Source of the DNA: an archaeon
Lineage (GTDB): Archaea; Nanobdellota; Nanobdellia; Woesearchaeales; GW2011-AR9
DNA: 32,936 nucleotides
Direction of reading: 5' to 3'
Assembly: GCA_020053615.1 (NCBI GenBank)
Contig: JAGVMW010000025.1
Location: 1 to 32,936, forward strand
The notes under the pieces are model-generated. The model was not told the origin of the DNA. It did no database searches and saw nothing but the letters and a program-made list of their open reading frames with translations. Numbering within the stretch: the first letter of the stretch is position 1; each line of letters starts with the position of its first letter. Below are positions 1-32,936 of this stretch, piece after piece. Made by a program: the position numbers and the translations under genes.

Positions 1-28
1 CGATAGTTGCATCTCATTAAATGAAAAC

Positions 29-53
29 AGGACGGCAAAGCCGTCCTTGTTTT
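29..53 (+). terminator. Stem-loop plus T-run; probable terminator of a gene upstream of the window
   Basis: Perfect 7-bp stem AGGACGG (29-35) / CCGTCCT (41-47) with loop CAAAG, followed by TGTTTT (48-53). Confidence 0.4.
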
Positions 54-138
54 CAGGTGGATATGGTGCTATCACTCACAAAACGGACTGTGCCTTTAAC
101 CGTGTCGAATCTGATACAGTTATAGCTAATGTGTGAAG

Positions 139-972
139 ATGGCTAATAAAACAATTATTGTAAAAGGAAACGAAATCGTGCTTTTTTCTCAAAATGAAGA
201 GGATTACATTTCTTTAACGGATATTGCCCGATATAAAAATCCAGATGAACCTAAAGATGCTATCAAAAATTGGATGAGAAGCCGTAACATAATTGAATTT
301 ATGGGGTTATGGGAAATTTTAAACAACCCTGATTTTAAAGGGGTCGAATTCGATTCCTTTAAACAACAAGCTGGAAGCAATCATTTCACCCTATCACCTC
401 AAAAGTGGATTAATGCAACTAATGCGATAGGACTAATTTCAAAATCTGGAAAATTGGGCGGAACATATGCTCACAAAGATATTGCATTTGAGTTTGCTTC
501 ATGGATTTCTTCTGAATTTAAACTGTACTTAATAAAAGAATTCCAAAGACTAAAAATTGAAGAGAATGAGCGAAAGCAATTAGGATGGAGTTTAAAAAGG
601 GACTTGGCAAAGATTAATTATAAAATACATACAGATGCTGTAAAAGAAAATTTAATACCTCCGGAGATAACAAAACAAGAAGAGAAAATGATTTATGCTT
701 CTGAAGCCGATGTTTTAAATAAAGCTTTATTTGGAAAGACTGCCAAAGAATGGAGAGATCAAAATCATGGAAAAGAAGGCAATTTTAGAGATTATGCCAA
801 TGTTACTCAATTAGTGGTATTAAGCAACTTAGAAAACTTTAATTCCGAATTCATTAAAGATAATATTGGACAAGGAGAAAGACTTGTCAAGTTAAACAGA
901 ATTGCCATCTCGCAGATGAAGTCTTTGGTTGATAATAAAAAAGTTAGGCAGTTAGAGGATAAGAGTAAATGA
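139..972 (+). CDS. KilA-N domain-containing protein
   Basis: The N-terminal half (ISLTDIARYKNPDEP...NWMRSRNIIEFMGLWE...GGTYAHKDIAFEFASWISSEFKLYLIKEFQRLK) matches the widespread KilA-N family pattern. ATG at 139; an in-frame GTG at 133 is an alternative start. TGA stop at 970-972. Confidence 0.8.
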   Translation: MANKTIIVKGNEIVLFSQNEEDYISLTDIARYKNPDEPKDAIKNWMRSRNIIEFMGLWEILNNPDFKGVEFDSFKQQAGSNHFTLSPQKWINATNAIGLISKSGKLGGTYAHKDIAFEFASWISSEFKLYLIKEFQRLKIEENERKQLGWSLKRDLAKINYKIHTDAVKENLIPPEITKQEEKMIYASEADVLNKALFGKTAKEWRDQNHGKEGNFRDYANVTQLVVLSNLENFNSEFIKDNIGQGERLVKLNRIAISQMKSLVDNKKVRQLEDKSK

Positions 973-999
973 CACATTCAAGAAGAAGAGCCATGCACC

Positions 1000-1125
1000 A
1001 TGAAAGAAGCTTATGAATGTCTTAAGAGTGAATTCGAATGCGAAATTGAAGTAATTTCTGCAGATAAGAACGATGTGCCAAAGGCTAAGTCAGCCATTTC
1101 GGGAAAAAGGGGAATTTTAGTATGA
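1000..1125 (+). CDS. Small hypothetical ORF (41 aa), translationally coupled to the PUA gene; could be a gene remnant
   Basis: The ATG at 1000 gives MKEAYECLKSEFECEIEVISADKNDVPKAKSAISGKRGILV. Its TGA (1123-1125) overlaps the ATG at 1122 (ATGA). It is below the ORF-track cutoff and I recognise no family. Confidence 0.25.
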   Translation: MKEAYECLKSEFECEIEVISADKNDVPKAKSAISGKRGILV

Positions 1126-1592
1126 TGAAACTTACCCCTCTCCGTTCGAAAGAATTTCAAGAAGAACTAAATACCAATCATTATTTTCTAAAAGTCAGCA
1201 AGAAAGATACAGTTGAATTATCTGAAACTGAAACCACAAAAATAATTCTGCTCAATAAACAGCCTGCATTTTTTTATCTAACAAAACGATTAATTCCGCA
1301 CTTAAAGTTACTTCAAGCCCACCCAGACTTGCTGAAGAAAATTGTAGTAGATATGGGTGCGGTTAAGTTTATGATAAGTGGAGCTGATGTAATGCGTCCA
1401 GGAATAGTAGAGATTGAAGCTGGAATTGAAAAAGACGCTTTAGTCGTAGTTGTTGATGTAAATAACCACAAGCCATTAGCAGTGGGAATAGCTTTGTTTA
1501 ATATAGAAGAGATGCAAGCGATGGCTTCAGGAAAGGTTATTAAGAATATTCATTATGTAGGGGATGAGATATGGAAAGGGGTATTTGTTTAG
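1122..1592 (+). CDS. PUA-domain RNA-binding protein (MCT-1/Tma20-like, DUF1947+PUA architecture)
   Basis: The C-terminal half (VDMGAVKFMISGADVMRPGIV...VVVVDVNNHKPLAVGIALF...GKVIKNIHYVGDEIW) is a typical PUA pattern. The last codons and the TAG stop (GTATTTGTTTAG) lie inside palindromic element A. Confidence 0.8.
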   Translation: MMKLTPLRSKEFQEELNTNHYFLKVSKKDTVELSETETTKIILLNKQPAFFYLTKRLIPHLKLLQAHPDLLKKIVVDMGAVKFMISGADVMRPGIVEIEAGIEKDALVVVVDVNNHKPLAVGIALFNIEEMQAMASGKVIKNIHYVGDEIWKGVFV

Positions 1593-1738
1593 CTCGGCGC
1601 GGTCAATTTGCTTGCTGAGCGGGGGTACTGCTTGCAAGAAAGTGAGTTACTCGCTAATTTCAAGCTACTTTCTTGTTTCCAACGAGAATACTACGAGAGC
1701 GAGGCGAGGCAAGCGACCGCCGAAAGCTAAACAAATAC
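1581..1738. repeat. Palindromic structured element, copy A (same termini as copy B, different interior)
   Basis: Outer stem GTATTTGTTTAGC (1581-1593) / GCTAAACAAATAC (1726-1738). Next stem TCGGCG(C)GGTC / GACCGCCGA, then GCTTGC/GCAAGC. There is an internal 9-bp stem CAAGAAAGT/ACTTTCTTG. The element is GC-rich relative to its surroundings. Confidence 0.75.
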
Positions 1739-1771
1739 GAAAAAGAGAATTATCTAAGAGGAGAAGTTAAT

Positions 1772-2116
1772 ATGATATTAAACTACACTCGCAACAAAGT
1801 AATTTCAGAGAATGAAATAGTCTGTAAAAGTATCTTCTCGCAGGCATTAGGATTAATGTTTCATCACAAACAAAATTTAATTATGGTGTTTTTCGAAGAA
1901 AGGAGAATCTCTTTGCACAATTTCTTTGTATTCTTTCCCATTGATGTACTGGTGGTGGATAAAGAGATGAAGATAGTGGAGATTAAAAGAGATTTTAAGC
2001 CATTTACATTCTGGAATGCTTCACAGAAAGGAAAGTATGTGATAGAGCTGGGGATTAGGAAAGATTCTGGCGAGAAAGGAGAATATGAGATAGGGGAGAA
2101 GGTGGAGATAAAATAG
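1772..2116 (+). CDS. DUF192 domain protein
   Basis: The ATG at 1772 is preceded by AGGAGAAG. The motifs GLMFHH...MVFF...FFPIDVLVVDKEMKIVEI...KYVIELG fit the DUF192 pattern. The longer track ORF (from 1673) reads through element A and is rejected. Confidence 0.75.
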   Translation: MILNYTRNKVISENEIVCKSIFSQALGLMFHHKQNLIMVFFEERRISLHNFFVFFPIDVLVVDKEMKIVEIKRDFKPFTFWNASQKGKYVIELGIRKDSGEKGEYEIGEKVEIK

Positions 2117-2183
2117 ATTATTTTCTGTTTTGTATACTTAATTACTACACAACCATAAATATACTTCTCGCTCTGAGTGTGGT

Positions 2184-2831
2184 ATGAAATGGAAAATACC
2201 ACTATACATCGTTGGGATTGGAACCCTCGCTGCCGGAGCCTTTGGCGTCGGAGTGTATTCCAGTGGCGAAGTAAACAAGACCTACCAAAAAGTGCAAGAA
2301 TCAGTATCTTGCCTGTATTCTGCCGAAAACTGCCAAAAGCAGGATAACACCGAGGCAGAACTAAACACAGCAGAACCGAAATTGGTATCTGCTCCTACTA
2401 CTGACGACAAGTATGCTGCAGAAATAAGTTCTCTGCGTGAAGAAGTTAAAGCTCTGCAGCAGAAATCACTTAATCCACAAACTAACTTATACTCACAGAA
2501 AGATGTGATACATGTAACAATCCCAATTGATGCGCTTCTATCTCGTCTAGGCAAAGAATATGCACCCGGAACCAACAGCTACCGCTCGTTTACGGATAAA
2601 ATCAAAGAGTTCTGTGTAGAAAAAACATTTGAAGAAGGAAAGAAAGAGTTAGAACGAAAATTTCAACACACACATGAAAGTATCGACCAGGTAATTGATT
2701 CTACTACATCTTTCTTAGGAGATAAAGTAACTGACTATCGCAGAAGGCTGGGCGATGCTATTTATCCAGAAGGATCAGCAAGCTCAGAACTAAGCAAGCC
2801 TGAACTAAATCAACCAGAGGGAGGAAACTAA
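2184..2831 (+). CDS. Hypothetical N-terminally membrane-anchored protein (first gene of the + operon)
   Basis: One N-terminal hydrophobic helix (IPLYIVGIGTLAAGAFGVGVY) is followed by a charged, helical region. A TATA-like ATAAATATA lies at 2155-2163, about 25 nt upstream of the ATG. Confidence 0.6.
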   Translation: MKWKIPLYIVGIGTLAAGAFGVGVYSSGEVNKTYQKVQESVSCLYSAENCQKQDNTEAELNTAEPKLVSAPTTDDKYAAEISSLREEVKALQQKSLNPQTNLYSQKDVIHVTIPIDALLSRLGKEYAPGTNSYRSFTDKIKEFCVEKTFEEGKKELERKFQHTHESIDQVIDSTTSFLGDKVTDYRRRLGDAIYPEGSASSELSKPELNQPEGGN

Positions 2832-2832
2832 A

Positions 2833-3288
2833 ATGGGATTAATCTCAAATACGTTAATGTTAGGAATCGGCTTGGGTGCAGGATATGTATTATGGCATCC
2901 AACCACAGATAATTGCAAGGAGATGTACGATCGAAAGATTTCGGTAATGGAAGAAAAGTATGCATCAGTACCACGTCAAGGTCTTGTCGGGCCAAGAGAT
3001 GTGAGCATAGATTATGTTGTAGCTGAAGATGAAGGCGTAAACGGCGTAGTTATTACTCATAATCGCAGTGGGAAACAAGAGGTGCTAGTTGAGAGACAGA
3101 TATTGTTCCAGGACAATTATAGATTAGACTTAGAGCCATTGAATAAATCACTTAGCCCGGATGAGAAGATTTCATTGGTGGGAGCAAACTTTACATCACC
3201 AAAAGATGATATTTCAGATAATTACAGCCAAACAGCTGACAAATTTGTAGACAAGCTCAAAGATTACGCCGCTAAAGCGGTGAAGTAA
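2833..3288 (+). CDS. Hypothetical N-terminally anchored protein, paralog of 3467-3865
   Basis: SD GAGGGAGG is upstream, and the start is 1 nt after the previous stop. It has an N-terminal helix LMLGIGLGAGYVLW. It shares DNCKEMYDRKISVMEEKYASVP and SIDYVVAEDEGVNGVVITHNRSGKQ with the next gene. Confidence 0.65.
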   Translation: MGLISNTLMLGIGLGAGYVLWHPTTDNCKEMYDRKISVMEEKYASVPRQGLVGPRDVSIDYVVAEDEGVNGVVITHNRSGKQEVLVERQILFQDNYRLDLEPLNKSLSPDEKISLVGANFTSPKDDISDNYSQTADKFVDKLKDYAAKAVK

Positions 3289-3300
3289 ATTAAAAAAAAC

Positions 3301-3432
3301 GTATTTGTTTAGCATCTTCAAAATCCTCGTCAATAAATTTCGCTGGAGCCGCATCCCCGTATGGGGCAAGTCCCCCTGCGGCTCTCGAAGTGATATCGCA
3401 GGGATTTTGACCTTATGATGCTAAACAAATAC
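3301..3432 (-). repeat. Palindromic structured element, copy B (inverted relative to C/D/E)
   Basis: 16-bp outer stem GTATTTGTTTAGCATC/GATGCTAAACAAATAC, and 9-bp second stem TCAAAATCC/GGATTTTGA. The reverse-complemented core, GCAGGGGGACTTGCCCCATACGGGGATGC, is flanked by GAGCCGC/GCGGCTC. The element is flanked exactly by AAAAAAAAC (3292-3300 and 3433-3441). Confidence 0.85.
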
Positions 3433-3466
3433 AAAAAAAACAAAAACCAAACAGGAGGGAAATAAA

Positions 3467-3865
3467 ATGAGAGGATACATTCCGGGATTGATAAAAGTAG
3501 GAGTAGGAGCAGCTATAGGATTAGGCATCGGTTATTTTACGTTTAAGGCTGATGCAGAAGATTGTAAAGGAGTATACCAGAAGCAGATGAGCGAGCTGGA
3601 AGAGAAATACAAGAGTGTGCCCATTCCAGAAGGCGTGGCTGCATCTAAAGACTTCAGCTTAGATTATGTAGTATCTGAGAAAGGCGGATTCAAAGGCTAT
3701 GTGTTTACGGACAATGCCAGCGGAAAGCAAGGGGTAGTTGCTAAGAGTAACGTATTAGGAAATAGAAAATATTTCTTTGAGTACGTTCCATTAGATGGAA
3801 TTGTAGACGGAAGCGAGCCTAAAGTTGCCGCACAGCCAGAAATCAAAGTATACGGACAGAAATAA
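3467..3865 (+). CDS. Hypothetical N-terminally anchored protein, paralog of 2833-3288
   Basis: SD AGGAGGG lies 7 nt upstream. It has an N-terminal helix VGVGAAIGLGIGYF. The motifs EDCKGVYQKQMSELEEKYKSVP and SLDYVVSEKGGFKGYVFTDNASGKQ align with the previous gene. Confidence 0.7.
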   Translation: MRGYIPGLIKVGVGAAIGLGIGYFTFKADAEDCKGVYQKQMSELEEKYKSVPIPEGVAASKDFSLDYVVSEKGGFKGYVFTDNASGKQGVVAKSNVLGNRKYFFEYVPLDGIVDGSEPKVAAQPEIKVYGQK

Positions 3866-3891
3866 AATCTAATCACCGGAGGTGAATTAAC

Positions 3892-4986
3892 ATGGAAGAA
3901 ATGCCAGAAGGAGAGACAGGCTCGGAAGGGGGAAACGGACCAATTATACTAGAAGGGCCACCATTAGCTTCGGTAGTGCCCCAATCTGTTTCTGACCCAG
4001 CAGCAGTTCGGGGTGAACATGCTAGAGGAACGGAATATATCGACAATTTGGTACAAGAATCAAGCGAGGAATATTCTTCACCAGGAGCAGCTAATAGAGC
4101 TATGGTAAGAAGCACTGAAACGCTAGATAGGTCTGGTCTAAAATTAGATAATGTTCCAGAATTCATTAAACCATTATATGTAAGAGCATACAACCTGTTT
4201 AAAAATCCGCATCAAAGGCTTGCTGGTAGGAAAGAAGATCTAGCTAAACTAGTAGAGGAAGCCAAAGGGATTGAAGATAATGTAAGTGAAATCCTCTATG
4301 GTTCCGAATATAGTCGTGACCGTAGCAAGATGGATGGTCTTCAGGGAAAATTCATAGAGACGATGGCTACTCGAAGAAAAAGTGCTAAAGCAATAAAAGA
4401 GTTAGAAAAAGAGATAAACACCACTTATGGCAGAAGAAAAACTGTTGAGGATGTACTAAAACAAAAAGGACAAGAGCCAGACACTACAGAGATTAAGCGG
4501 CTGCATAGTGATATTGTAATGTACACCCAAAGCATAGCGACTTATAAAGGATTAAAACAAAAATTTCTGACAAGAATTGATGCACTTGATCAAAAAGTAA
4601 CAAATTACCAGAAAGGAATAGAAGTAGCTACTGCAGTCTACAACTTTGTACAACAGCATCGCATGAATGTAGAAGCTTACATGGAAGGTACTGATATAAA
4701 CATCAAAGAGCTCGAAGCATTGACTAAAATCGGAGACATCATTCCAGCATTCCAAGGGAGAATGAAAGAATTAGATGGTATGGTGAAAGACTTTTACAAA
4801 GCTTTGGGAGATAGAATGACAGCCGCAGTAAAAATGACTGAATCTAAGCTAGATGTACCTAAAGGATATGCTCTCCCCGGGTTTGTAAATGGAATTCGAG
4901 CTAACACCGATGTTAAGAACGACGAGATGGAAAGAAGAGTAGACCAAATCTTAGATAACCCTTACGCAGAGATGTATAAAGTTTAA
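3892..4986 (+). CDS. Hypothetical protein: acidic/Gly-Pro-rich N-terminus, then a long predicted helical region
   Basis: SD GGAGGTG lies 8 nt upstream. There is no TM segment, and heptad-like charged helices run from about residue 100 to the end. I recognise no family. Confidence 0.7.
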   Translation: MEEMPEGETGSEGGNGPIILEGPPLASVVPQSVSDPAAVRGEHARGTEYIDNLVQESSEEYSSPGAANRAMVRSTETLDRSGLKLDNVPEFIKPLYVRAYNLFKNPHQRLAGRKEDLAKLVEEAKGIEDNVSEILYGSEYSRDRSKMDGLQGKFIETMATRRKSAKAIKELEKEINTTYGRRKTVEDVLKQKGQEPDTTEIKRLHSDIVMYTQSIATYKGLKQKFLTRIDALDQKVTNYQKGIEVATAVYNFVQQHRMNVEAYMEGTDINIKELEALTKIGDIIPAFQGRMKELDGMVKDFYKALGDRMTAAVKMTESKLDVPKGYALPGFVNGIRANTDVKNDEMERRVDQILDNPYAEMYKV

Positions 4987-5015
4987 TTTGTTTTATTTTT
5001 ATTTGTTTTATTTTT
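4986..5015 (+). repeat. Perfect 15-nt tandem duplication (ATTTGTTTTATTTTT x2), T-rich, between two operon genes
   Basis: 4986-5000 and 5001-5015 are identical, then TTAAACC and the ATG at 5023. Oligo-T tracts are archaeal termination signals, so this could be an internal terminator/attenuator and/or a promoter for the AAA gene. Confidence 0.5.
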
Positions 5016-5022
5016 TTAAACC

Positions 5023-6534
5023 ATGGTAAAAACAATTGAATTCACCAGAGCAGAACTTAACAGTATTGAATATACCATTGTTTCCAAGCTGAATGGGGCA
5101 AGATATTCCCTAGACGAAATAATTGGGCAATACTCAGAGGGGAATAGTGGAAAAAGAGTTTATAACGCCATTAAAGACTTTGCTTCCATACAACGCTGTG
5201 GAATTGAAAAGTTAAAACAAGAATATAAATCTTTAGCGGTACCTCTAATTACTGTTTTAGCTGCGGAAACAGCTTCAGCAGAGATGGGTTACTCTGGCAA
5301 CGAGGAAGTTAGCTGTTTTGGTAATAAAGCATTAAACTACAAGCAGGAATGGCCTTATTATTTAACTGATCCATTAGACATATACAAGCCATTTTTAGAA
5401 GAATCTAGATCCCGCCCCAAGCTAGAAGCACTAACCGAATCTTTTTTCAGCTGGCTTTCCCGAACTGCAGCAGCGGAAGTATGCAAAGATCCAAAGTTCA
5501 AAGATAAAGATTGGGAAGTTACCGTTGCCGGAAAGAAATATCAAGTAGAAATAAACCCGGACAAAACTGCTCCCAAAAGAAAAGTGGATGTAGATTTCTC
5601 TTCTTACATCGTAAAACCAGACTCAAAAAGTACTAACGAAGCAGATTACATTTATGGCCACGAAGCAGTAAAAGAAGTATTCCAAAAGACAGAATTAAGA
5701 GTAAGAAACTGGGAATTTTACACCGGATTATTTAACCCAAAAAATCTTTTCCCAAATATCTTATTACACGGTCCGCCAGGAACAGGAAAAACCACTTTGA
5801 TTAGAAGCCTAGCTGCAAGATGTGGTTTTGAATACCGACCAATACCGTGTGCTGAACTATGCAGCAAATACTTTGGTGAAAGCGCTAACATTCTTCGAGG
5901 ACATTACAAAGATGCCAGCATTACTATCGATAAAGGGAAGAATAAAGGAGTTATTATTTTTTTGGACGAGATTGATCACATCGCTTTAAGAAGAGACACC
6001 GATTCAAAAGAACAGAATACGTTAGTTACTACTTTAAATGATCTGCTGGATGGAAATAGTACCAAGCCCGGATTAATTACCATTGGTGCAACCAATGTAC
6101 TTCATCTTATTGACGAAGCTATTTGGAGCAGATTTGCCGAGAAGTTATATGTAGGATATCCTAAAACAGATGAAGGAATTATTGGAATACATAAAAAGAT
6201 TATCCAGAAGATAGAAGATTATTCCAGCAAAAAACAGTTTGGATCTCTAGACGTTGATAGAATACTTAATTTTTCACGTAAAGATGAACGATTTAAGTCA
6301 GGAAGAGTAATTAATTCAATATTATACAAGTGTGTAACTAATGTTACTGATGGATATGTTATTAGTACAGAACAACGAAAAGAAAAACCATCCAAAGATA
6401 AAATTCCTCTAGTAAAAACTGAAGACCTGACCGAAGCTTATGATAAATACAACTTAGACGAAGAGGATGAAAAGCCAGGACGCATGGGTTTTACTGCTGG
6501 AAATGCCACCAAGACTATTACTAAAATTATCTAA
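5023..6534 (+). CDS. Classical AAA-family ATPase with a unique ~240-aa N-terminal domain
   Basis: Walker A LLHGPPGTGKTTL, Walker B VIIFLDEIDHIA, sensor-1 IGATN, and second region of homology IDEAIWSRFAEKLYVGYP. Confidence 0.85.
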   Translation: MVKTIEFTRAELNSIEYTIVSKLNGARYSLDEIIGQYSEGNSGKRVYNAIKDFASIQRCGIEKLKQEYKSLAVPLITVLAAETASAEMGYSGNEEVSCFGNKALNYKQEWPYYLTDPLDIYKPFLEESRSRPKLEALTESFFSWLSRTAAAEVCKDPKFKDKDWEVTVAGKKYQVEINPDKTAPKRKVDVDFSSYIVKPDSKSTNEADYIYGHEAVKEVFQKTELRVRNWEFYTGLFNPKNLFPNILLHGPPGTGKTTLIRSLAARCGFEYRPIPCAELCSKYFGESANILRGHYKDASITIDKGKNKGVIIFLDEIDHIALRRDTDSKEQNTLVTTLNDLLDGNSTKPGLITIGATNVLHLIDEAIWSRFAEKLYVGYPKTDEGIIGIHKKIIQKIEDYSSKKQFGSLDVDRILNFSRKDERFKSGRVINSILYKCVTNVTDGYVISTEQRKEKPSKDKIPLVKTEDLTEAYDKYNLDEEDEKPGRMGFTAGNATKTITKII

Positions 6535-6536
6535 CC

Positions 6537-8147
6537 ATGAATGATTACGCCATAATCGATAAAGTGTACAATTTCTTTGTGGACAAGAACGAGATGGAAG
6601 GCTATTTGAGAAGAATAAATAAGGGAGAACTACCCGAACTTGAAACAATCAACTCATTTTTAGATAATGGAGAAAGATATTCTCATAATCCTACTTTATA
6701 TCATTCATTAGAACTAAGTTTAGCAGAATTAAAAAGATTACAAGCCAGATTTAATTTAAAGCATAACCAATCAAATACGTTTAGAGCCAAAACAGTAATA
6801 ATAAATGCAGAATACGTTGAAGATACTGCTTCAAATCAAGACAACATGCATCAAGATAACGTAACTCCAATTACATCAATCCAACCTAAAGTACTTTCTT
6901 CACCATCCAAATCAGAACCACAAACCTCACCATCATCAACCATTTCTTACACTCAACCATCCCAAGCCGCCAAACGAATTATCACACCATTAACTCTCAC
7001 TCCCACCTCAATACATTCTTTCTTCTCCTTTCAGGGTATCGTCGGAGAAGAAAAAAATCGAGAATTAATGATGTACGGTTTAGTTGCCCGTGCAAACATG
7101 GGTATAGAAAGTCTTTCCGGCAGCGGAAAATCTGCTTTGTTGTACGCTTTGTTAAAAGCACTTCCTCCAGAACGATACTTAACTATTCATCAAGCTACTG
7201 ACCGCAGTTTATATCACAATCCAAAAATAAATTCCAGCAATTATATCATAATTCCAGAACTACAAAAAATATTCAGCAAAGACATTGAAGAAATTATCAA
7301 AAACTTAACCGAAGGAGTAGATTCTACTTATACCAGAACAAATTCCAAGCGAAATGGTGTAGATACATTCAAGATAAACAAAAAACCAATATTATATTCA
7401 TTTGCCATAACTAACAAACATCTAAAAGAACGCGATGACGAATTCTACCGCAGGTTTATCATATTCCATACTGACATCAGCAGAGAGCAGAATAAGAAAG
7501 TAGCTTTAAGCTTTGCCGAAAGAGAACTGCAGCCAGAAGCAACCACAGATGATTATTCAGCTTGGCAAAGCCATATCTCAAATTGTTTGGATTCAACTGC
7601 GGAAATAAAGAATCCATTCTTACCGCACATAATTGAATCACTCCCACCAGAAATTTCCGAACAGGTGCGGTTTAGGTCATCGGTAAAATATTTGCATCAA
7701 TTAATCTGCGGAGCAACTTTATTTAATTCTACTGCAAATAACAATGTAGATAAAATAAACCAGAAATATCTTTTCTCTGGACTGTCTGATAATCTCAAAG
7801 TGACAGAATTATACGAGCAAGTATTAGTAGATAATTTGTATGGGTTAAGTGTAATAGACCGAGCTTTGCTAAACCTTCTCGACGATGAACCAACTCACAC
7901 TGGAGCTGTAAAACAGAAATTTGGAGAAGTATATGCAACTTCTATCCCTATCGAAGATTCATTATCTAAGCTCACTGCCAGTGGTCTGGTAGGAAAAGAG
8001 GGCGACGCATATCGGTTAAGAATTGCTCCAAAGATAACCCTCAACCCTGAACGGGCTTTGGACGCAGCCGATAAGTTCATGCAGCTGCACTACCCCAAAT
8101 ACCGTGACCAATGGCATGAGCTATGTTTAAAGCAGATGGAAACATAA
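6537..8147 (+). CDS. P-loop NTPase with a Ser/Pro/Thr-rich linker and a probable C-terminal winged-helix domain
   Basis: The start is 2 nt after the AAA stop. Walker A SLSGSGKSALLYALLKAL, Walker-B-like NYIIIPELQ, and an RRF motif (DEFYRRFIIFH). The C-terminal LLNLLDDEPTHTGAVKQKFG...SLSKLTASGLVGKEGDAYRL looks wHTH-like. The family is unresolved. Confidence 0.7.
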   Translation: MNDYAIIDKVYNFFVDKNEMEGYLRRINKGELPELETINSFLDNGERYSHNPTLYHSLELSLAELKRLQARFNLKHNQSNTFRAKTVIINAEYVEDTASNQDNMHQDNVTPITSIQPKVLSSPSKSEPQTSPSSTISYTQPSQAAKRIITPLTLTPTSIHSFFSFQGIVGEEKNRELMMYGLVARANMGIESLSGSGKSALLYALLKALPPERYLTIHQATDRSLYHNPKINSSNYIIIPELQKIFSKDIEEIIKNLTEGVDSTYTRTNSKRNGVDTFKINKKPILYSFAITNKHLKERDDEFYRRFIIFHTDISREQNKKVALSFAERELQPEATTDDYSAWQSHISNCLDSTAEIKNPFLPHIIESLPPEISEQVRFRSSVKYLHQLICGATLFNSTANNNVDKINQKYLFSGLSDNLKVTELYEQVLVDNLYGLSVIDRALLNLLDDEPTHTGAVKQKFGEVYATSIPIEDSLSKLTASGLVGKEGDAYRLRIAPKITLNPERALDAADKFMQLHYPKYRDQWHELCLKQMET

Positions 8148-8154
8148 ACTAAAA

Positions 8155-8287
8155 GTACGTGCATAGCATCATAATGTCAAAATTCATTCAGAATATGCCT
8201 ACGAAGGTGACAGGGGGACTTGCCCCCTACGGGGATGTCGCCCCAACGATAACCCTCACCAGAATTTTGAAGATGCTATGCATGTAC
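8155..8287 (+). repeat. Palindromic structured element, copy C
   Basis: 16-bp outer stem GTACGTGCATAGCATC/GATGCTATGCATGTAC (one G:T), bulge ATAATG, and 9-bp stem TCAAAATTC/GAATTTTGA. Stem GGTGAC/GTCGCC (one T:G) surrounds the core AGGGGGACTTGCCCCCTACGGGGAT. Confidence 0.85.
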
Positions 8288-8322
8288 TACAACAACAATA
8301 AAAATATTGGAGGTGTTTAATC

Positions 8323-9894
8323 ATGATGAACACACAAACGGATGCATATATGTATTGGGTAGATAACAAAAGATGCTTAGAAGAAATTATTGATAGAAGA
8401 GAAGCATTAACCAAACCAGAACAACTAACTGCAGATAATTTAATTCGAGCACAATCCGGATTAAGAAGATTACAAGACGAGATGATTCATCTGCAAAAAA
8501 CCTGCGGAGGAGATTTGCCGCCGTCAAGCTACCGAGAGATTAAAGAAGCTAATCACGCTTTTGAAGAGATTGTAGAAGCCCTGTCTCAGAAACGAAAAGA
8601 ATATTTATCATTAGCTCCACAAATTAGTTTAGATATTAAAATATGGCACAATTCTACTGAAGCAAATAAAGAAGGAGAACTAACCTCGGTCATGGAGCTT
8701 TGTTCCAAGTATCGTTGCGCTACTGATTTTGACCCCGAATTCTTCCCGGGAAAAACACAATTAAATCAGTTCTATGCAGATCTATCTGAACTAACATTCA
8801 TAGCCTCTCCACGAGTGGCAGAAGAATACCTTCAAAGATATACCCAATTAACCACAATTGATGAAGTGATTAAATTTAAACAGGGATTTGAGCAGAATTT
8901 TTGGCAGAAAGCAGATAGAATAAAACATAAGTTAAATCAAAAGTATGAAAGAAAAATAAGTAAAGAAGAACAGGCTATATTAAATGTGCATCCTTTAGGA
9001 ACTTTTACTTTGATTAAAGAGGACATCAAAAATATTACAGAAAAAACAGCAGAATTCCAAAAGACGAAGAAAGAGTTATGGCAGGGAATTACTGCGCTTC
9101 GTGATGACTTGGTGTATCTTAGCAATAATGTTCCGGCACTAAACCAGATTTATGTAAATAAAGTATTAACTCCGATTAACCCAATTAAGTCAGTGGCAGA
9201 TTACTTATTGTTAAAGAAAGATTCAGCTGATTACCAGAAGTCAATTGGGAATTTGAAAAAGCTTAAAGAAGAAAAGAAGAAAGAACTTACCAAATTAGCT
9301 AAAACTGAATGTTCTGAATTAACCCAGACTATAACGACAGATATGAATTCACAGGATTATACCAAATTTGAGAAATATACTAACAGAATAATTGAACTTA
9401 AAGATTACTGCAAACAATTAGGAGAAGAGGAAACTTATGCAGTGCTACAGACTCAGTTCGACCGCATTGATAGGATAAATAAATATGTAGCTGCAATCCA
9501 ACCGAAAGAAAAGCTAGAGTTAAGGATAACTGTAGGAGAATATGAAACTAAACCTACAACTAAAATACTTGATATCGAGCCAAAAAAAGTGGATGCTGCA
9601 TCCAATAAAGATCTTCCTTGGATGCCAATTGTCACCGAGCAGGATTTAACCGTAGCCGGGTTTAGATATTCCCGGTATGCCCAAGACAATTCGCTGAAAC
9701 AATTGTGCCTGCAGATTGCTGGAGTGAACGAGAAAGGAGAATATTCCTGTACTACACTTAAAGATAGAGTAAGCAGTATAGACAAACAAAAGTTTAGGAT
9801 AGTTGGTGAAAAATTGTTAGGTGATGATGAAATTATTTACAGTGCGCTGAAGGAAGGGATTGGGAAGTGTGGATACCAGCGAAAAGTAGTTTAA
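8323..9894 (+). CDS. Hypothetical large helical protein (last gene of the + operon)
   Basis: SD GGAGGTG lies 7 nt upstream of ATGATG. The protein is long, charged and helical with no TM segment. I recognise no family. Confidence 0.7.
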   Translation: MMNTQTDAYMYWVDNKRCLEEIIDRREALTKPEQLTADNLIRAQSGLRRLQDEMIHLQKTCGGDLPPSSYREIKEANHAFEEIVEALSQKRKEYLSLAPQISLDIKIWHNSTEANKEGELTSVMELCSKYRCATDFDPEFFPGKTQLNQFYADLSELTFIASPRVAEEYLQRYTQLTTIDEVIKFKQGFEQNFWQKADRIKHKLNQKYERKISKEEQAILNVHPLGTFTLIKEDIKNITEKTAEFQKTKKELWQGITALRDDLVYLSNNVPALNQIYVNKVLTPINPIKSVADYLLLKKDSADYQKSIGNLKKLKEEKKKELTKLAKTECSELTQTITTDMNSQDYTKFEKYTNRIIELKDYCKQLGEEETYAVLQTQFDRIDRINKYVAAIQPKEKLELRITVGEYETKPTTKILDIEPKKVDAASNKDLPWMPIVTEQDLTVAGFRYSRYAQDNSLKQLCLQIAGVNEKGEYSCTTLKDRVSSIDKQKFRIVGEKLLGDDEIIYSALKEGIGKCGYQRKVV

Positions 9895-9897
9895 ATA

Positions 9898-12321
9898 TTA
9901 AGTGTTGGTGGTATAAGTATAATTAATCTGACATGATTCAGGAACAGAATTACTTCTAGCTTTATTTCCAGCGGAATCCATTACATCTAATACATAGCAA
10001 TCATCTTTAAAAGGTCCGACAGAATAAGTAGTATTAAAGCTCCTATCAATATCCCGCCATTCTTTTACAACTTCAGTTTTGTTATACAATTTTGCTATCA
10101 TTTCAGAAGATGTACTATTTCTTATTTCTGCTTTAAGAATTAAGTTGTTTTTACTACACACCCATTCACTTCTACAGATATATTCTTCAAAAATAACAGC
10201 ACAGTTTAAAAAATCATCCCCATATACTGAAATTTCTACCGGCCCAGCGCACTCAACATTTACATCAGTCAGGCCATTGCATTGGTAATCTTCAAATACC
10301 ATATTAACTTCTTGACCAGTATAGTTTACTTTACATTTAATGTGGTCTCGGTCATACTCACAATGGAAATTTCCAGAATTGGGGACATAAAGATTTGCTC
10401 CACCGCCTTCGCAAAGAAGAACATTTTTATCAGACCAACAGTTGCCATTGCCACAAATCGAATCTAAGCTGACATATAATTTATTAGTAATATGGCTTTC
10501 AGCTTTAACTCGCACCATTATCTCTCCTAAATCCTCAACGTTTTTTGTAGTGCGAAGTTCTTCTTTGCAGTCAATTAACTGTCCTGCAAATTCCGGAGGT
10601 TTTATTTTGATACTTTCAGTATTTATACTTCCTCTTTTATCCATCGCAGTAAGGGTGTAAGTTAAACCATAAGGACAATCTACACTAAAACTAACATCTA
10701 GTTTTGCTCCAAGATTCTTATCCCATTCATAGACCAAATGATTATCTTTATACAATCTTACATCAGATAACCCAATATCTTCATCTCCACTTTCAACAAC
10801 ACCCTCTATCCTATAAACTTTTCCACTATCTGAACGTCGTTCATTAATTTTTATCTCAGGAGGTGCATCAGCATGCAATTTATATTCACAGCCGTCGCTG
10901 GTAGCAATGAAATATCCAGCAGCTGCTGCCATTGCTACAATAGAAGTAGCCGCTAAACCGATGCGAAGTGCTTTTTTGAAAGTATTTTTTTCCACAGGTT
11001 TCATCTTAACCTCGCTAACCATCGAAGTAAACAAATCGATTGCTTGGGGTTTAGAACAATATTCTTTAGATGAAGCAATAATCACCTCATCAGACAAAGC
11101 TTTGGTGGAAGATACTTTTGACAAAATACAACTATAAGCAGATTCCATCTCTAATCCAGGAGGTAAACTTAATTTACATTCTTTTAAATATTGTGGGAGC
11201 GTTATTGGATTTAACGTTGGTGGATTAACTTTATACTCTTGTAGTGGAGCCAGACCTAAAGATTTAAGTTCTTGAGCAATTGCACCAGCAGATTGATAAC
11301 GTTCATCTTTAGAAGATGTTCCTTTAATGATTATATCTGTTAACGTCTGATAGTGATTACCATCACATACAGAGGGATATTTTTCCTTGAGTTTATTGAT
11401 AATAGATTTGCTCAATTCACTCTTATCACCGCCACTTTTTTCTTTAAGCGGTTCTACCAATTTTCCAGTTAACATCAAACACAACAAGTTAATAAGATTA
11501 TAAGTATCATATGATGGTTCAATACTCTGACCATAATCAATATCAAATTTAGGAGGATGATATACCTTATTAACGGTTATTCCTGATTGAGTGGTGTAAT
11601 AACTGCCAGAGATTCCACTAACCGAAACCATACTATATAATTTACTTGCTTTCATATTCCTTTCTTTAGCTAACCCAAAATCATTTAGTAATACTCTCTT
11701 AACCCCTTTTTCATCTTTATATATCAGTACATTGCTTGGAGAAATATCAACCAAGATAATCCCATCTTTTAATATTCCACCATTATCATTTATTCTTCGA
11801 GCATTATGAAATAAGTCAGCTTGCTCGCACATTTCGGTGGCAATATGCACTACTTCTTCTAGTGATTCTATTTTTTTGTTTGCCGTTACTCTCAATTTCC
11901 TAAGCAGTGGATTGTTCTTTTCCATGTCTAAAGTTATATCTTTAAATTCATCATCCACCCCTAATAAACTGTGAAGAGTATTTTCAGAGGTGAAAGCCAA
12001 TCCAGGGATATATTTAAACAAAAGACATAATGCTCCATTAACTCGACCATAATTCTCATACAAAGTTAAATTAGTGTACTGAGGAAAATAAGTCTTGAGA
12101 AATTCCAGTACCAAAATTTCATTCTTTTGCACCTCTCTACTGGCCACCCCAGTACAATTACTAGAATGCCTGAAGATCTTAGCAAACATTTTTTCAGGAG
12201 TTTCACCTTTCTCAGAATAATCACAAATATACCGAGCACTCATAGTTCCTTTACTATGCTTTTCTATATTACTAAGCACTCCATCATTGTTTAGCTGATA
12301 AGTTAAGTTTTGATCAGTCAT
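9898..12321 (-). CDS. Receptor-type Ser/Thr protein kinase: cytoplasmic Hanks-type kinase, one TM helix, Cys-rich Ig-like ectodomain
   Basis: Catalytic loop ILVDISPSNVLI, DFG motif LLNDFGLAKE, and subdomain IX-like SYDTYNLINLLCLMLTG. TM helix IGLAATSIVAMAAAAGYFIA. The ectodomain has repeated modules ending MDKRGS.../MDSAGNKARS and many Cys residues. Confidence 0.8.
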   Translation of the reverse strand: MTDQNLTYQLNNDGVLSNIEKHSKGTMSARYICDYSEKGETPEKMFAKIFRHSSNCTGVASREVQKNEILVLEFLKTYFPQYTNLTLYENYGRVNGALCLLFKYIPGLAFTSENTLHSLLGVDDEFKDITLDMEKNNPLLRKLRVTANKKIESLEEVVHIATEMCEQADLFHNARRINDNGGILKDGIILVDISPSNVLIYKDEKGVKRVLLNDFGLAKERNMKASKLYSMVSVSGISGSYYTTQSGITVNKVYHPPKFDIDYGQSIEPSYDTYNLINLLCLMLTGKLVEPLKEKSGGDKSELSKSIINKLKEKYPSVCDGNHYQTLTDIIIKGTSSKDERYQSAGAIAQELKSLGLAPLQEYKVNPPTLNPITLPQYLKECKLSLPPGLEMESAYSCILSKVSSTKALSDEVIIASSKEYCSKPQAIDLFTSMVSEVKMKPVEKNTFKKALRIGLAATSIVAMAAAAGYFIATSDGCEYKLHADAPPEIKINERRSDSGKVYRIEGVVESGDEDIGLSDVRLYKDNHLVYEWDKNLGAKLDVSFSVDCPYGLTYTLTAMDKRGSINTESIKIKPPEFAGQLIDCKEELRTTKNVEDLGEIMVRVKAESHITNKLYVSLDSICGNGNCWSDKNVLLCEGGGANLYVPNSGNFHCEYDRDHIKCKVNYTGQEVNMVFEDYQCNGLTDVNVECAGPVEISVYGDDFLNCAVIFEEYICRSEWVCSKNNLILKAEIRNSTSSEMIAKLYNKTEVVKEWRDIDRSFNTTYSVGPFKDDCYVLDVMDSAGNKARSNSVPESCQINYTYTTNT

Positions 12322-12357
12322 GGTATTTTATGTTTAGTTTGTTAGTTTTTATTTAGT

Positions 12358-13698
12358 TTATTCTGTTTTTGGCTCACTTTCTGATTTGTCTGGAGTTATT
12401 GCTGTTGGTTCAGTGATAACTTCAGTTGTAGTACCACTTGACCCTATCGGTACGGCTGCTGATTCATCTGGTACTACAGCTGGTTTAGTACCGTTTGACT
12501 TTGGTGACACACCTTTCTGCGTAGAGGGTAATTTAGTTTTGACTCCAACTGATTTAGACTTATTACCATAGAGGTCAGTACATTCTACTTTAGTATAAAT
12601 TACATTTCGGTATAATGGACAAGTGTTCAAAGGCAATTTATAATCATTCATAATATTATCCAAAGATTTAGTGACAAAAGGAGAATTTGGACAGGTGATA
12701 TTACAGGTAACTGGTTCTGTTTCTCCATTTATCTCAATAGTATAATACTTTGAACTTATTTTAGCTTTAGTTACTTCATTTATTTTACTTAATGATACTT
12801 TGGGAGGAGTCTTATCTACATCCGTAGGAATTACTGCATGCATATTCTCTACTGCTAGTTTAGCTGTATCGGATGTAGCTTCATTTACATTAGCACCAGT
12901 TGCCTCAGCTGCTGCTGGCTGACTTAGTGGCACTAGTTTAGTAATCTCTGATATTAATGATAGTTTATTTGAGATGTAACTTTTAACTTCTCTAAGACAC
13001 TTGCTTATCTTGTCACTCTTCGGTATTTCCGGAGGACGATAAGTAGAAGCAATCTCTGATTCTGCCACTCGCCTTTGATGTACATGAACCTCGGGTGCTT
13101 TATACCATATCAACAGCCCTATTCCAGCACAAACTAAACCGCTTAATAAGCCAGATCCAAGCATAGTTGCATAATTTGGTCTCCTCAACAACGTATTAAT
13201 CTCATAGTTTGCCACTTTTTCCTCTACCTGAGTCCTATCATCTTTAGTTTCATCAGATGTAGATGAAGAGTGCAACTTTAAAATATCTTTAAGCAACTTA
13301 GTATTCGCACCGACTTCATTCGATAATTGTTCTAATGTAACAGGAGCAGTGATTTGATTATAAGCGTCATAGCTTTCTCTTACCAGTCTAAGCACTGCAT
13401 TGGAATCGGTTTTCTCACCTAAGCCTAAGACATCAACAAGACTGGAATAAAATTGTAAATACTGTCCTAAATATTGTTGACTCACTTTAATCTTAGCAGA
13501 TAACTCATCATAAGTAGCCGTTTTAGGCAGCCCAACATGAATTTTCAGTTCGGTTAATTTATCTTCTAACGAATGAATATATGCATCTCTATCATCAATA
13601 CTTTTTGACAGCTTACCCACTACACTACCTAAAGCAGAAAATCGTTCATCTAATGATAGTGGAACTTCACTTTCAGTTGTGTCAGTTGTAGCGTTCAT
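12358..13698 (-). CDS. Coiled-coil / single-TM protein with an extracellular Ig-like module
   Basis: I prefer the MNATT start (ATG at 13698), 1 nt after the upstream stop. It has an N-terminal module LSLDERFSALGSVVGKLSKSIDDRDAYIHSLE, a TM helix LLSGLVCAGIGLLIWY, and an ectodomain ending TDLYGNKSKS. Confidence 0.7.
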   Translation of the reverse strand: MNATTDTTESEVPLSLDERFSALGSVVGKLSKSIDDRDAYIHSLEDKLTELKIHVGLPKTATYDELSAKIKVSQQYLGQYLQFYSSLVDVLGLGEKTDSNAVLRLVRESYDAYNQITAPVTLEQLSNEVGANTKLLKDILKLHSSSTSDETKDDRTQVEEKVANYEINTLLRRPNYATMLGSGLLSGLVCAGIGLLIWYKAPEVHVHQRRVAESEIASTYRPPEIPKSDKISKCLREVKSYISNKLSLISEITKLVPLSQPAAAEATGANVNEATSDTAKLAVENMHAVIPTDVDKTPPKVSLSKINEVTKAKISSKYYTIEINGETEPVTCNITCPNSPFVTKSLDNIMNDYKLPLNTCPLYRNVIYTKVECTDLYGNKSKSVGVKTKLPSTQKGVSPKSNGTKPAVVPDESAAVPIGSSGTTTEVITEPTAITPDKSESEPKTE

Positions 13699-13699
13699 G

Positions 13700-14317
13700 T
13701 TACTTAGGATTTTTCTTAAATCGCCCCCATACTTTAACTCCAAAATTATATAGTGGATCTTCCTCTTCTTCAAATATTTCTGCTACTTTAACGCTTGCTT
13801 TATATAATCTGGAGTATATACTACTCATTCCACCACCAACATAATTGAATGCCAACTTTAATTTAGGGGAATACCATTTTGACTTTCTTTTTTCCTCGTG
13901 ATAATCTGGAGATAATACCTCAATTAAGTAATCTAATTTTTTGTCCAGTAAAGGAAGATATCCTTTAATTTCATTAATTTTAGTAGATAACTCTTTTAGG
14001 GGAATACTTTTCTTAATTTCTTCTAAAAAAGGTATTATTTTAGTTAACATCTCTTCCAGAGAGGTCAAAGAGTGATATTTTTCATCAATACGTGTTAGTT
14101 TATCATCAATTTTAGTATAAAGTTCCAATGATATAGCACTATGGATATCTTTTGCAGCTTTTAATTGGCCTTCTAAATTATGGATATATACATTTCTATC
14201 ATCAATGCATTTTGACAGCTTTCCCACTACACTGCCTAAAGCTGAAAATCGTTCTTCCAAAGATAATTTAATTGCACTTTCCGAGGCATCAGTTTTTTCG
14301 TCCATTTTTATTACCAT
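13700..14317 (-). CDS. Coiled-coil protein sharing the N-terminal module of the downstream gene
   Basis: LSLEERFSALGSVVGKLSKCIDDRNVYIHNLE is followed by a helical region. I chose the start at 14317 (TAA-N-ATG spacing to the PP2C stop). 14305 and 14341 are alternatives. Confidence 0.6.
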   Translation of the reverse strand: MVIKMDEKTDASESAIKLSLEERFSALGSVVGKLSKCIDDRNVYIHNLEGQLKAAKDIHSAISLELYTKIDDKLTRIDEKYHSLTSLEEMLTKIIPFLEEIKKSIPLKELSTKINEIKGYLPLLDKKLDYLIEVLSPDYHEEKRKSKWYSPKLKLAFNYVGGGMSSIYSRLYKASVKVAEIFEEEEDPLYNFGVKVWGRFKKNPK

Positions 14318-14318
14318 T

Positions 14319-15815
14319 TTATTTTTCCAAAAAATCTCCAATCCATCTCAATACTTCTTTTGGACCATTGGACCACGCTCTTGTTTCTTGTTTTTCTGGG
14401 GAATATTCTTTATTGGATAACTGTTGATTAATTTTTTCAATAACCCCATCATTATAACCTCCTAAAGTTAATGCAATCTTCTCGTTGGGAGTTATTTCAG
14501 TAGGTTCAAATTCATCTTTTTTTTTTACGGATTCATCACTATCTATTCCTAAAGCATAATGAGAAAATTTAATCAGATATTTCTTCATAGAATTGTATAA
14601 TCCTTTATTTTTCTCAAGTTTAACAATCTCTTCTTCTAACTCAGCTATTTTTTTAATTAACCCATCTTTCTCTACTTCATAATCGATTATTCCACCATGC
14701 AATCTATCAATCTCTTCATCTTTGAGTTTAATATTAGCATCATATGCTGCTTTATCTTGTCTTCTTCCTTCTTTTTCATCAGCTAGCCGTCCCTCTAAAC
14801 TACTATTGGCTACTTCAAGACGAGCTATAGCTGCTTCTTTGATTCCTACTTCTCGTTGATATCCATCACGTTGCCTTTCTGTCTCTGGAAGCGTAACTTC
14901 AACGACTGTTTTTAATTCACCTAATCTTTGGTTGATAGAATCTTCCATATCAACCAATATCATTGTGGTATCGTCGTATTTAATGTTACCATCTATCCTG
15001 CTTACTAATTCTTCACTTTCTCTCAGGACATAAGCATTAAGTATCCTTTCAATCATCTGTGCTTTAGTATCACTCGGGTTAAGCCTGAAATCATCTATAC
15101 CTCCTACAATTCGCTTTATTTTGTCTTCAACCAACTCGTCTAATCGGCCATATGGACGGCGAATTCTTTCAACAAACAGGTCTAATACTTTTGACATATC
15201 ATGATACTTTCCGTGAGCACCGGCCCAGATTTGTGCTATTTCTGCATCAGTTACACGACTCATCAATCCATCAGTAGTAAGTAGTATTTTTGAAGGCTTA
15301 TCCAGTGAGATATCATATTCCACTACTGCTTGATCGATTCTACTATCGATATCCAAACGGTTATTTGGGATATGACCTTGACCAATATAATTCTTGGGCC
15401 CATCATAATCTCCCTCATCTATAGTTATCTGTTTTAACACATTATTATATCCAAAATAAACTCTGCTGTCACCCATGTGGGCCAAATACAACTTACTTGA
15501 AGAGAGGAGAACCGTATCGATGGTAGTGTGCGTTGTTCCAATTTTCTCCAGTGCACGATGGGCATTAAATAAAGCTTCTTTCAATGCTTTTTCAAGGGGG
15601 TAATCTGGAGCTTGTGATAAAGTTTTAGTCAAATAATTTCGGATTACATTTACACTAATATTACTGGCAACTGCTCCGTGATGACCGCTTAATCCATCAC
15701 CAATTATAAATAAGTTCCAATCTGTGCCATCTTTACTTTTAAAGCTCGAAGTACAATACGAATCTTCTTTTTCATCGTGCAATCGATTAATTTCTTCTTT
15801 TACATATACTTTCAT
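14319..15815 (-). CDS. PP2C-family Ser/Thr phosphatase fused to a C-terminal coiled coil
   Basis: PP2C motifs IIGDGLSGHHGAVAS, AHMGDSRVYF, LLTTDGLMSRVTDAEI and YDDTTMILVD, followed by about 200 aa of heptad-rich sequence (RQRDGYQREVGIKEAAIARLEVANSSLEGRLADEKE...). Confidence 0.85.
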   Translation of the reverse strand: MKVYVKEEINRLHDEKEDSYCTSSFKSKDGTDWNLFIIGDGLSGHHGAVASNISVNVIRNYLTKTLSQAPDYPLEKALKEALFNAHRALEKIGTTHTTIDTVLLSSSKLYLAHMGDSRVYFGYNNVLKQITIDEGDYDGPKNYIGQGHIPNNRLDIDSRIDQAVVEYDISLDKPSKILLTTDGLMSRVTDAEIAQIWAGAHGKYHDMSKVLDLFVERIRRPYGRLDELVEDKIKRIVGGIDDFRLNPSDTKAQMIERILNAYVLRESEELVSRIDGNIKYDDTTMILVDMEDSINQRLGELKTVVEVTLPETERQRDGYQREVGIKEAAIARLEVANSSLEGRLADEKEGRRQDKAAYDANIKLKDEEIDRLHGGIIDYEVEKDGLIKKIAELEEEIVKLEKNKGLYNSMKKYLIKFSHYALGIDSDESVKKKDEFEPTEITPNEKIALTLGGYNDGVIEKINQQLSNKEYSPEKQETRAWSNGPKEVLRWIGDFLEK

Positions 15816-15817
15816 AT

Positions 15818-17023
15818 TTAACCTCGATAATTATCCCAGCAAGATATTCGGTGCAGTGTTTCGTATATCTTTAACACAGGGTCAAATTTATGTTCAAGTA
15901 TAGATAGATAATCCTCTTTCTTCTCTTCTTCTGAAGTGATTATGGATTGCTGAGGGACTACTACGCTCGCGCAACGCATACGAAAATATAAATTACGCAA
16001 AGTAAATTGTAAGAAACCATTATGTTCTTTAAGTCCATAAATATGATTATCTTTATATGATTCTTCTACTGCTTTCCAATCAGAAATAAACTGGATTCGG
16101 TTCTTACGGGATAATTTTGGATAATTATTCGCTTGGTCTACTTCATACACATCCAACAATCCATCATTTAGCCCCATCAAGACATACATCTTGCCATCAA
16201 TGGAAGTAACTAATGATGATGTTGCTTCGGAAGGAAGATATTCCTCACGTTTCTCGTCAAGTAAAAAGTCAGAGGTGTCATCTACCCCATAACACTTCTC
16301 TTTCATACTGCCGTTTCTTTCGTCAATAATCATATAACCATCCTTATCATCAGTGCATACTGTGACTCCATTTGCAGTTGATACAGATAAGATTTTTCCT
16401 TTCAGTTGTTGTCCTTCCTTAGAAGGAAACGATCGTCCTCGGTTAAGAGTGTTTAATAGAATTGTTTCTAAGCGATTGAAACAAGGGACCCATATTTTTT
16501 CTACCTCACCATGATTATAATAAATTGGAGTAGAAGTAGGAACAAATATGTCTCTAATTGGTTCAAGTCCATCTAAATTACCATTTGGAGAATGTAATAA
16601 GCTACCAACATAGACCTCTTGACTCTCTTTATCTTCCGAAGGAGCAGAAACAGAAACAAACCAGCCTGTGCTAGGAGTGAAGAGCATTCCAACGTGAGTG
16701 GTAGGTTGATTTACAAACAAATCTGTATTTAATTTGTCTTCATTCTTAAAAAAGTCAATTAATCCTTTCTTTTGAATTATCTCACCTTTACGATTTACAA
16801 TAAAAAGACCATCTCTAGTTGCAGCATAAACCTCATTACCTCTGAACTTAATCTCACGAGGAGTTTGTCCGCCACGTGCATTAACTACCACTTCGTCTAA
16901 TCCCAACCTTTTCCATAGTTCTACCTTTCTATCCAAAGAACCCAAAGAACAAGCATATATCCCTTTCTCTAAGTCGTTACTATCCGACCCCACACCGAAA
17001 ACTAAATCTACATTATCATTCAT
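15818..17023 (-). CDS. Hypothetical beta-rich repeat protein (possible beta-propeller)
   Basis: The ATG overlaps the upstream TGA (ATGA). It has recurring blade-like motifs (VYAATRDGLFIVN, GVTVCTDDKDGYMIID, MYVLMGLNDGLLDVYEV). The fold call is tentative. Confidence 0.65.
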   Translation of the reverse strand: MNDNVDLVFGVGSDSNDLEKGIYACSLGSLDRKVELWKRLGLDEVVVNARGGQTPREIKFRGNEVYAATRDGLFIVNRKGEIIQKKGLIDFFKNEDKLNTDLFVNQPTTHVGMLFTPSTGWFVSVSAPSEDKESQEVYVGSLLHSPNGNLDGLEPIRDIFVPTSTPIYYNHGEVEKIWVPCFNRLETILLNTLNRGRSFPSKEGQQLKGKILSVSTANGVTVCTDDKDGYMIIDERNGSMKEKCYGVDDTSDFLLDEKREEYLPSEATSSLVTSIDGKMYVLMGLNDGLLDVYEVDQANNYPKLSRKNRIQFISDWKAVEESYKDNHIYGLKEHNGFLQFTLRNLYFRMRCASVVVPQQSIITSEEEKKEDYLSILEHKFDPVLKIYETLHRISCWDNYRG

Positions 17024-18897
17024 TTTGATTCACCTCGTTTGCCGCCTAAAGCCAGATACATTCGTGCTAAGAAAGGCGGTTTATTAGCAGCGGGGTTATA
17101 ATCATATCCATGTTTAGAAATGATCCTAATTTCTTCCTGGACAAGAGCGGATACATCCATTGGATTATCACTACTTACAACAGCTAAAGGGTCAAACCCA
17201 AAATAATTCTTACGTTTACGCGATGAAGCAAGACTCACTTTATTTGCATGAGCATGACATAACTTTGTTATTATCTCAAGTAGAAGTACTTTTGAATTCT
17301 GAGAAACTGGCGCAGGAGATTCAATCATCTCTTTAACTTTAGAATTAAACGAGAGCGATGAACCACTACGACTAAGGCGCTTATACTGACTGAATAACAT
17401 TGCTGCAAGATCTCCCTGATAATAAAAAGGATGACCTTCTTCAGTAGGTTCTTTCAAATCATTTTTAATACACTCAAGACTCTTTTCAAAAAGAACAAAT
17501 GCTGGCTCCCACTTTTTCTCATAGAAACAACATCTACCCAGTCCACGCAAAGCACTTGAATTATGGGCGTCTTTCTTCAAAACTGAAGCATAATACTCAA
17601 TTGCTTTTCTTAATTTAATGGCATCAATACATTCTGGGTTGATACTCTCTCGAAGATTAATCCCTCCCAAGAATAACCTCGCCTCAGTATTATCTGATTG
17701 TAATCCCAATACTGCTTTGTAATACTTTTCTTTGGCTATAAGCGTATTCGCTTCAGAACCGCTTCTCGCCAGGAATAAATTAGCTTCCACTTTAAACTCA
17801 GCTGGGCATTCCTTCTGTACCAACACTTTTTTATATTTGGTTTCAGCATCAGCAAGTTTATTTGCTTTAGCATCTAAACGGGCCAGCATAAGATTTGCTT
17901 CGGCATCTTCGGGGAAATCTTCAAAAATGTAGTTGTACCATTGAGCATAATCTCCTTTAATTTGGACGCAGACACGTGCTATTTTTCTGAGGGCTTCGCT
18001 TCTACGCCCACGTAATATTTTCTCCAATGCACTGTGCTCATTACTATTACTGCTTTTCAGGTTCTTTAGCTTAATCTCGGTTAGAACTGCAGAATAGAAA
18101 CGTTCAATAACACCGTCTTCCTTACATAAACCCTCAAGCATAGTATATGCTTCAATGGTCTCATCAAATATCTCAAAAACGTCCTTCACATAACCCACTC
18201 GCGGCTTTACCCTAAGCTCATACACGCTTTTAACCAAAGGTGGCAATAAATAGGACTTAATCCCATTATTTCCAGTAAGTATAGGATTAGCTAAGCACTT
18301 TTGCGCATACTTTAAAGTGTTATCCCAATCACTGTTTTTAAAATACAACAAAGTTAGCCATACTAGTGTATTAGGTTCATCAGTAATCTGTTCTAAACAT
18401 TTGATCTTAGTTTCAGGCTTTTCTGCTGCACCATGCTCAATGTAGAAAATGTTTTCTTTATTGAGCGCTTCACGTGCGAGATAGGAGTATTTTTGCTCTT
18501 TAGTAAGTAAGTTAAGAATCCAGCTGCTTTGAGTCAGGAAGCTAATGTCAACTGATACAGTTTTAGTGCCACCATAAGTAGATGGCTCTCTGATAGGCAT
18601 AGCGATCTTAACATGAGATTGGTCTAGCTCAAATCCCCTCCCTTTCTTATCAAAAAACGGATTTAACTTATTGCTGACTTTTTTGTACAACTCTTTTGTA
18701 TCAGGTATCGATTCAACTGCTGCTTCTAACAGAGAAATTCCTAAGTGAAAGAGGAATTCATTGTCATCCACTTGTTTAAGATTCCCTTGATCATCTTCTT
18801 CAACCAAATAATCTAAGCAGTGGTTTATTCTATCAGTTATAGTAGCATCTTTTGAGTTGATAAATCGTACAATTCTGTCTCTAGTGGATTCCGTCAT
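17020..18897 (-). CDS. TPR / alpha-solenoid repeat protein
   Basis: The C-terminal half has several TPR-like units (AEANLMLARLDAKANKLADAETKYKKVL; AKEKYYKAVLGLQSDNTEARLFLG; AIEYYASVLKKDAHNSSALRGLGRCCFYEKKWEPAFVLFEKSLE). SD GGTGA is upstream. Confidence 0.8.
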   Translation of the reverse strand: MTESTRDRIVRFINSKDATITDRINHCLDYLVEEDDQGNLKQVDDNEFLFHLGISLLEAAVESIPDTKELYKKVSNKLNPFFDKKGRGFELDQSHVKIAMPIREPSTYGGTKTVSVDISFLTQSSWILNLLTKEQKYSYLAREALNKENIFYIEHGAAEKPETKIKCLEQITDEPNTLVWLTLLYFKNSDWDNTLKYAQKCLANPILTGNNGIKSYLLPPLVKSVYELRVKPRVGYVKDVFEIFDETIEAYTMLEGLCKEDGVIERFYSAVLTEIKLKNLKSSNSNEHSALEKILRGRRSEALRKIARVCVQIKGDYAQWYNYIFEDFPEDAEANLMLARLDAKANKLADAETKYKKVLVQKECPAEFKVEANLFLARSGSEANTLIAKEKYYKAVLGLQSDNTEARLFLGGINLRESINPECIDAIKLRKAIEYYASVLKKDAHNSSALRGLGRCCFYEKKWEPAFVLFEKSLECIKNDLKEPTEEGHPFYYQGDLAAMLFSQYKRLSRSGSSLSFNSKVKEMIESPAPVSQNSKVLLLEIITKLCHAHANKVSLASSRKRKNYFGFDPLAVVSSDNPMDVSALVQEEIRIISKHGYDYNPAANKPPFLARMYLALGGKRGESK

Positions 18898-18917
18898 TAC
18901 TATTCATCACCAATTCT

Positions 18918-20606
18918 CTAGGAAGGTAGCAATTTTACTACTTTGTCCCATAAGCTAGTTGTAGTGATAATCTCATTACAACGCGTACGTACTTCAGCAT
19001 TAGACCATTTTAGCTGATGAGTCTTAATGAAATAATCAACAATCTCTTGGAATCTCCCCACATATACCTCTGATGGGCAATTCTTAGAAGCCATTGCTAA
19101 TGTTTTTAATTCTTCGTCACAGTTATATTGAATCAAAATTGATTCAATATTTTTTTTTCTGGTATCATTAGTAGTTATTTCTGTTTGGACATTATTTAAC
19201 TGTGTGGAATGTAGTTTAAAACTATCACGCGCACTTTGATAAGCGTTGAAAAGATCATCATCATCTAGATTATCTCCAGAGGTGCTAGCTGCTATTTTAG
19301 CTTTAGATTTTGCCATATTCAATCCAGTACTTATGTGTTCTTTTTGCTTCCGCAGTTTGCTTAGTTCTTTGACAAGCTTATCTTTTTCTGTTGAAGGCCC
19401 AATACTTTCTTTATTTTTCTGTTGAGCTTTATAATACACCTCAATCGTCGAAACAAGCACAAATTCTTTAAGACTGTCCTGCATCGCTTTCTCCTCATCA
19501 GCATGCATTACTCTACTACCATTCTGGTACATCTTTTCGTAGGAATGCTCAGCATCTTTATACATAGAATTAAAATCGGCGCTGGTAGAAAGGGGCATTT
19601 TAGGGGCAAATTCATTTCTAAATGCATCTACTGTTCTTAAAATTAAAAGTGAATTGTCCTGATTAACAACTAATCTTTGTTTTAATAAAGCTTTATTTGT
19701 ATTAAATTTGTTATCAATGCCCGCAAGTATATCAGAGATTGATGCAACTAATTCGCCATTATCATCATATGATTTAACGACTTCAGTAAAATAACTTGGA
19801 CTTCTAGTCTTCCCTCCCAAAAACCACCACAAGTAGCCTACCAATGCATTAATATCTTGTTTTTGAAAGTCAGTTCCTCCGCTTAAAAGATGTAGGTAAA
19901 GTATTTTATCCCGAGAACTTAATTCATTAAGATCACGAAAATTTGATAAAGACATAGATCCAACTTTCCCGCTGGGACTGGAGTCACATAATCTTATCGA
20001 GCCATAAATAAGCTTCTCTTCCAAGAGAGATACATTAATTTCATTTCCATTCTTAACCTCAGATAAGTCAAACCCGCACAAGATGTTAGTAGAAACTAAA
20101 TCGCCATGCCATCCCTGCTTTTTTTGTTTATGAAGTGCACCAATCCCTTCTAACAGGGTATACAACACTTTATATTCAAACGCTTTGATGGCATTTTGGC
20201 GTCCTTGTAATGGACCGATATATTCTCCGGACTCATTTTTATATTTTTGCAGAAATTCAACTACTGTCCTCAGATTGCTTCCACCATATTCCATGATGGA
20301 AACTGGATTTTCATGTGCTGCATTCTTCCCATTTTCTTCAGCCGATGCTATTATTATCTCCGCATTGCCATAATTAACTATCTGAACAAAATGCAACGGC
20401 CTGTTGCGATAAATCTGTTCAGCATCGCTTAAGAAGTCAATTTTAGCATCAGTAATACATTCTTTGGCGGCATAAATGGTACCATCCCCCGCCTTATCTT
20501 TAACTCCATAAGCAATTCCGGTAGTTCCTTTTCCAATTTCCTGCACGATTTCATATTCTTTAACTTTATCATCTAATAAACTCGTTAATTTTATTATATC
20601 GGTCAT
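18918..20606 (-). CDS. Protein-kinase-like protein with an atypical activation-loop motif, plus a C-terminal helical domain
   Basis: G-loop IGKGTTGIAYGV, beta3 Lys context IYAAKE, hinge MEYGG, and catalytic loop WHGDLVSTNIL. IRLCDSS stands where DFG is expected. I prefer the start at 20606 (TAA-A-ATG after the upstream stop); the track start is 20624. Confidence 0.7.
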   Translation of the reverse strand: MTDIIKLTSLLDDKVKEYEIVQEIGKGTTGIAYGVKDKAGDGTIYAAKECITDAKIDFLSDAEQIYRNRPLHFVQIVNYGNAEIIIASAEENGKNAAHENPVSIMEYGGSNLRTVVEFLQKYKNESGEYIGPLQGRQNAIKAFEYKVLYTLLEGIGALHKQKKQGWHGDLVSTNILCGFDLSEVKNGNEINVSLLEEKLIYGSIRLCDSSPSGKVGSMSLSNFRDLNELSSRDKILYLHLLSGGTDFQKQDINALVGYLWWFLGGKTRSPSYFTEVVKSYDDNGELVASISDILAGIDNKFNTNKALLKQRLVVNQDNSLLILRTVDAFRNEFAPKMPLSTSADFNSMYKDAEHSYEKMYQNGSRVMHADEEKAMQDSLKEFVLVSTIEVYYKAQQKNKESIGPSTEKDKLVKELSKLRKQKEHISTGLNMAKSKAKIAASTSGDNLDDDDLFNAYQSARDSFKLHSTQLNNVQTEITTNDTRKKNIESILIQYNCDEELKTLAMASKNCPSEVYVGRFQEIVDYFIKTHQLKWSNAEVRTRCNEIITTTSLWDKVVKLLPS

Positions 20607-20607
20607 T

Positions 20608-21723
20608 TTAATTTCCTCCCACATATATTTGTCTAAATTTTAAATTAGATTTATTACTATCTTCCAAAAGATTAACTATCTGGTTATCAATTATCAACCC
20701 AGATTTAGTCAGCAAAACAATATTCTTTTTGTGAGTACTGTTATTATACCAGAAATCAACTAAACCTTTATCAGAATAAGCTTTCTTCTGTTCTTTATCT
20801 TTAAACATAACTGATCCTATCCCGCCGTGTTCCAATTCTCCCATAAAAAACACTCCTTCCCTTCCCTCAAACTTTCCCCGGCACATTTTAGTTATACTTC
20901 TAAACTCTTTACCAGCATAAAATTCTTCTCTATTCCGATAAATCATCCCATTATCTATACCTGAAAAAACATTTCCATCATTATCTACTTCAATCACTTT
21001 AATATTTCCAGGAGCAGGTATCTCCACCTCTGAATCTACCTCTCCATTTAAAGTTAATACTTTTACTTTTCTATCTTGACCAAGATAAAGTTTATTTTTA
21101 TGCACTTTTAACGGAGCATGCTGCTGCTTATTTTGGTTTTCATACAAAGTATACTTTCTGAGGTCAGTAGAATCAATAGTTAAACTATCTTTCTCCACCA
21201 GCTCTTCTAGTGGAACTTTAACTACACCAATATCGGGATGAGAACCAACAATTGATACATCATAAACATCATCTCCACGCAGTACACCAACTCCATCAAA
21301 TCCTCGATTTGAATTCAGATTAACATTTACATATTTCCTCTCACGTCCATTCTCATCATCAGCCAGGTTAGTAATATCAATTCCGAAATCTGCACTCCTA
21401 TACCTGCTTTTCCCATAACCAGCAGCAGCATATTTCACTCCATCTACCACAAACGAAGTCATGCAGGAATAGTTTCTCCCGCTGAAAAGAGGCTCTTCTC
21501 TAAGTTTCCAGCTACTGTCTTTAACATCTTGATATACATGATAGATAGATTTGTCGGAAGAGATGAAGAGATCGTTCCATAAGTCTAAATCCACTCTAAC
21601 TTTCTTTTCTGACTTCACTGGGAAAGCCATCCCAGAATTAAACTTAGACAACTCATTGATTAAAGTAATGACTGACGTTTTTGCTTTCATAATTTCTTCT
21701 TGCATAAATTCAGAGACATTCAT
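20608..21723 (-). CDS. Hypothetical beta-rich repeat protein (possible beta-propeller)
   Basis: The ATG overlaps the upstream TGA (ATGA). It has repeated strand-turn motifs (VFSGIDNGMIYRN, VFFMGELEHGGIGSVMF, IVLLTKSGLIIDN). I recognise no family. Confidence 0.65.
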   Translation of the reverse strand: MNVSEFMQEEIMKAKTSVITLINELSKFNSGMAFPVKSEKKVRVDLDLWNDLFISSDKSIYHVYQDVKDSSWKLREEPLFSGRNYSCMTSFVVDGVKYAAAGYGKSRYRSADFGIDITNLADDENGRERKYVNVNLNSNRGFDGVGVLRGDDVYDVSIVGSHPDIGVVKVPLEELVEKDSLTIDSTDLRKYTLYENQNKQQHAPLKVHKNKLYLGQDRKVKVLTLNGEVDSEVEIPAPGNIKVIEVDNDGNVFSGIDNGMIYRNREEFYAGKEFRSITKMCRGKFEGREGVFFMGELEHGGIGSVMFKDKEQKKAYSDKGLVDFWYNNSTHKKNIVLLTKSGLIIDNQIVNLLEDSNKSNLKFRQIYVGGN

Positions 21724-22982
21724 ATCCGCACCACCAGAGGGAAAACATTGCCGTTTCTGAAACGATGCGGTCCAATCATAAATAATCCCTGCTTTTCATT
21801 TATCTGCTGAAAATATCCGTTGTACAACGGTCGATTATTAATAGAAGGATACACTGAATAAGCTTTATCAATACTTTTACAGGAATTTACAACTGCAGAT
21901 AAAAGTGAACGGCTTACCTCAGTATTAATGTCACCAATGCCTTTAACATAATTTATGACATTACGGTTGACTTCTCCGATGAGAAAATGATATACAGTTG
22001 CGAAGTCCAACTTAGAGAACAATTTCACAAAACTGGCTTCATCTACTTTCATTTCTGGATATATTATCGGAACATTAAGATCATTGTCATGAAAACCAGT
22101 CATTGATACTGCAAGTTGAATTTTATCCAAACCTTCTTTTGACTTAATATCGTTATACTTCTGATTTAGCACAGTTTCAATACGATCTAAATCACAAGAA
22201 GCCACTGCAACTAATTTTGGAATTATTTCTGGACATACTGCTGCCAACAAAGTGGAAGACACACACGGTTCATTAACTAGATTTAAGTATACTGGTAAAG
22301 GTTTGCCTTGTTCCACAATCTTTTTAATTTGTTCCCCCCGTTTGAGAAGCATAGGAACAGCAAAAGGAAGAAGTTTCAGGCACCTGAGCCCCAGATGATA
22401 ATTAATATCTATCCCAGCAACGATTCTCAATGTTTCTAAAGATTGGTTCCAGTCTCTATTATAATCTTCTGGACTAAAAATAACTCTCCCTTCAGATGCA
22501 CCAGAAGAATATGAACGATAATCAACTCCGTAATTTTTTTCTTTCTTTGACCAAAAGTCATTTAATACCCTTGCTGACTCTTTTTTAATTAAATCAAATT
22601 CTTCTTTATTCCACGGGTGCATTCTTCTTCCTTCGTATTTGGGTTGGTGTATTCTAAATAGATTATCTGCTAACTTATCTAAAGTGGGAGGAATTGAAGG
22701 CATAGAAGCATCAACCACCACTTCGGAAGCCATAAATGTTTCAAAGTCAGGTTCCACAGACACATCCACATTTAAAGACTTAAATTTTTGATAAATTTTT
22801 GGAAAGTATTTACTTTTCCTAAACGTTTCTTCGTTTTTATACCCGTAATTATAAAAGCAAACCTCATCAACACAACTCAAAAAAGCCTCACTTTCAGGAG
22901 GAAGATGACTATCTGCAAGATAATCGCAGAATTTGTCGATTAAACGACCTTTCCCAAATATCCCTAAAGTTTTTCTACCCAT
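21720..22982 (-). CDS. Hypothetical protein with an N-terminal Rossmann-like glycine motif (faint LDH/MDH or GH4-like resemblance)
   Basis: It is the first gene of the - operon. Motifs are LGIFGKGRLI near the N-terminus, then VYLNLVNEPCVSSTLLAAV and GFHDNDLNVPI. The assignment is weak. SD-like GGTGG and TTTAAATATAA (23013-23024, - strand) lie upstream. Confidence 0.6.
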   Translation of the reverse strand: MGRKTLGIFGKGRLIDKFCDYLADSHLPPESEAFLSCVDEVCFYNYGYKNEETFRKSKYFPKIYQKFKSLNVDVSVEPDFETFMASEVVVDASMPSIPPTLDKLADNLFRIHQPKYEGRRMHPWNKEEFDLIKKESARVLNDFWSKKEKNYGVDYRSYSSGASEGRVIFSPEDYNRDWNQSLETLRIVAGIDINYHLGLRCLKLLPFAVPMLLKRGEQIKKIVEQGKPLPVYLNLVNEPCVSSTLLAAVCPEIIPKLVAVASCDLDRIETVLNQKYNDIKSKEGLDKIQLAVSMTGFHDNDLNVPIIYPEMKVDEASFVKLFSKLDFATVYHFLIGEVNRNVINYVKGIGDINTEVSRSLLSAVVNSCKSIDKAYSVYPSINNRPLYNGYFQQINEKQGLFMIGPHRFRNGNVFPLVVRI

Positions 22983-23175
22983 ACCCCACCAATATTAATC
23001 GTTAACAAACACTTATATTTAAAGCTTGTTATCTAATTAAAGTAATTAAACACATTGGCTATCTAAAAGTGAACAACAATATTATCGCCTCGCTTTATGC
23101 AATGAACACTTTCCTACAAAAAGCAATGTAGTAACTGAAGATACAACATTAATTAAAGAAGATTAAACTAATTGT

Positions 23176-23196
23176 ATACACAAAAGATACACAAAA
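23176..23196 (+). promoter_or_regulatory. Tandem direct repeat ATACACAAAA x2 (11-bp register) abutting a TATA-like AAAATATAAA upstream of the TrmB-family gene
   Basis: 23176-23185 and 23187-23196 are identical. They sit in the 243-bp divergent intergenic region between the - operon and the regulator gene. Confidence 0.3.
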
Positions 23197-23225
23197 AATA
23201 TAAACTACTAAAGAAAAGAGGTATC

Positions 23226-23969
23226 ATGAACGTAATGAAAGAAGAAATTCTTACTGGATTGGGAATGGCTCTCAATGAGGCACGCGTCTATCTTTCCCTT
23301 ACTGAAACTGGATTAGCCACCGCAACTAAGATTGCGGATCACAGTGGAATTCATCGGGTAAATGTTTATGATGCTGTAAACAAGTTAAAAGAGAAAGGAC
23401 TGGTAGGAGAAGTAACTCATGAAGGAAAAAAATGCTATGTAGCTGCGCCACCCACAGCATTACAGAACATCCTTAAAGAAAAAGAGATTCAACTTAATAA
23501 AATCATTCATGAATTAAACCTGTGCACACAATTAAGCCAAAAACAGGATGTACAAATATATGAAGGATATGATTTTATTAGAAATATGTTTCTTCATTTT
23601 TTAGAATTAAAAGGCAATATTTATGCCTTCAGTGTACCTAAATTTGTGATAGACAAAGTGGGAAAATATTTTCAAGAAGTGATTCACAAACGCAGAGCGG
23701 AACAAAAGCAGATGATGTATCACATTTATAGTAAAGAAGCAATTGATAGAATTAAATATCTTAATACACTCCCTTATACTGAAGCAAAATATCTAGAACA
23801 AGAAGATTATAATGTAACTAACATCATCTGCAATGACGAAGTAGCTTTATGCGTCTTTTACAACAACGAAGAAAAAAAACCGATGATTATAATGATTAAA
23901 AACAAACAAGTTGCCGACGCTTATATCAATCATTTCCAAGTGTTATGGGAAAAAGCCAAGAAACCGTAA
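23226..23969 (+). CDS. TrmB-family transcriptional regulator
   Basis: The N-terminal wHTH LTGLGMALNEARVYLSLTETGLATATKIADHSGIHRVNVYDAVNKLKEKGLV is typical of TrmB. The ATG at 23226 is preceded by AAGAGGT. The track ORF begins at 23172. Confidence 0.8.
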   Translation: MNVMKEEILTGLGMALNEARVYLSLTETGLATATKIADHSGIHRVNVYDAVNKLKEKGLVGEVTHEGKKCYVAAPPTALQNILKEKEIQLNKIIHELNLCTQLSQKQDVQIYEGYDFIRNMFLHFLELKGNIYAFSVPKFVIDKVGKYFQEVIHKRRAEQKQMMYHIYSKEAIDRIKYLNTLPYTEAKYLEQEDYNVTNIICNDEVALCVFYNNEEKKPMIIMIKNKQVADAYINHFQVLWEKAKKP

Positions 23970-23988
23970 ACCAGTAGAAAAAACATCC

Positions 23989-24525
23989 TTACCCTTCCCC
24001 CAAATACCCTTTATATGCATACTTCTTGCTCTGCATATCAAAGTACGTCTTGATGATAGCCTGCAAATCCCAGCTACGATAATATGCCTGGTCTAAGTAA
24101 CTGGATAAATCGCGATCCATCCATTGGTTGTATAATTCTCCTAACTTCTTTCCGATTTTCCCGCTTTTCTGGAACTTCTTCTGCCAATCATAAAATACGG
24201 TAGTTTCCAACCAAATGTATATCCTAGCGTTAGAAAGACTCTTTTTCCTTCCGTCTACTTCGACTTCTACTTCTAATAAATCCCAAACGTGAACCGTAAT
24301 CAAAATTTCATAACGAACATATTCATTTATGTTCTTATTCAACACCCATTTATGTTCAGTTTCAGCACCTTTAGGAGAAGGGACTTTATGCTTATATTCC
24401 CATTCATGCCACATAAATCCATAATTCTTAGCCCAATCGATTATAGATACAAATAGCCCATCAAAATCAAACAGTCCAGTGTACTGTGAAGTAATACGCG
24501 GTAACGACTCTTCATTCCCAACCAT
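23989..24525 (-). CDS. Hypothetical protein
   Basis: A 178-aa ORF, Trp/Tyr-rich, with no recognised motifs. It is convergent with the TrmB-family gene. Confidence 0.55.
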   Translation of the reverse strand: MVGNEESLPRITSQYTGLFDFDGLFVSIIDWAKNYGFMWHEWEYKHKVPSPKGAETEHKWVLNKNINEYVRYEILITVHVWDLLEVEVEVDGRKKSLSNARIYIWLETTVFYDWQKKFQKSGKIGKKLGELYNQWMDRDLSSYLDQAYYRSWDLQAIIKTYFDMQSKKYAYKGYLGEG

Positions 24526-24590
24526 AAGCTTAAGTAAAACAAAAGAGGTTATAAATCTTACTGATGAGTACCTAGTTTAAAAGACGATAT

Positions 24591-24641
24591 ATCAAATCGC
24601 GTTAATAATCGGAAATGTTTACTAAAATAAAGCGATTTGAT
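24591..24641. promoter_or_regulatory. 10-bp perfect inverted repeat ATCAAATCGC ... GCGATTTGAT (31-nt spacer) in the divergent intergenic region upstream of elp3
   Basis: 24591-24600 and 24632-24641 are exact reverse complements. A TATA-like TTTATATT lies at 24696-24703, about 27 nt before the elp3 ATG. Confidence 0.3.
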
Positions 24642-24726
24642 TATTAGGAAATAATTTCACTTATTTATCTAAATTTTAAAAATATTTCCTATAAGTTTAT
24701 ATTCCAAGATTAAGTATTGTCCAGAC

Positions 24727-26559
24727 ATGACTACGTTTTACTCCGAATTCATCTCTGCACTTAAACATCAACGACTCTCAGCTAAGCAATACGACAAGCT
24801 AAAGCTAGAACTGGTCGTAAAGTACAAACTTAATCAAGTCCCGACTAATATAAACGTTTTACTGCACTGCACTCCAACAGATTTCTCTAAATTGAAAGAT
24901 AAGCTTATCAGCAAACCCCAACGCACTATTTCAGGAGTGGCTCCGGTAGCGATTATGACTAAGCCTTTTCCCTGTCCGCATGGAAAATGTATTATGTGTC
25001 CTGGTGGTGTGGATAGCGTATTTGGAGATGTACCTCAATCATATACTGGCAAAGAACCAGCAACTATGCGAGGGATAAGAAACAATTTCGACCCATACCT
25101 GCAAGTATTCAATCGCTTAGAGCAATATATTTTACAAGGTCATAATTGTGATAAAGTAGAATTAATTGTTATGGGAGGCACGTTTCCTAGTTTTCCGACA
25201 GAGTACCAAGAAGAATTCATTAAGTATGCATTTAAAGCGATGAATGATTTTTCAGGATTGTTTTACGATAAACATGGAACATTCAACCTGCTCAAGTTCA
25301 AACGTTTCTTTGAGCTTCCGGCAGATATTGAAGATGATTTACGAATGAAAAGAATACAGGAAAAGCTGCTTGGGGTTAAAGGGAAGTGCACCTTAGAGCA
25401 GCAACAGCACCTAAATGAAACCGCTAAAATCAGGTGCGTCGCCCTCTGCATCGAAACTCGTCCGGATTATGGAACTTTGAAAGAAGGAAATGAAATGCTA
25501 CGCTTAGGCTGCACTCGAGTAGAATTAGGAATACAAAGTGTATACGATGAAGTGTTAAAGAAGATAGAACGCGGACATACGACTGCTGATACGAAGAATT
25601 CTATCCGAATCCTGCGCGACTTGGGGTTTAAAGTAGCGGCACATTACATGCCCGGACTTCCAGATAAAGATTTTAAGAGGATTAGTTATCACAAAGATTT
25701 AACCGGGATGAAACAATTATTTTCTGATTCCGATTACAAGCCAGATATGCTGAAAATATATCCATGCATGGTCTCGCGTGGAACAAAATTATATTCTCAT
25801 TACCATGCCAAGAAGTTTACCCCCCTAAACGCTGAGGAAGCAGCTAAGTTATTGGTAGAATTCAAACAATTTGTACCGGAATATTGCCGAATTATGCGCA
25901 TTCAACGAGATATTCCTACTACTCAGATGACTGCCGGAGTGGAAATGACTAATCTACGACAGTATATGACTCAGAATTACGAAGTAACCTGTAAGTGCAT
26001 CCGCTGTCGTGAGCCGAAAGGAAGAAAGATTAGTTGGAGCAAAGTTAAGCTGAATGTGATGGAATATACTGCTTCGCAGGATAAAAGTATGTGCATAGCA
26101 TCATCAAGTCGAAATACTACGATTATCGAAGCTGGCGCGTCGCGGGGAGATGCCCCCTACGGGGACGCAGCGCTTGCGAATTCACATCCAGAATTTCGAA
26201 GATGCTATGCACATACAGGAAAAGAGTTTTTTATTTCAGCAGAAGATACTGAGAATGATTTGCTCATTGGATTTATCAGAATGCGTTTTCCATCGCAGGT
26301 TCTGCACTCCGAGATTACCTCAGCCAGCGCTTTGATACGAGAACTGCATGTTTATGGCACGGCTACTGGAATCGGCGAAGAAGGGAGTATACAACATCGC
26401 GGCTGGGGTAAGAAGTTATTACAGAAAGCAGAAGAGATTGCTAAGAAGGCAGGGAAAGATAAATTGGTGGTTATTTCCGGAGTAGGGGCACGGGAGTATT
26501 ACCGCAAGTTAGGATATAAGTTGGAAGGAGCATATATGACCAAAAAACTACAAACTTGA
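24727..26559 (+). CDS. elp3: Elp3 (radical-SAM / GNAT tRNA U34 modification enzyme), carrying a 44-codon in-frame insertion
   Basis: Radical-SAM cluster motif PCPHGKCIMCPGG, VMGGTFPS and CIETRPDY, and GNAT motif QHRGWGKKLLQKAEEIAKKAG. The open frame reads through palindromic element D at 26086-26217. Confidence 0.9.
   Translation: MTTFYSEFISALKHQRLSAKQYDKLKLELVVKYKLNQVPTNINVLLHCTPTDFSKLKDKLISKPQRTISGVAPVAIMTKPFPCPHGKCIMCPGGVDSVFGDVPQSYTGKEPATMRGIRNNFDPYLQVFNRLEQYILQGHNCDKVELIVMGGTFPSFPTEYQEEFIKYAFKAMNDFSGLFYDKHGTFNLLKFKRFFELPADIEDDLRMKRIQEKLLGVKGKCTLEQQQHLNETAKIRCVALCIETRPDYGTLKEGNEMLRLGCTRVELGIQSVYDEVLKKIERGHTTADTKNSIRILRDLGFKVAAHYMPGLPDKDFKRISYHKDLTGMKQLFSDSDYKPDMLKIYPCMVSRGTKLYSHYHAKKFTPLNAEEAAKLLVEFKQFVPEYCRIMRIQRDIPTTQMTAGVEMTNLRQYMTQNYEVTCKCIRCREPKGRKISWSKVKLNVMEYTASQDKSMCIASSSRNTTIIEAGASRGDAPYGDAALANSHPEFRRCYAHTGKEFFISAEDTENDLLIGFIRMRFPSQVLHSEITSASALIRELHVYGTATGIGEEGSIQHRGWGKKLLQKAEEIAKKAGKDKLVVISGVGAREYYRKLGYKLEGAYMTKKLQT
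26086..26217 (+). mobile_element. Palindromic structured element, copy D, inserted in frame within elp3
   Basis: 16-bp perfect outer stem GTATGTGCATAGCATC (26087-26102) / GATGCTATGCACATAC (26201-26216), bulge ATCAAG, second stem TCGAAAT/ATTTCGA, GCGTC/GACGC, and core GGGGAGATGCCCCCTACGGGGA. With one flanking A on each side the length is 132 nt. Confidence 0.85.
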
Positions 26560-26598
26560 GCGTTTGCTTTTTATATAACTTCAACTTTACTTCTAAAC

Positions 26599-27375
26599 AT
26601 GCTCAAAAGAGGTCAGATAACTGTATTTATTATACTTGGAATATTAGTGTTTGGCACAATTATCGCTTTAGTTTACTTCAAATCAGAAAAAGCACAGAAA
26701 GAGTTAGGGACAGAAGAAGCTTTGGTTGAATCTGGTCCTGCTAAAGAAGCCATCAAAAGTTATGTTGAATCGTGCATCAAGAATACAGCGAAAGAAGGGA
26801 TTCTGGAGAACGGTTACCACGGCGGATATTTTATACTTCCCGAACAATCAACAATCGGGTTATTTGACAACGTGCCGTATTACAAAGTGTACTCACAAGA
26901 TTTCTCTCCTTCGGATGAAGTAATTGCATCTGAATTGGGAAAATATGTTGATGCTCTGCTTGATTTGTGCATTAATGATTTTCAACCGTTTATGGAGCAG
27001 GGATACAATATTACTGTTGGAAATCCCTCTTCAGCAATTAAATTATCACTAACTAAACTTAGCATAGAAACTACACTTCCGTTAACCGTGACATTAGGAA
27101 CTACTGTTACTGAAATATCTTCATTTTATGCCGAAGTTCCAACAAAAGATTATTATAATGATTTAGAAGTAGCTAGAGTTATAGCCAATTCCACCAACAA
27201 GATGATTTGTCTAAGTTGTTTCTCGGACTTGGCAGTAGAAAATGATTTGTTTGTAGGAACTTATGCTATTTCTAATGATACTTATCTGTTTGAAATTACT
27301 GATAACAATTATGTTATTGATTATAACAACTTTAAGCTAAGATTTGCGGTGAGGTATAATGAAAGTACCGAATAG
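26599..27375 (+). CDS. Hypothetical secreted or pilin-like protein (possible class III signal peptide)
   Basis: The N-terminus MLKRGQ-ITVFIILGILVFGTIIALVYF resembles archaeal prepilin-type signals (basic residues, then Gly, then a hydrophobic helix). Confidence 0.55.
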   Translation: MLKRGQITVFIILGILVFGTIIALVYFKSEKAQKELGTEEALVESGPAKEAIKSYVESCIKNTAKEGILENGYHGGYFILPEQSTIGLFDNVPYYKVYSQDFSPSDEVIASELGKYVDALLDLCINDFQPFMEQGYNITVGNPSSAIKLSLTKLSIETTLPLTVTLGTTVTEISSFYAEVPTKDYYNDLEVARVIANSTNKMICLSCFSDLAVENDLFVGTYAISNDTYLFEITDNNYVIDYNNFKLRFAVRYNESTE

Positions 27376-29734
27376 AGTTGTAAGTATGATTGTACTTCTT
27401 GCTTTACTTAGTTCTCTCTCTTTTGCTGAGGAGACTTTCGACGCTAATAAATTTGATTACAATAATCCCGATGGCTATAACGCTTTAAGTGTAGATGAAT
27501 GGAAACAGCTGAATCAGAAACTAGTTCCGATAGACCAAATTAGTTTAATTCCTCCGGAAGTGCTGGATTACAGCCAAATTAAAGATGATGAAGCCAAACG
27601 TCAAGCTCTTACAATAGAGCAAATTAAAGTTAATCTGGAAAAGATTGATAATTTGGCTGAAGTTAATGCAGAAAATGCTCGACAGGCAATTAGCGAAGAG
27701 CATTCAGTTAGTGTGGTTAGCTTTGGAAAGTCAGCAAAAATCGAAAACGGTGTGCTTAAATCCGATGATGGCGATTTTGTGTTCTCTGGTAAAAACGGTT
27801 GGGAGATAGAGGTTGATAAAGAAACGGGAAGAATTAAAGTTCTTAAACCAAAAGAGGTAAGTGCAGAAAGTATTTCGCAACAAGATTATTTTACCCTAAC
27901 TGAAGAGACCAGTTATACTCCTGCAGATGGTTCTGCAATTAAAGTTAAGCAGTTGAGTTTCAAAGATGGGAAGTCTTATGTTCAAGCCGGGGAAGAGGCT
28001 ACGATTGGAGATTATAAAATTCCGGCTACTGGCAACTCAGTGGATATTTATTTTGATGCCACAGTTAAGCCAGAAGGGAATTATGTGGTGATAACGGATA
28101 ACGGCTTAGATATTGGAACGACTAAAGACGGAACAGTTAGAGTAATTCCACAGCCAGGGAATAAGTTGTTTGGGATGGTGAAGCGGCAGTATGAAAAAGA
28201 CGCAGACGGGAAGCCGATTAAAGATAAGTTTATCTGGGTGCCGGATGATAGAGATACACTTTCAATAACAGTTTCCGGAGGAGATAACTTGGAAGTTATT
28301 TCTCGTGCAGAAGAGGGCAAAACCACCCTAATAAAGCACCAGAATGGAGACGGAAAAACAAGTTTAGAAAATGGTCGAATGGAAATAAACTTTCTGGCAG
28401 GGGAATTAACTGTGATTCCACCTAAACCATTCGAAGGAAAGGCTGGCCCCATAGACCAGAGGAATAGTGTTGCCATGGAATTAGTCTCAGACGGTTTAGC
28501 AGATCTTTTTAGAACAAGCTCTTCTAATAGATATATTTTATTAAGAAATGATAAACCTTTTGGGGGGAATAGTTTGGGGTTGGAAGTTTCTGATTTTATT
28601 GAACCAAATATGATGAAAACTTTAATGGATATGCAGATGAAATACCCCAAAATAGATTTTTCTATCGGAATGGCAACCGCAGAAAGTAGGGAAGTGTATC
28701 TTAAAAAAGGATATGGCAATCCTACTCCCCCAGAATACCAAGAGATTACAGCTAATTTAGCTCAGACCACAGACCAATGGTTAAGCGGAAAAACTGGCAT
28801 GAATAAATATATCTCTCAAGTATACTTTGGTACGCAATTAAATGCAGGAGGTACTTTGTTAACCATGTCCATAGGAGAAAGAATGATGGACAGTTCCACT
28901 ATTTCCTCTAATCCTGCAATCAGAACCGGAACTACACCTTTAGGCACATTAAATCATGAATTTAAACACATTCTGAAAGGTTACGTAATCTCTAAAGAAG
29001 CATCCTCTGTGCATCTTGAGGATTCACCGGAATATCTTGTTGAAGAACAATCAGTTCTAAAAAAATTTGAATCAGGAGAGATAACTGAAAACGAATTAAA
29101 CAGTCAGATTATGAAATTAGGAGACAAACACTTCAAAGAGACTATTAAATCGAGAGGTATCGAAAGGGAAGAAAACAAGATAGCAGTTAGTCTTGCTGAT
29201 GAAGTGTACATTGATTCTTCTAAAGATTTTGAAATGATTGTAGAAGAAGTAACAGCAGTAGCAAGAAGATCACAAGACAAAGGAAAAGGTGTAACTAACG
29301 ACGAAAATTTAAAATCACTTATTTTAGAAAGTAAAGATTCCCCCCTCAGAGCGAACTATATCTATCAAATGGGTGCTAATTTGGACTATTGGGCTGAAGA
29401 AAAGATTGACGGGGCGGAAGAATTAAGAAAAAGATATGTTAATTTAATACGGGGAAAAACTGGTTTTTATCCGTATGCATTTAGGGTTTACGGAGAAAAT
29501 TATGAAGAAATATTTCCATTGTATAGTGAGTCGCCCATTTCCGAAGCCAAAAAATGTTTATCTTGTGCCAGGTCAGAATACGACCTAGCAATGAGTACTG
29601 ACCCTCCAGACTGGCTTCGTAAACAGGCCGAAGACAGATATTATCAAATTATGGGAGGCAAAGATGGAGCATATTGCAAAGAACATGGATGTGAACCATG
29701 CAAAACATACAAACTTACTTGTAACCCAATGTGA
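27359..29734 (+). CDS. Large secreted protein with an HExxH motif (possible zincin metalloprotease) and a Cys-rich C-terminus
   Basis: SD GGTGAGGT is upstream. It has a signal-peptide-like MIVLLALLSSLSFAEE, the motif LGTLNHEFKHILKG, and C-terminal CLSC...CKEHGCEPCKTYKLTC. It overlaps the previous gene by 17 nt. Confidence 0.7.
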   Translation: MKVPNRVVSMIVLLALLSSLSFAEETFDANKFDYNNPDGYNALSVDEWKQLNQKLVPIDQISLIPPEVLDYSQIKDDEAKRQALTIEQIKVNLEKIDNLAEVNAENARQAISEEHSVSVVSFGKSAKIENGVLKSDDGDFVFSGKNGWEIEVDKETGRIKVLKPKEVSAESISQQDYFTLTEETSYTPADGSAIKVKQLSFKDGKSYVQAGEEATIGDYKIPATGNSVDIYFDATVKPEGNYVVITDNGLDIGTTKDGTVRVIPQPGNKLFGMVKRQYEKDADGKPIKDKFIWVPDDRDTLSITVSGGDNLEVISRAEEGKTTLIKHQNGDGKTSLENGRMEINFLAGELTVIPPKPFEGKAGPIDQRNSVAMELVSDGLADLFRTSSSNRYILLRNDKPFGGNSLGLEVSDFIEPNMMKTLMDMQMKYPKIDFSIGMATAESREVYLKKGYGNPTPPEYQEITANLAQTTDQWLSGKTGMNKYISQVYFGTQLNAGGTLLTMSIGERMMDSSTISSNPAIRTGTTPLGTLNHEFKHILKGYVISKEASSVHLEDSPEYLVEEQSVLKKFESGEITENELNSQIMKLGDKHFKETIKSRGIEREENKIAVSLADEVYIDSSKDFEMIVEEVTAVARRSQDKGKGVTNDENLKSLILESKDSPLRANYIYQMGANLDYWAEEKIDGAEELRKRYVNLIRGKTGFYPYAFRVYGENYEEIFPLYSESPISEAKKCLSCARSEYDLAMSTDPPDWLRKQAEDRYYQIMGGKDGAYCKEHGCEPCKTYKLTCNPM

Positions 29735-29791
29735 ATTTACTCAAAACCAAGAAAAAACTATATAAAGCTCCCCAATAATTAATCTAAAACC

Positions 29792-29929
29792 ATGAAAAAA
29801 ATGCATACTCGTACTAAAAGAAAGTTCAGGTTAAGAGATTTAACCAGCGGAACTAAAGCTCTTCGTGAGATTAGACGAAAAGCTACCAGCAGACTACAAC
29901 GAAGTGTAAAAGAAACCAAAGAAGCTAAA
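29792..29929 (+). CDS. Small, very basic hypothetical ORF (45 aa)
   Basis: My manual translation is MKKMHTRTKRKFRLRDLTSGTKALREIRRKSYQQTTTKCKRNQRS. It fills an otherwise empty 217-nt gap before dph5. I see no SD and no recognised family. Confidence 0.25.
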
Positions 29930-29952
29930 GAAGCAAGGTAATTATTATTCTA

Positions 29953-30711
29953 ATGGTTTTATACCTAATTGGCCTGGGTTTGAATGACGAGAAGGACATC
30001 ACCCTCAAAGGGCTGGAAGCGGTTAAAAAGTGCACTCAAATCTATTTGGAAAACTACACTTCATTCCTGCAATGTTCGGTTCAAGAGTTAGAACAATTCT
30101 ATGGGAAGAAAATTATTTTAGCCGATAGAGAGATGTCTGAACAAGGAGCAGAAAAAATTGTAGATGAAGCTAAGAGCAAAGATATAGCATTTTTAATCAT
30201 CGGCGACCCTTTCTCAGCTACTACCCACACCGAGATTTTTCGCTTGGCTAAAGAGAAAAAAGTTTTGGTAAAAGTAATTAACAATGCTTCAGTTCTAACC
30301 GCAGTCGGAATTACTGGACTGCAATTATACAAATTCGGGAAAACTACTTCGATTCCTTTCCCCGAAGAGCACCCTAACTTAGAAACCCCTTATATTGTGC
30401 TAAAAGATAACCTGAAGTTAGGATTGCATACGCTTATGCTTCTCGATCTTAGACCAGCTGGGAACAAATATTTGAGTATCAATAAAGCATTAGAAGTATT
30501 GGAAGAGATTGAAGCTAGAAAGAAAAGCAAGCTTATAACATCAGACTTATTAATAGTCGGCTGTGCGCGTTTAGGTAGCGATAATTTTATTATTAAATAT
30601 GGCCGAATTTCTGAACTGAAGAAGATGGATTTTGGAAAGCCGCCGCATTGTTTGATAGTTCCAGGGAAGCTGCATTTTGCCGAAGAGGAGATGTTGGAAG
30701 AGTGGAAGTGA
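29953..30711 (+). CDS. dph5: Diphthine synthase
   Basis: MVLYLIGLGLNDEKDITLKGLEAVKKC..., FLIIGDPFSATTH and PHCLIVPGKLHF are typical of the tetrapyrrole-methylase-fold diphthine synthase. The enzyme is restricted to archaea and eukaryotes. Confidence 0.9.
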   Translation: MVLYLIGLGLNDEKDITLKGLEAVKKCTQIYLENYTSFLQCSVQELEQFYGKKIILADREMSEQGAEKIVDEAKSKDIAFLIIGDPFSATTHTEIFRLAKEKKVLVKVINNASVLTAVGITGLQLYKFGKTTSIPFPEEHPNLETPYIVLKDNLKLGLHTLMLLDLRPAGNKYLSINKALEVLEEIEARKKSKLITSDLLIVGCARLGSDNFIIKYGRISELKKMDFGKPPHCLIVPGKLHFAEEEMLEEWK

Positions 30712-30719
30712 AATTAGTC

Positions 30720-31157
30720 TTATATGCTGGCTTCGTTCTTTTCAAAGTTAACGTTCAATTTCTCTAACAACCCATTAAACCCGATTATCAATGGGATCTG
30801 GTCGGTTTCAGCAAGAAAGGCACAGATTTCAAGTTCTTTTGTCTGGTTTCCGTTTTCATCAACTATTAGTGAAGTAACTTTTCCGATATCTCCTAAGATA
30901 GAGCAACCTTCCTGTTTTGATATTCCATATATCTTATACCGCTTAATTTTCTCATGCACCAGTTCTTTCCAAAGTGACAGAGGAATAACTGAAGTATGCG
31001 CACCGGTATCAACAATTGCAGAATAAGGTTGACTCCAACCAGATTTAGTTTTAAACTGAACTCCGCATTTTAACCTAACAATAGTATAATTGTCTATTTC
31101 AGCATCTCTGAACGTCTCAAAAAACAAATTAACTCTGCCCATAAATGTGTTCTCCAC
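30720..31157 (-). CDS. Retropepsin-like aspartic protease
   Basis: It has the hallmark AIVDTGAHTSVIP (D-T-G-A) and a C-terminal LIIGFNGL. An alternative start is at 31142. Confidence 0.75.
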   Translation of the reverse strand: MENTFMGRVNLFFETFRDAEIDNYTIVRLKCGVQFKTKSGWSQPYSAIVDTGAHTSVIPLSLWKELVHEKIKRYKIYGISKQEGCSILGDIGKVTSLIVDENGNQTKELEICAFLAETDQIPLIIGFNGLLEKLNVNFEKNEASI

Positions 31158-31359
31158 ATTCTACAAACAATACTGGAACATCTTCCTTGCCAGTTTTTAC
31201 CCGAGCTTCCATCTTCACTCGAGAAAGATCCGAACCAAAAGAGACAACTTCTTTGTCTTGTATAGCCACCCACAAGTCTTTATATCTCAATAAAAGTTGA
31301 GTATGATGATTCTCCCCCCACCGTAAGTCCTCCCAGAATTCCTGCATGGCTTTATTCAT
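31129..31359 (-). CDS. Small protein resembling DUF5678, overlapping the protease gene
   Basis: LLLRYKDLWVAIQDKEVVSFGSDLSRV fits the (Y-x-G/D-x-WVAI-x-D-x-x-VV-x-x-G-x-D) pattern I associate with DUF5678. SD GGTGA is upstream. It overlaps the downstream protease ORF. Confidence 0.6.
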   Translation of the reverse strand: MNKAMQEFWEDLRWGENHHTQLLLRYKDLWVAIQDKEVVSFGSDLSRVKMEARVKTGKEDVPVLFVECGEHIYGQS

Positions 31360-31553
31360 TCATTATCACCAGCATTAGAAAAACTATTGGAATTATTAAA
31401 CTTTCTGGTGCAATTTTACATCACTGGATTAGTTGTCATTTCTGAGATATATACAACAAATGCAAAAAACTTATAAAAGAATAGTAAAAGATTATTTTTA
31501 GGGAACTTTTTCCGATTCAAAAGAAGTTATTAGGCGAATGCCTCACTTTTGAT

Positions 31554-31573
31554 GCAACTTTTGTAAAAGTTGC
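31554..31573. promoter_or_regulatory. 20-bp near-perfect palindrome GCAACTTTT-GT-AAAAGTTGC upstream of the peptidase gene; operator-like
   Basis: The 9-bp arms are exact reverse complements with a 2-nt centre, too tight for an RNA hairpin and typical of a dimeric DNA-binding site. It lies 23-42 nt before the ATG at 31596. Confidence 0.35.
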
Positions 31574-31595
31574 TTTGGAAGAGTTTTTCTGGGCG

Positions 31596-32750
31596 ATGAT
31601 TAGAATAAACCTCAACTACAAACAAGAACCCCTCTCACTAGCTGAAAGAATATCCAAAAACAATGCTGTAATGTATATTCAAGATGGATATGATAAATTG
31701 AGGAAAAAAAATACCTTCTATGAAAATCTCTTGCGGAAAATGGCATGCACAGAGAATGAACCCCCCTCTACTTTAGCTCTTAAGCTCAAATCATCTTTTT
31801 CATTTCCTTCTCTTTCAGTTCCCGCTTGGGCAAAAACAGCCCTTTCTTTTGCTACCGTAGCAGTTATGGGTATAACCGGAGGGATGTGTGTTACGGCTTA
31901 TTATACCAATCATCAGCCTTCAGTAAAACTTGGTGAAATGACCGCTATAGCCAGCACTTACAATCAAATATCAAAAGATAATATAGAAAGAGCTGCGTTA
32001 GGATTACTTACCCAAGATAAATTACACGAATTTGCTTCTAATTTAGAACCGCCGCAACTAAATCTGCCAGATACTTCTGGTTTAGAATTAGCCGTAGAAG
32101 AAATGACAAATAAAGCCGCAGTTTGTTATTCTTTAAATCCAATTGAAGCTCCTAATCCTATTAATCAATCAAAATATTTTAAACATTTGAAATGGGCAGA
32201 GATGCCTGCGACGGATTATTTGAACATTCCTGCCCGAAAACAACGAACTAAGTTTGGAGCAGTTGAATTGATTAACAGTGTGGCTCTGGCGGCTTGTGCT
32301 ACTAATGTTTACTATTCCTATTCTGGTTATTCTCCAGTACTTACGATTGGTGATTTAAGCGGTGCAAGGGGGGGTAGACTTCCTCCGCACCTAAGTCATC
32401 GTCACGGAATAGACATTGATATAGGACACTATTGGTACGAAGATGGCGAGTACAAGAGCGGATTCAGGGGATTAAGTATGAAGATGCTCACTTCAGAAAC
32501 TTTGGAAGCCAACTGGCGATTTGTTAAATCATTGCAAGATGCTCCTGGCTCAGAGATAGAATACATTTTCTGGAGCCAGCGATATGTTTATCCGTTGAAA
32601 AAGTATGTGACCGAAAAGTATGGTAAAGAAGAATGGCAGAAATACGGCAAAGCTTTTTACCCTGACCGAAAACATGGCGACCACATGCACATCAGGATAG
32701 AGATACCGCCTAAACCGGCAGAGGAAGAGAAGGAAGGGAAGTGTTGTTAA
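31596..32750 (+). CDS. Membrane-anchored LAS-superfamily metallopeptidase, MepA-like (penicillin-insensitive murein endopeptidase type)
   Basis: Zinc-ligand motifs GGRLPPHLSHRHGIDIDIGHYW (H-x6-D) and HGDHMHIRI (H-x-H) are as in MepA/peptidase M74. It has one TM helix, LSFATVAVMGITGGMCVTAYY. The track ORF begins at TTG 31575; I prefer the ATG at 31596. Confidence 0.75.
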   Translation: MIRINLNYKQEPLSLAERISKNNAVMYIQDGYDKLRKKNTFYENLLRKMACTENEPPSTLALKLKSSFSFPSLSVPAWAKTALSFATVAVMGITGGMCVTAYYTNHQPSVKLGEMTAIASTYNQISKDNIERAALGLLTQDKLHEFASNLEPPQLNLPDTSGLELAVEEMTNKAAVCYSLNPIEAPNPINQSKYFKHLKWAEMPATDYLNIPARKQRTKFGAVELINSVALAACATNVYYSYSGYSPVLTIGDLSGARGGRLPPHLSHRHGIDIDIGHYWYEDGEYKSGFRGLSMKMLTSETLEANWRFVKSLQDAPGSEIEYIFWSQRYVYPLKKYVTEKYGKEEWQKYGKAFYPDRKHGDHMHIRIEIPPKPAEEEKEGKCC

Positions 32751-32765
32751 GTTATAATTTATTTA

Positions 32766-32845
32766 TATTTGTTTAGCATCATCAGGTTGAAATTCTCTTT
32801 AATGAGTTCAGCTAGAGTGACAGGGGGACTTGCCCCACAATGTCA
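32766..32845 (+). repeat. Palindromic structured element, copy E (clear left half; right half degenerate or lost)
   Basis: TATTTGTTTAGCATC, then ATCAGG, then TTGAAATTC ... GTGACAGGGGGACTTGCCCC matches the left arm and core of B/C. The sequence then diverges (ACAATGTCA...) and a T-run follows at 32857-32866. Confidence 0.65.
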
Positions 32846-32936
32846 TTAAGTTAAGGTTTCTTTTTTGAGTTTATCTAATTTTTGCAAGTCCAGTAGTACT
32901 TTCTGAGCTGTTCCCAAATACCTAATATTCTTTGTA

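Follow-up and report, generated by a model that had tools for sequence, protein, structure and literature searches.

The 32,936-nucleotide stretch of archaeal DNA analyzed here (hereafter, the window) carries five copies, A to E, of a short foldback element, a density of about 150 elements per Mb. One of these copies resides within the gene for the Elp3 protein. The copies, the target-site duplications recognized next to B and D, and the Elp3 gene are located as follows.

1581-1738, plus strand: copy A, a 158-bp foldback element whose interior differs from that of B, C and D and lacks the apical core; its 13-bp termini, GTATTTGTTTAGC / GCTAAACAAATAC, are as in the other copies
3292-3300: left target-site duplication of copy B, AAAAAAAAC, identical to 3433-3441; the expected 8-bp duplication corresponds to its last 8 nt
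3301-3432, minus strand: copy B, a single hairpin of 132 bp in the opposite orientation to C, D and E
3433-3441: right target-site duplication of copy B, AAAAAAAAC
8155-8287, plus strand: copy C, a 133-bp single-hairpin element with its core at 8214-8235
24727-26559, plus strand: Elp3 gene (radical SAM and GNAT; Pfam domains), carrying copy D
26079-26086: left target duplication of copy D, decayed, GGATAAAA
26087-26216, plus strand: copy D, a 130-bp single-hairpin element in the Elp3 coding sequence, core at 26144-26165
26217-26224: right target duplication of copy D, AGGAAAAG, equal to the empty-site sequence of the related locus L004
32765 to about 32838, plus strand: copy E, a truncated left half consisting of terminus, bulge, second stem and the first half of the core

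A first-pass annotation of the window had described these sequences as self-complementary from end to end, and all five are present at essentially the positions it gave, with copy D ending one base further in on either side. The 16-bp outer stems, the 6-nt bulges, the second stems, the GC-rich inner stems and the core motif are as it had drawn them, and both imperfect pairs of copy C are G:T pairs. The terminus of copy A supplies the TAG stop codon of a PUA-domain gene (1122-1592), and L140 and L147 (155 bp) contain homologues of this copy that agree with it in ends and stem plan. Copy B has its apical core at 3354-3375 on the minus strand, and the covariance model R1 scores it at 140.2 bits on that strand versus 52.3 bits on the plus strand. 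Copy C occupies a 175-nt spacer between the tandemly arranged genes 6537-8147 and 8323-9894; copy E begins with an A instead of a G, and its end coincides with the stop of a minus-strand open reading frame that runs off the window.

Minimum free energies of -55.8 to -60.1 kcal/mol were calculated for the folded elements (z = -4.4 to -8.5), and none of 200 shuffles was as stable. In an alignment of 23 copies from the window and from related genomes, 97.0% of the cells are paired, a figure that drops to 86.8% in shuffled sequences and to about 40% on sliding the partners; changes on both sides affect 19 of 38 pairs (11.8 in shuffles), and none of 500 shuffles matched the observed pairing and double-change values. 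Complementarity, and not sequence, is what is conserved across the copies, well above the shuffled and slid controls, just as the first-pass annotation had held, and it should be noted that covariation of the arms is also expected from a DNA palindrome with matching transposon ends, the nulls employed being the shuffled and slid ones. Asymmetric features are conserved as well: a 6-nt bulge, (A/C)TnA(A/G)G, is present on one arm only, and the apical motif is itself asymmetric. This 22-nt motif, GGGGAnnTGCCCCnTACGGGGA, recurs in families of elements whose termini differ considerably and whose duplications measure 8 or 9 bp, an apparent universality that is partly an ascertainment effect since the families were retrieved by motif search. 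Its variants retain both alternative pairings (GGGG/CCCC/GGGG is replaced by AGAG/TCTC/GAGA in L055 and L030), and the right arm of the relatives carries a mini-hairpin, CGA-NN-GAA-NN-GAG, that occurs in GC/GC, AC/GT and AT/AT versions. A search of Rfam, which the first-pass annotation had proposed, yielded nothing at the gathering threshold and only two chance-level matches at E-values up to 10.

The flanks of the elements bear the marks of transposition. Perfect 8/8 flanking repeats border 10 of the 23 single-hairpin copies, and 14 of the 23 have repeats of at least 7/8; the mean identity of the flanks is 6.6/8 versus 2.6/8 in control flanks taken at displaced positions, which include no perfect repeat. 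The target-site duplication has a fixed length of 8 bp with a sequence that varies from copy to copy, and all complete copies possess perfect or near-perfect terminal inverted repeats of 13-16 bp (GTATTTGTTTAGC or GTATGTGCATAGC). The elements are inserted into A/T-rich DNA in either orientation. No recognisable duplication remains around copies C and D, the flanks of C agreeing at just 5/8 positions. At 130-158 bp in the window, the elements lie below the approximate 500-bp bound for MITEs (miniature transposable elements with inverted repeats), and they share no family-wide open frame. Copy numbers are high: core-motif matches were detected on 13 contigs of the Woesearchaeota metagenome-assembled genome (MAG) JACQSP01, corresponding to at least 13 copies, and at eight sites in the MAG that holds L004, while several related contigs end inside an element. 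In a published census, a Woesearchaea genome ranks among the most MITE-dense archaeal genomes, with 105 elements per Mb (PMC11602168). Copies are also polymorphic between related genomes, and the subtypes of terminus and inner stem form a mosaic among copies, a distribution that indicates exchange between them.

Copy D provides the clearest case of a filled and an empty site. L004 is syntenic with the window from 26.2 to 32.8 kb at 81-87% identity, and its Elp3 gene lacks the element: the empty site reads GCATCTGGAGGAAAAGAATTC, and the surplus of the window amounts to exactly 130 + 8 = 138 nt, or 46 codons. These have the radical-SAM C-terminal domain on one side and the acetyltransferase domain on the other and are read through in frame without a stop codon; in a comparison with the PDB, the insert falls into an unaligned stretch (431-494) that is matched by 25 residues in 6ia8. 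Copy D appears to have landed in a part of the gene that codes for a loop; its combined length of 130 + 8 preserves the reading frame, and it persists as a 46-residue insertion. An archaeal bulge-helix-bulge intron, which has two 3-nt bulges on either side of a 4-bp helix at its excision boundaries, was considered for this copy and rejected upon inspection; the hairpin rests on 16 bp of continuous helix, flanked by purine-rich sequence that is unable to pair. The spacer corresponding to that of copy E holds, in L004, a complete element that belongs to another subtype.

That Elp3 is longer by 46 residues, with no stop codon and in a region that does not align with solved structures of this protein, might be taken to mean that the elements act as coding modules, entering genes in frame in the manner of Rickettsia palindromic elements (RPEs) and being selected for the added peptide. 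This notion strikes us as scarcely credible: over the 23 copies, 17 of 138 frames are open (12% versus 8% in shuffles), any given frame is open in 8 of the 23 at most, only 6 of 70 related copies fall within crude open reading frame calls, and four of the five copies in the window are intergenic.

A role of the elements as 3'-end transcription terminators or mRNA stabilisers that are kept at gene ends, comparable to REP/BIME sequences, had been suggested by the first-pass annotation from their placement. The positions on which it relied are correct, as copy A overlaps a stop codon and copies B, C and E begin 7-15 nt after one (12, 7 and about 14 nt, respectively), and the hairpins are very stable. 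However, the 70 related copies display no bias toward gene 3' ends or toward the direction of transcription, and a lack of 3'-end bias is what the annotation itself had named as refuting its reading: 15 copies are located in spacers between divergent genes versus six between convergent ones, and in tandem spacers 12 run along transcription and 18 oppose it. Spacers without an element measure only about 35-38 nt, and in such compact spacers any intergenic insertion comes to lie close to a stop codon. Furthermore, copies B and C occupy comparable tandem spacers in opposite orientations, no run of T residues follows the hairpin of either copy, and copy D is situated inside a gene. We therefore consider a terminator or stabiliser role quite improbable.

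The same termini are also found around other cargo, namely in copy A, in L140 and L147, in five further small elements, and in a 1525-bp element (L128) with a gene for TnpB. Where the flanks of such elements could be read, duplications of 7/8 or 8/8 positions predominate, with none recognisable in L140, L132 and L159. Since elements that lack the apical motif but possess the same termini carry target duplications too, the motif belongs to the hairpin module and is not a transposition signal. An element has one or two hairpin modules of about 120 nt between its ends, and the longer relatives run in the order terminus, module, inverted module, terminus. Such composite elements, 290-385 bp in length, have perfect or near-perfect 8-bp duplications in L062 (AAAATATT), L031, L011 and L067, whereas in copies B, C and D a single module is fused straight onto the terminus. 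In L043 and L067, small two-hairpin inserts are present exactly 3' of the core.

These inserts, together with the presence of TnpB, which is normally a passenger of IS200/IS605 elements, could be read as signs of an element mobilized in single-stranded form by a HUH enzyme of the tyrosine type (examples being IS200/IS605-type PATEs and the REP/RAYT system) or of recombination sites that are recognized by their fold, like the attC sites of integrons. The conservation of structure over sequence would fit such a mode of movement, and so would the minus strand of the core, in which GTAG precedes a small hairpin rich in GC (GGGGCAAGTCCCC), an arrangement reminiscent of GTAG-tagged REPs. Yet to our knowledge neither terminal inverted repeats nor target-site duplications occur in the IS200/IS605, REP and attC systems, whereas the elements described here have inverted termini and fixed-length 8-bp duplications of variable sequence; moreover, no gene for a Y1/HUH enzyme or an integrase was seen, and the copies are scattered and do not form arrays. 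Movement of this kind is, in our view, very improbable.

In our assessment, the five copies are probably transposable elements that are MITE-like and non-autonomous and that belong to a DPANN archaeon of the Woesearchaeota type; we assign them to a foldback MITE superfamily of DPANN archaea that is new and highly structured. The first-pass annotation had taken the conserved structure to be unusual for transposase-recognized MITE ends, a distinction that the terminal inverted repeats, the 8-bp duplications, the empty site and the high copy number do not support. A transposase acting in trans would bind the termini and move the element; because the duplication has a fixed length of 8 bp, as expected from a staggered cut, we infer an enzyme of the DDE type. 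A search for a linked transposase, which the annotation had also recommended, found no such gene bounded by the element termini in related archaeal DNA totalling about 0.46 Mb and in about ten genuine metagenome loci, and a scan of viral contigs produced chance matches only; L128, the only long element found there with these termini, encodes TnpB and no transposase. The layout of the composite elements might have arisen from a parent insertion sequence that kept both ends and lost its gene. The arms may stay complementary because foldback is favoured, for instance by drawing the two termini close to each other, or because template switching during replication corrects imperfect palindromes, or for both reasons.

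A purely selfish MITE would not be predicted to share the 22-nt motif and its paired variants with families that have unrelated termini. The hairpin module with its apical motif might instead be a functional structured RNA, or a folded single-stranded DNA, that travels as cargo on transposon ends and whose fold is under selection; a transcript-processing or insulation signal, a regulatory RNA and a protein-binding hairpin are possible roles. We judge this to be unlikely, although several observations are in keeping with it. Complementarity has been retained through many double changes, the near-invariant apex has variants that co-vary in three runs, the bulge and the mini-hairpin of the relatives are both conserved and both asymmetric, the covariance model recovers the same architecture in families that differ in their termini and have duplications of 8 or 9 bp, and the motif is dispensable for mobility. 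In the composites, the two modules face inward, so that a transcript from either side carries the same hairpin strand. An excess of G:T over A:C mismatches is expected from selection on one folded strand; among isolated mismatches within helices, read on the strand GGGGACTTGCCCC, 16 are G:T and five A:C (p = 0.027), a suggestive but weak imbalance, as the copies are not independent and the ratio falls to about 13 versus 5 once obvious sister copies are merged. On the other side of the argument, compensation within a palindrome can come from mutational processes only, by template switching or by conversion of one arm to the other, and also from the need for two matching ends, while the universality of the motif is colored by its use as the search query. 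Orientation relative to neighbouring genes is random, with promoter-side spacers more common than 3' ends, and the decay of copy E, opposite a counterpart of another subtype in L004, argues that individual loci are not maintained. A more far-reaching proposal, which we offer tentatively and regard as rather doubtful, is that the module of about 120 nt, with its succession of G-run, C-run and G-run in which both pairings co-vary, is an independent functional nucleic acid that has repeatedly been joined to different DPANN transposon ends as a mobile RNA or single-stranded DNA device. Both the two-hairpin inserts and the identically ended TnpB element hint that these ends serve as the basis of a larger system.

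Although the genomes of DPANN archaea are tiny and gene-dense, the elements make a major contribution to genome change in this lineage, one that has not been described so far: one gene owes its stop codon to copy A, the tRNA-modifying Elp3 protein has gained residues from copy D, and metagenome assemblies break at the elements. Their recognition averts false calls of RNA genes and terminators, and they provide a marker that can be used in binning and in tracing how genomes are related. Of note for the biology of mobile DNA are a hairpin module with a near-invariant apex that extends across several classes of transposon ends, and a TnpB gene within an element that has inverted termini and a target duplication.

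With respect to known insertion sequences, the ends of the IS5 family (the IS903 group with a 9-bp and the ISH1 group with an 8-bp duplication) serve as a lead only. The L052 terminus GGTTTTGTTGAAAAG, from relatives with 9-bp duplications, resembles GGCTTTGTTGAATAAATC, which we take to be the IS903 inverted repeat and which was found at 100% identity adjoining aph(3')-Ia of Tn903-type plasmids; the window terminus GTATTTGTTTAGC has a TTTGTT core in common with IS903 but matches it at only 9 of 16 positions. No IS5-family transposase with these ends was found in the loci fetched. IS66/ISBst12 elements have termini beginning with GTA and an 8-bp duplication, and they are equally possible as partner insertion sequences. 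With REP/BIME sequences and integron attC sites, the elements share complementarity that is conserved over sequence, asymmetric bulges and a GTAG beside a GC-rich hairpin; those systems depend on RAYT or IntI, and neither enzyme nor such an arrangement was seen here. Like the RPEs, whose behaviour is summarised in PMC10969869, copy D is a palindromic element of about 130-150 bp in frame within a housekeeping gene, but in-frame insertion is exceptional here, no open frame is family-wide, and inverted termini with 8-bp duplications define a transposition mechanism. A close likeness is to the foldback MITEs (Correia/NEMIS, ERIC and Nezha, and the archaeal SM1-SM4 of Sulfolobus), which are likewise small and gene-less, with terminal inverted repeats, a fixed-length target duplication, A/T-rich intergenic targets and many copies; the general features of prokaryotic MITEs, including predicted stable stem-loop transcripts, have been reviewed (PMC10969869). 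Unlike those MITEs, the elements reported here reside in a DPANN host, pair along their whole length from end to end, and have a 22-nt apical motif and a stem plan that span families differing in termini and in duplication length.

The five self-complementary elements proposed in the first-pass annotation are present in the window where they had been placed, to within one base:

Copy A, 1581-1738: 13-bp termini as in the B/C/D/E type, with a different interior
Copy B, 3301-3432, inverted: single-hairpin plan, flanked on both sides by AAAAAAAAC
Copy C, 8155-8287: single-hairpin plan
Copy D, 26087-26216: single-hairpin plan, within the Elp3 gene
Copy E, 32765-~32838: left half only, truncated

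Read from the outside inward, copies B, C and D consist of a 16-bp outer stem, a 6-nt bulge that is confined to the 5' arm and faces a single A (ATAAGG in B, ATAATG in C, ATCAAG in D), a second stem of 7-9 bp, a variable and poorly paired middle, a GC-rich closing stem and, at the tip, the apical motif GGGGAnnTGCCCCnTACGGGGA. When folded as single strands, the copies reach -56 to -60 kcal/mol (z = -4.4 to -8.5), a stability that not one of 200 shuffles attained. The termini of the element family read GTATTTGTTTAGC...GCTAAACAAATAC, with the variants GTATGTGCATAGC and GTAATACTTCAG.

The window is archaeal, encoding Elp3, diphthine synthase, a PUA-domain protein and a TrmB regulator, and relatives of its elements are found in other archaea. 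A scan of one genome per species with the apical motif yielded 70 loci, 64 of them archaeal and six bacterial; the latter have no hairpin context and are about as many as chance would yield for 19 specified bases across some 600 Gb. The records label the archaeal loci mostly as Woesearchaeota/Nanoarchaeota and some as Methanosarcinales/Euryarchaeota, and in those inspected a long hairpin carries the motif at its tip. The metagenome-assembled genome (MAG) JACQSP01 carries the motif on 13 contigs, several of which end within the element. Together, these loci and the window provided 24 single-hairpin copies of the window type, 23 of which were aligned. The contig syntenic with the window (locus L004) is titled 'uncultured Methanosarcinales archaeon' and belongs to MAG CAZIUU01, as do the loci L020, L035, L039, L051, L055 and L061. 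Outside CAZIUU01, the MAGs with this family bear Woesearchaeota or Nanoarchaeota in their titles, and the gene content of the window resembles that of DPANN archaea; the 'Methanosarcinales' label of the CAZIUU01 record may be unreliable.

The Rfam comparison called for in the first-pass annotation matched no family to the window at the gathering threshold, and relaxing the cutoff to an E-value of 10 for a single copy and a single composite element brought up no meaningful match. A scan of viral contigs for the core had no matches; the 120 matches to GTATTTGTTTAGCT in such contigs are all attributable to chance, none having an inverted partner. A contig search with the Elp3 of the window as the query returned no record. 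Literature searches found no description of this element family, the only mention being at the census level: in 2024, a Woesearchaea genome was ranked among the most MITE-dense archaeal genomes (PMC11602168).

The flanks of the elements carry the signature of transposition. Among the 23 aligned copies, the 8-bp flanks are identical in 10 and differ by one mismatch in four more, and the mean flank identity is 6.6/8, as opposed to 2.6/8 (and not a single perfect pair) for flanks displaced by 8 nt. The duplicated 8-mers vary between copies and are A/T-rich (e.g., AGAAAATC, CATATTCC, TAGAAACC, GTTTGTTT), and thus come from the target, not from the element itself. An empty site is provided by L004, which is syntenic with the window over 26.2-32.8 kb at 81-87% nucleotide identity and whose Elp3 gene is uninterrupted at the position of copy D. 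The surplus of the window at this site is 138 bases, the sum of a 130-base element and an 8-base duplication, and hence 46 codons; the left duplicate has since diverged. The insert corresponds to a stretch, located between the radical-SAM and acetyltransferase parts, that is unaligned to solved Elp3 structures. Across the family there is no shared open frame (12% of the frames are open vs. 8% in shuffles), so that copy D is a lucky survivor and gives no evidence of a coding function of the family. A second stretch of ~47 residues in the window Elp3 (25249-25389, residues 175-221) likewise has no counterpart in solved structures and is unrelated to the hairpin elements.

In size, inverted termini, fixed-length duplication, copy number and polymorphism, the elements correspond to miniature transposable elements with inverted repeats (MITEs). 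They are transposable elements and not RNA signals at gene ends, and form a new MITE superfamily, unusual in how structured its members are, within a lineage that has received little study. The PUA-domain gene (1122-1592) ends on a TAG that lies in the terminus GTATTTGTTTAGC of copy A (1581-1593), and its final residues GVFV are encoded at the junction and inside the terminus, indicating that the insertion replaced the original 3' end of this gene. Downstream of the M74-peptidase-like gene, both the window (32765-32838) and L004 (reverse strand, about 2735-2870) carry an element, with a C-like interior in the former and a D-like interior with degenerate termini in the latter, which suggests either independent insertions into one spacer or replacement by conversion.

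Several further features of the neighbourhood were recorded, the first three in comparison with L004 or within the segment near copies A-C:

26560-29788: ~3.2 kb extra between Elp3 and diphthine synthase, with two genes (26599-27375 and 27359-29734) without a Pfam match
30713-31578: second surplus stretch, encoding a retropepsin-like aspartyl protease (30720-31157, minus strand); its place in L004 is taken by a 38-bp remnant whose termini are those of the elements (GTAATTGTTTAGC...CAACAAATAC)
133-8147: KilA-N domain protein, AAA ATPase and a weak match to DUF5906 (primase/helicase-associated); this region might be part of an integrated element
13554-13713 and 14161-14320: 160-nt direct repeat (78% identity), corresponding to similar N-terminal regions of the adjacent minus-strand genes 12358-13773 and 13700-14341, a tandem paralogue pair

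The first-pass annotation had regarded the complementarity of the arms, and not their sequence, as the conserved property, and the alignment bears this out: 97.0% of its cells pair, compared with 86.8% after shuffling of partners and about 40% after sliding. Changes on both sides occur in 19 of 38 pairs vs. 11.8 in shuffles, and no shuffle reached the observed values. Of the helices, the closing stem varies most, with both-sided changes in seven of its eight pairs, and three positions of the termini change together on both arms (TTTGTT to TGTGCA). Every combination of terminus subtype and closing-stem subtype occurs, and the copies therefore exchange segments. Conserved pairing does not prove an RNA, since the two ends of a transposon must match the same enzyme, and template switching, an established source of mutation, brings imperfect DNA palindromes closer to perfection. 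A strand test restricted to isolated mismatches with three perfect pairs on either side counted 16 G:T and five A:C on the strand reading GGGGACTTGCCCC (p = 0.027), some of these mismatches being common to sister copies; after obvious sister copies had been merged, the counts were about 13 and five. We regard this excess of G:T as suggestive but not decisive. The stricter count replaced a looser one (57 G:T, 72 A:C, 205 other) that was dominated by unpaired regions.

The proposal that the hairpins serve as 3'-end terminators or stabilisers, prompted by the nearness of the elements to stop codons, fails. In a simple gene call on the 70 motif-bearing copies, 15 lie between divergent genes and only six between convergent ones; in the 30 tandem spacers, 12 are oriented with transcription and 18 against it, and a further six lie within ORFs. 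A positional bias to gene 3' ends is thus lacking, the very outcome that the first-pass annotation had named as contradicting its reading. Within the window, B is opposite in orientation to C in the same type of spacer, and no T-run follows the hairpins. Without element and duplication, the spacers of B and C measure only about 35-38 nt, and the proximity to stop codons is accounted for by the compactness of the genome. The conserved structure seen in the first-pass annotation thus stands, but its interpretation as a gene-end RNA signal does not, the elements being transposable. A hammerhead (minus-strand CUGAUGA...GAAA without stem I), a kink-turn, a bulge-helix-bulge intron and a purine-motif triplex were dropped by inspection.

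Elements sharing the window-type termini have very different interiors and in most cases flanking duplications; they comprise copy A with its homologues L140 and L147, and other small foldbacks (L002, L063, L070, L054, L081, L087, L132, L174). The termini are the shared part of the elements and the interior is cargo. The 1525-bp element at L128 (11214-12738, metagenome contig Ga0315279_10003031), which shares the window-type termini (GTATTTGTTTAG...), has a perfect 8-bp duplication, GTACATAA, and TnpB (OrfB_IS605 plus a Cas12f1-like TNB domain) as its sole gene. TnpB is usually carried by IS200/IS605 or IS607 elements, which are without inverted termini or duplications, and that of L128 seems to be a passenger on another type of transposon; a tblastn search with it found no second copy.

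The longer relatives of B, C and D are composites that consist of a terminus, a hairpin module X, an inverted hairpin module Y and a terminus, with 8-bp duplications (L062, AAAATATT; also L031, L011 and L030); L067 is a single-X element with the duplication GAAGAACC. When the composites are read inward from either end, the same module strand comes first, and this symmetric layout is what remains after an insertion sequence loses its middle. Copies B, C and D are a further reduction, with the terminus fused straight to module Y. From the fixed 8-bp stagger, we infer that a DDE-type enzyme moves the elements. No transposase and no matching autonomous partner of the MITEs was found in any of the loci examined; a generic search of all loci for inverted termini with 8/9-bp duplications at 0.6-4 kb spacing retrieved the TnpB element alone, and an all-against-all ORF comparison across loci detected no repeated transposase-like protein. 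The matches listed in a metagenome scan with GAAAGCTAAACAAATAC were mostly due to chance; the genuine ones among them were some 10 small elements plus the one with TnpB, and none was a transposase. In two otherwise normal copies (L043 1816-2011, L067 about 5815-6040), two small hairpins, together ~60 nt long (AATGAAGC...GACTTCATT and GAAAT.AAATCGYTGTTT.ATTTC), are inserted exactly 3' of the apical motif; the same pair occurs within the 340-bp element of L132, which is unrelated apart from its shared termini. Either a nested mini-element with the apex as its target or an optional enlargement of the hairpin could account for the pair.

The apical motif is also common to families with sequence-unrelated termini (GGCTCTGTCCCGAAT, GCGTTATTGAAAAG, GGTTTTGTTGAAAAG, GCTTTGGTGAAAATG, GGGGTTGTTGCGAAAT and others), several of which have 9-bp instead of 8-bp duplications (e.g., TGTAAAATA, GTCGCAGAG, TTCTCATAG, TATATTGAA); its apparent universality is partly a matter of ascertainment, as the motif was the search query. 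A covariance model built from the window type alone finds full-length matches in families with other termini, which also share the bulge of the 5' arm. In many families, facing GCGAGC segments would form tandem G-A pairs, and a right-arm mini-hairpin, CGA-NN-GAA-NN-GAG, co-varies (GC/GC, AC/GT, AT/AT). In apex variants, the C-run can still pair with the G-run on either side: GGGG/CCCC/GGGG is replaced by AGAG/TCTC/GAGA in both L055 and L030, and CTCCC pairs perfectly with GGGAG in L062. The 9-bp-duplication families have an extra mini-hairpin on the right arm alone (L034, L052, L066, L032/54/57, L008, L036, L059, L022), both stem pairs of which co-vary between families; it is often GCGAAGC, a heptamer known to form an exceptionally stable DNA mini-hairpin. 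One could envision the module as a functional RNA or single-stranded DNA device that travels on different ends, for which its recurrence between unrelated termini might speak; we consider this unlikely. The motif is dispensable for mobility, given the elements with the same termini and other interiors, most of them with flanking duplications. The simplest reading takes the module to be a subterminal region conserved within a single insertion-sequence family that has diversified.

Among known systems, the inverted repeat of IS903 is resembled by the termini of the 9-bp-duplication relatives; this repeat is present next to aph(3')-Ia on plasmids, and the resemblance is a lead to the IS5 family, not a test. 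The likeness to the Rickettsia palindromic elements (RPE) is limited to the single case of Elp3. REP/RAYT systems, derivatives of IS200/IS605 and attC sites differ from the window-type elements, to which inverted termini and target duplications belong.

Follow-up and report, generated by a model that had tools for sequence, protein, structure and literature searches.

A predicted Ser/Thr phospho-signalling complex with a metabolic arm is encoded by nine adjacent genes of a tiny, symbiotic-type archaeon from the Woesearchaeota/Nanoarchaeota (DPANN). The operon forms an undescribed signalling module: besides a pair of protein kinases and a phosphatase it encodes three scaffold proteins and an enzyme resembling lactate dehydrogenase. 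Our tentative reading, to which we give somewhat less than an even chance, is that the operon, a divergent TrmB-type regulator gene and a shared palindromic operator form one unit specific to this clade, whose products would assemble into a multi-protein complex. The window is the whole stretch of DNA analysed (32,936 nt).

Operon structure

Nine open reading frames (g1–g9) occupy the minus strand at 9898–22982 (Table 1). An earlier note, made from the letters of the window, had described nine compact genes with gaps of at most 36 nt, and both the coordinates and the junctions were reproduced exactly. The g1/g2 and g4/g5 junctions are ATGA overlaps. At the g2/g3 junction, the ATG at 20606 yields TAA-A-ATG, and the ATG at 20624 yields a 17-nt overlap. 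The remaining gaps equal 20 nt (g3/g4), 2 nt (g5/g6), 1 nt (g6/g7 and g7/g8) and 36 nt (g8/g9). Shine-Dalgarno-like GGTG/GAGGT strings are located 5' of g1, g2, g4, g5 and g6. Gene spacing, synteny and gene fusion together suggest that the genes are co-transcribed and that their products form a complex.

Table 1. Genes and regulatory elements of the locus, with positions in the window.
Feature	Position	Strand	Description
g1	21720..22982	-	420 aa; predicted divergent LDH/MDH/GH4-like Rossmann protein, insertion of ~100 aa
g2	20608..21723	-	371 aa; beta-propeller, g1 partner
g3	18918..20624	-	562–568 aa; cytosolic Hanks-type Ser/Thr kinase, atypical activation segment, C-terminal helical/coiled region
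g4	17020..18897	-	625 aa; TPR/helical-repeat protein (Pfam TPR_19 E 4.4e-9, TPR_16 E 5e-8)
g5	15818..17023	-	401 aa; beta-propeller, LPSEAT motif largely conserved, C-terminal PHR motif
g6	14319..15815	-	498 aa; PPM/PP2C Ser/Thr phosphatase with C-terminal coiled-coil extension
g7	13700..14317	-	205 aa; small soluble coiled-coil protein, paralogue of g8 N-terminal module
g8	12358..13698	-	446 aa; single-pass membrane protein: cytosolic N-terminal coiled coil, TM 177–199, Cys-containing Thr/Pro-rich ectodomain
g9	9898..12321	-	807 aa; receptor Ser/Thr kinase: N-terminal cytosolic Hanks kinase, one TM, Cys-rich ectodomain of ~330 aa
TrmB-type gene	23226..23969	+	247 aa; TrmB-family wHTH regulator, alternative TTG start at 23172, divergent from operon
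Palindrome GTTGTAT-N8-AC[AT]ACA	23127..23147	-	operator-like site, 144 nt upstream of g1 ATG and 78 nt upstream of TrmB ATG
AACAAGCTTTAAATATAAG	23012..23030	-	candidate TATA-like g1 promoter element, ends 29 nt upstream of g1 ATG

Conservation of the locus

One gene order is shared by ten non-redundant loci, nine of them in addition to the window; it recurs in L001, L003, L006, L009, L011, L015, L017, L019, L020 and L021. The order reads TrmB–(DAO)–g1–g2–g3–(g4)–g5–g6–coiled-coil/TM proteins–g9, where DAO stands for a gene of an L-2-hydroxyglutarate-oxidase-like FAD enzyme. The neighbourhood is thus conserved in other archaeal genomes, a check that the earlier note had proposed. The order is kept at protein identities of only 20–35% and between differing outer flanks, and therefore the genes form, as the earlier note had claimed, a dedicated, co-inherited module and not scattered signalling genes. 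Since comparably tight or overlapping junctions recur with this order in other loci, the nine-gene arrangement is not due to chance. The operon was present in all lineages sampled.

Some of the downstream convergent genes are also syntenic among the loci. This, together with the origin of all loci from one broad lineage (DPANN), would fit fortuitously inherited synteny of unrelated genes having no common function. We disfavour this explanation as highly improbable: the TrmB-operon unit persists while the outer flanks differ between lineages, and start/stop overlaps, recurrent g1-g2 fusions and the operator are all conserved.

None of the Pfam, NCBIfam and PADLOC profile libraries assigns the nine-gene set to a described system, and a literature search yielded no published account of a system with this composition, in agreement with the earlier statement that no such archaeal system was known. 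In public annotation the orthologues are labelled 'hypothetical protein', 'protein kinase' or 'PP2C domain-containing'.

Kinases and phosphatase

Both kinase assignments were confirmed by Pfam Pkinase matches and conserved catalytic residues. For g3 the Pfam match is only at E 0.045, and the family profile matches StkP, CDK8 and other kinases from the N-lobe to the catalytic loop (E 1.5e-11). The protein had been called pseudokinase-like, with IRLCDSS in place of DFG. This was rejected: the segment retains D208, the Asp that binds metal, and 7 orthologues all share this residue along with H167, D169, L170 and N174. As all catalytic kinase residues are kept, g3 is probably not a pseudokinase. 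Its C-lobe is not recognisable, which counts against our main reading.

The receptor kinase g9 (Pfam Pkinase E 8.9e-4, with a Pkinase match also in the L006 orthologue) has invariant K48, D192, N197, D214, G216, Y254-P257, D272 and R341. Its lack of the catalytic-loop Lys (DISPSN) also counts against the main reading. The Cys-rich ectodomain described earlier is in place, with a TM segment at 454–474 and 24 Cys in the protein; in size it ranges from none in L006, where a separate 700-aa gene is found, to ~700 aa in L017.

For g6, the PP2C part of the proposed PP2C-coiled-coil fusion stood (Pfam PP2C_2 E 6.4e-7, above the cut-off; NCBIfam Stp1/IreP E 2e-21), with metal-binding D18, D40-G41, G115-D116, D182-G183 and D281-D282 invariant in 10 orthologues. 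The coiled coil, given as about 200 aa, is predicted to span only ~115 aa (about residues 300–415) and to be followed by a non-coiled tail. Judged from sequence, the catalytic residues of g3, g9 and g6 are conserved.

A pair of Hanks kinases, including a single-pass receptor kinase, and one PP2C also form the enzymatic core of the actinobacterial fhaA-fhaB-pstP-rodA-pbpA-pknA-pknB operon, where the receptor kinase monitors the condition of the cell surface and the two kinases with the PP2C set phosphorylation of the growth machinery. The archaeal operon might be its functional analogue, a controller of the cell envelope, growth or division. We hold this to be unlikely. Its occurrence in every sampled lineage is consistent with such a role, as are murein-related genes nearby (PBP and beta-lactamase-like genes in L008 and L006; Peptidase_M74 at 31575–32750 in the window), but the analogy is purely architectural, no division gene is adjacent, and Pfam detects no FHA domain, RodA/FtsW or PBP gene within the operon.

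Scaffold and membrane proteins

The TPR call for g4 was reproduced with TPR_19 (Table 1). Homologues of g4 were detected in L001, L003, L006, L015 and L017; the gene is absent from L011. The two proteins described as beta-rich repeats both proved to be beta-propellers. The all-beta AF2 model of g5 (pLDDT 75, pTM 0.82) matches WD40, BamB, Lis1 and Tako8 propellers in the PDB (Foldseek, E ~1e-8). For g2, a 23-homologue profile finds the propellers in the two-component sensors 3ott and 3va6 (E 1.3e-8); further matches are the designed 'Cake' propellers and a kinase with a PQQ propeller. No homology is detectable between g5 and g2.

As suggested earlier, a common N-terminal module links g7 to g8, with 65% identity across 55 aa. 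They had both been taken for membrane coiled-coil proteins, which holds for g8 but not for g7, where no TM segment is predicted and Pfam and NCBIfam give weak coiled-coil-type matches only. L001 carries g7, but L003 lacks a separate g7 gene. g8 is 40–57% identical in close relatives; proteins of the same architecture occupy its position in L003, L006 and L017, those of L006 and L017 having no detectable sequence similarity to g8. According to TM prediction, g8 and g9 are the only membrane-spanning products of the operon, and their ectodomains, Cys-containing or Cys-rich, are the most variable parts. For these two proteins the label of a surface-sensing or membrane-organising machine is plausible.

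Between close relatives the operon proteins diverge faster than the flanks: in L001 and L003 they are 40–77% identical, compared with 97–98% for TrmB, 85–91% for Elp3 and 84–88% for AAA. Fast-evolving surface proteins under diversifying selection could belong to a conflict or host-interaction (adhesion/defence) system, given the variable g8/g9 ectodomains, weak matches of the kinase domains to PADLOC PD-T4-6 kinase models and a KilA-N gene in the window. We regard this as improbable. Unlike a patchy defence island, the operon has a fixed place beside the TrmB-type gene and a kept order in all examined loci; the PADLOC matches are to generic kinase domains only and to no system, and Pfam detects no nuclease or other effector domain.

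Regulator and operator

The divergent gene upstream of g1 encodes a TrmB-type protein (Pfam TrmB HTH E 8.5e-15, with NCBIfam TrmB/TrmBL matches). It lies outside the range first considered, yet it is linked to the operon wherever the upstream region is covered, and directly so in L001, L003, L006, L009, L015, L019, L020 and L021. The palindrome motif is matched exactly at a single place in the window, in the shared intergenic region; allowing one mismatch, 0.04 matches would be expected. Each covered TrmB/operon intergenic region contains it once or twice in exact form (with one mismatch in L014/L015), and no exact copy was found elsewhere in 238 kb of loci. The element AACAAGCTTTAAATATAAG, identical in L001 and L003, takes the form AACAAGTTTTAAATACAAG in the distant L021/L022, and presumably acts as the g1 promoter. 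The TrmB-type protein may be a global factor and not a dedicated regulator, because its sequence, like that of TrmBL2, is short and very strongly conserved.

The g1-g2 pair and the oxidase gene

No Pfam or NCBIfam model matches g1, and its comparison with LDH/MDH sequence profiles gave no canonical match. Its AF2 model scores pLDDT 61 and pTM 0.66, the N-terminal 260 aa being fair. All 50 PDB matches listed by Foldseek are LDH, MDH or GH4 6-phospho-glucosidases (E 8e-4 to 8e-3, TM 0.27–0.36). G7, G12, R200, N237, E238, R267, H298 and D299 do not vary among 22 homologues, and D264 hardly does; hhalign aligns D264/R267/H298 to the E. coli MDH residues D150/R153/H177 in a weak match (E 0.1). The catalytic set of LDH type (2-hydroxyacid dehydrogenase) thus appears intact, given the motif spacing typical of LDH. 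With a mediocre model and weak Foldseek scores, g1 may be considered LDH/MDH-like. Its atypical nucleotide-binding (Gly-rich) loop counts against the main reading.

Of 63 relatives found in a set of 1.84 billion representative proteins, ~13 are g1-g2 fusions. The fusion proteins P0014 (810 aa) and P0042 (804 aa) span both genes. In four loci (L006, L011, L019, L020) the DAO gene is the first gene, upstream of g1, closest to L-2-hydroxyglutarate oxidase (NCBIfam E 1e-59 to 1e-75; three of the four loci scanned), and the palindrome consistently lies 34–36 nt upstream of the first ATG. The gene is missing in the window's lineage, L009, L015 and L021, where the remaining operon is kept. The claim that no metabolic gene is present is doubtful, because the fold and catalytic constellation of g1 are LDH-like and four related loci carry this oxidase-like gene.

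TrmB-family regulators classically govern carbon metabolism. This, the operator placement before the oxidase gene and the LDH-type features of g1 would agree with a mainly metabolic operon, the core of which is a 2-hydroxyacid oxidation/reduction unit (g1 with propeller g2, ancestrally an LhgO-like oxidase), the kinases and phosphatase being local regulators only. The chances of this are low in our estimate: 7 of the 9 genes encode proteins of signalling, scaffold or membrane type, the operon includes no transporter and no additional pathway enzyme, the oxidase was lost in several lineages with the rest retained, and g1 lacks a match to canonical LDH/MDH profiles.

Proposed working of the complex

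In the preferred reading, the products would form a transmembrane complex for Ser/Thr phospho-signalling that is confined to this clade and has a metabolic arm (2-hydroxyacid/NAD(H)). The fast-evolving Cys-rich ectodomains displayed by g9 and g8 would sense an external cue, probably surface or host-derived. The kinase g9 and the cytosolic g3 would phosphorylate targets, and PP2C g6 would remove the marks. The propellers g2 and g5, TPR protein g4 and coiled-coil segments of g3, g6, g7 and g8 may assemble the complex at the membrane. g1 would work with g2, in some lineages joined by the L-2-hydroxyglutarate-oxidase-like flavoenzyme; this arm could provide the input from metabolism (2-oxo/2-hydroxy-acid or NAD(H)) or else be the regulated output. 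The TrmB-type protein would bind the palindrome and set transcription of the operon and its own gene.

Comparison with known systems

g1 resembles NAD-dependent Rossmann enzymes of the LDH/MDH superfamily and GH4 in its predicted fold, and LDH/MDH in the order and spacing of its conserved Arg, Asn, Asp, Arg and His relative to the catalytic residues. It differs from them in having no profile-level sequence match, an atypical Gly-rich loop, a ~100-aa insertion before the active-site-loop Arg, and pairing or fusion with a beta-propeller inside a kinase operon. As for TrmB-family regulators with palindromic operators, e.g. the TGM motif of Thermococcales, a wHTH TrmB-type protein is encoded beside a conserved inverted repeat in the promoter region. 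Here, however, the protein is short (247 aa) and without a recognisable sugar-binding domain, the operator sequence differs, binding is putative, and the target is a signalling operon instead of sugar transport or glycolysis genes.

The archaellum regulatory network of Sulfolobus (ArnA/ArnB, kinases ArnC/ArnD, PP2A) is likewise an archaeal Ser/Thr phospho-signalling set of kinases, phosphatase and non-catalytic partners (PMC5007285, PMC12852372). In contrast, the Arn network has FHA and vWA proteins as partners and a PPP-type phosphatase, its genes do not form one operon of this composition, and the families of g1, g2, g4, g5, g7 and g8 are not involved. The TerY-P triad (vWA TerY, PP2C, Ser/Thr kinase) also is a conserved prokaryotic neighbourhood pairing PP2C, a Hanks kinase and a non-catalytic partner; Pfam detects no vWA/TerY domain here, and the nine-gene set is far larger and differs from the triad.

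The bacterial Hanks-kinase/PP2C operons, for example the actinobacterial one and stp1-stk1 (PrkC/PrpC) of Firmicutes, share with this locus PP2C and Hanks-type kinases in one operon, a receptor kinase that crosses the membrane once and carries an extracellular sensor domain, and translational coupling of phosphatase and kinase genes (predicted here). Instead of FHA/PASTA domains and RodA/PBP genes, the archaeal operon contains two beta-propellers, a TPR protein, coiled-coil/TM proteins and an LDH-like protein, and it combines highly divergent kinases (g9 DISPSN, g3 CDSS) with a TrmB-type regulator in an archaeal host.

Operon layout and conservation

The nine compact minus-strand genes described in the earlier note, here referred to as g1–g9 in the 5' to 3' order, were borne out, together with their junctions, by the ORF coordinates and by reading of the junctions. 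ATGA overlaps are found at the g1/g2 and g4/g5 junctions and TAA-N-ATG at g6/g7 and g7/g8, while g2 and g3 are joined by TAA-A-ATG or, with the upstream ATG as start codon, overlap by 17 nt. The gaps equal 2 nt for g5/g6, 20 nt for g3/g4 and 36 nt for g8/g9. Shine-Dalgarno-like strings are located 5' of five of the nine genes, and we infer that the genes are co-transcribed.

Coordinates of the operon genes, the regulatory elements and selected flanking genes in the window
Feature	Position	Strand	Remark
g1	21720-22982	minus	ORF
g2	20608-21723	minus	ORF
g3	18918-20624	minus	ORF
g4	17020-18897	minus	ORF
g5	15818-17023	minus	ORF
g6	14319-15815	minus	ORF
g7	13700-14317	minus	ORF
g8	12358-13698	minus	ORF
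g9	9898-12321	minus	ORF
TATA-like element AACAAG[CT]TTTAAATA[TC]AAG	23012-23030		end lies 29 nt 5' of g1 (window, L001, L003)
Palindrome, sole exact copy in the window	23127-23147	minus	0.04 matches expected even with one mismatch
TrmB-type regulator gene	23226-23969	plus	divergently transcribed
Elp3	24727-26559		flank, archaeal housekeeping
Diphthine synthase	29953-30711		TIGR00522, E = 1.5e-94

Further loci (L001–L022; L001 and L003 are close relatives of the window) were reached via homologues of g1, g5 and the PP2C protein g6. Among 1.84 billion proteins, an exhaustive HMM search with the g1+g2 profile yielded only 63 representative clusters, three of which led to more loci. It told more than the scans with g1, which found two loci only among genome contigs and one (1.7 kb) among metagenome contigs. 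No record matched in an exact look-up of the g6 sequence of the window.

The HMM synteny table shows a recurring order: the divergent TrmB-type gene, in some loci an extra first gene encoding an FAD enzyme similar to L-2-hydroxyglutarate oxidase (DAO gene), g1, g2, g3, g4 (optional), g5, g6, small coiled-coil or transmembrane (TM) proteins, and g9. This order is present in the window, L001, L003, L006, L011, L015, L019, L020, L021/L022 and, partially, in L009 and L017; in L009 the PP2C gene has moved to the other side of the TrmB-type gene. g4 is dispensable in L011. As to whether the genes travel together, a point raised in the earlier note, the gene order is shared with distant loci despite 20–35% identity of the operon proteins (45–55% for the TrmB-type protein), unlike the outer flanks. 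The latter contain Elp3 in the window, RNA cyclase, EF-1beta and an amino-acid permease in L019 and L021, and beta-lactamase-like genes in L006 and L008. Junctions in the other loci are as tight as in the window. In relatives' proteins P0014 (810 aa) and P0042 (804 aa) g1 and g2 form a single polypeptide, and about 13 of the 63 representatives are g1–g2 fusions, as judged by length and matched profile range. The divergence, the differing flanks, the tight junctions and the fusions show that the conservation exceeds inherited synteny. Chance synteny of the nine genes is effectively excluded.

Compared with L001 and L003, the operon proteins of the window are 40–77% identical, and the respective values are 97–98% for the TrmB-type protein, 85–91% for Elp3 and 84–88% for the AAA ATPase. 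Since the identity of the operon is lower than that of its flanks, it evolves faster than its neighbours, g3, g4, g7, g8 and g9 being the fastest-diverging genes in this comparison. In L001, the closest relative, one more gene (253 aa, 13181-13942) separates g8 from g9; the window and L003 lack it.

Regulator, candidate operator and candidate promoter

The TrmB-type protein (247 aa) has an N-terminal TrmB winged helix-turn-helix domain (PF01978, E = 8.5e-15), and the HTH is its sole matched part, no C-terminal sugar-binding effector domain being among the matches. Comparison of the intergenic regions between its gene and the operon yielded the palindrome GTTGTAT-N8-AC[AT]ACA. Every locus covering this region contains one or two exact copies, or one-mismatch copies in L014/L015, and the orientation relative to the operon is the same in all these loci. 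No exact copies were found outside these regions in 238 kb. In the four loci starting with the DAO gene, the proximal copy is located 34–36 nt 5' of the first ATG; in loci lacking this gene the palindrome lies 142–186 nt upstream of g1, which in the window clade equals 78 nt upstream of the ATG of the TrmB-type gene. The natural inference is that the palindrome is the putative operator of the adjacent TrmB-type dimer, which would bind it. The TATA-like element ends 34 nt upstream of g1 in the distant L021/L022.

A one-mismatch operator copy (TTTGTATACTTAATTACTACA) is found at 2129-2149 on the plus strand of the window, 34 nt upstream of the ORF 2184-2831, which encodes a protein of 215 aa with a TM segment at its N-terminus. 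The distance agrees with the spacing in front of the DAO gene elsewhere. A same-strand run of genes, some of them tightly spaced, starts with this ORF and extends to 9894. Because its first ORF follows an operator-like site at the DAO-like spacing, the gene set from 2184 to 9894 may share the regulator. A similar one-mismatch site in L009 is located 38 nt upstream of a 265-aa ORF, and no homology was found between the products of the two ORFs.

Kinases and phosphatase

The profile of the g3 family matched Hanks kinases, including StkP and CDKs, with E = 1.5e-11, from the Gly loop to the catalytic loop only; APE and subdomains IX–XI of the C-lobe were not recognisable in this comparison. The earlier note considered g3 pseudokinase-like, given IRLCDSS in place of DFG. 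This assignment is probably wrong: H167, D169, L170, N174 and D208, the equivalent of the DFG Asp, are invariant in all seven orthologues, and it is FG of the DFG motif that is replaced (CDSS, TDFM, VDYE). Given the invariant catalytic residues and the Hanks match, g3 is more likely to be an active, atypical kinase than a pseudokinase.

g9 is predicted to be a receptor kinase with key kinase residues invariant save the catalytic-loop Lys. K48 (the VAIK Lys), D192, N197 and D214-x-G216 are invariant in five orthologues, while the catalytic loop reads DISPSN and thus misses the HRDLK Lys. Such a loss is atypical, yet it is present in other active kinases. The window protein scores 19.2 bits against Pkinase (E = 8.9e-4), under the cut-off of 31.7, and unmarked precomputed matches to Pkinase exist for its orthologues in L006, L020 and L021.

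By its conserved residues and profile matches, g6 is a PP2C phosphatase: it scores 29.6 bits against PP2C_2 (cut-off 24) and matches Stp1/IreP with E = 2e-21. The metal-binding residues D18, D40-G41, G115-D116, D182-G183 and D281-D282 are invariant in ten orthologues, and the coiled-coil tail is variable. In the Hainich groundwater lineage (L009 618-1784 / L008 7871-9037) the PP2C protein is 388 aa long, has lost this tail and is encoded on the far side of the TrmB-type gene.

g1 and the DAO gene

No Pfam match for g1 was found in seven of seven members at E <= 5 beyond noise, and there was no NCBIfam match. hmmsearch of PDB with g1 profiles of 7 and 22 sequences retrieved no lactate or malate dehydrogenase (LDH/MDH) at E <= 10. 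The AF2 model, built from five sequences, has pLDDT 61 and pTM 0.66, residues 1–260 being fair and the C-terminal 160 aa unreliable. In the Foldseek search of PDB with this model, 50 of 50 among the matches listed were LDH, MDH or GH4 6-phospho-glucosidases, with E from 8e-4 to 8e-3 and TM 0.27–0.36.

Residues G7, G12, G198, R200, P206, P230, N237, E238, R267, G296, H298 and D299 are invariant in 22 g1 homologues, and D264 is nearly so. In the dinucleotide loop, invariant G7 and G12 with nearly invariant G10 form GxxGxG/GxG, versus the canonical GxGxxG. At the end of beta-2, where an acidic residue is canonical, the window clade has Asn and some relatives have Asp. We take R200...N237...D264-x-x-R267...H298 to mirror, in order and spacing, Arg109, Asn140, Asp168, Arg171 and His195 of LDH/MDH. 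The sole local hhalign alignment with E. coli MDH places D264/R267/H298 with D150/R153/H177 at a non-significant E of 0.1. With moderate confidence, g1 is a very divergent LDH/MDH-like protein with an insertion of about 100 aa. Its 2-hydroxyacid site is, again with moderate confidence, probably functional, and g1 may be competent as an enzyme.

The DAO gene comes first in L006, L011, L019 and L020, as seen from precomputed Pfam PF01266 matches and the DAO HMM in the synteny table. For the proteins of L006, L019 and L020 the best NCBIfam family is L-2-hydroxyglutarate oxidase (E from 1e-59 to 1e-75; 200–252 bits, under the 299-bit cut-off), followed by type 2 glycerol-3-phosphate oxidase. This similarity reinforces the putative 2-hydroxy-acid theme. 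A rival explanation, a mainly metabolic operon, would draw on g1 and the DAO gene; the predicted kinases and phosphatase speak for phospho-signalling, the reading that we prefer.

Scaffold and membrane proteins

Two products are beta-propellers. The g2 profile (23 sequences) matched the sensor propellers 3ott and 3va6 (Reg_prop) with E = 1.3e-8, as well as Cake designer propellers and a PQQ-propeller kinase. For g5 the fold is that of its AF2 model (pTM 0.82), and of the 739 PDB matches that Foldseek retrieved for it at E <= 1e-3, those to WD40, BamB, Lis1 and Tako8 propellers ranked first. The g5 family carries an LPSEAT motif, largely conserved, and a PHR motif at its C-terminus. Since no homology between g2 and g5 was detected by hhalign (probability 0.2), a simple duplication does not account for these two beta-rich genes. 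g4 matched TPR profiles above the cut-off: TPR_19 with 37 bits (cut-off 25) and TPR_16 with 33.7 bits (cut-off 32.7).

g8 is a single-pass membrane protein, and g7 is a soluble coiled-coil paralogue of its cytosolic N-terminus. The g8 architecture (an N-terminal coiled coil, one TM segment and a Cys- or Pro-rich ectodomain) is found at the same position in L003, L006 and L017; no sequence similarity to g8 was detected for the L006 and L017 proteins. The g9 ectodomain varies from none in L006, where it is a separate gene, up to about 700 aa.

Genomic surroundings and host

The flanks also contain archaeal housekeeping genes for a PUA-domain protein and a classical AAA ATPase. The diphthine synthase of the window shares a 90%-identity cluster with MBI4980304.1 ('Candidatus Woesearchaeota archaeon'), and the L019 flank proteins are labelled 'Nanoarchaeota archaeon'; therefore the host is a DPANN archaeon. 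Genes of contig CAZIUU010000001.1 (L012/L003) are 50–98% identical to those of the window. For the same two reasons its label 'uncultured Methanosarcinales archaeon' is probably wrong.

A tightly spaced gene set on the plus strand (3467-9894) is convergent on g9, with 3 nt between the two stop codons. Its products are a small TM protein, a coiled-coil protein of 364 aa, the classical AAA ATPase (5023-6534), a P-loop NTPase (6537-8147) and another coiled-coil protein, of 523 aa. The P-loop NTPase has a weak DUF5906/MTBMA_p00010-like match and, judging from its sequence, a probable C-terminal wHTH. In L006 as well as L017, its family lies next to the kinase end of the cluster. The family of the 523-aa protein adjoins the same end in L017 and, more weakly, in L006, via similarity to the L017 copy. 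Small proteins encoded at 2833-3288 and 3467-3865 (plus strand) are apparent paralogues: the product of the former shares 40% identity, over a stretch of 104 aa, with the L003 orthologue of the latter.

On the other side of the operon, two overlapping plus-strand genes without a family match (26599-29734) encode one protein of 258 aa, which has an N-terminal TM segment, and one of 791 aa. The latter has a signal-peptide-like N-terminus and a Cys-rich C-terminus and is therefore probably secreted or exposed on the surface. A 145-aa ORF (30720-31157, minus strand) weakly matches retropepsin-like aspartyl proteases (RVP, E = 2.8e-4). A Peptidase_M74 (MepA-like) endopeptidase, a bacterial-type murein enzyme in an archaeal genome, is encoded at 31575-32750 (plus strand). 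Genes for a class A PBP (transglycosylase and transpeptidase) and beta-lactamase-like genes adjoin the cluster in L008 (1070-3148, 6713-7747) and L006 (1-153). At the window edge, the product of 133-972 (plus strand) contains a KilA-N domain (E = 1e-21), which is typically found in viruses and mobile elements.

Proposed function and comparison with known systems

Most likely, the region is an operon that is specific to its clade and inherited as a unit, and whose products form a membrane-associated Ser/Thr phospho-signalling complex. The receptor kinase g9 and the single-pass partner proteins would face outward, the second, cytosolic kinase g3 would serve as a writer and the PP2C protein g6 as an eraser, and the propeller, TPR and coiled-coil proteins would act as scaffolds. 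The LDH-like/propeller unit g1/g2, with a 2-hydroxyacid oxidase in some lineages, could provide a metabolic input or be a regulated output. Transcription would be controlled by the TrmB-type regulator via the operator. A more specific scenario is a new class of signalling machine, peculiar to DPANN Woesearchaeota/Nanoarchaeota, where the LDH-like enzyme, catalytically intact and bound or fused to a propeller, would read 2-oxo/2-hydroxy-acids or NAD(H) and gate a circuit of receptor kinase, cytosolic kinase and PP2C on propeller, TPR and coiled-coil scaffolds at the membrane, coupling growth to host contact or metabolites; we regard it as rather unlikely in this full form.

DPANN archaea have tiny genomes and a largely unknown cell biology, and most of them cannot be grown without a host. 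Here a 13-kb operon is kept across deeply diverged Woesearchaeota/Nanoarchaeota lineages. As nine to eleven genes are spent on Ser/Thr phospho-signalling, it likely controls a central process; host sensing, growth and the cell envelope are examples. As a candidate multi-component Hanks-kinase/PP2C system it is the first in DPANN; three of its protein families (g1, g2, g5) have no Pfam model, and g1 would be an example, open to testing, of an LDH-like enzyme fold taken into a signalling module. The putative operator/regulator pair is defined and open to in vitro work without culturing the organism.

The earlier note knew of no archaeal system with this composition, and we came to the same view. 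A full-text literature search found no description of this gene cluster; the 2016 review of archaeal phosphorylation mentions one archaeal PPM studied and no comparable cluster (PMC5007285). Public records call the orthologues hypothetical proteins, 'protein kinase' or 'PP2C domain-containing'. Another possible rival reading is a conflict or host-interaction system; PADLOC yielded only PD-T4-6 kinase-domain matches and weak coiled-coil matches, and because the kinase matches are generic, a known defence system is rejected. Kinases are shared with the TerY-P triad and the Arn network, but the vWA (TerY/ArnB) and FHA partners of these systems have no match among the nine products.

The third possible rival, a controller of the envelope or division, would be analogous to actinobacterial pknA/pknB-pstP. 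Bacterial Hanks-kinase/PP2C operons indeed have a similar enzymatic core, but their FHA, PASTA and RodA/PBP parts are not in this operon: no FHA, FtsW/RodA or transpeptidase domain was found in the nine products at E <= 0.1. By its general type the region would thus belong to the known Ser/Thr kinase/phosphatase signalling operons, from which it differs by several new protein families and the unusual LDH-like component.
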